NCBI GenBank assembly: GCA_900617105.1
Contig: UYFQ01000006.1
Location: 868,001-932,000, forward strand
Direction of reading: 5' to 3'
DNA from: Hydrurus foetidus
Lineage: Eukaryota
Length of the DNA: 64,000 nucleotides
Shown here: piece after piece, positions 1 to 64,000 of the stretch
Layout: each line of letters begins with the position of its first letter
Position numbering within the stretch: the stretch's first letter is position 1
Position numbers and translations under genes: made by a program
The notes under the pieces: model-generated
What the model saw: only the letters and a program-made list of their open reading frames with translations
What the model was told of the DNA's origin: nothing
Databases searched by the model: none

Positions 1-337
1 CTACCTCACCTTCATCGGCAGGTTCAAAGAGATGATCAAAGTCTCCGGCTACAGCGTGTTCCCCGAAGAGGTTGAAACCTACCTCATCAAACACCCCGCC
101 GTTGCCCAAGCCGCCGTCATCGGCGTGCCTGACGCGCAAAAGGGCGAAAGCATCCGCGCTTTCATCGTGCTCAAAGCGGGGCAGCAAGCTGGTGTGGACA
201 TCGATGCCCCCGCCCTCATCGCCTGGGCGCGTGACAACATGGCCAGCTACAAAGCCCCGCGTGATGTGCGTTTCATCGACGCACTGCCCGCTACCGGCGC
301 GGGTAAAGTGCTGCGTCGCCTGCTCAAAGACTTCTGA
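1..337 (+). CDS. Acyl-CoA synthetase / AMP-binding enzyme, C-terminal part (truncated by window edge)
   Basis: AMP-binding_C motifs GRFKEMIKVSGYSVFPEEVE...LPATGAGKVLRR; frame open from window start. Confidence 0.9.
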   Translation, partial: YLTFIGRFKEMIKVSGYSVFPEEVETYLIKHPAVAQAAVIGVPDAQKGESIRAFIVLKAGQQAGVDIDAPALIAWARDNMASYKAPRDVRFIDALPATGAGKVLRRLLKDF

Positions 338-368
338 ATACCCCTGAACTACTTCTGAAAGCTGCTTG

Positions 369-3300
369 ATGTTCCAGAAAATTCTGATCGCCAACCGGGG
401 TGAAATCGCCGTGCGTTTGGTGCGTGCCGTGGCCGACATGGGCATTCAAAGCGTGGCCGTCTACGCCCAGGACGACGCCCAAGCCCTGCATGTGCAAGCC
501 GCCGATACCGCCGTCGCTTTGGGCAACCCCGGTGAAGCCCGCGCCACAGGTGCTAGCGCCTACCTCAACATCTCCCGCCTGATCGCCATCGCCTTGGAAA
601 CCGGCTGTGATGCCATCCACCCCGGTTACGGTTTCCTGAGCGAGCGCGCTGATTTCGCCACGGCCTGCGCCGAGGCCGGTCTGTGCTTCATCGGCCCCAC
701 GCCCGAGCAGCTCGCCTTGTTCGGCGACAAAGCCAGCGCCCGTGCCTTGGCCTTGAAGCACCATGTCCCGCTGATGCCCGGCAGCCAAAGCGCTGTCACG
801 CTGGCGCAAGCGCAGGCCTTTTTTGCGGCGCAACAGCCGTCATCCGTGCAAACCTCTTCTGAGCCCGTCGGCATCATGGTCAAAGCCATTGGTGGCGGCG
901 GCGGACGCGGGATGCGTGCCGTGCTCAGCGCTGATGCCCTGCCCGAAGCCTATGCCCGTTGCGTCTCCGAAGCCCGCGCCGCTTTCGGGGTAGACGGCGT
1001 GTACGTCGAGCGCTTGATGGCCAACGCCCGCCACATCGAGATTCAAATTGTGGGCGATGGCGAATCCGTCATGTCCCTGGGCGAGCGTGAATGCAGCTTA
1101 CAGCGCCGTTTTCAAAAACTCGTCGAAATCGCCCCCAGCCCTTCGTTATCGTCTGCCTTGCGCGAGCAAGTCACCGCCGCCGCACTGAAGCTCGCCCGTG
1201 CCGTCCATTACCAAAGTCTGGGCACTTTCGAGTTTCTGGTAGACGTTGCCTCCACCGATTTGCCTTTCGTTTTCATCGAAGCCAACCCGCGTCTGCAAGT
1301 CGAGCACACCATCACCGAAGCCGTTACTGGGCTGGACTTGGTGCAGCTGCAAATCAGCGTGGCAGCCGGGCAAAGCCTGCAAACGCTGGGCCTCAACCCG
1401 GCGCAACCCCCACAGCCCCAAGGCTTTGCTCTCCAGTGGCGCATCAACGCCGAGACGTTGGATACCCAAGGCAACGCCCGCCCCACCAGCGGCACGCTGA
1501 CCCGCTTTGATTTGACCCAAGGCCCCGGCATCCGCGTCGATACCCACGGCTTTGGTGGCTGCACGCCTTCACCGCACTACGATACGCTGCTGGCCAAACT
1601 GATCGTCCACAGCCCCGGCACCTTCGCTGGGGCTGCCCGCCGCGCCCGCCGTGCCCTGGCCGAATGCCGCATTGAAGGCCTCGCCACCAATCTGCCCCTG
1701 CTGCAAGCCCTGGCGGCCAGACCTGAGTTCGACACGCAGCAGGTGCATACCCGGTTTGTGGAAGCGCATTTGGGTGAGCTGCTCGCCTCAGCCGTCGGGT
1801 TCAGCGTTGCTCCTGAAAAAGAAGCGGCTCTAGCACGCCCTGTAAGCGGTAAAGGCCTATTAGATGCCTCAAAATATGCTTTTGACCCCTCCCAAACCGC
1901 CGTTTTGGCCCCCATGCCCGCCCGCCTCGTGCAACTCAACGTGGCTGTGGGCGATGTGGTGCCTACAGGCCATCAGGTGGCGGTGCTGGAGGCCATGAAG
2001 ATGGAACACCTGCTGCTCGCGGATGCCCCAGGCCGTGTGTTGGAGATTCGCGCCGCTGTCGGCGATTACCTCAGCGAAGGCCAGCCTCTGGTCGTGCTGG
2101 AGCCGGTCGATGCCGACGCTATCGCCGCCACCACCGCTCACGCCATAGACCCCGACCACATCCGCCCCGATTTGCAGCGCGTGCGCGACCGCCACGCCTT
2201 CACGCTCGACATCAATCGCCCCGCAGCCGTTGCCAAACGCCACGCCCAGGGTGGCCGCACCGCCCGCGAAAACGTCGCTGACCTCTGCGATCTGGACGCT
2301 GCCACAGCGGTGGCTGAAGGCCGCAGCAACGCCATCGGTAGCTTCATCGAATACGGCGCACTCGCTATCGCCGCCCAAACCCGCCGACGCGGCCTTGCTG
2401 ACCTCATCGCCAACACGCCCGCCGACGGCATGGTGACGGGCATTGGCACGGTCAACGCCGCGCATTTCGGCCCCGAGGCCTCCCGCTGCGTCGTCATGGC
2501 CTACGACTACACCGTGCTGGCCGGTACGCAGGGCATGCGCAACCACCATAAAAAAGACCGCATGCTGGCCCTGGCCCACCAGCTCAAGCTGCCGGTGGTG
2601 CTGTTCGCTGAAGGCGGCGGTGGGCGGCCCGGTGACACCGACATGCCCATCGTGGCGGGCCTGAACAACCACACCTTCAGCCAGTTCGCCGCACTCTCCG
2701 GCAAAGTCCCCGTGGTCGGCATCGTGCATGGCCGCTGCTTCGCAGGCAACGCGGCGCTCTTGGGCTGCGCCGATGTCATCATCGCCACAAAAATGAGCAA
2801 CATCGGCATGAGCGGCCCCGCGATGATCGAAGGCGGCGGCTTGGGCCAGTTCAAACCCGAGCAAATCGGCCCCAGCGATGTGCAATCGCGCAACGGCGTG
2901 ATCGACGTGCTGGTCGCGGACGAAGCCGAGGCCGTCGCCGTCGCCAAGCGCTACATCGCGTACTTCCAGGGTGATTTGCCCACCTGGACATGCCCTGACC
3001 AGCGCCTGCTGCGCCAAGCCATCCCTGAAAACCGCTTGCGCGTCTACGACATTCGCCACGTCATGCAGGGTCTGGTGGACACCGATTCCCTGCTTGAATT
3101 GCGCGCGGGTTTTGGCCCTGGCATCCTCACTGCGCTTGCGCGTATTGAAGGACGTGCTATTGGAATCATAGCGAACAACCCCAAACACCTGGGCGGTGCC
3201 ATCGACGTGGATGCCGCCGACAAAGCCGCTCGCTTCATGCAGCTCTGCAACGCCCACGGCTTACCGATGGTGTCGCTGATGGACACACCCGGCTTCATGG

Positions 3301-3758
3301 TTGGCCCCGACATCGAAGCCCAAGCCCAAGTTCGCCACGTCTGCCGCCTGTTCGTGGTTGCCGCCCACCTGCAAGTGCCCTTTTTCAGCGTCGTCTTGCG
3401 CAAAGGCTACGGTCTGGGTGCCCAAGCGATGGCCGCAGGTGGCTTCGATGCGCCCGTGTTCAACGTCGCGTGGCCCACAGGTGAATTCGGCGCGATGGGC
3501 CTGGAAGGTGCCGTGCGCTTAGGCTTTCGCAAAGAGCTGGAAGCGGCAGAGGAAGGCCCGGAGCGTGATGCGCTGTTCAAAAAGCTGGTGGACGAGCAGT
3601 ACAGCAACGGCGAAGCCATGAACATGGCCGCCACGCTGGAGATCGACGCGGTAATCGACCCCGCCGCGACGAGGGATTGGCTGGTGAATGGGCTGGCTTC
3701 GGTGGGAAAGGTGGGCCAAGACCGGGCCGTGGGGGGGCGGTTTGTGGATACGTGGTGA
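369..3758 (+). CDS. Single-chain multidomain biotin-dependent acyl-CoA carboxylase (BC-BCCP-CT)
   Basis: KILIANRGEIA and HPGYGFLSE (biotin carboxylase), EAMKM biotinylation motif, C-terminal carboxyltransferase (GGGRPGD, DTPGFMVG). Confidence 0.92.
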   Translation: MFQKILIANRGEIAVRLVRAVADMGIQSVAVYAQDDAQALHVQAADTAVALGNPGEARATGASAYLNISRLIAIALETGCDAIHPGYGFLSERADFATACAEAGLCFIGPTPEQLALFGDKASARALALKHHVPLMPGSQSAVTLAQAQAFFAAQQPSSVQTSSEPVGIMVKAIGGGGGRGMRAVLSADALPEAYARCVSEARAAFGVDGVYVERLMANARHIEIQIVGDGESVMSLGERECSLQRRFQKLVEIAPSPSLSSALREQVTAAALKLARAVHYQSLGTFEFLVDVASTDLPFVFIEANPRLQVEHTITEAVTGLDLVQLQISVAAGQSLQTLGLNPAQPPQPQGFALQWRINAETLDTQGNARPTSGTLTRFDLTQGPGIRVDTHGFGGCTPSPHYDTLLAKLIVHSPGTFAGAARRARRALAECRIEGLATNLPLLQALAARPEFDTQQVHTRFVEAHLGELLASAVGFSVAPEKEAALARPVSGKGLLDASKYAFDPSQTAVLAPMPARLVQLNVAVGDVVPTGHQVAVLEAMKMEHLLLADAPGRVLEIRAAVGDYLSEGQPLVVLEPVDADAIAATTAHAIDPDHIRPDLQRVRDRHAFTLDINRPAAVAKRHAQGGRTARENVADLCDLDAATAVAEGRSNAIGSFIEYGALAIAAQTRRRGLADLIANTPADGMVTGIGTVNAAHFGPEASRCVVMAYDYTVLAGTQGMRNHHKKDRMLALAHQLKLPVVLFAEGGGGRPGDTDMPIVAGLNNHTFSQFAALSGKVPVVGIVHGRCFAGNAALLGCADVIIATKMSNIGMSGPAMIEGGGLGQFKPEQIGPSDVQSRNGVIDVLVADEAEAVAVAKRYIAYFQGDLPTWTCPDQRLLRQAIPENRLRVYDIRHVMQGLVDTDSLLELRAGFGPGILTALARIEGRAIGIIANNPKHLGGAIDVDAADKAARFMQLCNAHGLPMVSLMDTPGFMVGPDIEAQAQVRHVCRLFVVAAHLQVPFFSVVLRKGYGLGAQAMAAGGFDAPVFNVAWPTGEFGAMGLEGAVRLGFRKELEAAEEGPERDALFKKLVDEQYSNGEAMNMAATLEIDAVIDPAATRDWLVNGLASVGKVGQDRAVGGRFVDTW
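1809..1874 (+). repeat. Dispersed GCT-N11-AGC motif copy (carboxylase BC-BCCP linker)
   Basis: GCTCCTGAAAAAGAAGC-GGCTCTA-GC-ACGCCCT-GTAAGC-GGTAAAGGCCTA-TTA. Confidence 0.8.
3125..3172 (-). repeat. Dispersed motif copy (carboxylase CT domain)
   Basis: Core GCTATTGGAATCATAGC 3156-3172; minus-strand tail ACGTCCT-TC-AATACGC-GCAAGC. Confidence 0.8.
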
Positions 3759-3800
3759 CAGTTTTGGTTTTGGGTCTTGGTTTGGATTGTGGGCAGACGC

Positions 3801-3826
3801 AAAAAAGCCCGCGACGCAGGCGGGCT
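3801..3826 (-). terminator. Intrinsic terminator of the argS-SPOR-dsbA unit
   Basis: Minus strand AGCCCGC/GCGGGCT stem followed by a T-tract, just past the dsbA stop. Confidence 0.7.
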
Positions 3827-3847
3827 GAGGGGGGCGTCGCCTTCAGC

Positions 3848-4510
3848 TTATTTCAGCTTGCGTGCTTCGATGATGAGGAAATCGGTGACCTGCAAAGCTC
3901 GCTCCATTGTCCTCGCCAGAGTGGCGTCGGTGTAGAAACGACCGGCAATGCCCAAAGACGGTACGCCGTCAATTTTGAACGTGTTTTGCAGCTGGGTGCC
4001 CTTGCGTACCTTGGTGGACACGGAAAACGAGTTGTACAGCTCCAAAAATTTGGCTTTGTCCAGGCCCTGCTTCTCGACCCAGGCGACGATGGTTTCTTGG
4101 GTGTCCAGTGCTTGCTTTTCAACATGGATGGCGTTGAACACTTTGCGCTGCATCGCTTCGGCTTTGCCCATTGCGTCCAGCGCGTAGTAGAGGCGCTGCT
4201 GGGGCACAAAGCTGTCGCGAAAGGCGATAGGGATGCGGCGAAAGCTGACATCAGGCGGCAGGCGCTTGAGCCACGCTTCCAGCTGCGGCTCAAAAGCGTT
4301 GCAATGGGGGCAGCTGTACCAGAAAAACTCAATCACCTCGACTTTGCCCGCAGGCACTTCGGTGGGCACGGGTTTGTCCAAGGCGATGTAATCTGTACCT
4401 TCATCAAACTTTTTGGCCTGCGCTTGCGCAGTGGTCGGCAGGGCAGCCGCCAAGCTCAAAGCAGAACCCAAAGCGCCCAGCGCATTCAAAGAAAAATCAC
4501 GACGTTGCAT
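3848..4510 (-). CDS. dsbA: Thiol:disulfide interchange protein DsbA
   Basis: EFFWYSCPHC active site, GVP cis-Pro loop, signal peptide MQRRDFSL..AQA; RBS GGAG upstream of ATG 4510. Confidence 0.93.
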   Translation of the reverse strand: MQRRDFSLNALGALGSALSLAAALPTTAQAQAKKFDEGTDYIALDKPVPTEVPAGKVEVIEFFWYSCPHCNAFEPQLEAWLKRLPPDVSFRRIPIAFRDSFVPQQRLYYALDAMGKAEAMQRKVFNAIHVEKQALDTQETIVAWVEKQGLDKAKFLELYNSFSVSTKVRKGTQLQNTFKIDGVPSLGIAGRFYTDATLARTMERALQVTDFLIIEARKLK

Positions 4511-4565
4511 TTCAATCACTCCTGGAGGAATAGGACAGAGGGGCGAGGAATAAGTTCCAAACGGT

Positions 4566-5342
4566 TTAGCGCTGAATCCGAACCAGCACAGTCTCAATAC
4601 CCGCAGATTCCAGCTTGTCTTTGGCACGCTCTGCATCTTCTTTGCGCTCAAAGGGGCCTGCACGCACACGGTAGACCGTACGGCCCGCTTGCTCGCGTTC
4701 GGTGACTTTGACTTCAATGCCCATCAGCGACAGCTTGGCCCGCTGGGCTTCTGCGTCGTCAGGCACGCGGAATGCACCGGTTTGCACTTGGTAGGTAAAC
4801 GGATCAACCTGCGCGTTGGATGACTTCGCCCGAGCCAGATCGCCCAAGGGGTCAGCGGACGCGGGTGGGGCTTTGGCTTCTGTAGGCTTGGGGTCAGACT
4901 TGGGCTTGGCGTCAGATTTCGCTTCGGATTTGCTGTCAGCGTCTGGCTTAACGTCGACCTTGGCTTCCGATTTACGGTCAGGTTTGGTATCAGGTTTGGA
5001 GTCCGCCTTGGGGTCAGACTTGGTGTCCGATTTAGGCTCGGCCTTCACCGTCGTGGTGACGGGGGCAGGAGCCTCTTTCGCTGGCGCCGTCGCTTCAGGC
5101 GATGGTGTGATCGCCCCCGAAGAAGAATGCACCGGGTTTTTGCCCTGGATCAAGGCATTCGGATCCCAATCTTTGTTTTTGCGGGCTTCAGCTGCATCTT
5201 GGTCATTGCTGCGGCTTTGCCCCTTGTTGATGAAAGGGACGGGCACTTTGGTGATGTAGACCGCCACTCCGAGCGCCAGCCCCAGGCCGATAACCAGGCC
5301 TAAAACCAACCCTATAAAGGTGCCGCCGCGTTGATGTTTCAT
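4566..5342 (-). CDS. SPOR-domain cell division protein (FtsN-like)
   Basis: N-terminal TM helix, K/P/D-rich linker, C-terminal SPOR (YQVQTGAF...YRVRAGPF); conserved argS-SPOR-dsbA order. Confidence 0.88.
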
Positions 5343-7027
5343 GGGGTTTCTTTCAGCATTTTTTGTGGCGCACTTACGCCAAGAACGGCCAAGCCGTTGT
5401 GCAACACCTGTGCCACCGCTGCGACCAAGGCCAGACGGGCCTGCCGCACGGGGATATCGTCTACCAAGATGCGCTCAGCGTCGTAATAGCTGTGGTAGCA
5501 AGCGGCCAGCTCGCGCAGGTAAAAGGTGACATCGTGCGGGGCGAAATCGTTGGCCGCCGCCGTCAGCATGGCGGGGTATTTGGCCAAAAGCAGCATCAAG
5601 GCCAGCGCCTGGGGGCTTTGCAGGGGTGACAAGTCGGTCGCTACCAAGCTGGCTTTGTCGCCACCCCACGCGGTCAATACCGAGCAAATGCGGGCGTGGG
5701 CGTACTGCACGTAGTACACCGGGTTGTCGTTGCTCTGGGCAATGGCCAAGTCCACGTCAAAGGTGTATTCGGTATCGGGCTTGCGGCTGAGCAGGAAGAA
5801 ACGCACGGCATCTTTGCTCGTCCACTCGATCAAATCGCGCAGCGTGACATAGCTGCCCGCGCGTTTGGAGATTTTGACCTCTTCGCCACCTTTGACTACG
5901 CGCACCATCGTGTGCAGCACGTAATCGGGGTAGCCCTGGGGAATGCCCACACCCGCAGCCTGCAAGCCAGCCCGCACCCGCGCAATCGTGCCATGGTGGT
6001 CGGTGCCCTGGATGTTGACGACCTTGTGAAAACCACGTTCCCATTTGGTGATGTGGTAGGCCACGTCGGGCACAAAGTAGGTGTAGGTGCCGTCGCCTTT
6101 GCGCATCACACGGTCTTTGTCGTCGCCATAGTCGGTGGATTTGAGCCACAGGGCGCCGTCTTGCTCGTAGGTTTTACCGGCGGCCACCAAACGCTGGACG
6201 GCGGCATCCACCTTGCCACTGGTGTACAGGCTGGACTCTAAATAGTAATGGTCGAACTTGACCTGAAAAGCCTTCAAATCCAAATCTTGCTCGTGGCGCA
6301 GGTAGGCGACGGCAAACTGGCGCATGCCGTCCAGATCGTTGATGTCCCCGCTGGCGGTGAATTCACGGTCATCGGCGTGAACCGTTTTTTTTGCTGCAAA
6401 ATCTATAGCTATATCAGCAATGTATTCACCGTTGTACGCTGATTCTGGCCATTCAGCATCACCTGGTTTGAAGCCCAGGGCACGGGCTTGGGTGCTGTTC
6501 GCCAGGGTTTGGATTTGCACGCCCGCATCGTTGTAATAAAACTCGCGGTGAACGCGCCAACCCTGGGTTTGGAACAGGCTGGCAATCGCGTCACCCAAGG
6601 CAGCTTGCCGCCCGTGGCCCACATGCAGCGGGCCGGTGGGATTGGCGGACACGTATTCGACCAGCATGGCTTTTTGGCGATCAGGTTGATAGCCGAACTG
6701 CAAGCCGCCTTGGAGCACTTCCACCACTATCTGCTGCTTGGCTTCGGGCTTCAAGGTGATATTGAGAAAGCCAGGGCCCGCGATGTCCACGGCTGCCACC
6801 CATTGCTGGAACACGGGTGTTAGCATCAGCCGGTCGCGCAAAGTTTCGCCCAATTGACGGGGGTTGAGCTTGAGCGGTTTGGCCAATTGCATGGCAGCGG
6901 TGCAGGCAAAGTCGCCGTGGGCGGCCACTTTGGGGGATTCAAAGGCGGCTTTGCTCGCAGCACCGGGCTGCAAGGCTTCGAGCTCAGCGGCAAGCGCCGT
7001 GAGTAAATCAGTTTTGACAGATAACAT
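5339..7027 (-). CDS. argS: Arginine--tRNA ligase
   Basis: [12 protein letters not shown] (HIGH), [14 protein letters not shown] motifs. Confidence 0.97.
6393..6420 (+). repeat. Dispersed motif copy (inside argS)
   Basis: GCTGCAAAATCTATAGC-TATATCA-GC; argS codons ATA GCT ATA GAT TTT GCA GCA. Confidence 0.7.
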
Positions 7028-7170
7028 GCGGCGATTTTAGGGGGATGGCGCGATAGGCATTTCTTCACACAATGAGGGCTGCTGTTCGCCGCAATGGGGT
7101 GCGGCGTTGTACAGTGCGTGCGCGTCTCTCGCACAATGTATTTCTCTTTTTTACCTCTTGGAGAACCTGT

Positions 7171-7467
7171 ATGAAATCCCTTTGTTCTGTACTCGCCCTG
7201 GGTTTGGCTATGTCTTTCGGTGCAGCCCATGCTGCCGATGAGGCTGCAGCCCCAACCAAACAACAAAACAAAATGACAGTGTGCAACAAGGATGCCTCGG
7301 ACAAAAAAGGCGATGAGCGCAAAGCCTTCATGAAGGAATGCCTGAGTGCCAAAAAAGCGACACAGCAAGACAAAATGAAGACCTGCAACACCGATGCCAC
7401 CGGCAAAAAAGGTGATGAGCGCAAAGCCTTTATGAAAGAATGCTTGAGTAACAAGTCAGCCAGCTAA
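7171..7467 (+). CDS. psiF: PsiF-family secreted protein (two repeats)
   Basis: Signal peptide; two QQ.KM..CN.DA..KKGDERKAFMKECLS repeats. Confidence 0.88.
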   Translation: MKSLCSVLALGLAMSFGAAHAADEAAAPTKQQNKMTVCNKDASDKKGDERKAFMKECLSAKKATQQDKMKTCNTDATGKKGDERKAFMKECLSNKSAS

Positions 7468-7622
7468 GCCGTGAAAACCACATGCCCCCAGCCCGGTGCT
7501 TAGAATAGCGGGTTGCGCGCCCGTGTCTGATACCCGGCCGACACCCGGCACAGGCAGTGAATGAGACCCGGGATCGGCACCCTCCCGCCTTCTTTCACCA
7601 ACGCTTTTCGGAGTGCCTTCCC

Positions 7623-7958
7623 TTGTTTATTTCTTCTGCTATTGCTCAAACCGCCCCCGCTGCTGCTGCATCCGGTACCTCCATGCAAGATTCGCTGATG
7701 GGCATGCTGCCGTTGGTACTGATGTTCGTAGTGCTTTATTTTGTGATGATTCGTCCCCAAATGAAGAAGCAAAAGGAACACCGCACCATGATTGATGCTC
7801 TCGCCAAAGGCGACGAAATCGCTACCGCAGGTGGCTTGCTGGGCAAAGTCACTAAATTGGGTGAATCCCACCTGAGCCTGGAAATCGCCACTGGCGTTGA
7901 AGTGCAATTGCAGCGCAGCGCTGTGGTGCAGGTCTTGCCTAAAGGCTCGATCAAGTAA
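7623..7958 (+). CDS. yajC: Preprotein translocase subunit YajC
   Basis: YFVMIRPQMKKQKEH...LAKGDEI.TAGG; probable TTG start after GGAG; precedes secDF. Confidence 0.92.
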   Translation: MFISSAIAQTAPAAAASGTSMQDSLMGMLPLVLMFVVLYFVMIRPQMKKQKEHRTMIDALAKGDEIATAGGLLGKVTKLGESHLSLEIATGVEVQLQRSAVVQVLPKGSIK

Positions 7959-8074
7959 ATTCCTTTGGCGAGCATGGATCGCCACACTGCTCCCCGTACC
8001 AGGGGTGAACCGCAGTGTTGCAAGGTCAATCCGCTTTTCAGCTTTTTCTATAGCGCACACCCCGAGACCTCAAA

Positions 8075-9964
8075 ATGAACCGTTACCCGGTCTGGAAGTA
8101 CGTGATCATCGTGATCGCGTTGCTGGTAGGCACCATCTACACCCTGCCTAACTTTTTTGGCGAGGCTCCTGCAGTACAGGTGTCAGCTGCAAAGTCCGCT
8201 GTCAAAATTGATGCCGCTACGCAAACTCGCGTGGAAGAAGCCTTGAAGACGGCCCAAATCACCGCCAATGCAGTCACGCGAGATGACCACTCGGTCAAAG
8301 CGCAGTTCAGCTCCCCCGAAACGCGCGGACTTGCCAGAGACGCTATTCAAAAAGCATTGATCCCCAATGCAGACGACCCCAGCTATGTGGTCGCGTTGAA
8401 TCTCATATCGCTGTCGCCCAAATGGCTGACAGCGTTGCATGCCTTCCCCATGTATTTGGGCCTGGATTTGCGCGGAGGGATTCACTTCATGCTGCAAGTG
8501 GACATGCCCGCCACGCTGACCAAAAAAGCGGAGTCTTTGGCGGGCGATATCCGTACGATGTTCCGTGAAAAGAGCATTCGGCACAGTGGCATCAGCCGCA
8601 ACGCCCAAACCATTGAGATCAAATTCCGCGATGCAGCCACCCTGGATGCCGCCAAGCGCGTGCTGGCCGAGCAGTTCACGGATCTGCAAACCGTGGACGC
8701 ACCGGATGGCAGCGAATTCAAACTGACCGCCAGCATCAAACCCGAATCGGCCCGCAAGGTACAAGACCAGGCGCTGAAGCAAAACATCACCACCCTGCAC
8801 AACCGCATCAACGAGCTGGGCGTGGCTGAGCCTGTGATCCAGCAGCAGGGGCTTGACCGCATCGTCGTTCAACTGCCTGGCATTGAAGACACTGCAACCG
8901 CCAAGAAACTCATAGGCCGCACTGCGACGCTGGAAGTGCGTTTGGTGGATGAGAGCGCAGAAGCCCGCGCCGCAGAGTCGGGTAGCGGTGCCGTGCCTTT
9001 CGGTGCTGAGCGCTTCCTCGACCGCAACGGCCAAGTCGTCATCACCAAAAAGCAAGTGATTTTGACGGGCGAAAACCTGACCGATGCCCAACCCGGTTTT
9101 GATGGCCAAACGCAAGAAGCCACCGTCAACCTGAGTCTGGACGCCAAAGGCTCACGTATCTTTAAAGACATCACCCGCGACAACATCGGCAAGCGCATGG
9201 CGATTTTGTTGTTTGAAAAAGGCAAGGGAGAAGTGGTGACGGCACCTGTCATCCGCAGTGAAATTGGCGGTGGCCGCGTGCAAATTTCAGGCCGCATGAA
9301 CACCCAAGAAGCCAACGAAACCTCTTTGCTGTTGCGCGCTGGCAGTTTGGCCGCACCGATGGAAATCATCGAAGAACTCTCGATTGGCCCCAGCTTGGGT
9401 GCAGAAAACATCAGCAAAGGCTTTCACAGTGTGGCCTGGGGCTTTGCGGTGATCGTGCTGTTCATGTGCATGTATTACATGGTGTTTGGTGTGTTTTCCA
9501 GTATCTCGCTGGGCGTGAATTTGCTGCTGCTGGCCTCGGTGCTGTCGATGCTGCAAGCCACGCTCAGCCTGCCTGGTATTGCCGCAATGGCGCTGGCCCT
9601 CGGGATGGCGATTGACTCGAACGTGCTTATTAACGAGCGCGTACGTGAAGAGTTACGCAAAGGCGCGTCCCCGCAAGCAGCCATTCAAGCCGGTTACGAC
9701 CGTGCTTGGGCCACGATTTTGGACTCCAACATCAGTACGCTGATTGTCGGCGTGGCCTTGCTGGCCTTTGGTTCTGGCCCGGTGCGCGGTTTTGCGGTGG
9801 TGCATTGCATTGGTATTTTGACCAGCATGTTCTCTGCGGTGTTTTTCTCGCGTGGTTTGGTCAACCTGTGGTATGGCCGCCAGAAGAAATTGAAGGGCGT
9901 GTCGATTGGCACCGTGTGGCGTCCAGAACCTACTGGCAGCACGGGCAACGCCGTCGCCAAATAA
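8075..9964 (+). CDS. secD: Protein translocase subunit SecD
   Basis: LGLDLRGG, RINELGVAEP, GMAIDSNVLINER motifs. Confidence 0.97.
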   Translation: MNRYPVWKYVIIVIALLVGTIYTLPNFFGEAPAVQVSAAKSAVKIDAATQTRVEEALKTAQITANAVTRDDHSVKAQFSSPETRGLARDAIQKALIPNADDPSYVVALNLISLSPKWLTALHAFPMYLGLDLRGGIHFMLQVDMPATLTKKAESLAGDIRTMFREKSIRHSGISRNAQTIEIKFRDAATLDAAKRVLAEQFTDLQTVDAPDGSEFKLTASIKPESARKVQDQALKQNITTLHNRINELGVAEPVIQQQGLDRIVVQLPGIEDTATAKKLIGRTATLEVRLVDESAEARAAESGSGAVPFGAERFLDRNGQVVITKKQVILTGENLTDAQPGFDGQTQEATVNLSLDAKGSRIFKDITRDNIGKRMAILLFEKGKGEVVTAPVIRSEIGGGRVQISGRMNTQEANETSLLLRAGSLAAPMEIIEELSIGPSLGAENISKGFHSVAWGFAVIVLFMCMYYMVFGVFSSISLGVNLLLLASVLSMLQATLSLPGIAAMALALGMAIDSNVLINERVREELRKGASPQAAIQAGYDRAWATILDSNISTLIVGVALLAFGSGPVRGFAVVHCIGILTSMFSAVFFSRGLVNLWYGRQKKLKGVSIGTVWRPEPTGSTGNAVAK

Positions 9965-10010
9965 GACAAACCCACGCAGGCTTGAACGCCTGCGGTAAAA
10001 GAGCACTTTC

Positions 10011-10964
10011 ATGGAATTTTTTAAAATCAAACGTGACATTCCGTTCATGCGGAATGCGGTGGTTTTTAACCTCATCTCACTGCTCACTTTTTTAGCAGCG
10101 GTTTTCTTCTTGTTCAGCCGAGGCTTGCATCTGTCGGTTGAATTCACCGGGGGCACCTTGGTCGAGGTGAGCTACAGCCAAGCCGTTGACCTGGAAAAAG
10201 TACGCGCCACCATCGCCACCTTGGGTTATTCGGATGTGCAAGTGCAAAACTTTGGCACCTCAAGGGACGTGCTGATCCGTTTACCAGCACCCAAAGGTGT
10301 GAGTTCGGGTCAGCAAAGTGAAAAAGTCATTGCTGCGCTAAAGACCACCGATGCCTCCGCCACCCTGCGCCGCACCGAGTTTGTTGGCCCGCAGGTGGGC
10401 GAAGAGCTGGCTACCGACGGCCTGAAGGCCCTGGCCTTTGTAGTGATTGGCATCATGATTTATTTGGCGTTCCGCTTTGAGTGGAAGTACGCCGTGGCCG
10501 CCATCATTGCCAATTTGCACGATGTGATCATTATTTTGGGTTTTTTCGCCTTCTTTCAGTGGGAATTTTCATTACCCGTGTTGGCAGCGGTGCTGGCTGT
10601 GCTCGGATATTCTGTGAACGAATCGGTAGTCATTTTTGACCGTATCCGCGAAAATTTCCGACTCTACCGTAAGATGAACACTGTCGAAATCATCGACAAC
10701 GCCATCACCTCCACCATCAGCCGTACCATCATCACCCATGGGTCAACCCAGATCATGGTGCTGTCCATGCTGCTGTTTGGTGGCCCTACGCTGCATTATT
10801 TTGCTTTGGCGCTGACGATTGGTATTGTCTTTGGAATTTACTCGTCCGTGTTTGTGGCGGCTGCCATTGCCATGTGGCTTGGTATCAAGCGCGAAGATCT
10901 GGTGAAAACTACGGTTAAAAAAGAAGAAGACCCGAATGACCCGAATGCGGGCGCATCCGTCTAA
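10011..10964 (+). CDS. secF: Protein translocase subunit SecF
   Basis: VEFTGG, GYSVNESVVIFDRIRE motifs. Confidence 0.97.
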   Translation: MEFFKIKRDIPFMRNAVVFNLISLLTFLAAVFFLFSRGLHLSVEFTGGTLVEVSYSQAVDLEKVRATIATLGYSDVQVQNFGTSRDVLIRLPAPKGVSSGQQSEKVIAALKTTDASATLRRTEFVGPQVGEELATDGLKALAFVVIGIMIYLAFRFEWKYAVAAIIANLHDVIIILGFFAFFQWEFSLPVLAAVLAVLGYSVNESVVIFDRIRENFRLYRKMNTVEIIDNAITSTISRTIITHGSTQIMVLSMLLFGGPTLHYFALALTIGIVFGIYSSVFVAAAIAMWLGIKREDLVKTTVKKEEDPNDPNAGASV

Positions 10965-11014
10965 ACTGTACACTGACTTTAGCCTTTATATACCCGCCCC
11001 TCGTTCACGTTCAT

Positions 11015-13288
11015 ATGGCCTTGCCCGCATCCATACCCTCAGGTATCAGCCTTGCTAGGCAAGTGCGTGAGCAGTTTGTAGCCCATGCAGCAAGCGTGCT
11101 GTCTGGCCTGTCCACTGCCATTGCGGAGCGCTTAGTGGTACTGGTAGACCAAAGCGAAAGCACCCGGGATGCCCAACTGCGGCGGGATGCCCTGATGGCC
11201 CATCACAGGCTGGGCAGCGAATGGACACGCAACACGGTAGCAGTTTGGCGCAAAAGTTTGGCCTTGCCCGCATCCTCTAGGCAGCCTCAAGGCGACAGCA
11301 CCGTCTTAGCGTTGATCGACAACGACATTGTTGAAAACAAAATTCTCGCGTCACGCTTAGCCCTTGGCATGATGGACAAAGCAGGCGCAGAACTCAATGA
11401 ACTGCGCCTGCGCATTCAGCACTTGGAATCGTCTCGCGATTTGGCCCCTAACGACATCCTGCGCCCCGAAACGATGGCCCAGTTGATGGTTGACCAATGG
11501 ACACGCGCAGGCATGGACCGTTTCGCGTGGGTGCTGGTGCAAGATGTGGTGCAGCAGCACATGTTGGAAACGGTCACAGAATCCTACCGCTTGGCCAACC
11601 AGTACCTCGTTAGCCAAGGTGTATTGCCAGAGATTGACCTGAAAACTCAAATTCGTCGCTCAACCCAAGCGGCCGCAGTGACCAACGCCATCGGCTTGGT
11701 GGCTGGGCGCAGCAGCAGCGCCCAGAGTGGTGGCAGCCCGGATGCAGACAACGGGGGGGGCGATGGTGATGATAACGACTCCCCTGTCGGCCGCGCCCGC
11801 CACCGCGCTCAAGGGCTGATCGGGCAGCTCAAACGCGCATTGGGCGAACGTGAGGTGGATTTTGTGGCCACCCAGCCCTCTGCAGCCTTGGTCAAGGCCA
11901 TTGGTCAGTCTGCGGCCCAAGTGCAACAAGAGCAGACCGATCTGGGCACCAACATTGACGGCATCACGTTTGAAGCGGTCTCTGAAGGCTCTGGTGTAGC
12001 CCGTGTTGCCAATAATTTGCGTGACCGTACTTCGAGCATTAAAAAACAGGCTTCCACTTCAAGCGAAAAAGCCATCATTGAAATTGTCGCACTGATGTTC
12101 CAAAGCATCTTGGCTGAAGAGCGCATTCCACCCACCATTCGGGTCTGGTTTGCTCGGCTGCAAATGCCAGTCATGCGGGTCGCCCTGTTTGAACCTGAGT
12201 TTTTCAGCACCTTGCACCACCCCGCGCGCAAGCTGATCGACCATATGGGTTCGTGCGTACTGGGCTTTGACTCTCGCGCTATCAGCGGCAGTGCCTTAGA
12301 AAGCGAGATCAGACGCGTGGTTCAGGTGATCGAACAGTACCCCGATACCGGTCGTCGGGTGTTTCAGTTGGTGTATGACGAGTTCCAGAAGTTTTTATCC
12401 AAATACCTGACCGAGAAAAATTCTTCGCAGCGCGTGGTGACGTTGGCACAGCAGGTGGAGCAAAAAGAAACGCTGGCCATCCAGTACACCATTGAGATGC
12501 GCAACATGCTCAACAGCATGCCTGTGCGCGAGGAAATTCGCGAATTCCTATTTAAAGTCTGGGCTGAAGTGCTGGCGGTTGCTGCGATCAAAAACGGCCC
12601 GCAGCACGAAGAAACCATTATGCTCAAGCGTTCAGCATCTGATTTGGTCTGGGCGGCCAGCGCCAAACCCAGTCGGAGTGACCGGGCACAGGTGATTAGC
12701 GATTTGCCATTTTTGTTGCAGCGGCTGCGCCAAGGCATGGCTTTGCTGGGATTTGCCGGTACGCAGCAAGAAACCCACATCAAAGTGATTGGTGACACGC
12801 TGGCCGATGCCTTCATGTCCAAAACCGAATCTATTCCGCAAGACCGCATCGACGCGATGGCTGAGCGATTGGCGCACCTGGAAGACTTCATTATCCAAGA
12901 TGGCACTGGTGACATTCCGCTGGATGCGGCCAGCATTGAAATGTTGGTAGGTCTTGATGCCAGCTCCATTGTGGTGGTGGCAGATGGCGGCTCCAAACCC
13001 AGCCAAGCCATGCTAGCTTGGGCGCAAGAGCTGCAAACGGGGACATGGTATACGCTCGACCACAGCAACGTCACCACGCAAGTGCAGTTTGTCTGGCGCA
13101 GCGAGCGCAAGCAACTTCACCTGTTTGCATCTGTGGATGGCCGCAGCTACCTGATTCAAGCGCGGCGATTGGCGGCTTACCTGCAAGCCGGCCTGCTGGT
13201 GCCCCAAGAGGAAGAAGCTTTGACGGTGCGCGCTACACGCAATGCACTGGCCAAACTGGATGCAAATCCTGAACGGCTGTTGAACTGA
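11015..13288 (+). CDS. DUF1631-family protein
   Basis: 757-aa helical protein with RLQMPVMRVA..EPEFF...HPARKLID signature and C-terminal beta domain. Confidence 0.75.
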   Translation: MALPASIPSGISLARQVREQFVAHAASVLSGLSTAIAERLVVLVDQSESTRDAQLRRDALMAHHRLGSEWTRNTVAVWRKSLALPASSRQPQGDSTVLALIDNDIVENKILASRLALGMMDKAGAELNELRLRIQHLESSRDLAPNDILRPETMAQLMVDQWTRAGMDRFAWVLVQDVVQQHMLETVTESYRLANQYLVSQGVLPEIDLKTQIRRSTQAAAVTNAIGLVAGRSSSAQSGGSPDADNGGGDGDDNDSPVGRARHRAQGLIGQLKRALGEREVDFVATQPSAALVKAIGQSAAQVQQEQTDLGTNIDGITFEAVSEGSGVARVANNLRDRTSSIKKQASTSSEKAIIEIVALMFQSILAEERIPPTIRVWFARLQMPVMRVALFEPEFFSTLHHPARKLIDHMGSCVLGFDSRAISGSALESEIRRVVQVIEQYPDTGRRVFQLVYDEFQKFLSKYLTEKNSSQRVVTLAQQVEQKETLAIQYTIEMRNMLNSMPVREEIREFLFKVWAEVLAVAAIKNGPQHEETIMLKRSASDLVWAASAKPSRSDRAQVISDLPFLLQRLRQGMALLGFAGTQQETHIKVIGDTLADAFMSKTESIPQDRIDAMAERLAHLEDFIIQDGTGDIPLDAASIEMLVGLDASSIVVVADGGSKPSQAMLAWAQELQTGTWYTLDHSNVTTQVQFVWRSERKQLHLFASVDGRSYLIQARRLAAYLQAGLLVPQEEEALTVRATRNALAKLDANPERLLN

Positions 13289-13395
13289 ACAGCTGTTGAT
13301 GCCGCAAAAAAACCAGCTTGACCGGTCACGGCAGCTGGCTTTTGAACGCAGACACCGCGAACATGATCCACGGTGCTCCATGCAGCGCCATCACC

Positions 13396-14664
13396 TTATG
13401 CTGCCCCCACGCGCTGAAACAAGCCACCGGGCAAGCGAGCCAGATGACCGTCCAGCTCCAACGTCAACAGTTCTGCTTGCAACGCGGGCGTGGGCAGGCC
13501 GGTACGGGCTTGCAAGGCATCCAGGCCCACCGGGTCAAACCCGAGAGCTTGCAACAAGCTGCTTTCCGGGGCGATGGGTAACTCAATTGGGTTTTTATCG
13601 CTTACCTGGCGTGCTACAGGTGCTGCTTTTTTGATAGCAGTCTGAGGTTTCTCGGGTCGCCACTGCCCAAACTCTTCCAACACATCCTGGGCCGATTCGA
13701 CCAGCTTTGCACCCTGCTTGATAAGCGCATGGCAACCGCGGGACTGCGCTGCGTGGATCGAGCCGGGAATGGCAAACACATCTTTGCCTTGCTCGGAAGC
13801 CAGCCGCGCCGTGATGAGCGAGCCGGATTTGAGTGCGGCTTCCACCACTAGCGTCGCTTTAGAGAGGCCCGCGATGAGGCGGTTGCGGCGTGGAAAGTTC
13901 GCAGACATCGGCGGCGTGCCCAACGGGTATTCGCTGACCAGCAAGCCCTGAGATGCGATGCGGTGCGCCAGTTCAAAGTGCTGCTTGGGGTACACGCGGT
14001 CTAAGCCCGTGCCCACCACGGCCACGGTGGCTAAATGGGTGACAAGACCAGCGCCATCTGGTCCGTCTTTGCGTGCTGCCACAGCGGCGGCATCCAACGC
14101 GCCTGCATGGGCCGCGCCATCCACACCCAGGGCCAAGCCGGACACCACCGTCAGCCCCGCACCTACCAATGCTTTGGCAAACTGCCGCGCGTTTTCTTCC
14201 CCCTGTGGCGTTGGGTTGCGACTGCCCACCATCGCAATCGCGTTGCTCGCCTGGAACAAGGCCATGCCGCCAGCACTGTCGTCCTCCAAGTTAGCCCCCA
14301 CACCCATCACATACAGCAACAGCGGTGGGTCTTCCATGTTGAGCAGATCAATGGGGTAGGCGCTGTCGCCCAAGGTGACGATGCAGCGCGGCGCGGACGC
14401 TGGCTTTGAATCTGACGCTGTGGCACCGTCCAGCCACGCCTGCGTTTGCGCCCATTGCGCCTCGAAGTTTGGCGGCAACTGCCGCACCGCGTCAGCCACC
14501 TTGGCGCTGACCACCTGCTGTAATGCAGTGGCGCTGGCCTCAAAAACAGCCTCTGGCAGCCCAAAAGCGGCCAGCAGCTTGCGCGCGCCCTCGTTGCCCA
14601 AGCCGGGCGTTAAGGTCAGTCGCAGCCAAGCGGACAAGGCACGGGTGTCGCGGCTCACAGGCAT
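13396..14664 (-). CDS. dprA: DNA-processing protein DprA
   Basis: AMVGSRNPT, VVSGLALGVDGAAH, FPRRNRLIAGL, KSGSLITA motifs. Confidence 0.95.
   Translation of the reverse strand: MPVSRDTRALSAWLRLTLTPGLGNEGARKLLAAFGLPEAVFEASATALQQVVSAKVADAVRQLPPNFEAQWAQTQAWLDGATASDSKPASAPRCIVTLGDSAYPIDLLNMEDPPLLLYVMGVGANLEDDSAGGMALFQASNAIAMVGSRNPTPQGEENARQFAKALVGAGLTVVSGLALGVDGAAHAGALDAAAVAARKDGPDGAGLVTHLATVAVVGTGLDRVYPKQHFELAHRIASQGLLVSEYPLGTPPMSANFPRRNRLIAGLSKATLVVEAALKSGSLITARLASEQGKDVFAIPGSIHAAQSRGCHALIKQGAKLVESAQDVLEEFGQWRPEKPQTAIKKAAPVARQVSDKNPIELPIAPESSLLQALGFDPVGLDALQARTGLPTPALQAELLTLELDGHLARLPGGLFQRVGAA
13580..13638 (-). repeat. Dispersed motif copy (dprA linker)
   Basis: Minus strand GCTATCAAAAAAGCAGC-ACCTGTA-GC-ACGCCAG-GTAAGC-GATAAAAACCCA-ATT. 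Confidence 0.85.
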
Positions 14665-14675
14665 GTCAGACAGGG

Positions 14676-15932
14676 TTATGGACGGGGGCTGGTCACCCTA
14701 TCACCGACCTTGGCACCATCGGTAATTTGCAGAATCAAACCGTAAGACAGCGTCTCAAACGGCCGAAACACCATCACCAACCCATTGCGCTCGTTAGGCA
14801 GCTTGATTTCCACCGGTGTACCGCTGGTACGGTCAATAACGCGGGGGCCGTCTTTCAGCATCGCCAGCACATGACCGACTTGCAAGCCATCGCGGGTGCC
14901 TTTGTTGATGACCACAATTTGGTTCTGCGCGGCATTTCTCACGGCGCTGCCGTAGACCGACACAATGCGCCCGTCCATCGGGCCGTCCGGGGCGCGAGGC
15001 ACGTAGTTGGCGATGGTGCGGGGCGGCTCGGGGAGCAGACGGTCGCCCACCCGCATTTCCTCTTTCGATCCCACGATGTCGATGCTGGCAGGCACGGTGT
15101 CAAGCTGCGGTTTGCCGTCTTTGCCCACAACCTCACTCACCGTTTGCCCACGCACCAGCGTAGCTTTGCCCACGTACTGCGCCTCGTAGCCCAGCACCAC
15201 CGCTGTTTCAGGGTCTTTCAGGGGTGTCACATTGCGAAAGATTCGGTAGGTTTTGGATTGTCCGGGCACCTCAACCAAGGGGGTGGCCACGTCACCCAGC
15301 ACATAGGCGCGGTCGCCTTTGCTGAGCAGCACACGGCCTTCTTGTGCGGACACGATGCGCGGCGCTTTGCTCAAGGCCGCTTCATCTACGATCATCGGTT
15401 CGGCTAAAAATGGCTCAATTATTTGGTTTTTGAGTGTAGGCAAGGCGGCCTCAGCCAAGCTCTCATAGCGAGTGCGCGGTGACACGCGAACCGTAGCCAT
15501 GCCCCCATTACCGGCATTGCCCACCCCCTCGTCACCCAAACGGGTGGTGCGCAAACGTGCCCGTCCACCGTCTTTTTCTAAAAACAGCTGCTGCCCCGGA
15601 AAAATGCGGTGCGGGTTTTGAATTTCTTGCAAATTCATTCCCCACAGCTCAGGCCAGCGCCAAGGGCGCTTTAAAAACAAGCCTGAGATGCCCCACAGCG
15701 TGTCGCCGCTCTTCACCGTGTAGCTGTCAGGCGCGTCGGTGGCCAGCTCGTCCAAAGGCACGCCGGCCTGAGCAACTTGCTGCGCCGTGGCCTTTTGGGC
15801 GGGCGTGATAGGGAAGTTCTGCGCCACAGCGGGAACAGAGGCCGTGGCAAGGGCCAATGCCAGCAGCGACAAGCGCCATGCGGGGCATACAACGTGATTT
15901 AGCCGGGCAATGGACGGGGCGGTGGTATTCAT
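14676..15932 (-). CDS. LysM peptidoglycan-binding protein (TsaP-like)
   Basis: [25 protein letters not shown]ysM; conserved position between def and dprA. Confidence 0.85.
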
Positions 15933-16090
15933 ACGGTACGAAAATCCTCAAACAACGCTGTGTATCTCGGCTCAAGTCGCGCGATTTTGCGCTTACGCCC
16001 TGTGCAGGGCAACGAGGCTTCTTATTTGACACTATAGCGTTCGCTGAAAGTAGCGAAAATAGCGGATTACTTTTTGTGCTGATCGCTACT

Positions 16091-16600
16091 ATGGCTCTTC
16101 TCCCTATCCTTTGTTACCCCAACCCCAAGCTGCACACCGTGGCGCGTACCGTCGCGGTCGTCGATGCCCGCATCCAAACCCTGGTGGACGACATGCTGGA
16201 CACCATGTACGACGCCAAAGGCATCGGCCTCGCCGCCAGCCAAGTCGATGTGCATGAGCGCGTGGTGGTGATTGACGTGTCCGAAGAGCGCGACCAACCC
16301 TTGGTGCTTATCAACCCCGAAATCACCTGGGCCAGCGCTGAGAAAATCTTGAACGAAGAGGGCTGCCTCTCCGTGCCCGACATTTACGACGGCGTAGAGC
16401 GCGCGACCTCGGTGCGCGTCACAGCGCTGGACAAAAACGGCCAGCCCCACAGCTTTGAAGCCGATGGCCTGCTCGCCATGTGCGTGCAGCATGAACTGGA
16501 CCACCTGCTGGGCAAAGTCTTCGTCGAGTACCTCTCGCCGCTCAAGCGCAACCGCATCAAAACCAAAATGCTCAAAGCCCAACGCCAGGACAAAGACTGA
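16091..16600 (+). CDS. def: Peptide deformylase
   Basis: GIGLAA.Q, EGCLS, QHELDHL motifs. Confidence 0.97.
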
Positions 16601-17610
16601 TGTGCAGCGCCCCCAAACCCTTTCGCGTCATTTTTGCCGGTACGCCTGAATTCGCCAGCGTCGCCTTGGCAGAATTGCTCGCCGCCGGGTTTGAAGTCCC
16701 TCTGGTGCTGACCCAGCCCGACCGCCCCGCCGGGCGCGGCATGAAGCTGCAAGCTTCCGCCGTGAAACTGTTGGCGCTGCAACACGGTATCCCCGTTGCC
16801 CAGCCCCGCAGCCTGCGCTTGGACGGCAAATACCCCGAAGACGCTGCTGCCGCGCAAGCTGCTATCAAAAACGCAGCTGCTGACGCTGCTGTGGTCGCGG
16901 CTTATGGCCTCATTCTTCCTGAATGGGTGCTGCAATCCCCGCCACTAGGTTGCTTCAACATCCACGCCAGCCTGTTGCCCCGTTGGCGGGGTGCCGCGCC
17001 CATCCACCGGGCCATCGAAGCCGGGGACGCACACACCGGCATCACCCTGATGCAAATGGACGCGGGCCTGGACACCGGCGACATGCTGCTGACCGAGCGC
17101 CTCGCCATCGCCACCACCGACACCACCGCCACGCTGCACGACAAGCTCGCCGCGATGGGGGGCCGCATGGCGGTCAACGCGCTGAGGCTCGCCACCGCCG
17201 GGGCACTGCAACCCGTTAAGCAGCCCGAAACAGGTATCACCTACGCGCACAAAATCGACAAAGCCGAAGCGCTGATCGACTGGTCGCAACCCGCCGAGGT
17301 GATTGAGCGCCGCATCCGCGCCTTCAATCCCTTCCCCGGTGCCAGTACCGTGCTGGGTGCAGATACGCTCAAAATCTGGAGCGCAGAAATAATCCAAAAT
17401 GATAGCGGTATACGCCCATCAGATAAGCTGAATGGGGCTATTTTGCAAGTTAACCCTGACAGCATCACCGTCCACACCGGCTCTGCGCCCCTGCGCTTGA
17501 CGGCGTTGCAACGTGCAGGTGGCAAGCGCTTGCCCGTGGCTGACTTTCTGCGTGGATTTCCGCTGGAAGTCGGCATGGTGATGGGTTCTGCCACAAAGTC
17601 TGATGAATAG
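16600..17610 (+). CDS. fmt: Methionyl-tRNA formyltransferase
   Basis: [34 protein letters not shown] motifs. Confidence 0.97.
16861..16890 (+). repeat. Dispersed motif copy (fmt, copy 1)
   Basis: GCTATCAAAAACGCAGC-TGCTGAC-GC. Confidence 0.75.
17390..17446 (+). repeat. Dispersed motif copy (fmt, copy 2; left half-core degenerate)
   Basis: TAATCCAAAATGATAGC-GGTATAC-GC-CCATCAG-ATAAGC-TGAATGGGGCTA-TTT. Confidence 0.75.
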
Positions 17611-17708
17611 CGCGGGTGGCGCAAACCTAAAATCAATGTGCGCCACCAGCGCCCTCATCACCCCCCTTTTCTGCACTTTCTGTCCCTTCAACCCCTCACG
17701 ACAACGCC

Positions 17709-18902
17709 ATGAACTTCATCCGCTTCTCTGACCTCTGCGCCCAAGGCCGTGCCCAAAACCAACGTGTCTTCATCCGTGCCGATCTGAACGTACCCCAAGA
17801 TGACGCGGGCCACATCACAGAAGACACCCGCATCCGCGCCTCGGTGCCCTGCATCCAAATGGCGCTGGACGCTGGCGCAGCGGTGATGGTCACGTCGCAC
17901 CTGGGTCGCCCCACCGAGGGTGAATTCAAACCTGCTGACTCCTTGGCCCCCGTCGCCAAACGCCTGGGTGAACTCTTAGGCCGTGACGTGCCGCTGGTCA
18001 GCAACTGGGTGGACGGGGTCACTGTGGCCCCCGGCCAGGTCGTGCTGCTGGAAAACTGCCGCGTCAACAAGGGCGAGAAAAAGAACAACGAAGACCTCGC
18101 CAAAAAGCTCGCCGCCCTGTGCGACATCTTCGTCCACGACGCTTTCGGCACTGCCCACCGTGCAGAAGCCACCACCTATGGCATCGCCCAGTTCGCGCCC
18201 ATCGCCAGCGCAGGCCCCCTCTTGGCCGCTGAAATGGATGCCATCAGCAAAGCCCTGGCCGCTCCCAAGCACCCCCTGATCGCCATCGTGGCGGGCAGCA
18301 AAGTCAGCACCAAATTGACGATTTTGGAAGCGCTGTCGGGCAAAGTAGACGGTTTGATCGTGGGCGGCGGCATCGCCAACACCTTCATGCTGGCCGCTGG
18401 CCTCAACATCGGCAAGAGCTTGGCTGAGCCTGATTTGGTGGACAAAGCCCGCACCGTGATCGCCGACATGAAGGCCCGTGGTGCGGATGTGCCGATCCCC
18501 ACCGACGTGGTGTGCGCCAAAAGCTTCAGCGCCGATGCCGTGGCCACCGTCAAAGCCGCTACCGACGTGGCCGACGATGATTTGATCCTGGACATTGGCC
18601 CAGAGACCGCCGCCCGACTGGCCGTCCAGCTCAAAGCCGCTGGCACCATCGTCTGGAACGGCCCCGTTGGCGTGTTCGAATTCGACGCCTTCGCCCACGG
18701 CACCGAAGCAATAGCCCGCGCCATCGCCGACAGTGCTGCGTTTTCGATAGCAGGCGGTGGCGACACCCTGGCCGCTATCGCTAAATACGGCATTGAGGAA
18801 CAAGTCGGTTACATCTCCACCGGCGGCGGTGCTTTCTTGGAAGTGCTGGAAGGCAAGACCCTGCCTGCGTTTGAGATTTTGCAGAAGCGGGCGAATGGGT
18901 AA
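17709..18902 (+). CDS. pgk: Phosphoglycerate kinase
   Basis: [35 protein letters not shown] motifs. Confidence 0.97.
18710..18751 (-). repeat. Dispersed motif copy (inside pgk)
   Basis: Core GCTGCGTTTTCGATAGC 18735-18751 overlapping the conserved FSIAGGGDT; minus tail ACTGTCG-GC. Confidence 0.7.
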
Positions 18903-18915
18903 CGGCTCGCACCCA

Positions 18916-19425
18916 TCAACTCAACTTGGCATCTTGGCGTAACAACGCCAAGCCCAGCTGTACAGCGTTCGCCGCCATCACCTTGTCCAGCGTCAGCAGA
19001 TGCGACGCGCCAGAGCGCACTGCAACCGCTAAATGCAAGGCATCGCCCGCACGCAAACCCGACGCTGCTTTGCGGCACAGCACGGCGGCGTGGTCATAGT
19101 CTTTGGCGGCCAAGGGCAACAATTCCAGCTCGTCTTGCGCCAACGTGTCAAAACGCTGGCAAAGCTCGTCAGCCAGCGCTGCCGTTAATTCGCCACGCCG
19201 CACTTTGATCGACAACGCACTAGAGATTTCCACCACCGACCAGCGCGAAGTCACCAAGGCACCCGTCTCGTTTTCTAACCAGTCTTGCAACCATGCGCTG
19301 CCGGGTTCGTTGGCCAGCAGGGCAATCCACACGCACACATCCACATAGACGGTACGCAGCGGCGGGGGTGCTTGTGTTGGTGTCAATGACTTCAGCGTCG
19401 TCTTCTTCGTGCTCGTCATGCTCAA
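18916..19425 (-). CDS. vapC: VapC-family PIN-domain toxin
   Basis: VYVD.., VE..SALSIKVR, LRAGDALHLAVA, LLTLD PIN acidic residues; 4-nt overlap with upstream antitoxin. Confidence 0.85.
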   Translation of the reverse strand: MSMTSTKKTTLKSLTPTQAPPPLRTVYVDVCVWIALLANEPGSAWLQDWLENETGALVTSRWSVVEISSALSIKVRRGELTAALADELCQRFDTLAQDELELLPLAAKDYDHAAVLCRKAASGLRAGDALHLAVAVRSGASHLLTLDKVMAANAVQLGLALLRQDAKLS

Positions 19426-19667
19426 TACCGGTCAAGATCATCTCTGGCGATGGGCTGGGTGACAGGCACTTGCTGGTGCAATGCACGCAAACCCGCTACA
19501 AAGGCGCCGCGGCCTGGGGGCTTGCTGCGCGGCACGATTCGCAGCATCTTCAAACCCAAGACTTCGGCGTGCAACACCGAGCCTTCGGACACCGACAACG
19601 CTTTAGCCATGTTGGCAGGCAAGCGTACCGCCAAGCTGTTGCCCCACTTTGCGACTTGCAGATTCAT
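19422..19667 (-). CDS. AbrB/MazE/SpoVT-family antitoxin
   Basis: VAKWGNSLAVRLP swapped-hairpin signature. Confidence 0.88.
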   Translation of the reverse strand: MNLQVAKWGNSLAVRLPANMAKALSVSEGSVLHAEVLGLKMLRIVPRSKPPGRGAFVAGLRALHQQVPVTQPIARDDLDRY

Positions 19668-19682
19668 AGCGACACCTTAAAA

Positions 19683-19706
19683 GTAGATACACGTTTATCC
19701 ATTGTA
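19683..19706 (-). promoter_or_regulatory. Putative TA promoter/operator
   Basis: Minus-strand -10 TACAAT adjoining imperfect palindrome GTAGATACAC/GTTTATCCAT just upstream of the antitoxin. Confidence 0.5.
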
Positions 19707-19810
19707 AATCCGCAATGGCCTACCCCCTCGTAGATTTCGTTCCTCGCTTGTTCCTCTACAGCGCCAGTTCACTGCCACAATTCCAGTTCAACTACATGAA
19801 AAGAGATCCG

Positions 19811-21259
19811 ATGATGGAGACACGCATCCCCCGCCATGCCACCAAAATTGTGGCCACCCTTGGGCCCGCTTCCAATACGGTGGAGTTGATCGAGCAAATG
19901 ATCCGCGCCAAAGTCAGCGTGGTGCGGCTGAATTTCAGCCACGGCAAGGCGCAAGACCACATTGAACGAGCAGCGATGGTGCGCGAAGCAGCCCGCCGCG
20001 CCGGGCGCGAAGTTGCCATCATGGCCGACTTGCAAGGCCCGAAAATCCGCGTTGGCAAGTTTGCTGAGGGCAAAGTCTTTTTGGAACCCGGTGCTAAGTT
20101 TGTACTGGACGGCGAGCGCACCGAACTGGGTGACGTGCACGCCGTGGGCCTCGATTACAAAGAGCTGCCCCAGGATGTCAAAGCGGGCGATGTGCTGTTG
20201 TTGAACGACGGCCTCATCATGCTGACGGTAGACAAAGTGGTAGGCGAAGCCGTTCACACCACGGTCAACCTGGGCGGCGAGCTGTCCAACAACAAAGGCA
20301 TCAACAAAAAGGGCGGCGGCCTGACCGCCCCAGCGTTGACCGCCAAGGACATGGAAGACATCAAAACCGCGATGAGCTTCCAGGCCGATTACGTGGCGGT
20401 GAGCTTTCCGCAGAACGCAACCGACATGGAAATGGCCCGCCAACTCTGCAACGTGGCGGCGGCTGAGTTCAAGCACAAGCCCGGGATGATTGCCAAAATT
20501 GAACGCGCAGAAGCCATTCCGCACCTGGAAAGCATCCTCAAAGCCAGCGATGGCATCATGGTTGCCCGTGGCGATTTGGCGGTTGAAGTGGGCAACGCTG
20601 CCGTGCCTGCGTTGCAAAAACGCATGATCAAAATGGCCCGCGCGATGGACAAATTTGCCATCACTGCCACGCAAATGATGGAAAGCATGATCAGCGCCCC
20701 CATTCCTACCCGTGCTGAGGTGAGCGACGTGGCCAACGCTGTGCTGGACGGCACAGATGCTGTGATGTTGAGCGCAGAAACCGCATCGGGCAAATACCCT
20801 CTGGAAACCGTGCAAGAGATGAGCCGCATTTGCGAAGCCGCTGAAAAAGCCGAGCATGTGGAACTTGATGGCGGCTTCACCAGCAAAAACACTACCCGCA
20901 TCGACCAAACCATTGCCATGGGTGCGCTGTTCACTGCTCACCACCTGGGTGCCAAGGCCATTGTGGCGCTGACCGACAGCGGCAGCACGCCTTTGTGGAT
21001 GAGCCGCCACCGCATCGACGTGCCCATCTATGCACTGACACCCCGCATTGCTACGCAGCGCAAGATGGCGATTTACCGCAACGTGCGCCCTTTGCTGGTA
21101 GCCACCATCACTGACCGAGATTCGGCGCTGACGCAGGCTGAAAAGTATTTGAAGAAACGTGGCATTGTGAGAACCGGTGACGTGTATGCCATCACTTGCG
21201 GCGAGCCTATGGGTGCACCGGGGGGCACCAACATGTTGAAAATTTGTCGCGTTGAATAG
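19811..21259 (+). CDS. pyk: Pyruvate kinase
   Basis: TKIVATLGPA, RLNFSHG, DLQGPKIR, MVARGDL, ATQMMESM motifs. Confidence 0.97.
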   Translation: MMETRIPRHATKIVATLGPASNTVELIEQMIRAKVSVVRLNFSHGKAQDHIERAAMVREAARRAGREVAIMADLQGPKIRVGKFAEGKVFLEPGAKFVLDGERTELGDVHAVGLDYKELPQDVKAGDVLLLNDGLIMLTVDKVVGEAVHTTVNLGGELSNNKGINKKGGGLTAPALTAKDMEDIKTAMSFQADYVAVSFPQNATDMEMARQLCNVAAAEFKHKPGMIAKIERAEAIPHLESILKASDGIMVARGDLAVEVGNAAVPALQKRMIKMARAMDKFAITATQMMESMISAPIPTRAEVSDVANAVLDGTDAVMLSAETASGKYPLETVQEMSRICEAAEKAEHVELDGGFTSKNTTRIDQTIAMGALFTAHHLGAKAIVALTDSGSTPLWMSRHRIDVPIYALTPRIATQRKMAIYRNVRPLLVATITDRDSALTQAEKYLKKRGIVRTGDVYAITCGEPMGAPGGTNMLKICRVE

Positions 21260-21421
21260 TCTGAAGTGGCCAAGGTTAGACAATAAAGAGACACGACGCA
21301 CCGACCTTCGTCATGGGGGCTGTGGTGTGATTTGTGAATACGCCACAGTGACGTGCTACGAAGTTAAAATCGATGCCAGTTACAAACCGGTTACCAATTT
21401 TTAACTTTAAGGATTCTCACC

Positions 21422-22486
21422 ATGGCTCTCGTCTCGATGCGCGAACTGCTGGACCACGCGGCCGTCAACGGCTACGGCATTCCTGCTTTCAATGTGAACA
21501 ACTTGGAGCAAGTCCAAGCGGTGATGGCGGCGGCAGATGAGGTGGGTGCCCCCGTCATCTTGCAAGCCAGCGCCGGTGCGCGCAAGTACGCGGGTGAAGC
21601 CTTTATCAAACACTTGATTCAGGCTGCGATTGAGGCCTACCCACACATACCCTTGGTGATGCATCAAGACCACGGCCAAAACCCTGAAGTCTGCCAAGGC
21701 GCGATGAAACTGGGCTTCAGCTCGGTCATGATGGACGGCAGCCTGGAAGCCGATGGCAAAACCATCGCCAGCTACGAGTACAACATCGAAGTCACCAAAC
21801 AAGTCGTCGCCATGGCCCATGCTCAAGGTGTGACTGTGGAAGGTGAACTCGGCTGCTTGGGTTCGCTGGAAACCATGAAAGGCGACAAAGAAGACGGCCA
21901 CGGCACCGATTCCACGATGACGATGGAACAGCTGCTGACCGACCCTGAGCAAGCCGCCGATTTCGTCAAACGCACCCAGCTCGACGCTCTGGCCATCGCC
22001 ATCGGCACCAGCCACGGCGCGTACAAATTCACCCGCAAGCCCACTGGCGACATTCTGGCTATCAGCCGCATCAAAGAAATTCACCGCCGCATCCCCAACA
22101 CCCATTTGGTGATGCACGGGTCGAGCAGCGTGCCGCAAGACCTGCTGGAAATCATCCGTCAAAACGGTGGCGCGATGAAGGAAACCTACGGTGTTCCCGT
22201 CGAAGAAATCCAAGAAGCCATCAAATTTGGCGTGCGCAAAATTAACATCGATACCGATGTGCGCTTGGCCATGACCGCCGCGATTCGCCTCTACCTGACC
22301 CAAAACCCCGACAAGTTCGACCCCCGCGACTACCTCAAGCCCGCCCGCGAAGCTGCAAAGATGATTTGCAAACAGCGTTATTTGCAGTTCGGCTGCGAAG
22401 GCCAGGGCAGCAAAATCAAGGGCGACAGCCTGCAAGTGGTGGCTGGCAAGTACGCGCTGGGGCAGCTGGCGCAGATGGTGAACTGA
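21422..22486 (+). CDS. fba: Fructose-bisphosphate aldolase class II
   Basis: [33 protein letters not shown] motifs. Confidence 0.96.
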
Positions 22487-22608
22487 GGCCGCGAGCGCTA
22501 TTAAGCGCAAAAAATCCGGTCTGAGCCAAAAGGGCCGCTAAAGTGTCACAAAATCGACACCGCTTAGCGGCCCTGCTCACGCCGTCACGCGCAATACACT
22601 CAGTACCT

Positions 22609-23502
22609 ATGAACGCTCTCCACACCTCATCCCTCGCCTCTCTCCCCCTGCTTGCCCGTGGCAAAGTACGTGACAACTACGCTGTGGGCGATGACCGCAT
22701 CCTCATGGTGGCCAGCGACCGCATCAGTGCGTTCGATGTCATCATGGGTGAGCCCATCCCCGGCAAAGGCACGCTGCTGACGCAAATGGCGCTGTTTTGG
22801 TTTGACAAGCTGGGGCACATTTGCCCGAACCACCTGACCGGCGATGCGCCGGAAAGTGCTGTGCGTGCCGATGAGGTGGCGCAAGTTACAGGCCGCTCCA
22901 TGTTGGTCAAGCGCTTGAAGCCGCTGCCTGTTGAGGCGGTGGTGCGGGGCTATTTGGCTGGCAGTGGCTGGAAGGAATACCAAGAATCCCAAACCGTTTG
23001 CGGCGTCCCTCTGCCACCAGGCCTGAAAAACGCCAGCAAGCTGCCAGAACCCATCTTCACACCTGCCGCCAAAGCCGCTGTGGGTGAGCACGACGAAAAC
23101 ATCAGCTACGCGCAAGTCGAGCAAACCATTGGTGCTGATTTGGCCCGCCAAATGCGCGAAGTCAGCATCCAGCTTTACGTGGCTGCTAGCCAAATTGCAG
23201 CCGCCAAGGGCATCATCATTGCCGATACCAAGTTTGAATTTGGTTTGGATGATGCAGGCAACATGGTGCTGATGGACGAGGTATTGACACCCGACTCGTC
23301 GCGCTTCTGGCCCGAAGAGTCTTACGCGCAAAGTTTGGCCGAGGGCAGCAATCCTCCCAGCTATGACAAACAGTTTTTACGCGACTGGTTGGAAACACAA
23401 GCTGCGTGGGACAAAACACCGCCTGCACCGCGGCTACCTCAAGCCGTCATCGCGCATACTGCGCAGAAATACCGTGATGCATTGACGCGATTAACCCATT
23501 AA
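22609..23502 (+). CDS. purC: SAICAR synthetase
   Basis: [35 protein letters not shown] motifs. Confidence 0.96.
23185..23201. repeat. Possible core-only copy of the dispersed motif (purC)
   Basis: GCTAGCCAAATTGCAGC; no recognisable tail. Confidence 0.4.
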
Positions 23503-23561
23503 TATGCGCTGGATACGACAGGGACAATGCAAAATCACCACAGGCTTTACATTCTGTCCAT

Positions 23562-24290
23562 ATGGCCCGCGCAAAAATCATCCCCCTTCACAGCCCCGCT
23601 GAGCCGCCAGTCCTTACCGCTGCCTTGCCCGCGTGGCCCGCACTCTATCCCACCAAACTGATGAACTCGCTTCACTCCCCTGTCAATGGCATCGCTGCGT
23701 TGGCTGAAAAGGGTGTGCAGCGCCGCTTCAGCGCCTACACTTTGTTGATTCAGGAAGGCGATTTGGGCGATACGCTGTACATCATTTTGTCGGGCAAGCT
23801 GCGGGCTTTTGCGTCCGGCGAACGCGGCAAAGAAATCACCCTGGGTGTGTTTGGTGCGGGCGATTACGTGGGTGAAATGGCGCTGGACGGTGGCCCCCGA
23901 TCGGCCAATGTGCAGACATTGGTGCCCACGGTGTGTTCCGTGGTCAGCCGCGACACCTTGCGCAGCCACATCGCCAGCCACCCCGATTTTGCGTTTGAGA
24001 TGATGGCTCGGCTGATTCGCCGCGCCCGGCTGGCAACAGAAAGCGTACGCAGCTTGGCCCTCATCGATACCTATGGCCGCCTGACCCGTTTGCTGGACCA
24101 ACTCTCTACCGACCAGCACGACGGCACCCGCGTGCTGCTAGACCGCCTGACCCACCTGGACCTCGCCAACCACGTTGCCTGCTCGCGCGAAATGATCAGC
24201 CGCTTGCTGAAAGACCTGGAGGCGGGTGGCTACCTCACCACCGTAGACCGGCGGCTGGTGATTTTGAAGCCCTTCCCTGCACGTTGGTGA
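23562..24290 (+). CDS. Crp/Fnr-family transcriptional regulator
   Basis: cNMP domain (GEMALDGGPRSANV) and HTH (THLDLANHVACSREMISRLL); start could be 23661. Confidence 0.88.
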   Translation: MARAKIIPLHSPAEPPVLTAALPAWPALYPTKLMNSLHSPVNGIAALAEKGVQRRFSAYTLLIQEGDLGDTLYIILSGKLRAFASGERGKEITLGVFGAGDYVGEMALDGGPRSANVQTLVPTVCSVVSRDTLRSHIASHPDFAFEMMARLIRRARLATESVRSLALIDTYGRLTRLLDQLSTDQHDGTRVLLDRLTHLDLANHVACSREMISRLLKDLEAGGYLTTVDRRLVILKPFPARW

Positions 24291-24300
24291 TGTCGCTGTG

Positions 24301-24573
24301 ATGGCGTTGGTAAACCCTTTGCCCAACCCCTTGTTCCCTCCTGGTAACTGCCCGCTGTGTGGTGCCAACAACGCCTGCGCCATGGTCACGGCCGAGCGTA
24401 CCGGCGAACCACAAGCCCCCTGCTGGTGCATGACCAGCGCGCTCCCCGCCGCACTGTTGGCCCGCGTACCGGCTGAGGCACAACGCACCGCCTGCATTTG
24501 CCAGGGTTGTGTGGATGCGGAGGCGACTCAATCCGAGGTTTCATCGTCCTCACCCACCTCACGTCTATCCTGA
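24301..24573 (+). CDS. Cysteine-rich CWC-family small protein
   Basis: CPLCG..N.C...CWC...ACICQGC pattern. Confidence 0.75.
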   Translation: MALVNPLPNPLFPPGNCPLCGANNACAMVTAERTGEPQAPCWCMTSALPAALLARVPAEAQRTACICQGCVDAEATQSEVSSSSPTSRLS

Positions 24574-25502
24574 AGCCCCCGCTCTGGCTTCAGCGTCACC
24601 TTCAAGGCCAGCGCTTTGGTGTAAAGCCCGTTGCGCGGCTCGCCCGTGATGTCTGCGGCCAGTTTGACCGCTGTTTTCAGGGGCAATTCGGCCATCAACA
24701 AGGCCAGCACCCGTTCGCTGTGCGAGGTGTCCGCTACCACCTCCATCGGGTGCAGCACCACCACAAACTCGCCGCGCAAACGGTTGGGGTGTGCCGCCAG
24801 CCACGCCGGGAAAGCGCTGGCCACCACGGTAGCAATCTCTTCAAACTGTTTGGTGATTTCACGCGCTACCGTCACCTGCCTCGCGCCCAATACGGCCAGT
24901 GCCAAGGCCAGGGCTTCAATGCGGTGCGGCGCCTCCAGCAGCACCACAGCGCGGCGCTCGGCTTGCAGTTGCTGCACGGCGGTTTGGCGCATCAGCGCTT
25001 TGGGCGGCAAAAACCCGGCGAACACAAAACCCCCATCGTCATCGCCCCTGGCGACGGCACCGCTGGCGCTGATGGCCGCTGTGATGCTGCTGGCCCCCGG
25101 CAAGGGGCTGACAGGCAAACCCACCGCCCGCACCGCCGCCACCAAACGCGCGCCGGGGTCGCTGACCGCAGGTGTGCCCGCATCGCTGACGTAGGCCACA
25201 CGCTGTCCCAGGCGCAGACGCTCAATCACCAACTGCGCCGCCTCGGCCTCGTTGTGCTGGTGGACGGCCAGCAGCTGCGCACCGGCTTTGTCCAGCCCGT
25301 AGGCACGCAGCAGGGTCTGGGTGTGGCGCGTGTCTTCGCAGGCCACACAGTCCACCAGTTGCAGCACATGCAAGGCCCGCAAGCTGATGTCGGCCAAGTT
25401 GCCAATCGGTGTCGCCACGACGTACAAAGCGCCCTGCGGATAATGCTGGGCAGCCGCTGCATCGTGCGCGGCCTCCAGGGCTTTAGCAAAAAAGGCGCTC
25501 AA
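24528..25502 (-). CDS. rsmI: 16S rRNA C1402 2'-O-methyltransferase
   Basis: LYVVATPIGNLADIS.RA, CEDTRHT, VSDAGTPAVSDPG; probable TTG start. Confidence 0.94.
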   Translation of the reverse strand: MSAFFAKALEAAHDAAAAQHYPQGALYVVATPIGNLADISLRALHVLQLVDCVACEDTRHTQTLLRAYGLDKAGAQLLAVHQHNEAEAAQLVIERLRLGQRVAYVSDAGTPAVSDPGARLVAAVRAVGLPVSPLPGASSITAAISASGAVARGDDDGGFVFAGFLPPKALMRQTAVQQLQAERRAVVLLEAPHRIEALALALAVLGARQVTVAREITKQFEEIATVVASAFPAWLAAHPNRLRGEFVVVLHPMEVVADTSHSERVLALLMAELPLKTAVKLAADITGEPRNGLYTKALALKVTLKPERGLQDRREVGEDDETSD

Positions 25503-25504
25503 AC

Positions 25505-25972
25505 GTGTTCCTTCACAAAAAAATAAGCTCAAACCCAGTGGTTAAGCTTTCTGCATCAGCATCTGAAGCTATTAAAAAAGTAGCGGCCTCAACCCCGCCC
25601 ACAACCAAGCAGCAAGGCGATGCAGCCGAAGACGCGGCACTGCGCCACTTGCAAGCCGCTGGCCTGCGGCTGGTACAGCGCAATTATCGAACGCCAGGGC
25701 GCGGTGGCGGTGAGATTGACCTGATTGTGCGTGCGCCCGACGGCACGCTGGTGTTTGTGGAAGTCAAGCGCCGTGCTACCACCCGCTTTGGCGGTGCCGC
25801 CGCCAGCGTCAGCGCGGTGAAGCAGCGGCGCATTGTGTTTGCTGCCCGGCACTTTTTGATGCGCCTGCCCACACCACCACCCTGCCGGTTTGATGTGGTG
25901 ATTTGGGAAGGTGGGGAGGTCGGTGGCCGTATCGAATGGCTGCAGGCCGCGTTCGATGCATCCTCGTTTTGA
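25505..25972 (+). CDS. yraN: YraN-family (UPF0102) putative nuclease
   Basis: G..AE..A...L, GEIDLI, LVFVEVK, CRFDVV; start uncertain. Confidence 0.9.
   Translation: MFLHKKISSNPVVKLSASASEAIKKVAASTPPTTKQQGDAAEDAALRHLQAAGLRLVQRNYRTPGRGGGEIDLIVRAPDGTLVFVEVKRRATTRFGGAAASVSAVKQRRIVFAARHFLMRLPTPPPCRFDVVIWEGGEVGGRIEWLQAAFDASSF
25525..25584 (-). repeat. Dispersed motif copy (yraN N-terminus, near the rsmI start)
   Basis: Minus strand GCTACTTTTTTAATAGC-TTCAGAT-GC-TGATGCA-GAAAGC-TTAACCACTGGG-TTT. Confidence 0.85.
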
Positions 25973-27291
<1,319 letters not shown>

Positions 27292-27297
27292 ACAGCG

Positions 27298-28227
27298 TTA
27301 CTTCAGCCGCTTCAACAAACTCGACGTGTCCCAGCGCCCCCCGCCCATGTGCTGCACGTCGCCGTAAAACTGATCGACCAGCGCCGTCACCGGCACCCGT
27401 GAGCCATTGCGCTGGGCTTCGGCCAGCACCAGCCCCAAATCCTTGCGCATCCAGTCCACCGCAAAGCCAAACTCAAACTGGCCAGCGACCATCGTTTTGC
27501 CTCGGTTTTCCAGTTGCCAGCTTTGGGCTGCGCCTTTGCCGATCACGTCCAGCACCTGGTTCATGTCCAGCCCGGCGTTTTGGCCGAAAGCCACCGCCTC
27601 GCTCAAGCCTTGCACCAAACCCGCAATGCAAATCTGGTTCACCATCTTGGCAAGCTGACCCGCACCGCTGTCACCCAGCAAGGTGAACGCACGGGAAAAC
27701 GCCATCGCCACCGGCTTCACGCGCTCAAACACCGCCGCATCGCCGCCGCACATCACCGTCAACATGCCGTTTTGGGCACCGGCTTGGCCGCCCGAGACCG
27801 GCGCGTCGATGAAGTGCAAACCCCGCGCTGTGGCGATAACGCTCAGCTCACGCGCGACCTCAGCCGAGGCGGTGGTGTGGTCAACCAACACCGCACCGGG
27901 CTTCATCCCGTCAAAAGCGCCATCGCCTGCACCGGGTGCGGAACCCAGCACCACGGCACGCAGATCAGCATCGTTGCCCACGCAGCAAAAAATCATGTCC
28001 GCACCTGCAGCCGCAGCGCAGGGTGTTGGTGCATGTTTTACGTCATCAGAGCCCGCCATATCGGCACACCATGCTATGGACTTTGATTCAGTTCGGTTGT
28101 ACACCGTGACGTGGTGCCCCGCTCGTGCCAAGTGGCCTGCCATCGGGTAGCCCATGACACCCAGCCCTAAAAAGGCGACTTTGTGCGGGGTTGTGGGTTC
28201 GTAGTTTTTGGGGTTGATTGACGACAT
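27298..28227 (-). CDS. NAD(P)-dependent beta-hydroxyacid dehydrogenase family
   Basis: FLGLGVMG, DAPVSGGQAGA, GQLAKMVNQ motifs. Confidence 0.9.
   Translation of the reverse strand: MSSINPKNYEPTTPHKVAFLGLGVMGYPMAGHLARAGHHVTVYNRTESKSIAWCADMAGSDDVKHAPTPCAAAAGADMIFCCVGNDADLRAVVLGSAPGAGDGAFDGMKPGAVLVDHTTASAEVARELSVIATARGLHFIDAPVSGGQAGAQNGMLTVMCGGDAAVFERVKPVAMAFSRAFTLLGDSGAGQLAKMVNQICIAGLVQGLSEAVAFGQNAGLDMNQVLDVIGKGAAQSWQLENRGKTMVAGQFEFGFAVDWMRKDLGLVLAEAQRNGSRVPVTALVDQFYGDVQHMGGGRWDTSSLLKRLK
28031..28089 (-). repeat. Degenerate dispersed motif copy (dehydrogenase)
   Basis: Minus strand GAATCAAAGTCCATAGC-ATGGTGT-GC-CGATATG-GCGGGC. Confidence 0.55.
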
Positions 28228-28259
28228 ACAGCAGCCTAAAAAATGAAAGGAAAGAACGC

Positions 28260-29396
28260 TCAAACCAACGCAAAGTGCTCGGTGCCTGCCGCCAAATCTT
28301 GTGATTTGGCACGCTGGCTGTTCAGTTTGATCTGCAAGCGCAGGTCGTTCACAGAATCGGCAAAACGCAGCGCGTCTTCGTAGGTGATGGTATTGGCCTC
28401 AAACAGATCAAAAAGCGATTGGTCAAAGGTTTGCATGCCTAAGTTGCGGCTTTTCTTCATGATTTCTTTGATCTCGGTCACATCACCCTTGAAGATCAAA
28501 TCCGAGATCAGCGGGGTATTGAGCAAAATCTCTATCGCCGCCGCTCGGCCTTTGGTGTTTTGCTTGGGGATGAGCCGCTGCGACACCAAGCCTTTCAGAT
28601 TGAGCGACAAGTCCATCAGCAACTGCGCACGCCGCTCTTCAGGGAAGAAGTTGATGATGCGGTCTAGCGCTTGGTTGGCACTGTTGGCGTGCAGGGTTGC
28701 CATGCACAAATGGCCGGTTTCGGCGAAGGCCACCGCGTGCTCCATCGTTTCGCGGTCACGGATTTCGCCCATCAAAATCACATCAGGCGCTTGGCGCAGC
28801 GTGTTTTTCAGCGCGATCTCCCAGCTGTCAGTGTCCAGCCCCACTTCACGCTGGGTGACGATGCAGTTTTTATGCGGATGCACAAACTCCACCGGGTCTT
28901 CCACGGTGATGATGTGGCCGTAGGTGTTGATGTTGCGCCAGTCGATCATCGCGGCCAGGCTGGTGGACTTGCCCGAGCCCGTGCCACCCACAAAAATCAC
29001 CAAGCCACGCTTCACCAACGCCACGTCTTTCAGCACCTGGGGCAAGCCCAGACCGTCAATGGTGGGCAGCTCCGTCGGGATCACCCGCATCACCATGCCC
29101 ACGCGACCCTGCTGCACAAACGCATTCACCCGGAAGCGGCCAATGCCTGGTGGCGAAATGGCGAAATTGCATTCTTTGGTGCGCTCAAAATCCGAGGCCT
29201 GTTTGTCGCTCATCGCTGATCGGGTCAAGGCCATCGTGTGGCTGGCGTCCAGCGCCTGGGGCGAGACTTTGGTGATCTTGCCGTCCACCTTGATGGCAGG
29301 CGGAAATTCAGCGGTGATAAAGAGGTCGCTGCCATTGCGGCTGACCAAAAGTGTGAGTAAGTCGTTGATAAAACGACTGGCCTGATCGCGGTCCAT
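28260..29396 (-). CDS. pilU: Type IV pilus retraction ATPase PilU
   Basis: GGTGSGKST, TVEDPVE, LRQAPDVILMGEIRD; follows pilT. Confidence 0.93.
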   Translation of the reverse strand: MDRDQASRFINDLLTLLVSRNGSDLFITAEFPPAIKVDGKITKVSPQALDASHTMALTRSAMSDKQASDFERTKECNFAISPPGIGRFRVNAFVQQGRVGMVMRVIPTELPTIDGLGLPQVLKDVALVKRGLVIFVGGTGSGKSTSLAAMIDWRNINTYGHIITVEDPVEFVHPHKNCIVTQREVGLDTDSWEIALKNTLRQAPDVILMGEIRDRETMEHAVAFAETGHLCMATLHANSANQALDRIINFFPEERRAQLLMDLSLNLKGLVSQRLIPKQNTKGRAAAIEILLNTPLISDLIFKGDVTEIKEIMKKSRNLGMQTFDQSLFDLFEANTITYEDALRFADSVNDLRLQIKLNSQRAKSQDLAAGTEHFALV

Positions 29397-29420
29397 GGCA
29401 AATCCTGGTTAGTTCGAAAA

Positions 29421-30464
29421 TTAGTTCGGAAAATTTTCGGGTGTCTTGGCTTTTCCGCGAGCTTCAGCGCCAGAGATGATGTTGCGTCTGACCAAATCCG
29501 TTAAATTTTGGTCCAGCGTTTGCATCCCATAACCGCTACCGGTCTGGATCGACGAGTACATCTGCGCCACCTTCCCCTCACGGATCAAATTGCGGATGGC
29601 CGGCGTACCGATCATGATTTCGTGCGCGGCAATGCGACCTTGGCCGTCTTTGGTTTTGCACAGCGTTTGCGAGATCACCGCTTGTAGCGACTCGGACAAC
29701 ATCGAGCGAACCATCTCTTTTTCTTCAGCGGGGAACACGTCAATGATCCGGTCAATCGTCTTTGCCGCGCTGCTGGTGTGCAGGGTGCCAAACACCAAAT
29801 GGCCGGTTTCAGCCGCCGTCATGGCGAGGCGAATCGTCTCTAAATCGCGCATTTCGCCCACCAAAATCGCGTCAGGGTCTTCGCGCAGCGCCGATTTCAG
29901 CGCAGCGGCAAAGCTGCGCGTGTGCGGCCCCACCTCGCGCTGGTTAATCAGGCATTTTTTAGATTCGTGGACGAATTCAATCGGGTCTTCCACCGTCAGA
30001 ATGTGGCCGTATTCGTTCTCATTGAGGTAGTTCACCATGGCCGCCAGCGTGGTGGACTTGCCCGAACCCGTCGGCCCCGTCACCAGCACCATGCCCCGCG
30101 CCTTCATCGCCAAATCGGCAAAAATTTTGGGCGCGCCCAATTGTTCCAGCGACAAAATTTTGGATGGAATCGTTCGGAACACACCGCCCGCCCCGCGCTG
30201 GTGGTTGAACGCATTCACCCGAAAACGCGCCAAGCCTTCGATCTCAAAAGAAAAATCAATTTCCAGATACTCTTCAAACACCTTGCGCTGGCTGTCGTTC
30301 ATGATGTCGTACACCATCGCGTGTACGGCCTTGTGGTCAAGCGGCTCCACGTTGATGCGGCGCACGTCGCCATGCACCCGAATCATGGGCGGCAGACCGG
30401 CGGATAAGTGCAGGTCAGAGGCTTTGTTTTTGACGCTGAAGGCCAGCAGTTGGGTGATGTCCAC
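29421..30464 (-). CDS. pilT: Type IV pilus retraction ATPase PilT
   Basis: GPTGSGKST, LREDPD, AIRNLIRE motif; GTG start. Confidence 0.96.
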   Translation of the reverse strand: MDITQLLAFSVKNKASDLHLSAGLPPMIRVHGDVRRINVEPLDHKAVHAMVYDIMNDSQRKVFEEYLEIDFSFEIEGLARFRVNAFNHQRGAGGVFRTIPSKILSLEQLGAPKIFADLAMKARGMVLVTGPTGSGKSTTLAAMVNYLNENEYGHILTVEDPIEFVHESKKCLINQREVGPHTRSFAAALKSALREDPDAILVGEMRDLETIRLAMTAAETGHLVFGTLHTSSAAKTIDRIIDVFPAEEKEMVRSMLSESLQAVISQTLCKTKDGQGRIAAHEIMIGTPAIRNLIREGKVAQMYSSIQTGSGYGMQTLDQNLTDLVRRNIISGAEARGKAKTPENFPN

Positions 30465-30524
30465 GGTGTCCTTTTTCGGTAACGCTCAAGGTGCGCTTGG
30501 GGTTTGATACGCTCGTCACCAATT

Positions 30525-31283
30525 ATGACCACGATTACCTCGCAGATGACTTTGACCATGAACTCGACGACAGCTCAGAACCTTCAGGCCGTGCAGGCGC
30601 AAATCGCCCAAGCCTGCACCCAGGCAGAGCGTGACCCGGCCAGCGTCACGCTCTTGGCTGTTTCCAAAACGCAAAGCCCCGCAGCCCTGCGCGAAGCCTG
30701 CGCGGCAGGACAAACCGCGTTCGGTGAAAACTACATCCAAGAAGCCCTGGGAAAAATCGCCGCCCTGCGGGATTTGCCGCTGCAATGGCACTGCATAGGC
30801 CCCCTCCAAAGCAATAAAACCAAACCTGTGGCGGAGCAGTTTGATTGGGTTCACAGCATTGACCGTCTGAAAATCGCCCAGCGCCTGAGCGAGCAACGCC
30901 CCGCAGACTTGCCCCCTTTGCAAGTCTGCTTGCAAGTCAACATCGACGGCGGTGACACCAAATCGGGCGTCGCCCCAGAGGATGCACAGGCCTTGGCGCT
31001 GGCCGTGGCAGCACTGCCCCGGCTGACCTTGCGTGGCCTGATGACGATACCTGAACCTGCTATTGATTTTGAAGCGGCTTTAGCAGTTCATACAAAGGCT
31101 ACAGCCCTTTTTAATACCCTGAAATCAGCCCTCGGGCCACACGCGGCACGCTTTGACACCCTCTCCATGGGTATGAGCGCCGACCTGGACGCGGCCATTC
31201 AGGCCGGCAGCACGATGGTGCGGGTGGGGACGGCGATTTTTGGTGCGCGGGCAGCGAAGGCCATCTTCGCAACGCCAGCCTGA
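30525..31283 (+). CDS. yggS: PLP homeostasis protein YggS
   Basis: LLAVSKT, FGENYIQE, LSMGMSAD, MVRVGTAIFG; divergent from pilT. Confidence 0.95.
   Translation: MTTITSQMTLTMNSTTAQNLQAVQAQIAQACTQAERDPASVTLLAVSKTQSPAALREACAAGQTAFGENYIQEALGKIAALRDLPLQWHCIGPLQSNKTKPVAEQFDWVHSIDRLKIAQRLSEQRPADLPPLQVCLQVNIDGGDTKSGVAPEDAQALALAVAALPRLTLRGLMTIPEPAIDFEAALAVHTKATALFNTLKSALGPHAARFDTLSMGMSADLDAAIQAGSTMVRVGTAIFGARAAKAIFATPA
31059..31124 (+). repeat. Dispersed motif copy (yggS)
   Basis: GCTATTGATTTTGAAGC-GGCTTTA-GC-AGTTCAT-ACAAAG-GCTACAGCCCTT-TTT. Confidence 0.82.
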
Positions 31284-31305
31284 ACCACTCAAGCCTAACC
31301 CGCCC

Positions 31306-31330
31306 GTTTGTCATACAATGCATGACAAAC
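31306..31330 (+). promoter_or_regulatory. TA operator palindrome overlapping the -10 box
   Basis: Perfect 9-bp arms GTTTGTCAT-N7-ATGACAAAC enclosing TACAAT, 20 bp before the antitoxin ATG. Confidence 0.7.
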
Positions 31331-31350
31331 AACTCCCCCATGAGGTCATC

Positions 31351-31659
31351 ATGCGCGTCAATGCTCGATTTGAAGGTGTCGCCGAACAGCAAATCACCTA
31401 CCTTGCCGCCAGCTCAGGCTTGAAGGTCAGCGATGTGCTGCGCAACAGTGTTGACTTCTACTATCGCCACTTACGCACCCAAACCGGTCAACTCAAGCAC
31501 TTGTCGGCCTGGATCGGGCAAGGCGACAGCGGACGCAGCGACATCGCCTCCAACGTCAAACAGTTTTTGGACGCTGATTTAGCGGCCAAATACCCCTCCT
31601 CGAGCATGTCAAAAACCGCCACAGCGCCAGGAAACACAGCCGCAGAACCTCTCGCATGA
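31351..31659 (+). CDS. CopG/RHH-like antitoxin
   Basis: MRVNARF..(beta)-helix-helix SDVLRNSVDFYY; RBS GAGGT; ATGA overlap with PIN gene. Confidence 0.75.
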   Translation: MRVNARFEGVAEQQITYLAASSGLKVSDVLRNSVDFYYRHLRTQTGQLKHLSAWIGQGDSGRSDIASNVKQFLDADLAAKYPSSSMSKTATAPGNTAAEPLA

Positions 31660-32072
31660 TCGCTGTCGATACAGGCTTTTTGTACGCGCTGATCGACAAA
31701 AGTGATGCTTGGCACGCCCGCGCAGTCGCGGCATTGCCTACCGTCGCCGAAGGCTGGATCACCACATGGCCCGTCTTGACCGAAGCCACGCACTTGATGA
31801 CCCGGCGCTTAGGCTCACGCTTTGCACAGGTGCTGATCGACGAAGTTGCGGATGGTGGATTGCTGGTATGGGACATCCCACCCGAGCACACCAGCCGCAT
31901 TTCCGCCATGATGCAGCGCTACGCCAGCCTGCCAATGGATTTGGCCGATGCTTCCCTGGTACTTCTGGCAGAACACCTTCGCCACGGCCGCATATTGACC
32001 ACGGACGAGCGAGATTTCGGTGCCTATCGCTGGAAAAGCCGCCAACCGTTTCAGAATCTGCTGGCGGCGTAG
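31656..32072 (+). CDS. vapC: VapC-family PIN-domain toxin
   Basis: IAVDTGFLYAL, VLTEA, MDLADASLV, ILTTD.RDF. Confidence 0.9.
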   Translation: MIAVDTGFLYALIDKSDAWHARAVAALPTVAEGWITTWPVLTEATHLMTRRLGSRFAQVLIDEVADGGLLVWDIPPEHTSRISAMMQRYASLPMDLADASLVLLAEHLRHGRILTTDERDFGAYRWKSRQPFQNLLAA

Positions 32073-32092
32073 ACCCTGTCTTTCATACTCAC

Positions 32093-32560
32093 CTAAAGCG
32101 GCAGCCGCGTCGTGTTCTTAACCTCCTCCATCACCGCATAAGTGCGTGTCTCGCGCACCCCCGGCAGTTGCCACAGCACCGTGCCTGCGAAGTCACGGTA
32201 GGCCGCCATGTCGGCCATGCGGGTTTTGAGCAGGTAGTCAAAACCACCCGCCACCATGTGGCATTCCAGAATCGCGTCTTGCACCTGCACGGCGGCTTTG
32301 AATTGGTCGAACACGTTGGGCGTGGTGCGGTCGAGCAGCACTTCCACGAACACCATCATGCCGCGCCCGAGTTTCAGCGGGTTCAGCCGGGCTTCAAAGC
32401 CCAAGATGAAGCCATCGCGGCTCAGGCGCTGGGTGCGGGCCAGCACGGCGGTGGGCGACAGGGCGACGGCTTCGGCCAGTTTGAGGTTGGACAAACGGCC
32501 ATCGTGCTGCAAGAGGTTCAAGATTTTCAGGTCGATGCGGTCAAGGTCGGGCAGCGTCAT
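32093..32560 (-). CDS. Lrp/AsnC regulator (PutR-like)
   Basis: LDRIDLKIL..LQ.DGRLSN, ECHMVAGGFDYLLK; divergent from putA. Confidence 0.92.
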   Translation of the reverse strand: MTLPDLDRIDLKILNLLQHDGRLSNLKLAEAVALSPTAVLARTQRLSRDGFILGFEARLNPLKLGRGMMVFVEVLLDRTTPNVFDQFKAAVQVQDAILECHMVAGGFDYLLKTRMADMAAYRDFAGTVLWQLPGVRETRTYAVMEEVKNTTRLPL

Positions 32561-32682
32561 AAAGCCTCACGGAGGAAGGGTTGGCTGGTTGATTGTTCGA
32601 TTGATAGCCTGATTTTCAGTGAGAAATTCAGCTGAACTTAGCCAACCATAGGCATATTCATCAAACCCCCTAGGATTTCACC

Positions 32683-35600
32683 ATGCCAGACCGCCTACCC
32701 GCCCCCTACCGCCCTGAAGCCCAAGTTCTTGCTGAGCGCCTGCGTGTATTGCACGGCGGTGCGCTCGACTGGGCCAGCGCGGCCCGCAGTGCCCGCCCCT
32801 GGGTGCAGGCCGTGCGCGAAAACCCGCCGCCGTTTTGGGCGATGGAAAGCCTGCTCAAGGAATACCCTATCTCCAGCGCCGAAGGCTTGGCGCTGATGCG
32901 GCTGGCCGAGGCTTTGCTGCGCGTGCCCGACGCACAAACCGCCATCGCCCTCACCGCCGACCAACTGGGTCGGGCGGACTTTGAAGGCGGCAGCGACGGG
33001 ATGCTGGCGAATTTGTCATCGGCGGCGATTGCGATGTCCAAGCGGTTTTTGCCCCACGAAGGTGGCCATCAACCCCATTTGCTGACCAAACTGGGCGCAA
33101 AAACCGTGGTGGCGGCGACGGTACGGGCCGTACAGCTGCTGGGCAAACAGTTTGTACTGGGTCAGACGATTACCGAAGCCATGAACGAGGCTGTCAGCGC
33201 TCGCAAACACACCACTCATCTGACTTTCAGCTACGACATGCTGGGCGAAGGCGCACGCACCGAGGCCGATGCGCAGCGCTACCTGGCCAGCTACACCAGT
33301 GCTATACAAAACATAGCTACCCGTGCAGATAAAACCTGCGAAGTTGAACGTAATGACGGTATTTCTATCAAGCTGAGCGCCCTGCACCCCCGCTACGAAC
33401 ACACCCAGCACGCCCGCGTGATGACCGAGCTGGTGCCGCGCGTGTGGGGGCTGTGCGAACTGGCGGCCAAGGCCAGCATCAACCTGACGATTGACGCGGA
33501 AGAGGTCGATCGCCTGGAACTTTCGCTCGATGTGTTCGAGGCCTTGCTCGCTCAGGTAGCACAGCATTACCCCCAGTGGGGCGGCTTTGGTTTAGCCCTT
33601 CAGGCCTACCAAACCCGGGCGCTGGAGCTGATTGAACATGTCACCACGCTGGCCCGCCAATACCAAGTTCGCCTGATGTGCCGCCTCGTCAAAGGCGCGT
33701 ACTGGGACGCTGAAATCAAACGCACCCAAGAGCTGGGCTTGCCGGCCTACCCGGTGTTCACGCACAAGCACCACACCGATGTGTCTTATCTCGCCTGCGC
33801 CCAAGCCCTGCTGGCCGCGCCAGACACGATTTACCCGCAGTTTGCAACGCACAACGCGGCCACCATCGCGGCGATTTTGCAGATGGCGGCGAAATCCAAC
33901 ACGTCCAGTTTCGAGCTGCAACGTCTGCACGGCATGGGCGAAGGTGTCTATCGGGAAGTGCTAAAGAACCCGCTCATCGCCTGCCGTGTCTATGCCCCCG
34001 TCGGCGCGCACAAAGACCTGCTGGCTTACTTGGTGCGGCGTTTGCTGGAAAACGGCGCGAACTCGTCCTTCGTTCACCAGCTTGCCGATGAATCGGTGCG
34101 CATGGAAGAGTTGCTGATTTCGCCTTTACGGCTGGAACCCGTCAGTGCCGTGACCCTGCCCGCTGACCTGTTTGGCCCCTCGCGCAGCAACAGCGCGGGC
34201 CTGGATTTGGCGGTGCATGAGATGCTGGCCCCGCTCTTGGCGGCCTACACCACCACAGCGGTGCCTGCGGTGACTGAATTTGATGTCAAAACCACAGCTA
34301 CAGCAGTAGATAAAAGCTATACCAGCTATCAAAATTGGAGCAAAAAACCCGTTTCTGAGCGTGCCACCACCCTGCGCCAGGCCGCCGATGCGCTGCAAAC
34401 GCAAATGCCCCGCTTTTGCGCCTTGCTGGTCAAAGAAGCCTTCAAAACCTGGGGCGATGCTGTAGGCGAGGTGCGCGAGGCAGTGGACTTTTTGCGCTAC
34501 TACGCCGCTGAAGCCGTGCGCCTGATGCAGCCGATGATGATGCCCGCGCAAGGGGCTGGCGACAACTTGGGCATCACAGGCGAAAGCAACACCCTGCGCC
34601 TCACCGCTCGCGGCCCCTGGGTGTGCATCAGCCCGTGGAATTTCCCACTGGCAATCTTCATGGGCCAAGTCGCCGCCGCGCTGGCCACGGGCAATACCGT
34701 GCTGGCCAAACCAGCGGAACAAACCCCTGGCATCGCGCTGGAAGCTGTGCGCCTGCTGCACGCGGTGGGTGTGCCTGTGGACGCTTTGCAGCTCTGCCAC
34801 GGCCCCGGCGAGACCGTGGGCGCAGCACTGGTGGCCCACCCTGGCATTGCGGGCGTGGTGTTCACCGGCTCTACAGCTGTCGCCAAAATCATCAACCGGG
34901 CGCTGGCCGCGAAGGACGGCCCCATCACGCCGCTGATTGCGGAGACAGGCGGCATCAACGCGATGCTGGTGGATTCGACCGCGCTGCCCGAGCAGGTGGC
35001 CGATGCCGTGGTGCAAAGCGCCTTTCGCAGCGCAGGGCAGCGGTGCTCGGCGCTGCGGCTGCTGTGCGTCCACGAGGCCATTGCCGACAGCGTGATCGCC
35101 ATGGTGCAGGGGGCAGCTCAGGCACTGGTGGTAGGCGACCCCGCTGACTTGGCGACGGATGTAGGGCCGGTGATTGATGCGGAGGCCTTTGCATGCATCC
35201 AGCAGCATGTTGTACGGTTAAAAACAGCCTCAAAACCTCTCTTTTCGCCCTCTTTATCAACAGATAATGCTATGAATTTGATACTCCCTCACGCATTTGA
35301 GGTAGCGCAGATCAGCGACATGAAACACGAGATTTTTGGCCCCGTGCTGCACATCGTTCGCTGGGGCAGCGGTGCTTTGAGCGACCCAGCGGCAGTGATC
35401 GCCCAGATCAACCAGCTCGGCTACGGCTTGACGTTGGGCATTCAGACCCGCATCGACAGCCGCGCCCAGGCGCTGGCCGCGTTGGCGCACACGGGCAATG
35501 TGTACATCAACCGCAACATCATCGGCGCAGTGGTGGGCTTGCAGCCGTTTGGCGGCGAGGGTTTGAGCGGCACCGGGCCTAAAGCCGGTGGGCCGCATTA

Positions 35601-35694
35601 CCTGTACCGGTTTTGCGCAGAGCAAACGGTGACGGTCAATACCACCGCAGCTGGGGGCAATGTGACGCTGATGACGGGGCACAACCCCGCTTAA
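32683..35694 (+). CDS. putA: Bifunctional proline dehydrogenase / P5C dehydrogenase
   Basis: SYDMLGE, RLVKGAYWD, YLVRRLLENGANSSF, ISPWNFP, ETGG, SAGQRCSA. Confidence 0.96.
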   Translation: MPDRLPAPYRPEAQVLAERLRVLHGGALDWASAARSARPWVQAVRENPPPFWAMESLLKEYPISSAEGLALMRLAEALLRVPDAQTAIALTADQLGRADFEGGSDGMLANLSSAAIAMSKRFLPHEGGHQPHLLTKLGAKTVVAATVRAVQLLGKQFVLGQTITEAMNEAVSARKHTTHLTFSYDMLGEGARTEADAQRYLASYTSAIQNIATRADKTCEVERNDGISIKLSALHPRYEHTQHARVMTELVPRVWGLCELAAKASINLTIDAEEVDRLELSLDVFEALLAQVAQHYPQWGGFGLALQAYQTRALELIEHVTTLARQYQVRLMCRLVKGAYWDAEIKRTQELGLPAYPVFTHKHHTDVSYLACAQALLAAPDTIYPQFATHNAATIAAILQMAAKSNTSSFELQRLHGMGEGVYREVLKNPLIACRVYAPVGAHKDLLAYLVRRLLENGANSSFVHQLADESVRMEELLISPLRLEPVSAVTLPADLFGPSRSNSAGLDLAVHEMLAPLLAAYTTTAVPAVTEFDVKTTATAVDKSYTSYQNWSKKPVSERATTLRQAADALQTQMPRFCALLVKEAFKTWGDAVGEVREAVDFLRYYAAEAVRLMQPMMMPAQGAGDNLGITGESNTLRLTARGPWVCISPWNFPLAIFMGQVAAALATGNTVLAKPAEQTPGIALEAVRLLHAVGVPVDALQLCHGPGETVGAALVAHPGIAGVVFTGSTAVAKIINRALAAKDGPITPLIAETGGINAMLVDSTALPEQVADAVVQSAFRSAGQRCSALRLLCVHEAIADSVIAMVQGAAQALVVGDPADLATDVGPVIDAEAFACIQQHVVRLKTASKPLFSPSLSTDNAMNLILPHAFEVAQISDMKHEIFGPVLHIVRWGSGALSDPAAVIAQINQLGYGLTLGIQTRIDSRAQALAALAHTGNVYINRNIIGAVVGLQPFGGEGLSGTGPKAGGPHYLYRFCAEQTVTVNTTAAGGNVTLMTGHNPA
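33301..33357 (+). repeat. Dispersed motif copy (putA 1)
   Basis: GCTATACAAAACATAGC-TACCCGT-GC-AGATAAA-ACCTGC. Confidence 0.82.
34279..34341 (-). repeat. Dispersed motif copy (putA 2)
   Basis: Minus strand GCTCCAATTTTGATAGC-TGGTATA-GC-TTTTATC-TACTGC-TGTAGCTGTGGT-TTT. Confidence 0.82.
35221..35285 (-). repeat. Dispersed motif copy (putA 3)
   Basis: Minus strand AGTATCAAATTCATAGC-ATTATCT-GT-TGATAAA-GAGGGC-GAAAAGAGAGGT-TTT. Confidence 0.7.
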
Positions 35695-35905
35695 GGTATT
35701 GCACAGCCCCCTGAAACCGTTGACAATTTCGCCACTGAAATGCTTGTGCACGAAAAAATTTGATGCAATTTCGCACAATATGTCACAATCATGACATCGA
35801 ACTCTTGGGTTATTTTGCCTATAGCGTGCAGACCAGCGACAAAACCAGTATTGTCAGCCGATGGTCAGTATTTATACTGAGTCCCCAACCTAAGGAGATG
35901 TGCAC

Positions 35906-36340
35906 GTGAGCGGAAGTTTGATGATCTGGATTGTGTTGGCGCTGGTGGCCATCTTCCTCGAAATGCTGACAAGGACATTCACCTTGCTGGCCATTGCCAT
36001 CGGTTTTGGTGCGGCGGCACTGTTTGCGTGGATGGGCTTTGGCTTTGTGATTGAGCTGATCGTCGCCGTGATCGTGGGTGGTGCTTGCCTGTGGTGGCTG
36101 CGTCGCTCGCCCACCGGCCAAGCGCTGCAAGAGGCTGAAGAATCGCGCTACAGCGTGATCAGCGACGATGGCGACGAGGTTCATATCTCGCAGTGGGATT
36201 CAGGCGACCAAGTGGCCGTGGTGTTCAAAGGTCGCAACTGGGATGCCAAGCTGGCCAAAGGCTCATCCGCCCATCGCGGCCAGTACAAGGTGCGCGAAGT
36301 GCGTGAAGGCAAGTTGATTCTGGAAGAGAAAAAAGACTGA
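35906..36340 (+). CDS. NfeD-family membrane protein
   Basis: N-terminal TM helices (W....L.AIFLEML), C-terminal OB-like fold (FKGRNWDA); RBS AAGGAG before GTG. Confidence 0.8.
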   Translation: MSGSLMIWIVLALVAIFLEMLTRTFTLLAIAIGFGAAALFAWMGFGFVIELIVAVIVGGACLWWLRRSPTGQALQEAEESRYSVISDDGDEVHISQWDSGDQVAVVFKGRNWDAKLAKGSSAHRGQYKVREVREGKLILEEKKD

Positions 36341-36378
36341 GAATACTGCGAATACTGAGGCAGGTTCGCGCTTTGACC

Positions 36379-36418
36379 CCCAACAAAAAACCGGCTTTTC
36401 AGCCGGTTTTTTGTTGGG
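36379..36418. terminator. Bidirectional intrinsic terminator
   Basis: Perfect 18-bp arms CCCAACAAAAAACCGGCT-TTTC-AGCCGGTTTTTTGTTGGG between convergent genes. Confidence 0.9.
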
Positions 36419-36439
36419 ATAGTGTGCTTTGCGGGTGGG

Positions 36440-37408
36440 CTAATTCAACACCATGCTCAAGCGACGGCGGTAGGTCGATACCAGCGCGGCTTGCGGGTCT
36501 TCTTTCACTGCGGCTTTGCCTGCCAACTCGATGCCACCCGCTGTTTTTCCCGATGCATCGGCGGCCACCTTGGGTTTGGGTGGCGTCAGCAGCTCCAAAA
36601 TCGCCACGTAGGTTTTGCGCGGTGCCTGGGCGTTCCAGGTTTTGTCGCGCATGATGATTTCAAGCAACTCGTCCATGGACTCCAGCATCGCGCCTTGGGC
36701 CATCAGCACCTGGCTTTTGGCGAAGCGGGTGTCAAAGTCGCGCTTGTTTTTGGCGATTTCGGCATCAAACTCAGCAACAGACCAATTGGCGCGGGTGTCA
36801 GTAGCTACAAATTCCATAGCTTTCAACCACTGCACCAGCGCCTCAAAGCGCAGTTGCACGGGGATCTGCACCAGCGCGGGGGCCAGCGCACTGTGGGCTT
36901 CGGGCAGGTAGCCCAAGCTGATGAGCAGTTTGGCGTAGTCAAAGCGGGCATCGTCATTGGCGGGGTTGTCGGCCAACGTCTCTTGCAGCTTGACCAAGGC
37001 CAGCTCCGGGTCAGCGGCATCCGCGTCGGCGCGGGCTTGGGCTTCGGCGCTCAGCGCTTCGTCTTCGGGGGCCAAAGCCTCTGCTGAGGGCACATGCTTT
37101 TCCAAAAAGGTGCGGACTTGACCTTCGGGCAAAGCACCGGTGAAGCCGTCTACCGGCTTGCCCTCGATGACCAAGATGCAGGTGGGGATGCTACGCACAC
37201 CGAACGCAGCGGCGAGCTGCTGTTCGTTGTCCGAGTCAATTTTGACGAGGTTGAAGCGGCCCTCAAAGTCGGCTTCCAGCTTTTCCAGCACGGGGCCCAG
37301 GGATTTGCAGGGGCCGCACCAGGGTGCCCAAAAGTCCACCAAAACGGGGGTGGTCATGGAAGCCGCGATCACATCGGCCTCAAAGTTTTGCAGGGTTACG
37401 TCAATCAT
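36440..37408 (-). CDS. ybbN: Thioredoxin-TPR chaperedoxin (YbbN/CnoX)
   Basis: DFWAPWCGPC plus C-terminal TPR region ending YRRRLS. Confidence 0.9.
   Translation of the reverse strand: MIDVTLQNFEADVIAASMTTPVLVDFWAPWCGPCKSLGPVLEKLEADFEGRFNLVKIDSDNEQQLAAAFGVRSIPTCILVIEGKPVDGFTGALPEGQVRTFLEKHVPSAEALAPEDEALSAEAQARADADAADPELALVKLQETLADNPANDDARFDYAKLLISLGYLPEAHSALAPALVQIPVQLRFEALVQWLKAMEFVATDTRANWSVAEFDAEIAKNKRDFDTRFAKSQVLMAQGAMLESMDELLEIIMRDKTWNAQAPRKTYVAILELLTPPKPKVAADASGKTAGGIELAGKAAVKEDPQAALVSTYRRRLSMVLN
36757..36820 (-). repeat. Dispersed motif copy (ybbN)
   Basis: Minus strand GCTATGGAATTTGTAGC-TACTGAC-AC-CCGCGCC-AATTGG-TCTGTTGCTGAG-TTT. Confidence 0.78.
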
Positions 37409-37528
37409 CGGGTGGAGCTCGGGTTGAAACCTTAAAATTCAAGTTGGCGAGTTTACGGGCTAGGCGCGATGTCTGCCCCTCAAGCTGCACGAGACAACCA
37501 CCTACAACCCCACCCTGCGCACACTTTT

Positions 37529-38020
37529 ATGACATCCCCCCTCGTTGGCATCGTGATGGGCTCCAGCTCTGACTGGGACACCATGCACCATGCGGTTCAA
37601 ATTTTGCAGCACTTCGGCATCGCCCACGAGGCCCAAGTGGTGTCCGCCCACCGCATGCCGGACGACATGTTCAGCTACGCCGAAGCGGCTGTGGGCCGTG
37701 GTCTGCGGGCCATCATTGCGGGCGCTGGCGGTGCCGCGCACCTGCCCGGCATGTTGGCCGCCAAGACCACCGTGCCCGTGCTGGGCGTGCCCGTGGCCAG
37801 CAAGCACCTGCAAGGCGTGGATTCGCTCTACAGCATTGTGCAAATGCCCAAAGGCGTGCCGGTCGCCACGTTTGCGATTGGCGCGGCTGGGGCGGCCAAC
37901 GCCGCGCTCTTTGCCGTGGCCATGCTGGCGTGTGACGATGCCGCTTTGCGTGCCAAGCTCGATGCCTTTCGCCAAGCCCAAACCGAAACTGCACGCAGCA
38001 TGACGCTGCCACCTGTATGA
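37529..38020 (+). CDS. purE: N5-CAIR mutase
   Basis: [36 protein letters not shown]. Confidence 0.97.
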
Positions 38021-39411
38021 ACACCACCCCAGACTCCTGCGCTGCTGAGGCCTTGCTGCCCGGTGCCCTGCCGCTGCTGCACTCCACCCCCATCCCCCAC
38101 GTGGGCGACCACCGCGTCAGCCTCGACGACGCTGGCGAGCTGTCCCTGCGCACCGCGACGGCACGCCCCCGAGAAAGCCGCCCCAGCACGATGGGGGGCG
38201 AGCACCAAATGACTTTGGGCGTGATGGGCGGCGGCCAGTTAGGCCGCATGTTCGTCCACGCAGCGCAGCAAATGGGCTATTTCACCGCCGTGCTCGACCC
38301 TGATGCCGCCAGCCCCGCCGGGCATGTCAGCCACATACACGTTCAAACCGATTACCGGGATGCCGCAGGTTTGGCGCAAATGGCTGCCCAGTGCGATGCC
38401 ATCACCACCGAGTTTGAAAACGTACCGGCCCCCGCGCTGCACACCCTGAGCGCGTCGCGCCCCGTGGCACCCGGTGCCAACGCCGTCGCCATCGCCCAAG
38501 ACCGCGCCCAAGAAAAAGCCCACTTTGGCCGCTGCGGTGTGCCCTGTGCGCCTTACGTGTTGATCGAAACCGTGGCCCAACTCAAGGCCGTGGACGCCGC
38601 GATGTTCCCTGGCATCCTCAAAACGACCCGCATGGGCTATGACGGCAAAGGCCAAGCCTCTGTGCCTGATGTTGCCGCGCTGCTGCTGGCCTGGGAACAC
38701 CTGGACTACGTGCCCTGCGTGCTGGAGAAAAAACTGCCGCTGGCCTCTGAGTGCTCCGTCATTCTGGCGCGGGGGCGCGATGGGCAGATGGTGAACTTCC
38801 CCGTGCAGCTGAACCTGCACCGCGAAGGCATCTTGGCCGTGACCCAGGTTTACACAGGAAATATCTCCGCAGCGCTTGCTGAACAAGCGGTAGCAGCTGC
38901 GAAATCCATAGCGGAAGGCTTGCAGTACGTCGGCGTGCTGTGCGTGGAGTTTTTCGTGTTGAAAGACGGCTCACCCGACGCTGCTGCCCTCGGTGGCTTG
39001 ATTGTCAATGAGATTGCCCCGCGCCCGCACAACAGCGGCCACTACAGCATGGACGCTTGCGACAGCTCGCAGTTTGACCTGCAAGTGCGCACCCTGGCCG
39101 GTTTGCCGTTGACGCAGCCGCGCCAACACAGCCCCGTCATCATGCTCAACCTGCTGGGCGACCTGTGGGCCAAAGGCACGCCCGCATGGGACACGGTGCT
39201 CGCGCTGCCCGGCACCCATTTGCACCTGTACGGCAAGCTTAACCCCAGTGTCGGGCGCAAGATGGGCCACCTGAACATCACCGGTGCCACCATCGAGGCC
39301 GTGCAGGCCACCGCGCTGCAAGCCGCACAGCTACTGGGCATTGCACCTTGGGCACTGGGCGGCGGCGATCTGACGCACGCGGCACCCGCGACACCAGCAG
39401 TATCCGCATGA
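38017..39411 (+). CDS. purK: N5-CAIR synthetase
   Basis: [31 protein letters not shown]...GRKMGH; N-terminal insertion. Confidence 0.95.
38849..38912 (-). repeat. Dispersed motif copy (purK)
   Basis: Minus strand GCTATGGATTTCGCAGC-TGCTACC-GC-TTGTTCA-GCAAGC-GCTGCGGAGATA-TTT. Confidence 0.85.
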
Positions 39412-40424
39412 TCCTCGACGGCAACGCCCCCAGCGCCATCACCACGGCAGCCCTTGCCTTGCAACGCGGCGAGCTGCTGGGCTTGCCCACAGAAACCGTC
39501 TACGGCCTCGCCGCTGATGCGGGGCAGGCACAGGCTGTCGCCAACATCTTCAGCGCCAAGGGCCGCCCTAGCGACCACCCGCTGATCGTCCACGTCGCCG
39601 ATGTGGCCGATGCTGCGCACTTCGCCGCCCACCTGCCCAGCTTCGCGCACCGATTGATGCAAGCCTTTTGGCCCGGCCCGCTGACCTTGATCGTGCCCCG
39701 TGCCCCTGGCATCGCCGCAGCCGCTGCGGGCGGGCAAGACTCCATCGGCCTGCGTTGCCCTTCGCACCCAGTAGCACAGGCGCTGCTGCGGGCTTGCCGC
39801 GATCTCGGGGTGATGGGCTTGGCGGCACCCAGTGCCAACCAGTTTGGCCGCGTCAGCCCCACCACCGCCGCCCATGTGCAGGCCGAATTTGGCGACAGTT
39901 TGCTGATTTTGGACGGTGGCGCGTGCAGCGTAGGCATCGAATCCACCATCATCGACTGCACCCGAGGCGTGCCCCTGCTGCTGCGCCCTGGTGGCATCAC
40001 CCGCGAACAGATCAAGGCGACGTGCGGATTGAATGTGCCACCGATGCTCTCGAATCAAGAGCAGTCAACACATACAGAACAAGCACCCAAAGCCTCTGGC
40101 ACGCTGGAAGCCCATTACGCGCCCAAAGCTCCGGTGCGTCTGATGAGCGCCAAAGCGCTGCAAACCGCCATCGACATCCTCGGCCCTGACGCTGCGAACA
40201 TCGCGGTGTGGGCGCGTTGCCCGCTGCAAGTCCGCGCCGCTCACCTGCTGGTGCGCCGCATGCCCGACGACGCGCAAGCCACCGCCCAGCAGCTGTTCGC
40301 CATGTTGCGCGGCTTTGACGACCAAGGCTGCAAGCTGATCTGGATAGAGACCCCCCCCGACGACGTGGCCTGGGAAGGCGTGCGCGACCGCTTGCAGCGG
40401 GCTACAGCCGCTACAACCCCGTAG
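39408..40424 (+). CDS. tsaC: L-threonylcarbamoyladenylate synthase (Sua5-type)
   Basis: PTETVYGL, KGRP.DHPLIVH, APSAN, C-terminal SUA5 domain (HYAP). Confidence 0.94.
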   Translation: MILDGNAPSAITTAALALQRGELLGLPTETVYGLAADAGQAQAVANIFSAKGRPSDHPLIVHVADVADAAHFAAHLPSFAHRLMQAFWPGPLTLIVPRAPGIAAAAAGGQDSIGLRCPSHPVAQALLRACRDLGVMGLAAPSANQFGRVSPTTAAHVQAEFGDSLLILDGGACSVGIESTIIDCTRGVPLLLRPGGITREQIKATCGLNVPPMLSNQEQSTHTEQAPKASGTLEAHYAPKAPVRLMSAKALQTAIDILGPDAANIAVWARCPLQVRAAHLLVRRMPDDAQATAQQLFAMLRGFDDQGCKLIWIETPPDDVAWEGVRDRLQRATAATTP

Positions 40425-40459
40425 CAGCCACGGTAAACTCAATGGATTTGGAGAACTGA

Positions 40460-41419
40460 ATGCTTGTAACAGCACCCTCAAGCCGACGCGGCTTTCTCTT
40501 GGCCGCAGGCGCTGCCAGCGTGCTCGCCGCCTGCGGCTCAGGCACCATCGAATCGGCCTTGATCCCCAAGCGCTTCATCTCGTTTGGTGACGGCTTCAGC
40601 GATGTAGGCCAAAACGGCACCCGCTACACCGTGAACGACGGCACGTTCAACATCTGGGCGGCCCAGCTCGCCAACAGCTATGGCATGGGCCTGACGGCGC
40701 TTTCCGCCGGTGGCACCAGCTACGCCCAAGGCAATGCCCGCATCACCAACACCACCGATGCCGCTGGCAAAACCACCACGCTCACGGTGACGAAGCAGAT
40801 CGACAAGTTCTTGGCCACCGACAAGTTCGGCTTGACCGATGTGGTGCTCATCAACGGCGGCATCAGCGACACCATTGCAGAGATGGCCGCCGTCACCTCC
40901 GGCAAACAAACTGTCGCGCAAATGATCACCAACGTCGGCCAAGCAGGCATTGATTTGGCCACCCAAATCCAGCGGCTGGTGGCCGCCGGTGCGAAATACG
41001 TGGTGGTGACCGGTACCTACAACATGGGCAAATCCCCCTGGGCCATCGCTAACACCGCGCAAACCGCGAACATCAGCACCGCCAGTGCCAAGTTCAACGA
41101 GCAGTTGCTGGTGAACATTGTCAACCTGGGCGCCAACGTGCTCTACGTGGACGCTGCCTACTACTTCAACCTGATCACGAATGCGCCCACAGCTTACGGG
41201 CTGCTCGACTCCACCTCGGTGGTGTGCAACACCCTCGACACGACGAATGGCCTGGGTATTGGCATCGGGCAGATCAATTCATCGCTGTGCAACACCAGCA
41301 CCATCGCCACCGGCCTGGACTACACCAAGTACGCCTTTGCCGATCAAATCTACTTCACCCCAGCGGCCAACATCCTGTTTGGAACCTACGCCTACACCCG
41401 CTTGCGTGCACGCTGGTAG
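40460..41419 (+). CDS. SGNH/GDSL-like lipoprotein
   Basis: SRRGFL plus lipobox LAAC; block I FGDGFSDVG; C-terminal FADQIYFTP. Confidence 0.8.
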   Translation: MLVTAPSSRRGFLLAAGAASVLAACGSGTIESALIPKRFISFGDGFSDVGQNGTRYTVNDGTFNIWAAQLANSYGMGLTALSAGGTSYAQGNARITNTTDAAGKTTTLTVTKQIDKFLATDKFGLTDVVLINGGISDTIAEMAAVTSGKQTVAQMITNVGQAGIDLATQIQRLVAAGAKYVVVTGTYNMGKSPWAIANTAQTANISTASAKFNEQLLVNIVNLGANVLYVDAAYYFNLITNAPTAYGLLDSTSVVCNTLDTTNGLGIGIGQINSSLCNTSTIATGLDYTKYAFADQIYFTPAANILFGTYAYTRLRARW

Positions 41420-41457
41420 TCCACGCGGTTAAGGCCCGCAGACAAGCGCCCTTGCGC

Positions 41458-41495
41458 AAAAAGCCCCCAGTGTTGTTAAACACTGGGGGCTTTTT
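41458..41495. terminator. Bidirectional intrinsic terminator
   Basis: AAAAAGCCCCCAGTGTT-GTTA-AACACTGGGGGCTTTTT between convergent genes. Confidence 0.9.
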
Positions 41496-41537
41496 AATGC
41501 AGAGCGCAGATGGTTGCCGCGCTACGCCTACGCCACG

Positions 41538-43343
41538 TTAAAAACTCTCCCAATCATCCGAAGCACCACCTGCGGCGGGCTTAGGCGCGGGTGCTGGGGC
41601 TTTAGGGGCAGACAGCGCGGCAGCGGCGGGGCGGGCCTGTGTGGCGGGCTTGGCGGGGGCGGGGGCGGCCATACGGAGGGGGGCTGAGGCGGCGGGAATC
41701 GCTTTACGGGGTGGCGCGACCGGTGCTCGGGTGGTGGATGAGGTGTTGGCACGCTTCGCAGGGGCTGGTGCTGCACCCATGCCGCGCCCACCGGGCAACT
41801 GGAACACCGCGACGGCTTCTACCAGCGTCAAGGCTTGCACCTTCAAGGTGTCGGCTGCTGCTGCGGACTGCTCGACCAGCGCTGCGTTTTGCTGTGTGGC
41901 TTGGTCCATTTGCGTGACGGCTTGGCCTACCTGCTGCACGCCCATGCTTTGCTCTTGGCTGGCGGAGCTGATTTCGCCCACGATGTCGGTCACCCGTTTG
42001 ATAGAGTTCACCACCTCGGCCATGGTTTCACCGGCCTTATCGACCAGTGCCGTACCGTGGCCTACGCGCTCCACGCTGGCGCTGATGAGGGTTTTGATTT
42101 CTTTGGCGGCATCGGCGCTGCGTTGCGCCAAGCTGCGTACTTCCCCAGCCACCACCGCAAAGCCTCGGCCTTGCTCACCGGCGCGGGCGGCTTCGACAGC
42201 GGCGTTCAGCGCGAGGATGTTGGTTTGGAAGGCGATGCCGTCGATCACCCCGATGATGTCGGCAATTTTGCGCGACGAGTCGTTGATGCCCTTCATGGTT
42301 TCCACCACTTGGCTCACCACATCGCCACCTGCCACGGCGACGGACGATGCACTCATCGCCAATTGGCTGGCCTGTTTGGCATTGTCGGCGTTGTGGCGCA
42401 CGGTGGCCCCCAGCTGCTCCATCGACGCAGCGGTTTCCTCCAGTGAACTGGCTTGCTGTTCGGTGCGTGAAGACAGGTCGTTGTTGCCCTGGGCGATTTC
42501 AGCGCTGGCCGTGGCCACGCTTTCTGCGTTCATGCGCACGGTGCTGACCACACGGACGAGTGAGGTTTGCATGTCGCTCAACGCGGCAAGCAGGGGGGTG
42601 AATTCGTCGTTTCCTTTGTCGCCTTCGCTGAGCAGGGTCACCAAATCCCCATCACGCACGCGGGTTGCCACATTTTCGGCGATGGTGGCACGCTGGCGCA
42701 GGGAGCGGGCAATCGCCCAAGAAGACAGCAGCAGTGCCCCCACAATGGCGACAGCGATAACCATGATGAGGATCAGGAGGGCATTGATGTCAATCTGTAG
42801 CTTGTCGATTCCAGAGGCCAGAGCTTTTGTTTGAAACTCGAACGAACCGTTCAACTCTTTCAACAACAGATTGCGCGCGGGGATGGTCTTTTCCACCAAA
42901 AAGACAAACGCCTCGGCTTTCTGGTCGTCTTGGATCAGTTTGATATTGGCCTCACCTGCCTCCCAAAAAGCCTTGACCAGCGGCGGTACTTTGGCAAACC
43001 GCTCTTTACCTTCCGCCGTGAAAATTCCTTTTTCGTAGGCAGCCAACGTCTCGTCCATAGACCGCCGTTTGTCGGTGATGTAAGCCAACGTGGCATTGCG
43101 CTCTTCGGGTGTGCGCGACAGCATGGCGTGGCGAAGTTGCAGCGACACCTGCGTCACGTTCAGCTCCAACGCTGCCATTCGTGACAACTGCGGCATACGG
43201 TTGGTTTTGGCCTTTTCTGCTACCTGCCCGATTTCTTTCAGGTTGGTGTAGCTCATATACGTTAACCCCGCCAGGGCCACCGCAATACCGAATGAAAGGG
43301 CATAAAGACGCTTGGTGATGCCCGCACCTGAAAAGATGGTCAT
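41538..43343 (-). CDS. Methyl-accepting chemotaxis protein (4HB sensor)
   Basis: Two TMs, [35 protein letters not shown]-terminal pentapeptide DWESF. Confidence 0.95.
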
Positions 43344-43506
43344 GTTGTACTGCTCCGGTAGATTGTTGGACAGACCGTTGATTTATGAGGATTCCGCATC
43401 CCTCATTGAATGCTTGACTATCTTCGGTGAGTTTTCAAAAAGATGCAACGCATCGGCTGTTAACCCCGGTTGCCAGCAGTCCTATTCAAAGCATCAAGGT
43501 AGCACA

Positions 43507-44979
43507 TCAAGGTGACTCTTTGTGTGTCCAATCGATCAGTGCGTCCAGCACCGGGCGGGCGTTGTTTGCCAGCGTGGGGTGATTGACGACGGCCACCAGC
43601 ACATAGCGCCGCCCGCTCGCCCCTAGCACGTACCCGGCAATGGCCACCACATCGCGCAGGCTGCCCGTCTTGAGGTGCGCGGCCCCTTGCGCGGTGCGGG
43701 TTTTAGAGCGCCGCAGCGTGCCATCCACCCCGGCAATCGGCAGCGAGGCCATCAGCTCGGGCATCACCGGCGAGAGGTAGGCCGATTGTAGCAACTGCCC
43801 CAGCGCCTGCGCGGTGATGCGCTCGTTGCGTGAAAGGCCCGAGCCGTTTTCCAGCGTGGGGGCGGGTACACCGGGCAGGCGATCCGCCCACCATTGGCGC
43901 ACCACTTCGCGGGAAGCCTCGAAGGTGGCGGGGGATGATGTGGCGGCGCTGGAGGAGGGTGGCGGCAAACTCAAGCTCAAAAACACCTGCTGCGCCATCA
44001 CGTTGTTGCTGTACTTGTTGATGTCGCGCACCACGTCTGCCAGCGGCGGCGAGGCTTGTTCGAACGCCGGACGCAGCCCCGCAGGCAATTTGCCATCGCG
44101 CACCCGGCCAGTGAGCTTGCCACCCAGGTCACGCCACTGACCCGCCACCGCATGGGCGGCAAAGCTGGCCGGGTCAGCGTAGGCCACAGGCCAGACTTTC
44201 TCGCCACAACCCGACGGGTAAGCCCCTGCAAACCGCACACGGCTGGCATCGCTGAAATCGGCCTTGAGCGCCGCTTTGTAATCGCCACAGTCCCCCGCTT
44301 GCAGTGCCACACTGGTGGGCAGTTGCACGCCGTCCAGCGGCGGGTCAATGTGGATGCGGGCCAAGCCCGCCGCCCGGTCAGGGCTGAAGGTCATGACGAT
44401 GGCTTTGAAATTCAGCAGCAGCGCATCGGGGGCGGCGTTGTAGGGGCGCAACGGGTCGTCGTCAAAGCTGGCCGGGTCGTGCGGGGGCAAATCAAACGCG
44501 CTGTGGTCAAGGATGATGTCGCCCGCGATGGTCTTGATGCCCAAGCCCTGCACGCGGCGCAGCAGCAGCCACAGGCGCTCCATCACCAGCTTGGGGTCGC
44601 CCACGCCCTTGATGATGAGGTTGCCTTGCAGCGTGCCGTCCCGCACTGGGCCATCGAGGTAGACCGGGGTGTTCCAGGTGTAGGCGGGGCCGAGCACATC
44701 CAACGCCGCGTAAGTCGTCACCAGCTTCATCACCGAGGCCGGGTTCACGGGGATGGTCGCCCGGTAGCTCAGGCGCGGCGCGGTACGCCCTGGGGTGGTG
44801 TCCAGCACGAGGATGCTGATGGCGTCTTTGGGCAGCTTGGCACGGGTAAGGGCCGCGTCGATCTCGGGGGGAAGGACGGTTTGGGTTTGGGCACTGACTT
44901 GCGTGTGCAAAGCAGCACACAAAACCACGGTGGCTGTGGCAGCCACGGCGAAGCCGCTAAGGTTCAGGCGAGAAATCAT
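43507..44979 (-). CDS. dacB: D-alanyl-D-alanine carboxypeptidase/endopeptidase PBP4
   Basis: PASVMK (SxxK), SNN, KTG, NGSGLSR motifs. Confidence 0.93.
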   Translation of the reverse strand: MISRLNLSGFAVAATATVVLCAALHTQVSAQTQTVLPPEIDAALTRAKLPKDAISILVLDTTPGRTAPRLSYRATIPVNPASVMKLVTTYAALDVLGPAYTWNTPVYLDGPVRDGTLQGNLIIKGVGDPKLVMERLWLLLRRVQGLGIKTIAGDIILDHSAFDLPPHDPASFDDDPLRPYNAAPDALLLNFKAIVMTFSPDRAAGLARIHIDPPLDGVQLPTSVALQAGDCGDYKAALKADFSDASRVRFAGAYPSGCGEKVWPVAYADPASFAAHAVAGQWRDLGGKLTGRVRDGKLPAGLRPAFEQASPPLADVVRDINKYSNNVMAQQVFLSLSLPPPSSSAATSSPATFEASREVVRQWWADRLPGVPAPTLENGSGLSRNERITAQALGQLLQSAYLSPVMPELMASLPIAGVDGTLRRSKTRTAQGAAHLKTGSLRDVVAIAGYVLGASGRRYVLVAVVNHPTLANNARPVLDALIDWTHKESP

Positions 44980-44998
44980 GCCTCAAGTCTATGCGCGG

Positions 44999-46036
44999 TC
45001 AATCCACCTTCGCGCCTGAGGCTTTGACGACTTGGGCCCATTTCTTGTGCTCATCCACGATGAAGCTCGCAAACTCTTGCGGCGTGTTGCCGCTGGGCAG
45101 CGCCCCCTGGGCCAACAGTTTTTCTTTGATGGCGGGGGTGTTGAGCGATTTGGCTACTTCTTGCTGAATGCGGCTCACGGTGTCGGCGGGTGTGCCTGAC
45201 GGGGCCAGCAGGCCAAACCATGAGCTGGCATCGTAGCCTTTGAGGGCGGGGCCACCGGCTTGCGCGATGGTGGGCACGTCGGGCATGGCCGCTGAGCGCT
45301 GGGCGCTGGTCACGGCCAGGGCTTTGAGTTTGCCGCCTTTGATTTGAGGCATCGAGGACGGCAAGTTGTCGAACATCACATCCACATTTCCACCCACCAT
45401 GTCGAGCAGCGCCGGGCCGGAGCCTCGGTAGGGGATGTGCGTCATGAAGGTGCCGGTCATGGTTTTGAACAGCTCACCGGCGAGGTGGATCGACGTGCCG
45501 TTGCCGCTGGACGCCATGCTGAGCTTGCCGGGGTTGGCGCGAGCGTACTGGATGAAATCCGCCACGGTGTTGATGCCTCGCGCCCGCGCCGCCTCGGTGT
45601 TCACCACCATCACATTGGGCACAGCGGCCACGAGGGTGATGGGCGCGAAGTCTTTGAGCGAGTCAAACGGCATCTTGTCGTACAGCGCCCGGTTGATACC
45701 GTGCGTGCCCACGGTGCCCATCAGCAGCGTGTAGCCGTCTGCGGGCGATTTGGCCACCACGTCAGCGCCCAGATTGCCGCCCGCACCGGGCCGGTTTTCG
45801 ACGATGAACTGCTGGTTAAACGCTTTAGACAACTCCGGTGCCATCGCGCGGGCCAAGATGTCGGTGGTGCCGCCTGCGGCGAAGGGCACGACGATCTTGA
45901 CTGGCTTGGTAGGCCAGGAGGCTTCCGCCAGCACAGGACTTGCTATGAAAAATGTAGCTGTTAAAGCAGATGCAGTAAGCAGGGTGCGCCAGTTTAATGG
46001 TGTTTTTTCAGGTGTGGAATGAACAGACAAGGGCAT
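44999..46036 (-). CDS. Tripartite tricarboxylate transporter substrate-binding protein (Bug/TctC)
   Basis: [29 protein letters not shown]. Confidence 0.93.
45942..46000 (+). repeat. Dispersed motif copy (Bug signal-peptide region)
   Basis: GCTATGAAAAATGTAGC-TGTTAAA-GC-AGATGCA-GTAAGC-AGGGTGCGCCAG-TTT. Confidence 0.87.
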
Positions 46037-46134
46037 GGTGGGTCTCCGTTGGATTCGTTTGAATGCGCGGCTGTCATTGTGAGGGCAAGCGCATCGCCCT
46101 CAAACTGCGTGGTTGAAGTGGTGAAAGTAGCGCA

Positions 46135-46188
46135 GATAATTGCGCCGTGATAATTTAAAATAATTCAGGATAATTGAAAATAATCAAC
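46135..46188 (+). promoter_or_regulatory. Phased ATAAT direct-repeat array upstream of the ATPase
   Basis: ATAAT at 46136, 46150, 46160, 46170, 46180. Confidence 0.55.
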
Positions 46189-46205
46189 TGTAAAAGGTGG
46201 CTACG

Positions 46206-47399
46206 ATGGCAACAGCAGGCAGTCTGAACCCCGAGTTTTTCCACCGCACAGCGCTCGCGCAAGCCTATGCGGACGAAGCGCTGGACACCAGCCTGGGGCG
46301 CAGCGGTGGTTTGTTTTTGGCGGCACCCAGGCGCACGGGCAAATCCACGTTTGTGCGGCAAGATTTGGTGCCCGCCTTGGTGGCGCTGGGGGCAGAAGTC
46401 ATTTACGTTGACCTGTGGGCCGACAAAACCAAAGACCCGGCCCTGCTGTTGGCCAACGCAGTGCGTGCTGAGCTCCAAAAAGAAGACGGGGCTATCACCC
46501 AATTGGCACGCAAAGCTGGGCTTTCCAAATTTACCGTTGGTGCCTTGGGCAATGGGCTGAACTTTGACCTGTCGCAAGTCGGTTTAGGGGCGCAGGCCAC
46601 GTTGACGGATGCGCTCAGTGCGCTCTCTAAGGCCCATGACAAGGTGATCGTGCTGGTCATCGACGAAGCGCAGCACGCCCTCACCACCACCGAGGGCATC
46701 AACGCCCTGTTTGCCCTGAAAGCCGCACGCGATGCGCTGAACCTTGCTGGTAAGGGCTTGCAAGTGATGGCCACAGGCTCGAACCGCGACAAACTGGCGC
46801 TGCTGGTGAATGGCCGTGAACAGCCTTTTTTCGGGGCCACGATGGTGGACTTCCCCAAGCTGGGGCCCGACTACATCCAGTGGGTCTGCGACAAAGCCCG
46901 GCTCAGCCTCGATCCGGCCAAGACGTTTGAGGTGTTCGCAGAAACCGGCTCGCGCCCTGAAATGGTGTTGCCCGCCTTGCGCAAACTCCGCCTCAGCCCC
47001 CCGCTGGATGGCGTGTCATTAGATGATGCCTTCGCACACGCCGTGCGCACGGGCCTTGCCGCTGCCAAAGCCGATTTTTTGAACACCTTTGCCAACCTGC
47101 CGCCCTTGCAAGCGGCGCTGTTGCGCGAGTTGGCTCAAACTTCTGCGCTTCCGCTCAAAGACGAGCGTGTGGGGGTTTTTTCGTTGGCGATGATGGAGCG
47201 GCTCAAAACCCGAATCACCGATGAAGGCTTGGGAGACACCAACGTGCAGGTCGATACGTCGTCTGTCCAAAATGCCTTAGACAGCCTGCGCGAGAAAAGC
47301 TTTCTTTGGAAATCCCAGCGCGGTGCGTACTGGATCGAGGACGAGCAGCTGGTGACGTGGCTCACCCCAGCGCTCGCCCACGGTTTGGTGGGAAATTAA
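46206..47399 (+). CDS. Orphan P-loop ATPase (AAA/ATPase_2-like) with probable C-terminal winged helix
   Basis: Walker A APRRTGKST, Walker B VLVIDEAQ, TGS sensor; C-terminal SSVQNALDSL.EK..LW...RGAY. Confidence 0.8.
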   Translation: MATAGSLNPEFFHRTALAQAYADEALDTSLGRSGGLFLAAPRRTGKSTFVRQDLVPALVALGAEVIYVDLWADKTKDPALLLANAVRAELQKEDGAITQLARKAGLSKFTVGALGNGLNFDLSQVGLGAQATLTDALSALSKAHDKVIVLVIDEAQHALTTTEGINALFALKAARDALNLAGKGLQVMATGSNRDKLALLVNGREQPFFGATMVDFPKLGPDYIQWVCDKARLSLDPAKTFEVFAETGSRPEMVLPALRKLRLSPPLDGVSLDDAFAHAVRTGLAAAKADFLNTFANLPPLQAALLRELAQTSALPLKDERVGVFSLAMMERLKTRITDEGLGDTNVQVDTSSVQNALDSLREKSFLWKSQRGAYWIEDEQLVTWLTPALAHGLVGN

Positions 47400-47405
47400 G
47401 CCGCA

Positions 47406-48398
47406 TTAATCCGCGTAAACGCCAGCCGCCTTGATGATGGGGCTCCACTTGGCGATTTCTGAGGCGACGTATTTCTTGTGCTCAGCAGGTTCGACGCGCT
47501 TGTCGGTGATGATGATCGCGCCCAAGCCTTCTTCTTTCTTGATGAACTCGGGGTCTTTCAAGGCCACTTTGAGGGCATCATTGATCTTTTTGACGATCTC
47601 GGGCGGAGTGCCTTTGGGAGCGTACAGGCCGTGCCAGATGGTGATCTCAAAGCCCTTCAAGCCAGACTCTTGCAGCGTGGGCAGGTCTTTCAGCGCGGGG
47701 ATGGTGAGGTGCTTGGTGGTGGTGACGGCGTAGGCGTTGATCTTTTTGGCTTCGATCTGGCCCGTGGTGTTGGTGGTTTGGTCGCACATCAGGTCGATCT
47801 GGCCGCCCAACAGGTCGTTCATCGCGGCCGACGTGCCTTTGTAGGGGATGGTGGTCATGTCGGTTTGCAGCGCTGTTTGCAGCAGCAAGCCGCACAGGTG
47901 CGAGGCGGAGCCGATGCCGGCGTTACCGAGGTTGATCTTGCCTTTGTTGGCCGCGATCCATGTCACCAGCTCTTTGTAGTTTTTGGCGGGCAGCGTGGGC
48001 TTGCTGACCAGCGTCATCGGCACTTCATTGATCATGCCGAGGTATTCAAAATCGGTCTCAACCTTGAACGGTACGCTGCGCACCAGCGTGGGGATGGTGG
48101 CCATGCCGATATGGTTTAACAGCAGGGTGTGACCATCAGGGTTGGCTTTTGCAACCTTGTTGGCACCGATGGAGCTGCCCGCACCGGGAGCATTTTCGAT
48201 CACCACCGCAGACGCACCCAGCGGCTTGCGCAGCGATTCGGCCAAATCACGGGCCACGCGGTCGGTCGGGCCACCGGCGGTGAAGGGCACCACGATGGTG
48301 ATGGGTTTGTCTTTGACGGGGAAGTCGGAAGCTTGTGCCGATGACAGCACAGAGAAGGTGGCGGCAACCGCCAAAGTCAGGGTCAATAGTTTGTTCAT
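47406..48398 (-). CDS. Tripartite tricarboxylate transporter substrate-binding protein (Bug/TctC)
   Basis: VPFTAGGPTD, ENAPGAG, IPYKG motifs. Confidence 0.93.
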   Translation of the reverse strand: MNKLLTLTLAVAATFSVLSSAQASDFPVKDKPITIVVPFTAGGPTDRVARDLAESLRKPLGASAVVIENAPGAGSSIGANKVAKANPDGHTLLLNHIGMATIPTLVRSVPFKVETDFEYLGMINEVPMTLVSKPTLPAKNYKELVTWIAANKGKINLGNAGIGSASHLCGLLLQTALQTDMTTIPYKGTSAAMNDLLGGQIDLMCDQTTNTTGQIEAKKINAYAVTTTKHLTIPALKDLPTLQESGLKGFEITIWHGLYAPKGTPPEIVKKINDALKVALKDPEFIKKEEGLGAIIITDKRVEPAEHKKYVASEIAKWSPIIKAAGVYAD

Positions 48399-48546
48399 GA
48401 GCGCTCCAAGGTTCAAATTGCAAATACATCCAAAAGCCAAAAAGGCCCGAGTGGCGACTGTAGCGGCAAGCCGCTTCATCTGTAACGCGGTAACTACTTA
48501 CAGGCTGACCGGATGCTGACTTCACGGCGCATTCAACCACTGGCAT

Positions 48547-49803
48547 TCAAGCGTAGCTGCGGGCATCCTCAATCACTTTGCCATCGTTGGGCAGGCTGCC
48601 GGTGGGCACGATCAGCACGTCGCCACGCAGTTTGGTGATATCGCGCACGGCTTGTCCTAGTGACTCGGCCAGCGTGCCCATGTCGGCCAGCGCCTCGGGG
48701 CTGACTTCTACTTTCAGCGTCATCTGGTCGTTCGCCATTTCGCCGCTGACCACCAAGCGCGAGCGCAGCACCTGGGGGAAGCGCCGGGCAATGTCAGCCA
48801 CTTGGCTGGGGTGGACGAACATGCCACGGATTTTGGTGGTTTGGTCGGCGCGGCCTAGCCAGCCTCGGATGCGGGTGTTGGTGCGGCCCGTGGGGCAAGG
48901 GCCGGGCAGCACGGCAGACAGATCGCCGGTGCCAAAGCGGATCAGCGGGTAGCCTTGGTTGAAGGTGGTGATGACGACTTCGCCCACTTCGCCATCGGGC
49001 AAGGCCTCACCCGTGCCGGGGCGGACGATTTCCAACAATCACGCCTTCGTCAAGCACCAGGCCTTCGCGGGCTTCAGTCTCATACGCGATCAGCCCCAAA
49101 TCAGCGGTGGCGTAGCACTGGTAAATGCACGCCGCGCGCAAGTACCAGTCGCGCAAGGCTGGGCGGAAAAGCTTCGCCGCCAACCAGCGCTTTGGTCATG
49201 CTGGGATGTCACGCCCATTGCTTCCGCTTTTTCGACCATGATTCCGCAGAAAGCTGGGCGTGCCGATGTAACCATCGGGCGAAGCTCGGCAATGGCTTCC
49301 ACCTGCTGCTCGGTCTGGCCCGTGCCGCCTGGGAACACGGTGCAGCCTAGCGCGTGGGCACCGCTTTCCATCATCGCGCCAGCGGGCACAAAGTGGTAGC
49401 TGAAGCAGTTGTGGATCAGCTCACCGGGGCGAAAGCCTGCGGCAAACATGGAACGCGCCATGCGCCAATGGTCTGGCCCCACGCCATCGGGCTCGTACAA
49501 GGTGCCGGGGCTGGCGAAGACGCGGGGCATTTTTGCTCCGAATTTGGTAGCACTGAAACCACCAAACACATCCTCTGAGCGGTGCTTCTGCTGTAATTCG
49601 AGCAGCTCGTGTTTGCGCGTGACGGGCAATTGGGCCAGCGCGGCGCGGCTGGTGATGCTGGGCGCTGCCACCCCTTGCAGGATGCGGGCAAAAGCCGGTG
49701 CATGGGCCTGCGCATGGGCGATTTGGCCGGGCAAGGCGGCGAGCAACGCGGCCTCACGCAGGGCAGGGTCACGGGATTCCAGGGCGTCAAAAAAATCGCT
49801 CAT
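48547..49803 (-). pseudogene. Phenylacetate-CoA ligase-like (PaaK family) gene, frameshifted as given
   Basis: ORFs 49090-49803 and 48547-49038 are halves of one protein (HNCFSYH..., YPLIRFGTGD); 49040-49280 garbled, probably sequencing error. Confidence 0.7.
49535..49560 (+). repeat. Dispersed motif copy (PaaK-like gene)
   Basis: Core GCTCCGAATTTGGTAGC; tail weak. Confidence 0.6.
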
Positions 49804-49836
49804 AGGGTCTTTCTTGCGGTTCTTGAGAGAGCTTTT

Positions 49837-50652
49837 TTAAGCCAACCAGCGTTTGCGGCGCTTATAGCTTTTCACGTCTTTGAAGCTTTTGCGCTCAGCG
49901 CCGCCTACGCCTAAGTAAAACTCTTTCACGTCTTCGTTGTTGGCCAAATCACTGGCCACGCCGTCCATCACCACGCGGCCACTTTCCATGATGTAGCCGT
50001 AGTCAGCGTATTTCAACGCCATGTTGGTGTTTTGCTCGGCGAGCAAGAAGGTGACTTTTTCTTTGACGTTGAGGTCTTTGACGATCTCAAACACTTCTTC
50101 GACGATTTGTGGTGCCAAGCCCATCGAAGGCTCATCGAGCAGCACCATCGACGGGTTCGCCATCAGGGCGCGGCCAATGGCGCACATTTGCTGCTCACCG
50201 CCCGAGGTGTACGCGGCCTGCGAAGTACGGCGGGTCTTCAGGCGAGGGAAGTAGGTGTAGACCTTGTCCAGGTTACGCGCCATTTCGGCAGGGTCTTTGC
50301 GGGTGTAGCCGCCGGTCAACAGGTTTTCTTCGATGGTGAGGTGGGCAAAGCAATGGCGGCCTTCCATCACTTGCACCACGCCACGCTGCACGAGGTCAGA
50401 TGGCGAGAGGTTTTCGATGCGCTCACCACGCAGCGAGATGCTGCCTTTGGTGACCGCACCGCGCTCGCCTTTGAGCAGGTTAGAAACCGCCCGCAGTGTG
50501 GTGGTTTTACCCGCCCCGTTGCCCCCCAAAATAGCGACGATGCCGCCCTCAGGCACTTGCAGCGAAACGCCTTTGAGCACCAAGATCACATGGTTGTAGA
50601 TGACCTCAATGCCATTGACGTTAAGGACGATGTTGGGGGCGGATGTGCTCAT
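49837..50652 (-). CDS. ABC transporter ATP-binding protein (LivF-like)
   Basis: GGNGAGKTT, SGGEQQM, LLDEPSMGLAP. Confidence 0.93.
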   Translation of the reverse strand: MSTSAPNIVLNVNGIEVIYNHVILVLKGVSLQVPEGGIVAILGGNGAGKTTTLRAVSNLLKGERGAVTKGSISLRGERIENLSPSDLVQRGVVQVMEGRHCFAHLTIEENLLTGGYTRKDPAEMARNLDKVYTYFPRLKTRRTSQAAYTSGGEQQMCAIGRALMANPSMVLLDEPSMGLAPQIVEEVFEIVKDLNVKEKVTFLLAEQNTNMALKYADYGYIMESGRVVMDGVASDLANNEDVKEFYLGVGGAERKSFKDVKSYKRRKRWLA

Positions 50653-50686
50653 GGCGTGGTGGGGCTGGTAGCTGGTGTTAAGACGG

Positions 50687-52015
50687 TTAAGACTGGCAAT
50701 CCGCACCGGTGCGCGGTGTCAGCTTCTTGTCTGCGGCGTACTTGGCTGCGGTGGCTTTCACCAAGGGCTTGATGACCTGCTCATCGCCTTGCAACCAATC
50801 CGAGGTGAACTTCCAGGCCTTGCCGTCCCACGTGTGGATGCGTGCCCATGACGCGCCCATGTGGTCGGTACACGAGGTGCTGATGGGGCGCATCACACCG
50901 GCAAAGCCCAAGGTGTCGAGCTTGGCTTGCGTGAGGTTCAAATTCTCCAGACCCCAACGCACTTGGTCGCCGTCCATGACTTTGCCTTTGCCGTAGCGCT
51001 CTTGCGCTGCCCGCACGCCTTCCACGGCCAGCATGGCGCTCATGGCACCGCGCAGGTACAGCACCTGGCCAACTTCATCTTTCGGGCCGGTGCCCTGGCC
51101 TTTGTCATGCACCATGGCCATCACGTCTTTCACCAGTTTGGACTTCGGCTCTGCACCGTGCTGCAAGGTGACGGCGTTGTAGCCCTTGGCGCCGTCAGCC
51201 ACGTCTTTCACGTCGGGCTCAGCACCGGCCCACCATACGCCGTACATCTTTTCGCGCGGGTAGCCGGTGGCTTGCGCTTCTTTGATGGCGGTGGAGTTCA
51301 TCACGCCCCAGCCCCACAGCACGGTGTAATCGGGCTTGCTTTGGCGCACTTGCAACCAGGTGGCTTTTTGTTCAACGCCAGGGGCCGTCACAGGCAGCAT
51401 TTGCAACTCAAACCCGTGCATCTTGGCGCGCTCTTGCATCAGCGGGATAGGCTCTTTGCCAAACGGGCTGTCGTGGTAGACCAGCGCGATCTTTTTGCCT
51501 TTCAGTTTGTCCCAGCCGCCTTCTTTTTTGGCAATGGCTTGCAAGATCGTGTCAGCCGCCACCCAGTAGGTGCCAGCTATGGGGAAGTTCCATTTGAAGA
51601 CCGCGCCGTCGGCACTTTCACTGCGGCCATAGCCCACGGTGACCACGGAGATTTTGTCGGCAGGGGCTTTTTCGGTGATGGCGAAGGTGGCACCAGTGGA
51701 AAGCGGCTGTACCAGCGTGGTGCCCTTGCCCTTCAGGCGCTCGTAGCACTCTACGCTGCGGGCCGTGTCGTAGCCGGTTTCGCACTCTTCAAATAATATC
51801 TTCACGCCGTTGATGCCGCCGCGGGCGTTGACCAGCTTGAGGTAGTCCACATAGCCGTTGGCCCAGGGCACACCGTTAGGCGCGTAGGCGCCAGTGCGGT
51901 AAGACAGCACCGGTATGTACTGCTCTTTGGCTTGCGCATAGGCAGCGGTTGCCACCAGCGACGATGCGCCAGCAGCCATGGCGGCAATCGCCAGAATCAC
52001 ATTACGAACTTTCAT
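50687..52015 (-). CDS. ABC transporter substrate-binding protein (LivJ-like family)
   Basis: Signal peptide; YRTGAYAPNG, GGINGVK, ECETGY; inside liv-type operon. Confidence 0.9.
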   Translation of the reverse strand: MKVRNVILAIAAMAAGASSLVATAAYAQAKEQYIPVLSYRTGAYAPNGVPWANGYVDYLKLVNARGGINGVKILFEECETGYDTARSVECYERLKGKGTTLVQPLSTGATFAITEKAPADKISVVTVGYGRSESADGAVFKWNFPIAGTYWVAADTILQAIAKKEGGWDKLKGKKIALVYHDSPFGKEPIPLMQERAKMHGFELQMLPVTAPGVEQKATWLQVRQSKPDYTVLWGWGVMNSTAIKEAQATGYPREKMYGVWWAGAEPDVKDVADGAKGYNAVTLQHGAEPKSKLVKDVMAMVHDKGQGTGPKDEVGQVLYLRGAMSAMLAVEGVRAAQERYGKGKVMDGDQVRWGLENLNLTQAKLDTLGFAGVMRPISTSCTDHMGASWARIHTWDGKAWKFTSDWLQGDEQVIKPLVKATAAKYAADKKLTPRTGADCQS

Positions 52016-52082
52016 AGTTGTCTCCAAAAAGTTAAGAAAAACAGAACACCAGAAAAACCGACACAAAAACGATCTTAAAAAT

Positions 52083-53159
52083 CTAATGGGGAAAAGGCCA
52101 GAGCCTTAACTTTTGCTTGCCGACCGCCCACAGCTTGGCCAAGCCATGCGGTTCCACAATCAAAAACCACACAATCAGCGCACCAAAAATCATCAATTCA
52201 GCATGCGCGATTCCCGCTGTTGAAATTTGAAGTCCGACCCATCCAGCCAACACTGGCAACATGATGTTCAAGGCAATCGGCAGCATGGTGATAAACGCCG
52301 CACCCAAAAAGCCGCCCAAGATTGAACCCATGCCGCCAATGATCACCATGAACAACAATCGAAACGATTGGTCTACTGAAAACGCCGCTGGCTCCCAAGC
52401 ACCGAGGTATACAAAGCCCCACAGCGCACCAGACATACCGATGATGAACGAGCTGACTGCAAAGGCGCTGAGCTTGGCGTACATCGGGCGAATGCCAATC
52501 ACTGACGCAGCCACGTCCATGTCGCGGATGGCCATCCATTCGCGGCCAATTGCGCCGCGCACCAGGTTTTTAGCTAGCAAGGCAACCACCACCAAAATCG
52601 CCAGGCAAAAAATGTACTTGCTGGTGGCGCTTTCAATGGGCATGCCGAACACCTGCAGGTTAGACACCGACACAGAACCCGATGGCGAGTCGTTGGTAAA
52701 CCACTTGATGCGCAAGAACATCCAGTCTGAAAAGAACTGCGCTGCCAGCGTCGTTACGGCTAAGTAAAGGCCTTTAACGCGCAAGCTGGGCAGGCCAAAC
52801 AAAATACCAAACAGCATGGCGCACACGCCGCCCAAAATGATGGTGGGAATCAGCGGCATACCTGGTGTGCGCACAAAAAAGTTGTAAGCGCCGTAGGCAC
52901 CGACGGCCATGAATGCGCCTGAACCCAGCGAAATTTGCCCGCAGTAACCGACCAGAATGTTGACACCCAGGGCTGCCAGCGAAATGATTAAAAACGGAAT
53001 CAAAATCGCGCGGAACAGATAGTCGCTGGCCAGCATGGGCACGATTGCAAAAGCAAAAATCAAAAACAAGGCGACTGCAATCCTGTCTTGCAGGATGGGA
53101 AAGATCTGACTGTCAGACCGGTAGGTGGTTTTGAATTGACCGTTTTCTCTGTAAATCAT
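52083..53159 (-). CDS. ABC transporter permease (LivM-like)
   Basis: GYCGQISLG, LRVKGLYLA, MVIIGGMGS. Confidence 0.92.
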   Translation of the reverse strand: MIYRENGQFKTTYRSDSQIFPILQDRIAVALFLIFAFAIVPMLASDYLFRAILIPFLIISLAALGVNILVGYCGQISLGSGAFMAVGAYGAYNFFVRTPGMPLIPTIILGGVCAMLFGILFGLPSLRVKGLYLAVTTLAAQFFSDWMFLRIKWFTNDSPSGSVSVSNLQVFGMPIESATSKYIFCLAILVVVALLAKNLVRGAIGREWMAIRDMDVAASVIGIRPMYAKLSAFAVSSFIIGMSGALWGFVYLGAWEPAAFSVDQSFRLLFMVIIGGMGSILGGFLGAAFITMLPIALNIMLPVLAGWVGLQISTAGIAHAELMIFGALIVWFLIVEPHGLAKLWAVGKQKLRLWPFPH

Positions 53160-53168
53160 TTTTCGCTC

Positions 53169-54099
53169 TCAAACACGGTCGATGATCTTCTCTCCAAACA
53201 AACCCTGGGGTCTGAAGAGTAAGAAGCCTAATGCCAGCACATATGCAAACCAAATCTCAATACCGCCGCCCACAAAAGGCCCGATAAACACTTCAGCCAG
53301 CTTTTCACCCACGCCCAAAATCAGTCCGCCCACAATCGCGCCAGGCACGGATGTCAGGCCGCCCAAAATCACCAGTGGCAAGGCTTTGAGCGCCAGCACA
53401 GACAATGAAAACTGCACACCCAGCTTGCTGCCCCAAATCACGCCCGCAACCAGCGCCACAAAGCCAGCAACTTGACCACACAATCACCCAGATGCGGTTG
53501 AGCGGGATGCCAATCGACTGCGCGGCCTGGTGGTCGTCAGCTACAGCTCGCAATGCGCGACCTGTTTTGGTGAACTGAAAAAACGCCGCCAGGCTGGCCA
53601 CCAGCGCTGTTGCAATCACTGCGGCAACCAGGTCTTCTTTGTTAACCAGCAAGCCGCCGGGGAAAACACCCTCCAGCAAAAACATCGGGTCCTTCGGCAT
53701 GCCCACGTCGATCTTGTAAATGCTGGAGCCAAAAATGCTTTGGCCTAGCCCGTCCAAAAAGTATGAGATACCCAGCGTGGCCATTAGCAGCGCCACACCT
53801 TCCTGATTGACGAGTTTGCCAAGAACGAATTTCTCAATCAGCCAAGCCACTGCCACCATGAAGACCAAAGCAATCGCAAAGGCCATCAAGTTGACAAGAA
53901 TTTTTGATTCCAGCCCCGTCCACTTGGGTATCCACTCTGAAAAACGTGCCATCGCCAACGCGGCAAACAGCACCATCGCACCCTGAGCAAAGTTGAAAAC
54001 ACCTGATGCCTTGTAGATCAACACAAAACCCAGCGCGACCAAGGAATACAGCATGCCGGACATCAGTCCGCTGATAATTGTTTCTAGTACGGGACCCAT
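53169..54099 (-). pseudogene. ABC transporter permease (LivH-like), +1 frameshift at about 53472
   Basis: ORFs 53305-54099 and 53169-53483 join as WVIVWS|VAGFVALV if one extra base is removed. Confidence 0.75.
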
Positions 54100-54107
54100 G
54101 ATTTTCC

Positions 54108-54908
54108 TTAATGACTGGTGCCGAGGTAGGCACTGATCACATCTTTGTTGTTACGTACTTCGTCGGGTGTGCCGTCGCCAATTTTTTTGCCGTAGTCCAG
54201 CACCACCACCCGGTCTGAGATGTCCATCACCACGCCCATGTCGTGCTCAATCAGCACCACCGTTGTGCCAAATTCATCGTTCACGTCCAGCACAAAGCGG
54301 CACATGTCCTGCTTTTCTTCGACGTTCATGCCGGCCATGGGTTCGTCCAGCAGCAGCACTTGCGGCTCCATGGCCAGAGCGCGGCCCAGGTCAACGCGTT
54401 TTTGCAGGCCGTAAGGCAACTGGCCCACGGGGGTTTTGCGGTAGGCTTGAATTTCTAAAAAGTCGATTATTTTTTCCACCGCTTCCCGGTGCATGATCTC
54501 TTCTTTTTCAGCCGGGCCAATGCCAAAAGGGTTGCGAAAGGCCTGCGCCAAGATACCGCTTTTAATCTTCAGGTTGCGCCCGACATGATGTTGTCCAGCA
54601 CGCTCATGCCTTTGAACAGCGCCAGGTTTTGAAAGGTACGCGCAACGCCCATCACCGCCACTTGGTGGCTGTTCATGTGTTTGAAGGTTTGACCACGAAA
54701 GGTGATTGAGCCCTGCTGCGGCTGGTACACGCCGTTGATGCAGTTCAGCATTGAGCTTTTACCTGCACCGTTCGGGCCAATGATGGCGCGTATCTCGTGC
54801 TCTTTGACATTGAATGAGATGTCTTGCAACGCCTTAACACCGCCGAATGCGAGGGAAATGTTTTGCACGTCAAGGACGTCGCCGTCACCAATCTGCCGTT
54901 TTACTCAT
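54108..54908 (-). pseudogene. ABC transporter ATP-binding protein (LivG-like), frameshifts at about 54900 and 54579
   Basis: GPNGAGKS in 54569-54868 and LDEPMAG in 54108-54551; rejoin as DNIMSG|RNLKIKSG. Confidence 0.75.
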
Positions 54909-56847
54909 GCTGCCGCCTTCACTGCTGCAAAGGTTTTGCAGTCGCCAATCTTCAATGTCGCGCTCACGCTGCCGCTGCGGCCGTCTTCAAACTTGACCTG
55001 GTTTCAATGAACTGCTCGGTTTTGCCGCTGTACAGCGCGTCAACCAGCACGGCGTATTTGTCGCGATAAAGCCGCGGCGCACTTTGTTGGTGCGGGTCAG
55101 TTCGCCGTCGTCGGCGTCCAGCTCTTTGTGCAGAATCAAAAAGCGGCTGACTTGCGAGCCCGCCAGCAGCGTGTCAACGCTTAAATCTGCGTTGACTTTT
55201 TCAACGCATTCCTTGATGAGTTGGTAGACCTCTGGCTTTTGCGCCAAATCGGTGTAGCCCGCGTAGGGCAGGTTGCGGCGCTCAGCCCAGTTGCCCACGG
55301 CGTCGAAGTCGATGTTGATGAACACGCAGGCCTGATCTCGGCCATCGCCGTAGGCCACCACTTCTTTAATGTGCGAGAAAAACTTGAGTTTGTTTTCAAC
55401 ATACTTGGGCGCAAACATAGCGCCATCGTTCGCACCACCTTTGATGCGGCCCACGTCTTTTACGCGGTCAATGATTTTGAGGTGACCCTGTGCGTCGATA
55501 AAACCTGCATCGCTGGTGTGGTACCAACCGTCGGCCGTTAAAACTTCAGCCGTGGCCGTTGGGTTTTTGTAGTATTCCTTGAGCAGGCCGGGCGACTTGA
55601 CCAGATTTCGCCATTGGCGGCCACCTTGATTTCCACCCCAGCAATCGGCACGCCCACCGTGTCGCACGCGCTTGGTTGTCGGGCTGCAGGCACACAAAAA
55701 CGGCTGTTTCGGTTGAGCCATAAAGCTGCTTCAAATTAATACCAATCGAGCGGTAAAACGTGAACAGGTCTGGCCCAATTGCCTCGCCGGCCGTATAAGC
55801 AACGCGAACGCGACTAAAGCCCAGCGTGTTGCGAAGCGGGCCGTAGACCAGCACAGCCCATCCAATACAACACAGCTTGTCGCCGGCGCCAACGGGTTTG
55901 CCGTCCATCAGGCTGGGGCCCACACGCTTTGCCAATCCATGAAGTAAATGGAACATGCTGCGCTTGATGGCCCCGGCGTCTTCCATGCGAATCATCACGC
56001 TGGTCAGCATGCCTTCAAACACGCGGGGCGGCGCAAAGTAGTAGGTGGGCCCGACTTCTTTCAAGTCAATCATGACCGTGCTGGCGCTCTCCGGGCAATT
56101 GACGACATAGCCGCAAGCCAGCCACTGCGCATAGCTGAAGATGTTTTGTCCGATCCAAGCTGGTGGCAGGTAGGCCAACACCTCTTCGGCGGAAGTAAGT
56201 TTGTCAAAATCCGCGCCAGCCTTGGCTCTATCTAGTAACGTGCTGTGCGTATGCACCACGCCCTTGGGGTTGCCCGTAGTGCCAGATGTAAAAAACATGG
56301 CGGCTACATCATTAGGCTGGGCCTTGGCGACTTCGCTTGCGTACCAGTCGGTGTGAACACTGCAAAAAGTTTTGCCCGTTTCAATTAGTGCGTTCAAAGA
56401 CTGCAAGCCTGGTTCGGAATAGTTGCGCAAGCCACGCGGCTCGTCAAAAATAATGTGGGCGAGCTGCGGACACTGCTCGCGGATCTCCAGCAGCTTGTCT
56501 ACCTGCTCTTGGTCTTCGGCAAAAGCGAAACGCACCTCGGCATTGTTGATGGGGAACACGCATTCAGGCCCAGCGGCATCTTGGTACAGCGGGATGGGCA
56601 CCGCACCCAACGATTGCGCTGCCAGCATGGTGGCGTAAAGCCGGGGGCGGTTGGCACCGACGACGATCATGTGCTCGCCGCGCTGCAACCCAAGTTGGTG
56701 CAAACCGCAGGCCACCTGCTCGACCAGCGCGGCCAAGTCAGCCCAAGTGCGGGCTTGCCAGATACCGTATTCCTTCTCGCGCATCGCGGGCGCGGCAGGG
56801 CGCTGGGCCGCGTGGGCAAGCAGGAGTCGGGGAAAAGTTGTCTCCAT
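54905..56847 (-). pseudogene. Long-chain fatty acid-CoA ligase (AMP-binding), multiple frameshifts as given
   Basis: FTSGTTGNPKG, YGSTE, GWYHTSD, ELTRTNKVRR spread across frames; single-base losses near 55663, 55603, 55063, 55000. Confidence 0.75.
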
Positions 56848-56919
56848 TCAGCGTCTTTCTTTGATGCAGGCGTACACACAGTGAACAGCCTGAATAGTAG
56901 AAGCAAGTTTGACGCTATG

Positions 56920-56937
56920 TTGTCATTCCGACGACAA
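56920..56937. promoter_or_regulatory. Palindromic operator candidate in the divergent promoter
   Basis: TTGTCAT-TCCG-ACGACAA between the ligase/ABC operon and the Crp/Fnr gene. Confidence 0.55.
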
Positions 56938-56969
56938 TTTACGGGTCAATACCCATCGGACATACCCCT

Positions 56970-57725
56970 ATGAAGCCTTCCTCATCGCGACAGCTGCCTT
57001 TGCAGCAGCGCGTGCGCCCACCCACCAGAGACGAGCTGAGCAGCATCCCCTGGCTGGCCCACCTCACACCTGACGAGCGCCGCATGGCCGAAGCCGCAGT
57101 CCATGTGGGTGATGCACAGCCGGGCGACTATTTATGCCGCATTGGTAAGCCCGTCACCTACTGGTTTGGCTTGATTGAGGGCTTGATGAAGATGAGCAAT
57201 GACGACAGCCAAAACCCTGCCATCACCTTCACGGGGGTGGCACCAGGTGGCTGGTTTGGCGAGGGTACGGCACTGAAGCGCGAACCCTACCGCTACAACA
57301 TCCAGACCCTGCGCAAAAGTGTGGTGGCCGGTCTGCCCGTCGATACCTTCCACGCGCTGCTGGACCACTCGATAGGGTTCAATCGCTTCATCATGAACCA
57401 GCTTAACGAGCGCCTGGGCCAGTTCATCGCAGCGCGTGAAATTGACCGCATGAACAACCCCAACGTTCGCGTGGCACGCACCTTGGCGACGCTGTTCAAC
57501 CCGGTGCTGTACCCCGGCGTGGGTGAGGTATTGCGCATCACCCAGCAAGAGTTGGCGTACTTGGTTGGCCTGTCACGGCAAAGGGTGAACGAGGCACTGA
57601 GTGATTTGGCTGCGCAGGGCGCGATTCGGGTGGAGTACGGGGGCTTGCGGGTGCTCAATTTGGCGGCACTGCGGTCAAGCGAGGTGCTGTCGCGCGTGCA
57701 GCAGTCTTCGCGTTTCCCCCAGTAG
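56970..57725 (+). CDS. Crp/Fnr-family transcriptional regulator
   Basis: GGWFGEG cNMP-like domain; ITQQELAYLVGLSRQRVNEAL HTH. Confidence 0.92.
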   Translation: MKPSSSRQLPLQQRVRPPTRDELSSIPWLAHLTPDERRMAEAAVHVGDAQPGDYLCRIGKPVTYWFGLIEGLMKMSNDDSQNPAITFTGVAPGGWFGEGTALKREPYRYNIQTLRKSVVAGLPVDTFHALLDHSIGFNRFIMNQLNERLGQFIAAREIDRMNNPNVRVARTLATLFNPVLYPGVGEVLRITQQELAYLVGLSRQRVNEALSDLAAQGAIRVEYGGLRVLNLAALRSSEVLSRVQQSSRFPQ

Positions 57726-57850
57726 TTTGTTTGAGTGCTAACAGGGAGGATGCGGCTGGTTCTGGCTGCTTGTGAAAACCCAAGCAAACCGAGCCTGAAA
57801 GAACCACCCTTTGTGTTCGTTTGTGTCCGTTGTTAAACCAAGGAAATCTC

Positions 57851-59155
57851 ATGACCCCTTTCAAACTTGCTTGTGTAGCGAGCGCTACGGCACTACTGGC
57901 TGCCTGCGGAGGCTCAGATCCAGACAGAGGTTCGCTGGTGGAAGCTGCCACCACTGTCACGACCTTGACGGCCGCACAGATCGATACCAGCACAGCAGCG
58001 AGTGGCTTGCAAGCCATAAGCGGCAAAGCCAAGTGCGATGTGAAGGTGGTCGCGTTGAACTACAACACCATCGGGGTAAAAGGCGAACCTGCCAATGCTT
58101 CAGGTGTGATGCTGGTGCCAGCAGGTACTTGCAGCACCACCGCCGCGCCGCTGGTGGCTTATGCCCGAGGCACCGAAGTGTCCAAGGTTCGCACCATGGC
58201 CAATCCCGCCGATAGCGAGACGTTTTTGATGGCGGCCCTGTACGCTTCCCAAGGCTACGCCGTGGTCGCTACAGATTACCTGGGTTTTGCCAAATCGACC
58301 TACAGCTACCACCCCTATTTGCACGCTGATTCAGAAGCCAGCGCTGTCATCGACTCCATCCGTGCTGCCCGCAATGCGGCCAGTTCGGTGGGCGCGTCGC
58401 TGTCTGGCAAAGTGATGTTGACGGGCTACTCGCAAGGCGGCCATTCGTCGATGGCCGCGCACCGCGCGATTGAGCGCGACAATGCCAACGAGATTAACGT
58501 GGTGGGCGGTGCGCACTTGGCTGGGCCGTACAACCTGTCAGGCTCACTGAAAGTGCCCTCGGCGGTGGCGGGTGTGCAGTTCTTTGTTCCGTTCTTGGTG
58601 ACGGCATGGCAAAAGGTGTATGGCACGCTGTACACCGACGTGAAGACCGCGTTCAAAGCCCCGTACTCGGATTACATCGAAGGCTTGTTGCCCAGCGCCA
58701 CGCTGACCTACACCACCTTGGTCACGTCAGGCAAATTGCCCGGTGCCAGCGGCGAAACGCCGAACCAAGCGCGGGATGCCCTGTTCCAAGCGGCCTACAC
58801 CGCAGACATCCAAACCAACACCAGCAGCGGAACCTACGTTGCAGCCCAAAAGAACGACCTGCTGGGCTGGACACCCAAAGCCAAAGTGCTGCTGTGCGGT
58901 GGCGCTGGCGACCCTACGGTGCCACCAGCGGTTCACCAAGCCGTTATGAAGGCTGACTTTGATAAGCGTGGCGTGACCAACGTCACCTCGGTGGATGTGG
59001 ATGCCACCATCCAAGCCATCTATGGCATCAACGGCAAAGCACCGACAGACCCCACTGTGGCGGCCTTTGCCACCTACTATGGCAGCTACCACGGTGGCTA
59101 TGAGCCACCGCTTTGCGCGGCACAAGCCAAAGCGTTTTTTGACACCGTGAAATAA
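57851..59155 (+). CDS. Secreted lipase/esterase lipoprotein (alpha/beta hydrolase)
   Basis: Lipobox LAAC; DYLG, GYSQGG nucleophile elbow, DPTVP, YH. Confidence 0.85.
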   Translation: MTPFKLACVASATALLAACGGSDPDRGSLVEAATTVTTLTAAQIDTSTAASGLQAISGKAKCDVKVVALNYNTIGVKGEPANASGVMLVPAGTCSTTAAPLVAYARGTEVSKVRTMANPADSETFLMAALYASQGYAVVATDYLGFAKSTYSYHPYLHADSEASAVIDSIRAARNAASSVGASLSGKVMLTGYSQGGHSSMAAHRAIERDNANEINVVGGAHLAGPYNLSGSLKVPSAVAGVQFFVPFLVTAWQKVYGTLYTDVKTAFKAPYSDYIEGLLPSATLTYTTLVTSGKLPGASGETPNQARDALFQAAYTADIQTNTSSGTYVAAQKNDLLGWTPKAKVLLCGGAGDPTVPPAVHQAVMKADFDKRGVTNVTSVDVDATIQAIYGINGKAPTDPTVAAFATYYGSYHGGYEPPLCAAQAKAFFDTVK

Positions 59156-59162
59156 GCGAGCC

Positions 59163-59201
59163 AAAAAGATCCCGGTGCATCTCTTTCAAGATGCACCGGG
59201 A
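59163..59201. terminator. Intrinsic terminator hairpin between convergent genes
   Basis: 13-bp stem TCCCGGTGCATCT/AGATGCACCGGGA preceded by an A5 tract. Confidence 0.75.
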
Positions 59202-59249
59202 CGGTATGGCGCATTAGGTGCGCCGTTGCCCGAAATCCAGCCGACGGGC

Positions 59250-60023
59250 TCAGTCGGCCAATTCTTCTTTCGCCATCTCCACGTCCAGCCGCTCCATCGC
59301 ATCCATGGGCGTAGAGGCGGCGGCTTGCTCGTACAGCTTGGTGGCATCTTTCATCTTTTTGTCGCCTTCCAGCATCACCATGCCGTTGGCGTATTCGATC
59401 ATGCCGATGGCCGACAAGGGGTTGAGTTTGAGGGCTTCTTGGAACAGCTTCAAACCGGTGTCTTTCTTGGCTCCGTAAGTCATGCCACCGATCAACGAGC
59501 CCACTTTGTCGATAACTTCAGCGTGGAACGCTGCCAGCGCGATGTGGGCATCGGCGTGCTTGGGTTGCAGTTTGATCGCTGTCTCTAGCGCCGTTTTAAC
59601 TTTGCCACCCAGCCCTTGGGCCAGTGCTTTGGCGACGCTGATGCCCTGACCATAACGCCCCAGCGCATAAGCCTGCCAGTAGAAGGCATTGGCGTTTTTA
59701 GGATCAGCAGCGGCTTGTGCTTCGGCACGGGTCGCTACTTCCATGAACATGTCGAGCTTGGCTTTCTCTTTGGTTTCCAGGTAGTTGGCGTAGATGCAGG
59801 TGGCTTTGTTGGCGACGGTGATGCCTGTCCCGCCAACCTTGAGGCCTGCCTCTACGGCTTTTTGGAATTCACCACTGTGAAACAAAGCCCAAGCTTCCAA
59901 GACCTTCACGTCTTTGGGCAGCGGCTCGGTATCGCCCACATGCAGGCGTGCCCAGTTCTTTTTGACGCTGGTAGCGTCAAGTGCGTACTCCCCTGTGTAG
60001 GGAAAAGCGGTCCATTTGGCCAT
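59250..60023 (-). CDS. Conserved TPR-like hypothetical protein
   Basis: 257-aa helical protein, YWQAYALGRY...P.HADAHIAL; downstream of TetR. Confidence 0.75.
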   Translation of the reverse strand: MAKWTAFPYTGEYALDATSVKKNWARLHVGDTEPLPKDVKVLEAWALFHSGEFQKAVEAGLKVGGTGITVANKATCIYANYLETKEKAKLDMFMEVATRAEAQAAADPKNANAFYWQAYALGRYGQGISVAKALAQGLGGKVKTALETAIKLQPKHADAHIALAAFHAEVIDKVGSLIGGMTYGAKKDTGLKLFQEALKLNPLSAIGMIEYANGMVMLEGDKKMKDATKLYEQAAASTPMDAMERLDVEMAKEELAD

Positions 60024-60046
60024 GGTTGTCTCCTTGTTGACCGTGT

Positions 60047-60715
60047 TTAAGGGGCTTCTGCGGGCTGCTGGTAGGCACCCACCAAACTTAATAAATGCTG
60101 CCGCTGGCCGACTTCTAAATAGGGCACCAGCAAATTCAACACATGTTGCGCACCACGGAGCAGCGCATGCTGGGCGCTTTCGGGTTCCAGGGCGCGGCGT
60201 GGGTCACGCACATACTCAAAGCTCAACCAGTAGGTCAGCACCACCACCATGCTGGTGGCAGTGGCCTCAACCTCGCGGGAATCAATGCTGACGGCACCTG
60301 CGCGGCTCATGCTGTCGAGCATGCTTTTCACGGCGCGGGTTTTGTTCTTCAAAATCCACTGGAAATGCGTCTCTAGGCGGCGGTTTTTGCTGAGCAAATC
60401 GTTCAGATCGCGGTACAAAAACCGGTACTGCCAAATCAACTCAAACAGGGTGTGCATGAAAAACCAAGCGTCTTCCACGTTGCGCACGCCGTCGCTGGCG
60501 TTGAGCAGGTCGCTCAAGGCGCGCTCGTACCGATCAAACAATGAGTTAATCAGCTCGTCTTTGGCAGGGTAGTGGTAGTAGAGGTTGCCAGGGCTGATGT
60601 GCAGCTCAGCCGAGATCAATGTGGTTGACACATTGGGTTCACCGAAGCGGTTAAACAGCTCTAGCGTGACCTCTAAAATTCTCTCTGCCGTGCGTCGCGG
60701 CGCTTTTTTCGCCAT
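60047..60715 (-). CDS. TetR/AcrR-family regulator
   Basis: TAERIL...LELFN..G...ST..I.AEL.ISPGNLYYHY HTH. Confidence 0.92.
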   Translation of the reverse strand: MAKKAPRRTAERILEVTLELFNRFGEPNVSTTLISAELHISPGNLYYHYPAKDELINSLFDRYERALSDLLNASDGVRNVEDAWFFMHTLFELIWQYRFLYRDLNDLLSKNRRLETHFQWILKNKTRAVKSMLDSMSRAGAVSIDSREVEATATSMVVVLTYWLSFEYVRDPRRALEPESAQHALLRGAQHVLNLLVPYLEVGQRQHLLSLVGAYQQPAEAP

Positions 60716-60847
60716 AGTGCTCCACTTGGTTATTGCTCGCAGACTTTAACCCAGACACGTTACCCTGGGAATTAGGGATGGCGAGCATGGCTTGTGATCT
60801 ATTGCCACAAAATGCCCTTCAACAGCGATCCGTTTGACGACATGCGT

Positions 60848-60873
60848 AAAAAAGGGCACCGCAGTGCCCTTTT
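60848..60873 (-). terminator. Intrinsic terminator after the phasin gene
   Basis: AAAAAAGGGCAC-CGCA-GTGCCCTTTT. Confidence 0.8.
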
Positions 60874-60932
60874 AGCCAAAATATGGCGAACTTGCTTTAT
60901 CAGGCAGCAGGTGTAGCTGCAACTTCGATAGC
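60870..60932 (-). repeat. Dispersed motif copy (spans the phasin stop codon)
   Basis: Minus strand GCTATCGAAGTTGCAGC-TACACCT-GC-TGCCTGA-TAAAGC-AAGTTCGCCATA-TTT. Confidence 0.82.
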
Positions 60933-61520
60933 AGGCTCAGCCTTGCGAACCGCAGCACGGGTGGCTGCAGGCTTGGTGGAAGCCTTCACCGCAGCTTTCA
61001 CGCGGGCTTTAGCCGCAGGCTTGGCAGCGGCCACTTCTTCAGCCACAGCTTTGACGACCTTGGCAGCCGCAGGCTTGGCCGACAGCTTGTTCACCGTCTT
61101 GGTCAGCTCGTCGATGCGGGAAACCAAAGCTTGCACGTCTTTGGACGAAGGCATGCCGAGCTTGTTCAGGGCTTTGGCAACGCGGTCTTCAAAGATGTTT
61201 TCCAGCTTGTCCCACTGGCCCGTTGCCATCGAGGTGATGCCGCTGGTTTTGGATGTGATGCCGGAAGTCAGTCCATTGGCCATGTCAGCGAGTTTGCTGG
61301 TGGTTTCCGAGATTTTTTCTTCAGCAACCGCTTGCGTTTTGCGTTGCAGGCCCAGGCCTTCTTTGACCAAAGCTTCAAACACTTTGCCGCCTTCTTCTTG
61401 TGCCTTGGCAAAAGCACCCAAACCGGCAAGCCAAATTTGCTGGGCTGAATCTTTCACTGCACCGCTCAAAGGCGTGGCGGATTTTTGGGTAGCAGACAGT
61501 TTTTGCAATTTTTTGACCAT
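60900..61520 (-). CDS. Phasin (PhaF/PhaI-like) with Ala/Lys-rich tail
   Basis: SAQQIWLAGLGAF.KAQEEG.KVFEALVKEG, WDKLE.IFEDRV.KAL..LG.PS. Confidence 0.88.
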   Translation of the reverse strand: MVKKLQKLSATQKSATPLSGAVKDSAQQIWLAGLGAFAKAQEEGGKVFEALVKEGLGLQRKTQAVAEEKISETTSKLADMANGLTSGITSKTSGITSMATGQWDKLENIFEDRVAKALNKLGMPSSKDVQALVSRIDELTKTVNKLSAKPAAAKVVKAVAEEVAAAKPAAKARVKAAVKASTKPAATRAAVRKAEPAIEVAATPAA

Positions 61521-61741
61521 GGGGAGCTCCAGAGGACGTAGATGAAAGAAATGAAGGTGCGGTAGCTGCAAGCAGGTGCAGCTACCACCGTGGTATCGAC
61601 TGTAAGTCTTTGCTCTCGTTTGTTGTAGACAGAGCTTCCTAACTCTCTAGAGGCGAGGCTCTATGGCTGACGCGGGTTTGTGCGGTGTTGGCATTCCGCC
61701 GAGCTTAGGCACAATTCAATGACCAATTTGGAGGATTTGAC

Positions 61742-63739
61742 ATGCAGTATTTCGTCACCGGTGCTACCGGGTTTATCGGCAAACGGCTGGTTAAAAAATT
61801 ATTGGAGCGCAAAGGCTCTGTCGTTTATTTTTTGCTGCGCCGCGAGAGCGAAAGCAAAGTCGCTGCGCTGCGTGAGTACTGGGGCACCACCACTGCCCGT
61901 GCCATCCCCGTGTTTGGCGACCTGACCAGCAAAAAACTGGGTGTGACTGCTGACGAGGTGAAGAAGCTCAAAGGCAAGATCGACCATTTCTACCACCTCG
62001 CCGCCGTCTACGACCTGAGTGCCGACGAAGAAAGTCAAGTCGCCGTGAACATCGACGGCACGCGCCACACTGTGGATTTCGCCAAAGCCATCGACGCAGC
62101 TCACCTGCACCATGTGTCGTCCATCGCCGCTGCCGGGCTGTACGAAGGCGTGTTCCGCGAAGACATGTTTGAAGAGGCCGAGAACATCGAGCACCCCTAC
62201 TTCATGACCAAGCACGAGAGCGAAAAAATCGTGCGCAAAGAAGCCAAAATGCCCTGGACGGTCTACCGCCCCGCGTTGGTGGTGGGGGATTCGCAAACCG
62301 GCGAGATGGACAAGATTGACGGCCCGTACTACTTCTTCAAACTCATCCAGCGTATGCGGCAAATTTTGCCCCCGTGGATGCCCAGCATAGGCCTGGAGGG
62401 CGGGCGTATCAACATCGTGCCAGTGGACTTTGTGGTGGCTTCTCTTGACCACATCAGCCACCAAAAAGGCGAGCTGAACAAAAAATGTTTCCATTTGGTC
62501 GACCCTGAAGGCTACCGCGTCGGTGACGTGCTGGATATTCTGAGCAAAGCCGCGCACGCCCCTAAGATGAACCTGTTCATCAACGCCGCGCTGTTGGGCT
62601 TCATCCCCAAATCGGTCAAAAAAGGCCTGATGGCGCTGGCCCCGGTACGCCGCGTGAAGGGTGCCATCATGAAGGACTTGGGGCTACCCGAGGACATGTT
62701 CACCTTCATCAATTTTCCCACCCGCTACGATTGCCGCGACACCACCGCTGCGCTCAAAGGCTCGGGCATTGATTGCCCCAAATTCGCTGACTACGCTTGG
62801 CGCTTGTGGGACTACTGGGAGCGCCACCTCGACCCGGCCCTCAAGATCGACCATTCCTTGCGCGGTACCGTGGCAGGCAAAGTGGTGCTGATTACCGGCG
62901 GTTCGTCCGGCATTGGCTTGGCTGCTGCCGCCAAATTTGCCGAAGCGGGTGCCATCACCATCATCTGTGCCCGCGACGAGGCCAAACTGGCAGAAGCGAA
63001 AGCTGAAATCCAGGCGGCTGCAGGCAAAGACGCGATCATCATCACCTACTCGGCGGACATCGCCAACGAAGAAAGCTGCAAAGCTTTGGTCGCCACCTTG
63101 GAAGCGGAACACGGCGGTGTGGACTACCTTATCAACAACGCGGGCCGCTCGATCCGCCGCGCCATCGAGGCCAGCTACGATCGCTTCCACGACTACGAGC
63201 GCACCATGCAGCTCAATTACTTCGGCTCACTGCGCGTCACGATGGGCCTGCTGCCCGGCATGGTCGCCAAAAAGAAGGGCCATGTGGTCAACATCAGCTC
63301 CATCAGCGTGCTGGTGAATGCGCCGCGCTTCTCGGCTTACGTGGCCTCCAAAGCCGCTCTGGATGCATGGACAGCCTGCGCCGCCAGCGAATTCGCCGAC
63401 CAGGGCGTGACCTTCACCACCGTCAACATGCCGCTGGTACGCACACCGATGACCGCACCGACCAAGATTTACGACAGCATGCCGCTCTTGTCCACCGACG
63501 AAGCGTCTGACCTGATCGTGCAAGCCGTGGTGGACAAGCCCGTGCGCGTGGCTACCCGCCTGGGCATCTCCGTCGAGCTGCTGCACGCCGCCGTGCCGCG
63601 CATCACGCAAATCCTGATGAACACCACCTTCCGCATGTTCCCCGACAGCTCTGCGGCCAAGGGCGAAAAGCTGGGCAAACCCACGCTGTCCCCCGAAGCG
63701 ATTGCGATGGCGCAGATGATGCGGGGGATTCATTTCTAA
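61742..63739 (+). CDS. Two-domain SDR oxidoreductase (fatty acyl-CoA reductase-like)
   Basis: N-terminal GATGFIG/HLAAVYD domain plus classical SDR GGSSGIG, NNAGRSIRR, YVASK. Confidence 0.88.
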   Translation: MQYFVTGATGFIGKRLVKKLLERKGSVVYFLLRRESESKVAALREYWGTTTARAIPVFGDLTSKKLGVTADEVKKLKGKIDHFYHLAAVYDLSADEESQVAVNIDGTRHTVDFAKAIDAAHLHHVSSIAAAGLYEGVFREDMFEEAENIEHPYFMTKHESEKIVRKEAKMPWTVYRPALVVGDSQTGEMDKIDGPYYFFKLIQRMRQILPPWMPSIGLEGGRINIVPVDFVVASLDHISHQKGELNKKCFHLVDPEGYRVGDVLDILSKAAHAPKMNLFINAALLGFIPKSVKKGLMALAPVRRVKGAIMKDLGLPEDMFTFINFPTRYDCRDTTAALKGSGIDCPKFADYAWRLWDYWERHLDPALKIDHSLRGTVAGKVVLITGGSSGIGLAAAAKFAEAGAITIICARDEAKLAEAKAEIQAAAGKDAIIITYSADIANEESCKALVATLEAEHGGVDYLINNAGRSIRRAIEASYDRFHDYERTMQLNYFGSLRVTMGLLPGMVAKKKGHVVNISSISVLVNAPRFSAYVASKAALDAWTACAASEFADQGVTFTTVNMPLVRTPMTAPTKIYDSMPLLSTDEASDLIVQAVVDKPVRVATRLGISVELLHAAVPRITQILMNTTFRMFPDSSAAKGEKLGKPTLSPEAIAMAQMMRGIHF

Positions 63740-63770
63740 ACTGAGCGACGGTTTGGATGAATGAACGATG

Positions 63771-63796
63771 AAAGGCCCGTTTTGACGGGCCTTTTT
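63771..63796 (+). terminator. Intrinsic terminator
   Basis: AAAGGCCCGT-TTTG-ACGGGCCTTTTT. Confidence 0.85.
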
Positions 63797-63870
63797 CATG
63801 CAGAAGAGCGTTTCTGACCGAAACCATCAACAGGTCTACAATTTGGTCTACTTGTTTTCCAGGACTCACA

Positions 63871-64000
63871 ATGCCCTCACTCGAAACCATTGGCACCTAC
63901 GAAACCAAAACACATTTGGCGGACATTTTGCGCCGTGTCGGGGCGGGGCAAGGCTTCACGATCACCCAGCGCGGTGAACCGGTGGCTGAATTGCTCCCCA
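63871..64000 (+). CDS. Phd/YefM-family antitoxin (truncated by window end; not in ORF track)
   Basis: MPSLETIGTYETKTHLADILRRVGAGQGFTITQRGEPVAELLP matches the Phd pattern (E.K..L..L...V..G....IT.RG.PVA.L); RBS AGGA. Confidence 0.8.
   Translation, partial: MPSLETIGTYETKTHLADILRRVGAGQGFTITQRGEPVAELLP

Follow-up and report, generated by a model that had tools for sequence, protein, structure and literature searches.

A 55-base DNA pattern that recurs every few kilobases is confirmed as real, both in the window (the whole 64,000-nucleotide stretch of DNA analysed here) and in many related bacteria. It is family-wide in the Comamonadaceae and overlies codons without length change in conserved genes. 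The motif is likely read by a protein, and with a probability of roughly 40% we consider that its sites would favour motif-bearing DNA in uptake or recombination, as the DUS and USS signals do.

The geometry of the motif is fixed. A first dyad, GCTMY-N7-RKAGC, is followed 23 bp away by a second, GCGC-N11-GCGC, and next by an A/T tract, and the whole holds approximately 47-50 bits of information over 55 bp. The sequence-only reading of the window had described a 17-bp core with a one-sided tail of GC, AAGC and TTT at fixed offsets. Outside the window this tail is fuller, comprising an imperfect second dyad (GCGC-N11-GCGC) and then AGAGGC-N2-WTTT, and a GTAG, GGAG or ATAG word precedes the second dyad. 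All 19 positions listed in that reading carry sequence as described, with AAGC at the exact offset in 8/19 and TTT in 9/19. The strict core is borne out in 11 of the 19, but the window total is higher, at 16; the five additional cores mostly have GC-rich centres. Set against 300 per-gene codon-preserving shuffles, the 16 strict cores compare with 1.9 (maximum 7), and the 13 with an A/T-rich centre with 0.61 (maximum 3). A 47-bit scoring matrix, built from 193 non-orthologous sites that all lie outside the window, detected 11 window sites of at least 16 bits versus 0.17 in the shuffles (maximum 2 in 300), which upholds the excess that the earlier reading had put forward for checking. The tail likewise survives a core-only choice of sites: selection by the 17-bp core alone gave 19 window sites, 16 of them already listed, in which AAGC (8/19, 0.24 expected), TTT (8/19, 0.73 expected) and GC (14/19, 4.1 expected) fall at their exact offsets, whereas AAGC at offsets moved by 1-4 bases occurs in 0-1 of these sites. 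A tail of more than 18 bits was never found without a core in the 600 kb scanned. The earlier list overlooked a copy at 40046 and included a weak one at 23185; its claim of free spacers between fixed parts holds for the spacing, but the spacers are not entirely free, as they show genus-specific preferences.

Among 50 named Comamonadaceae-group genomes, 17 contain 163-457 matches each (hereafter rich) and 28 contain 0-14 (poor). Sister species given as rich and poor include Acidovorax Leaf78 and Root219, Polaromonas OV174 and LjRoot131, and Comamonas odontotermitis and C. koreensis, and the motif system has been lost at least four times. Six sites keep their position in relatives of 88-92% identity, in all the cases with coverage. 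Genera have their own dialects of the motif, common to coding and non-coding copies: coding sites best fit the non-coding dialect of their own group in 61/68, 25/39 and 13/30 cases in three groups.

The purK site illustrates how the motif is written over codons. No indels are present in any of the PurK orthologues (80/80), and the mean site score is 43.5 in the 17 rich genomes, 23.8 in 5 middle genomes and -31 in the 28 poor ones; the site is strong in 17/17 of the rich set, whereas most of the poor set have lost it. Near-identical PurK peptides score 50 or -10 through silent codons alone, and the silent positions of the motif are kept in motif-rich genomes only. None of the coding sites inspected in neighbouring gene families (0/8) is a 19-residue insert. 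Codon choice inside the window cores is strongly skewed, with ATA used for 8/15 isoleucines versus 3% elsewhere and GCT for 13/19 alanines versus 15% elsewhere, and coding sites favour two frames (28/37). The motif is thus likely to have been built up by point mutation, although in variable linkers a site may also have arisen by insertion. These observations uphold the view of the sequence-only reading that this is a gap-free, multipart, DNA-level site inside genes rather than a decaying transposon.

Several copies in the window are shared with relatives. The best of them, antisense to purK (38859..38912, minus strand, 44 bits), is ancestral, as is the copy in yggS (31059..31112, plus strand, sense, frame 0, 38 bits), which scores 26-58 bits in 3/3 rich relatives and -18 in a poor one, with no indel. 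The NAD(P)-dependent dehydrogenase gene at 27298-28263 holds an ancestral copy that is damaged here (28036..28089, minus strand, -6 bits) but intact in 3/4 rich relatives (25-34 bits); a poor relative scores -22 at this place. The thioredoxin-family gene at 36440-37408 contains a shared copy (36767..36820, minus strand, sense, frame 0, 21 bits) found in 9/17 rich and 0/24 poor genomes, and the tsaC copy that had been overlooked (40046..40099, plus strand, sense, frame 2, 18 bits) has counterparts at about the same place in 6/17 rich genomes. Two copies occupy linkers of varying length. That in the carboxylase gene at 366-3758 (1809..1862, plus strand, sense, frame 0, 34 bits) is missing from the 2 rich relatives tested (-61 and -73), whose linkers differ by +3 and -7 residues, and that in dprA (13585..13638, minus strand, sense, 24 bits) is missing from 3 rich relatives, with linker differences of -15 to +10 residues.

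Other sites, in argS, pgk, fmt and acc, have no counterpart in rich relatives and look newly built, core first, but window-only sites could be old ones since lost elsewhere. A young-looking copy antisense in the carboxylase gene (3119..3172, minus strand) has the core and AAGC (core 16-19 bits, full score -1) and shows no indel relative to 2 rich relatives without the site. The young-looking argS copy (6393..6446, plus strand, antisense, core 19 bits, full 9) is missing from 4 rich relatives and 1 poor one, and its core was made with amino-acid changes (DIAIDFAAK here, DIAQDFLAK in a relative). In fmt, one copy (16861..16914, plus strand, sense, frame 0, 22 bits) shows no indel relative to 1 rich and 1 poor relative without it, and another (17390..17443, plus strand) retains the full GC/AAGC/TTT tail beside a damaged left half-core, scoring 2 bits in all. 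The pgk core (18698..18751, minus strand, orientation uncertain, core 15 bits) uses the rare isoleucine codon ATA and shows no indel relative to 5 relatives without the site. The putA gene carries three copies: 33301..33354 (plus strand, sense, 22 bits), 34288..34341 (minus strand, antisense, 29 bits) and a weak one at 35232..35285 (minus strand, core 11-14 bits, TTT present, full score 1.5). All three tail marks accompany the antisense copy within the 5' portion of the gene at 44999-46036 (45942..45995, plus strand, 25 bits), the copy over the yraN 5' end (25531..25584, minus strand, 18 bits, core 23) and a copy covering the phasin gene's 3' end with its stop codon (60879..60932, minus strand, core 13 bits, full 6). 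The yraN copy is coding if an early start is used. A core without a tail lies in a frameshifted paaK-like gene (49535..49551, no strand assigned, core 23 bits, full 4.5), and the purC copy (23185..23238, plus strand, core 9 bits, full -15, no tail) is doubtful. The window represents a lineage with almost exclusively coding sites, several of which seem newly born; no close relative of it was found in genome and metagenome collections, the best PurK and TsaC matches being 75% and 72%, respectively.

Genome-wide habits were derived from a relative, G001, of which 800 of 3749 kb were covered in three stretches, two of them chosen as seemingly site-poor. Sites are evenly spaced, at one per 6.2 kb (CV 0.74, P 0.006-0.016), and biased to gene 3' ends, and the matches listed begin at 8 kb and reach 3.3 Mb on a chromosome of 3.75 Mb. 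An atypical 90-kb island has 0 sites, as do conjugative plasmids of 257 and 353 kb, and a non-mobilizable 373-kb plasmid has 21. With the closest pair in 400 kb lying 359 bp apart, the motif does not occur as inverted pairs. In five phage loci, pairs in inverted orientation and 162 bp apart at first suggested a MITE, but their shared flanks indicate a single homologous phage region of low complexity, and this candidate was dropped. A blastn search with one copy returned three plasmid matches, none annotated, and one chance phage match.

We propose that the sites are built and kept one by one through point changes, and that the advantage would be exerted during the uptake or recombination of DNA and not within the chromosome. 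The reader would bind double-stranded DNA with a graded preference, so that a core arising by chance would bring a small advantage and the tail would come later; loss of the reader would leave all sites to decay, and its alteration would retune them. Some Acidovorax are naturally competent, according to the part of the source considered (PMC4212676). Counted against this proposal is the scarcity of intermediate-score sites in a Rhodoferax-like genome, and the site-bearing temperate phages are less easily explained by an uptake drive. Verminephrobacter eiseniae is the sole family member with evidence of selective uptake; the sections of the 2017 survey compared here report one unrelated pair and no piece of the motif for it, which also counts against uptake (PMC5217627).

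Competence genes do not single out a reader. Neither ComEC (48/49 genomes) nor the ComP-like pilin (47/49) tracks the motif, nor does short ComEA (10/10 rich, 7/10 poor). The neighbourhoods of the minor-pilin genes, comEC and comEA in 10 rich and 7-10 poor genomes revealed no rich-only gene, and minor-pilin clusters, which also lack one, differ among rich genomes. A site is present at comEC in 10/10 rich genomes, but the link to competence that this suggested was dropped, since the tex and uvrC loci behave alike (9/10 each); the 35 coding hosts in one genome are of a general housekeeping character, and no enrichment in competence genes was found. The nearby dprA and pilTU genes, adduced earlier in favour of an uptake signal, carry no weight as evidence because motif-poor relatives also have competence genes.

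The reading that we take most seriously beside uptake or recombination, as possible if on balance unlikely, is that a cytoplasmic chromosome factor (a nucleoid organiser, topoisomerase recruiter or segregation or repair helper) needs a site every few kilobases and that selection fixes the sites. The even spacing agrees with it, as do the preference for convergent gaps among intergenic sites (19/40, versus 2/85 divergent gaps), the sites on temperate phages and a resident plasmid, and competence genes that do not follow the motif; two dyads and A/T tracts approximately 21-23 bp apart may suit a DNA-bending or DNA-wrapping protein. Yet in a set of approximately 600 sites any one silent site should have little effect, and individual sites are nevertheless retained from genus to genus; argS and pgk tolerate rare codons and amino-acid changes, and the system has repeatedly been dropped. 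Polar motifs include Chi and KOPS, and domain sites include matS and SlmA or Noc sites. Here strands are balanced in the three stretches totalling 800 kb (33/31, 14/12 and 11/6), with neither polarity nor confinement to one chromosome region found, and no large regional gap was seen outside atypical DNA. Less probable is a self-mark or start site for another transfer or defence process, such as transducing-particle packaging, oriT-like mobilisation or nuclease protection, driven locally as uptake would be. The directional, multipart, evenly spaced form and the absence from recent DNA would fit this. Temperate phage contigs approach the host in site density and several carry 2-3 sites within 1 kb, and three cultured phages gave 0, 0 and 1 weak match. 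However, phage sites adjoin unrelated genes rather than one functional place, and no such gene is linked to the motif, small GIY-YIG (Ssn-like) genes being sporadic in rich and poor genomes alike.

Another reading, largely refuted and in our judgement very unlikely, takes the sites for a copied element of the REP, MITE or Rickettsia palindromic type, or for copies made uniform by gene conversion, which would function as hairpins in RNA or single-stranded DNA. Two hairpin-like dyads, the word before the second, the bias to gene 3' ends and a score distribution with two clear classes recall such elements. Against this, conserved genes show no indel, and among 107 sites from one genome no pair is more than 81% alike, where independent draws from the matrix would give 77%. 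The strongest covariation is between neighbouring bases and stem covariation is absent, the would-be partners 3-13, 4-12 and 26-36 pairing in 59%, 42% and 14%. No signal of target duplication appeared in more than 2/64 sites. Y1-transposase (RAYT) genes are found in 45/49 genomes irrespective of motif abundance, and 0 sites lie within 1.5 kb of 12 of them, six from rich genomes. Rfam families gave no match in the window at gathering score; 60 kb of a rich genome yielded five chance-level matches, none named for the motif. A single LysR-type regulator that would bind the sites and act globally or as a nucleoid protein fares worst of the three candidates raised by the sequence-only reading and seems very improbable. 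The T-N11-A box within the first dyad is invariant (positions 2 and 14 are T and A, respectively, in 107/107 sites of one genome), and LysR footprints resemble a 55-bp span with two boxes two turns apart. However, operators are expected at promoters, often in the divergent gaps that the motif hardly uses. Two rich genomes have approximately seven LysR candidates in common that one poor genome lacks; the four tested, of higher identity than the other three pairs, all occur in motif-poor genomes, and none tracks the motif.

We put at slightly under even odds the wider statement that the motif is a genome-wide addressing system, in which a large, lineage-tuned protein complex would recognise the 55-bp, 50-bit site so consistently that hundreds of genes, essential-enzyme codons among them, have been rewritten, with resident plasmids and prophages colonised as well. 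It would constitute either a third, far more selective uptake code or a chromosome-organising or self-marking machine of the Comamonadaceae. Sequence-specific uptake codes have been described for Neisseriaceae and Pasteurellaceae in the portions of the literature consulted (PMC2817400, PMC2397512, PMC3630211). A third and much longer one, in a family common in fresh water and soil, would offer a test of how such signals arise, and of whether they are a selfish drive or of use; a cytoplasmic reader would instead be an undescribed chromosome factor with approximately 600 sites. With sister species available on both the rich and the poor side, the reader could be named by profiling gene content. 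The motif is also a marker of DNA that has long been resident and influences which codons and amino acids are used, and it could serve to improve the delivery of genes into Comamonadaceae.

Among described repeats, REP/BIME elements of the GTAG family with their RAYTs also form hundreds of palindromic copies, mostly 3' of genes and with a GTAG-like word. However, intragenic REPs are inserts that add amino acids, of which the motif has none in conserved genes, and the motif differs in having no flanked RAYT in 12 loci, no near-identical copies and no stem covariation; the main text of that paper does not name Comamonadaceae (PMC3733652). Rickettsia palindromic elements share the placement of a palindromic repeat within protein-coding genes but are described in the same text as insertions, whereas the motif replaces codons one for one (PMC3733652). 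The betaproteobacterial repeat element BRE occurs in Polaromonas, Rhodoferax and Acidovorax genomes, as does the motif, and its description in the part of the source compared (units of 75-91 bp with 69% GC, frequently in tandem and in no more than 29 copies) sets it apart in size, composition and number (PMC3110155). The NTS/SRM repeats with Ssn nucleases are likewise dispersed, and are tied to transformation, but SRMs are outlined in the source as hairpins flanking a small GIY-YIG gene, and such genes do not track the motif (PMC11893778).

Fragments of the motif were already in print in 2017. Section 13 and the first supplement rows per genus of the survey by Tong, Schliekelman and Mrazek (PMC5217627), on which our comparison is based, present spaced motifs as separate five-base pairs without explanation, for example GCTTAT-N5-AAGCG in Acidovorax ebreus and ATAGCT-N22-CAAAAG in Polaromonas naphthalenivorans, with 140 pairs in Rhodoferax ferrireducens. 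Their spacings land on the fixed positions 24-39, 12-45, 0-15 and 10-43 of the motif, and they share its convergent-gap bias (44 versus 4 divergent). In these sections they are not joined as one element, and overprinting, the loss pattern and a function are not given. The sequence-only reading gave no name or cognate protein for the motif; pieces of it had been printed, without a function, and exact motif strings gave no match in a literature search outside subscription journals. The closest parallel in habit is with the DUS of Neisseriaceae and the USS of Pasteurellaceae, which in the portions of the sources consulted comprise hundreds of copies on both strands, many inside genes, in the core genome and in lineage dialects (PMC2817400, PMC2397512, PMC3630211). 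Like the motif, they belong to the core genome rather than recent DNA, and they enter genes by substitution at permissive positions, in preferred frames and with changes to the peptide. The Neisseria DUS receptor is ComP, and here ComP-like, ComEC and ComEA proteins are found in rich and poor genomes alike. The comparison with a DUS/USS-type signal made by the sequence-only reading thus holds for these genomic habits but not for the short core; the motif lacks inverted pairs and is patchy, with repeated loss, and whereas DUS and USS cores measure 9-10 bases, it extends over 55 bp with approximately 47-50 bits and two inner dyads.

The sequence-only reading had listed 19 copies of a gap-free, directional motif of about 54 bp, comprising a 17-bp core (GCTRY-N7-RYAGC) and a tail (GC, AAGC, TTT), and its sequences were confirmed at all 19 coordinates, with the strict core in 11, AAGC in place in eight and TTT in nine. 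Selection by core only recovered 16 of the 19 sites, with the tail marks then at the exact offsets only, in agreement with the fixed spacing proposed. Since circularity was to be avoided, the scoring matrix (47 bits) was trained on 193 non-orthologous sites, all from outside the window. The excess over chance that had been estimated withstood codon-preserving shuffles: 11 window sites scored at least 16 bits, compared with 0.17 (maximum 2) in 300 shuffles preserving each protein and its codon use. With a core matrix, 16 cores alone reached 14 bits or more, against 0.95. A site in tsaC (40046) had been overlooked, and that at 23185 is doubtful. The window genes are ordinary betaproteobacterial housekeeping genes, and the relatives of its PurK are Comamonadaceae, at up to 75% identity. 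Nearly all window sites are coding, and all five clear convergent gaps are site-free.

Three further features of the window were observed. A strong hairpin accompanied by runs of A and of T, likely a two-way terminator, lies between convergent genes at 41470-41510 and gives a weak core-matrix match. A transporter/ligase cluster at 48547-56847 has paaK-like, livG-like, livH-like and long-chain acyl-CoA ligase genes split across frames, reflecting decay or assembly error. The gene at 11015-13288, between secF and dprA, encodes 757 aa with a weak PacR-family match and is present in five of five relatives searched.

The tail emerges when 80 related loci are aligned from core seeds alone. In the complete genome of a Rhodoferax-like relative (G001), the element spans about -3 to +62 and consists of a first dyad (GCTMY-N7-RKAGC, A/T centre) followed by T-G-C-T, a second dyad (GCGC-N11-GCGC) centred 23 bp beyond the first and followed by AGAGGC, and an A/T tract at 50-53. 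In all 107 sites of this genome, position 2 is T and position 14 is A. Information is split between core (19 bits) and tail (30 bits), and in 600 kb every tail above 18 bits was accompanied by a core. Covariation of stem partners was not found among the 107 sites, the covarying bases being neighbours. Six sites in G001 1-400000 (L081-L100) overlap a gene end at one offset, CTA at 40-42 supplying an opposite-strand TAG stop. Rare cores are tailed on both sides (G286:C12:481004-481066, G328:C1:10286-10348 and G333:C1:39047-39109).

The exact 40-base pattern has at least 10 matches in 44 of 251 family genomes, compared with 0-2 for the reversed pattern, and a shorter pattern searched order-wide in 301 genomes reached 10 only in the seed and in two genomes that the family sample also contains. 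Matches counted with one mismatch allowed, in 50 genomes of 80 named loci, divide these into 17 rich (163-457), five middle (43-111) and 28 poor (0-14) genomes; six such matches in 64 kb give the window about the density of G001. Core-only counts divide the genomes likewise, with 15-57 cores left in some of the poor ones. On a four-gene tree of 49 counted genomes and the window (the Hymenobacter row and 30 uncounted loci being left out), poor genomes are nested among rich or middle ones at least four times with good support, namely Acidovorax Root219, Polaromonas LjRoot131, Comamonas koreensis and sediminis, and most Hylemonella. Neither some of the deep nodes nor the placement of the window near Limnohabitans and Hylemonella is supported. 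GC content was rejected as the cause of the split, rich loci reaching 66-69% GC and poor loci 53-55%.

The motif is a real, gap-free, family-restricted DNA signal overlying codons, and silent positions are kept only where the genome is motif-rich. All 80 purK orthologues align across the site without indel, and its score averages 43.5 in rich (n=17), 23.8 in middle (n=5) and -31 in poor genomes (n=28), falling below zero in 26 of the 28, with Comamonas NTP6 and a Hymenobacter copy as exceptions. Comamonadaceae-like purK genes occur in Hymenobacter records (L054, Hymenobacter frigidus; L069; L075), and since that of L054 keeps a 22-bit site in a genome with only two matches, transfer from a motif-rich donor is suggested. 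Rare codons serve to build cores, and coding sites match the dialect that non-coding sites use in the same group (61/68, 25/39 and 13/30 in three groups). Outside the window, six sites were found at an unchanged position and with unchanged length in those relatives at 88-92% identity that covered them. Eleven window sites were compared with up to four rich genomes and one poor genome. Those in yggS and a dehydrogenase gene are common to the window and rich relatives, whereas sites in acc (two), argS, dprA, fmt (two), pgk and purC are not in rich relatives. At four of these (pgk, purC, fmt 16861 and acc 3156) the alignment with relatives is free of indels, and the cores have weak tails, which would be expected had the core arisen first.

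We infer that the motif would be recognised by a double-strand reader with graded preference, but no candidate for this protein was retained. Y1 transposases occur in 45 of 49 genomes, with no site near 12 such genes; ComP-like pilin (47/49) and ComEC (48/49) do not track the motif; ComEA, in 10/10 rich and 7/10 poor genomes, has no evident sequence difference; and small GIY-YIG proteins are sporadic. No rich-only competence gene was found near the pilin cluster, comEC or comEA. A site lies within comEC in 10/10 rich and 0/10 poor genomes, but a link to competence was rejected: tex and uvrC loci come close to this, and the coding hosts are general housekeeping genes. A single Y1-transposase-like gene of about 235-260 aa (L106-L112 among them), possibly domesticated and with no motif copy nearby, is present in almost all genomes of the Comamonadaceae group.

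From sequence, we tentatively favour uptake or recombination drive as the function of the motif, with a probability of about 0.4. A site for a chromosome factor is a somewhat less probable reading. The first 400 kb of G001 contain 65 sites, 24 of them coding, spaced more evenly than chance (CV 0.74; P 0.006, or 0.016 under a gene-aware null), and the strands are used equally. Over 800 kb, with genes called by a simple model made for the analysis, sites occupy 19/40 convergent, 47/280 tandem and 2/85 divergent gaps, and two frames hold 28 of 37 coding sites. Reading frames of 4777 and 2759 aa (G001:C1:724156-738489 and 2365825-2374104) are both site-free. That the motif is a LysR site is very improbable; four LysR genes common to two rich genomes were examined, and all are also in poor genomes. 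Hardly more probable is a copied element: copies share at most 81% pairwise identity, independent draws from the matrix giving 77%, any one target duplication is seen at no more than two of 64 sites, and a motif-sized insert was found at none of eight coding sites in neighbouring families. Between the window and relatives, linkers differ in length by -15 to +10 aa, and therefore insertion may have occurred in linkers. Another transfer signal or a self-mark is an unlikely reading, though less so than a copied element.

The motif occurs in dialects and is absent from recent DNA: there are no sites in a compositionally atypical 90-kb stretch of G001, and two conjugative plasmids, from R. ferrireducens and P. 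naphthalenivorans, have none in 610 kb. A non-mobilizable Comamonas plasmid holds 21 sites in 373 kb and two other plasmids three each, all chosen for having a match. Sixty-seven viral stretches match the motif; five such contigs carry 1-6 sites in 22-81 kb beside unrelated genes, and three cultured phages, whose hosts may be rich or poor in the motif, gave 0, 0 and 1 weak match. Viral contigs L186, L204/L209, L231 and L240 share a homologous, low-complexity phage region that has no PHROG match and in which two facing sites are separated by 162 bp; in two of the cases a third site is close by.

The literature outside closed journals yielded no description of the whole element. Pieces of it are listed among spaced pairs, without an explanation, for Acidovorax ebreus, Polaromonas naphthalenivorans, Rhodoferax ferrireducens and Variovorax paradoxus; for Verminephrobacter eiseniae, the parts of that source consulted give none (PMC5217627). 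For Acidovorax, natural transformation is described, and for V. eiseniae selective uptake, with no signal named in the sections consulted (PMC4212676), and the portions seen of four further papers concern other repeats or nothing relevant (PMC3733652, PMC3110155, PMC11893778, PMC2755013). We compared the motif with the habits of DUS and USS, as given in parts of three papers (PMC2817400, PMC2397512, PMC3630211). It is not classed with them because it lacks their short core, and because uptake bias defines DUS and USS while the motif is known here as a sequence pattern; it nevertheless evolves in the same manner.

Follow-up and report, generated by a model that had tools for sequence, protein, structure and literature searches.

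Why should unrelated genes of one chromosome carry, at scattered places, the same short string of bases, written in codons that these genes otherwise seldom use? The question is raised by the window (the whole stretch of DNA analysed here, 64,000 nucleotides), a chromosome piece that is about 90% coding and whose host, judged from its genes, is a Comamonadaceae bacterium. Its Pgk is 80–88% identical to that of Rhodoferax, Polaromonas, Limnohabitans and their kin, and the closest of the genomes compared are G103, with which it shares 96% identity in ArgS, and G453. A metagenome scan found no close relatives of the window (best match 64% identity), and a single-sequence structure prediction of Pgk was unusable (pLDDT 41).

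The core motif is GCTAT-N7-ATAGC, with an A/T-rich spacer. The initial annotation had pointed to seven places in the window, and the letters it described are present at all seven. Among them, only those at 3156 and 33301 are exact, while 6393, 18735, 34325 and 38896 each have two mismatches; when spacers of 0–15 were compared, exact matches were obtained with a spacer of 7 alone (2/2). A scoring matrix trained on loci of other genomes and then applied to the window yielded 20 matches of at least 6 bits, 19 of them within genes. Coding matches of at least 12 bits numbered 13, against 0.81 expected and a maximum of 4 in 200 synonymous-codon shuffles. The weak matches at 4383, 6677, 41489 and 51784 lie inside the chance range (the null gives 6.5 matches of at least 6 bits).

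The 17 bp highlighted originally are real as a core, but the whole unit is longer: the core is the invariant end of an oriented element of ~63 bp, made up of the 17-bp spaced palindrome and a tail of ~46 bp. In relatives, 57/79 sampled cores carry the oriented tail, and T3 and A15 of the T-N11-A core are present in 57/57 tailed copies. One reading of the element is a row of three 17-bp units, placed at positions 1, 23 and 45 (a 22-bp period); unit 1 is the same in every lineage and unit 2 is lineage-specific. The tetramer after the core is CGCA, AGCA or GGCA, not CTAT. Positions 24–38 covary across lineages, though not among the copies of G163. At the 20 scored window sites, two of which were picked by eye or from the earlier note, 13 tails lie above, 2 at and 5 below the 99th percentile of 3000 random positions, the last being those at 3156, 6677, 25568, 41489 and 49535. 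By these scores, most coding copies are whole, degenerate elements, and 3156 is nearly a solo core. Strong core pairs 67–68 bp apart, about three 22-bp periods, occur at G163:C1 54850, 112840 and 285053, and the close core pairs of G163 suggest a fourth unit. The sites in the window are as follows.

1809..1871, plus strand: tailed copy with a degenerate core in a linker of the biotin carboxylase gene (366-3758); tail score 13.1; also present in G103.
3156..3172, strand unassigned: exact 17-bp core encoding AIGIIA in the carboxyltransferase domain of the same gene, fused biotin carboxylase 366-3758; nearly solo, weak tail.
6393..6455, plus strand: element antisense to argS (5339-7027); in 3/33 orthologues, no indel.
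13576..13638, minus strand: tailed copy in the dprA linker.
16861..16923, plus strand: element over fmt residues; no indel, tail score 8.3.
17390..17452, plus strand: decayed copy in a variable fmt loop, left arm lost.
18735..18797, plus strand: site in pgk; it has the core and a GCT at positions 40-42, and the invariant GGGDT that separates the two is intact.
25522..25584, minus strand: strong core within yraN, in its N-terminal extension.
31059..31121, plus strand: full element over a yggS helix; tail score 19.9, no indel.
33301..33363, plus strand: ancient putA site encoding AIQNIA, tail in the next loop; in 14/15 motif-rich and 0/15 motif-poor genomes.
34279..34341, minus strand: ancient putA site, antisense, frame 1, encoding SYQNWS; 22 residues re-encoded at equal length.
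35269..35285, strand unassigned: third putA core, four codons off the Rhodoferax-type site.
36758..36820, minus strand: core in a gene with a thioredoxin domain (36440-37408); retained in G453, whereas G103 has other bases at the silent positions.
38850..38912, minus strand: ancient purK site, antisense, over a helix ending AAKSIA.
40046..40108, plus strand: frame-2 copy in the tsaC linker; it has the variant GAG at the point where TAG would read as a stop.
45942..46004, plus strand: copy antisense to a TctC receptor gene, in its N-terminal part, which resembles a signal peptide.
49535..49551, strand unassigned: core in a paaK-like gene; absent in G103.
60870..60932, minus strand: copy at the C-terminus of a PHA-granule protein gene.

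Rare codons had been said to set the cores apart from the rest of their genes, and counts bear this out. ATA is far from equally frequent inside and outside the matches, making up 9/17 isoleucine codons inside and 30/929 outside (p = 2.5e-9, odds ~34-fold), and GCT makes up 14/20 against 400/2589 alanine codons. Only 9/39 ATA codons of the window lie inside matches; the other 30/39 lie outside. The codons fixed in the main frame are ATA, which makes up 4% of Ile, and GCT, 16% of Ala. Frame 0 yields A-x-x-x-I/V-A and frame 1 Y-x-x-x-S; the peptide A-x-x-x-x-A, described earlier as that of most copies, is encoded by 15/19 coding matches (p = 6e-5), frame 1 being used in 2 and frame 2 in 2. Frame 2 is restricted to variant arms because TAG would fall in frame. 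Of the two places previously assigned to other frames, putA 34325 (SYQNWS) is indeed in frame 1, and fmt 17390 retains the right half only. The core score there is −10.6 and the tail exceeds the 99th percentile of the null; we read it as a decayed copy in a variable loop because the tail scores high despite the half core. The initial annotation placed the core in conserved catalytic-domain sequence; 7/18 compared sites (1809, 13622, 17390, 25568, 40046, 45942, 60916), that in fmt among them, are instead located in a linker, a loop, a terminus or a signal peptide.

Comparison with orthologues indicates how such sites arise. The 3156 site is found in 3/31 orthologues (window, G103 and G453), which form one clade with support 99; this comparison covers the best 30 of 43 matching genomes, from 80 searched. 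The site was acquired without an indel: the other 28 orthologues encode R-P/A/S-V/I/M-G-x-L/M/I-A in common codons at the same length, and the peptide changed from RPVGL(L/M)A to RAIGIIA. In argS the window has the site, and so do G163/G273, which form another clade (3/33 orthologues), with a change from AADFLA to AIDFAA; on this distribution it was gained twice, independently. On the window branch there were 8 base changes in 21 nt against 1.5 expected, and 2/16 amino-acid changes. Overlapping 21-nt intervals reach 9, one unrelated stretch also reaches 8, and across all genes clusters of base changes are not unique to sites. The pgk peptide at the site is almost invariant in 81 sequences, and ATA is used there in 4/83 orthologues (window, G103, G453 and L048), upholding the view that even this gene is affected through its codons; GCT at element positions 40–42 accompanies 3 of those 4 ATA users and 2/79 others. 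In fmt, 13 Rhodoferax-type loci have an AMNS-type site where others have CG-x-G. Indels are absent at six conserved-domain sites (3156, 6393, 16861, 18735, 34325 and 38896). In five genomes a putA loop has 22–32 residues rather than 18, with a full copy in the lineage's own dialect (described below) in G273. Site origin may well be mixed, with copying into tolerant places and base-wise gain in conserved ones. The original proposal of a force acting on the DNA is supported, with the refinement that the peptide is also altered, at 3156 and argS.

The element is unevenly distributed. Among 301 Comamonadaceae genomes, 86 are motif-rich, with at least 20 exact cores (20–394 each, against 0–7 for the control), 209 have at most 8, and 6 are intermediate. 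Named loci show motif-rich genomes in most of the Rhodoferax group and in some Polaromonas and Brachymonas-like genomes, whereas Limnohabitans, Hydrogenophaga, Curvibacter, Hylemonella and Sphaerotilaceae are poor. The complete genome G002 has 51 matches, found in 19/20 samples round the chromosome, 24/51 of them in ORFs. In G163, 440 kb contain 128 matches, 67 intergenic, 50 deep in genes and 11 at gene edges (61/128 in ORFs), with a strand skew of 69:35. The genic share is thus about half in relatives and 19/20 in the window, and both gene orientations carry sites. Five plasmids (1.45 Mb) gave 8 matches against 15 for the reversed control. A longer pattern is matched by 33 viral stretches, some of which, in phage genes, are full elements; in two phage contigs, L293 and L319, the gene for the terminase large subunit contains a full element, identically positioned. 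Replichore polarity of the KOPS or Chi kind was rejected, as the orientation does not switch across G002 (8+/17− then 8+/9−), and terminus exclusion was not seen in that genome at 190-kb sampling. A transposon end was likewise rejected: when plasmids were searched by blastn with one copy, no IS came up.

Once present, sites can be very old. The putA site at 33301 is kept in 28/29 Rhodoferax-genus loci at 72–75% DNA identity, these being the best 30 of 150 BLAST matches less one partial match, and biased towards the window. In a panel of 15 rich and 15 poor genomes selected by motif count, it is present in 14/15 and 0/15, respectively; many poor genomes keep A-I-x-x-I-A with GCC and ATC. The 22-residue stretch at putA 34325 is re-encoded antisense in 14/15 rich genomes (at least 9 bits) and 0/15 poor ones, and has been lost in a few Rhodoferax lineages. 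The only ATA-modal isoleucine column of 34 in putA, and the only three GCT-modal alanine columns of 116, all lie in sites, where amino acids and spacers vary and the fixed positions persist. In purK, ATA is used by 21/24 rich and 0/8 poor sequences (G485, with N, left out), and five other conserved isoleucine columns use it in 0–5%; one motif-poor genome still scores 12 bits at this site. Silent positions are conserved at 17/23 in sites against 5715/11610 elsewhere (p = 0.02). Excess synonymous conservation, on which the initial annotation had staked its inference, is therefore present, with silent positions frozen across genera only in motif-rich genomes.

Loss is seen between sisters. G463 has 19 matches in 140 kb; G461 and G244, its sisters at ~83% identity, have a single match apiece, over 140 and 120 kb (~87–90 kb aligned). 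Coding sites in G461/G244 are GC-shifted remnants, and intergenic copies are missing, matching indels between the sisters. At purK, tails score +1.4 and −5.0 in G461/G244 and +1.5 in G488; in five poor genomes that are more distant, the scores run from −25 to −47. This decay implies that the force can be lost. The Pgk of G463 (L012) groups with Polaromonas, support 95, and the entry, titled Synechococcus sp., is likely mislabelled.

The element also has dialects. Positions 23–27 read, almost exclusively, GAGCA in G201/G052, AGGCA in G163 and GCGCA in G002; counts of RTAGCT-N4-GAGCA/GCGCA/AGGCA are 957/13/0 in G201, 753/7/2 in G052, 2/4/383 in G163 and 1/210/2 in G002. Scored for the G163 dialect, all 15 G163/G273 coding sites reach +11 to +30, whereas 45 sites from ten other genomes range from −45 to +0.2; GAGCA is present in 15/16 orthologous G201/G052 coding sites. 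The putA sites of G201/G052 switched through single-base changes, one turning CGC into CGA and one replacing Ala with Ser. Position 24 is A in six copies of the window. From these orthologous positions, old coding sites switched along with the dialect of their genome. Together, the comparisons of genes and genomes demonstrate a DNA-level, position-specific force on double-stranded DNA that creates, holds, updates and can abandon sites.

What exerts this force? Our preferred reading, to which we give a probability of roughly 0.45, is that the sites are copies of a ~63-bp signal that originate in place and are held by molecular drive, most likely an uptake or recombination bias in natural transformation. 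A sequence-specific DNA-handling machine in motif-rich lineages would recognise the element, and DNA matching this recogniser better would replace DNA matching it worse, with biased uptake or recombination during natural transformation as the putative route. Selection on proteins would decide where copies settle, favouring the Ala/Ile frame and tolerant helices and loops, and TAG would mostly close the third frame. Drive is ranked first because drifting specificity and repeated loss fit a non-essential drive; because the pattern matches the uptake-sequence model of mutation, drive and selection of Findlay and Redfield, as set out in the accessible part of PMC2817400; and because selective transformation is reported in Comamonadaceae, the accessible text of PMC4212676 describing selective uptake in Verminephrobacter eiseniae and species-limited transformation in Acidovorax. 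A recogniser, which we infer to be present in motif-rich lineages, would be able to change specificity or be dropped, which fits drive better than an essential structural role. Dialect switches and repeated loss lean towards drive rather than selection.

Several observations weigh against uptake. The element is long, palindromic at its core and written in rare codons, unlike known uptake sequences, and competence genes showed no variation with the motif in the genomes compared: ComEC is found in 66/69 genomes regardless of it, and ComEA (HHH_3) and ComP-like (ComP_DUS) genes in 5/5 of a sister-pair panel, rich and poor alike, so that genomes which lost sites have kept these genes. The strand skew in G163 and the 12-bit purK score of one motif-poor genome also count against it. 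Seven candidate families for the recognition factor were compared with motif abundance, and none tracks it.

An alternative, which we consider unlikely though it fits the palindromic anatomy better than uptake drive does, is that the element binds a chromosome-organising or topology-controlling protein as phased dimers, each site being kept by fitness selection. In its favour are the palindromic 5-7-5 core with its invariant T-N11-A and A/T spacer, the three units spaced by 22 bp, close to two turns of the helix, and the absence of arm-to-arm covariation within G163; four of five close pairs in G163 lie 67–69 bp apart. Spacing between sites is slightly more even than random (CV 0.79, p = 0.023; 0.86, p = 0.13; and 0.81), and HIP1 has been argued to act likewise (PMC5861425, in its accessible part). 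Near-complete dialect switches at ~900 sites are hard to square with a needed role, as is repeated loss in sister lineages, and in the 5-genome panel the counts of H-NS and of integrases of the XerC/D family do not follow the motif.

Rather improbable, in our judgement, is a REP-like or template-written repeat, in which an enzyme would copy the element to places that tolerate it and rewrite short stretches of similar coding DNA, so keeping the sites and updating them. Signs of copying, which also count against base-wise drive, are the lengthened putA loops, with full dialect copies, the clustered multi-base codon changes in argS and the exact runs shared between G163 copies, longer than in column shuffles (99th percentile 24 against 17–19). 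Intergenic copies are indels between sisters, copies occur in phage contigs, the 15-nt tract is very uniform in G201/G052 and the second spacer is uniform in G163. In most rich genomes a copy also adjoins, on one side, the terminal repeat of a single-copy Y1/TIRYT-like (RAYT-like) gene, where it decays in poor sisters like other sites. However, the RAYT-like orthologue is in 59/60 genomes and intact in motif-poor sisters, and the Y1/RAYT family as a whole (36/40 rich, 27/40 poor) does not follow the motif. No two of 104 G163 copies are identical (best pair 54/63), spacers and flanks at orthologous sites stay locus-specific, most copies fold with ordinary hairpin energy (z −2.7 to +0.6), the pgk matches flank an untouched GGGDT, and 3156 is almost without a tail.

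Regulatory operators of the LysR/OxyR kind, RNA signals and by-products of mutation bias or peptide needs are highly improbable: the core is identical with CTAT-N7-ATAG, the middle part of the OxyR consensus and a string that occurs in OxyR-related papers, and shares the T-N11-A of LysR-type operators, but the sites lie mid-gene in both orientations, the third tetramer (CGCA/AGCA/GGCA) departs from the four phased ATAG/CTAT tetramers found at promoters, Rfam gave 0 matches in the window, motif-poor genomes encode A-I-x-x-I-A with common codons, and synonymous-codon shuffles with the rich/poor orthologue contrast reject chance or peptide need as the origin of sites.

Under molecular drive, the element is best read as working like DNA uptake sequences yet failing their sequence definition. 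DUS of Neisseriaceae and USS of Pasteurellaceae likewise have hundreds of chromosomal copies, many in ORFs and arising by mutation; they leave an imprint on the proteome, are rare on plasmids and have lineage dialects, those of DUS reportedly described by Frye et al. in 2013. Unlike the present element, of ~63 bp with a palindromic 17-bp core, they are non-palindromic words of 9–11 bp (the accessible text of PMC4212676) and favour preferred codons (that of PMC2817400); the element fixes rare ones, occurs once per 3–10 kb, and has a putative uptake role. HIP1 of cyanobacteria (GCGATCGC), recently tied to transformation according to the available portions of PMC5861425 and PMC13756078, is also palindromic, over-represented and kept inside ORFs at the DNA level beyond peptide needs, but is an 8-bp methylase site, whereas the element is spaced, tailed, oriented and has dialects.

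REP/BIME with RAYT share hundreds of copies, about half of them intergenic in relatives of the window, an RTAG followed by an imperfect stem, and a copy beside a Y1-family gene; the element differs in arising within genes without insertion (19/20 genic here) and without near-identical families, and the Y1 gene does not track its abundance. Rickettsia palindromic elements are repeat DNA in frame inside housekeeping genes, adding residues. The element is similarly translated in housekeeping genes, but its six conserved-domain sites add none, the exception being the longer putA loop in five relatives. Two repeats are reported from Comamonadaceae. BRE of Betaproteobacteria (~90 bp, 69% GC, at most 29 copies, sometimes inside CDS, in the accessible part of PMC3110155) is like the element in being found in this family and able to lie in CDS, and unlike it in length, GC and copy number; VeiPR1 of V. 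eiseniae (PMC3975124, in part) was set beside it by description only. A literature search found no description of the element, although supplements or subscription papers might contain one. New here are the rich/poor contrasts, convergent gain, decay in sisters and dialect switching.

To our knowledge, sequence-driven genome signals are known in few bacterial groups (DUS, USS, HIP1), and it has long been asked whether they are built by drive or by selection. We give even odds that Comamonadaceae have a third genome-wide self-recognition system, so far undescribed, with a 63-bp tripartite signal, dialects and a recogniser (uptake receptor or template-guided writer) that rewrites essential enzymes and switches one base at ~900 sites in concert. 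The family offers natural controls largely lacking elsewhere: close sisters that differ in having the signal, dialects that exclude one another, and a codon run at which it was gained convergently. These make the factor (by gene-content profiling) and drive versus selection directly testable. The system also implies that some amino acids and rare codons in Rhodoferax/Polaromonas enzymes reflect DNA-level pressure and not protein adaptation.

Some further features were noted. The TIRYT/RAYT-like gene (L350-L379) is flanked in the loci examined by GGGGTCAGA/GGGGAC-type inverted repeats, and looks domesticated. The gene usually found 3′ of it is presumably gltB, judging by its start. TIRYT terminal repeats are as described in the accessible part of PMC6006769. 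A second argS-like gene, 75–76% identical, is present at G002:C2 254322-256013, on a second replicon, and at G090:C1 34684-36369. Near residue 180 of G103 putA (C8 ~41382-41468, L242/L243), ~80 nt of GC-rich sequence are inserted in frame; they have no relation to the 63-bp element and are possibly another repeat such as BRE. In the window, two 93-nt direct repeats, 81% alike, at 7260-7454 are internal repeats of psiF, and a PIN-domain gene at 18916-19425, on the opposite strand between pgk and pyk, has no homologue in the G103/G453 stretches. At 53172-56847, a branched-chain ABC transporter/acyl-CoA ligase cluster has three genes frameshifted relative to intact G103 orthologues (livH near 53476, livG near 54533-54581 and fadD near 55564-55604), reflecting either a decaying operon or sequence errors.
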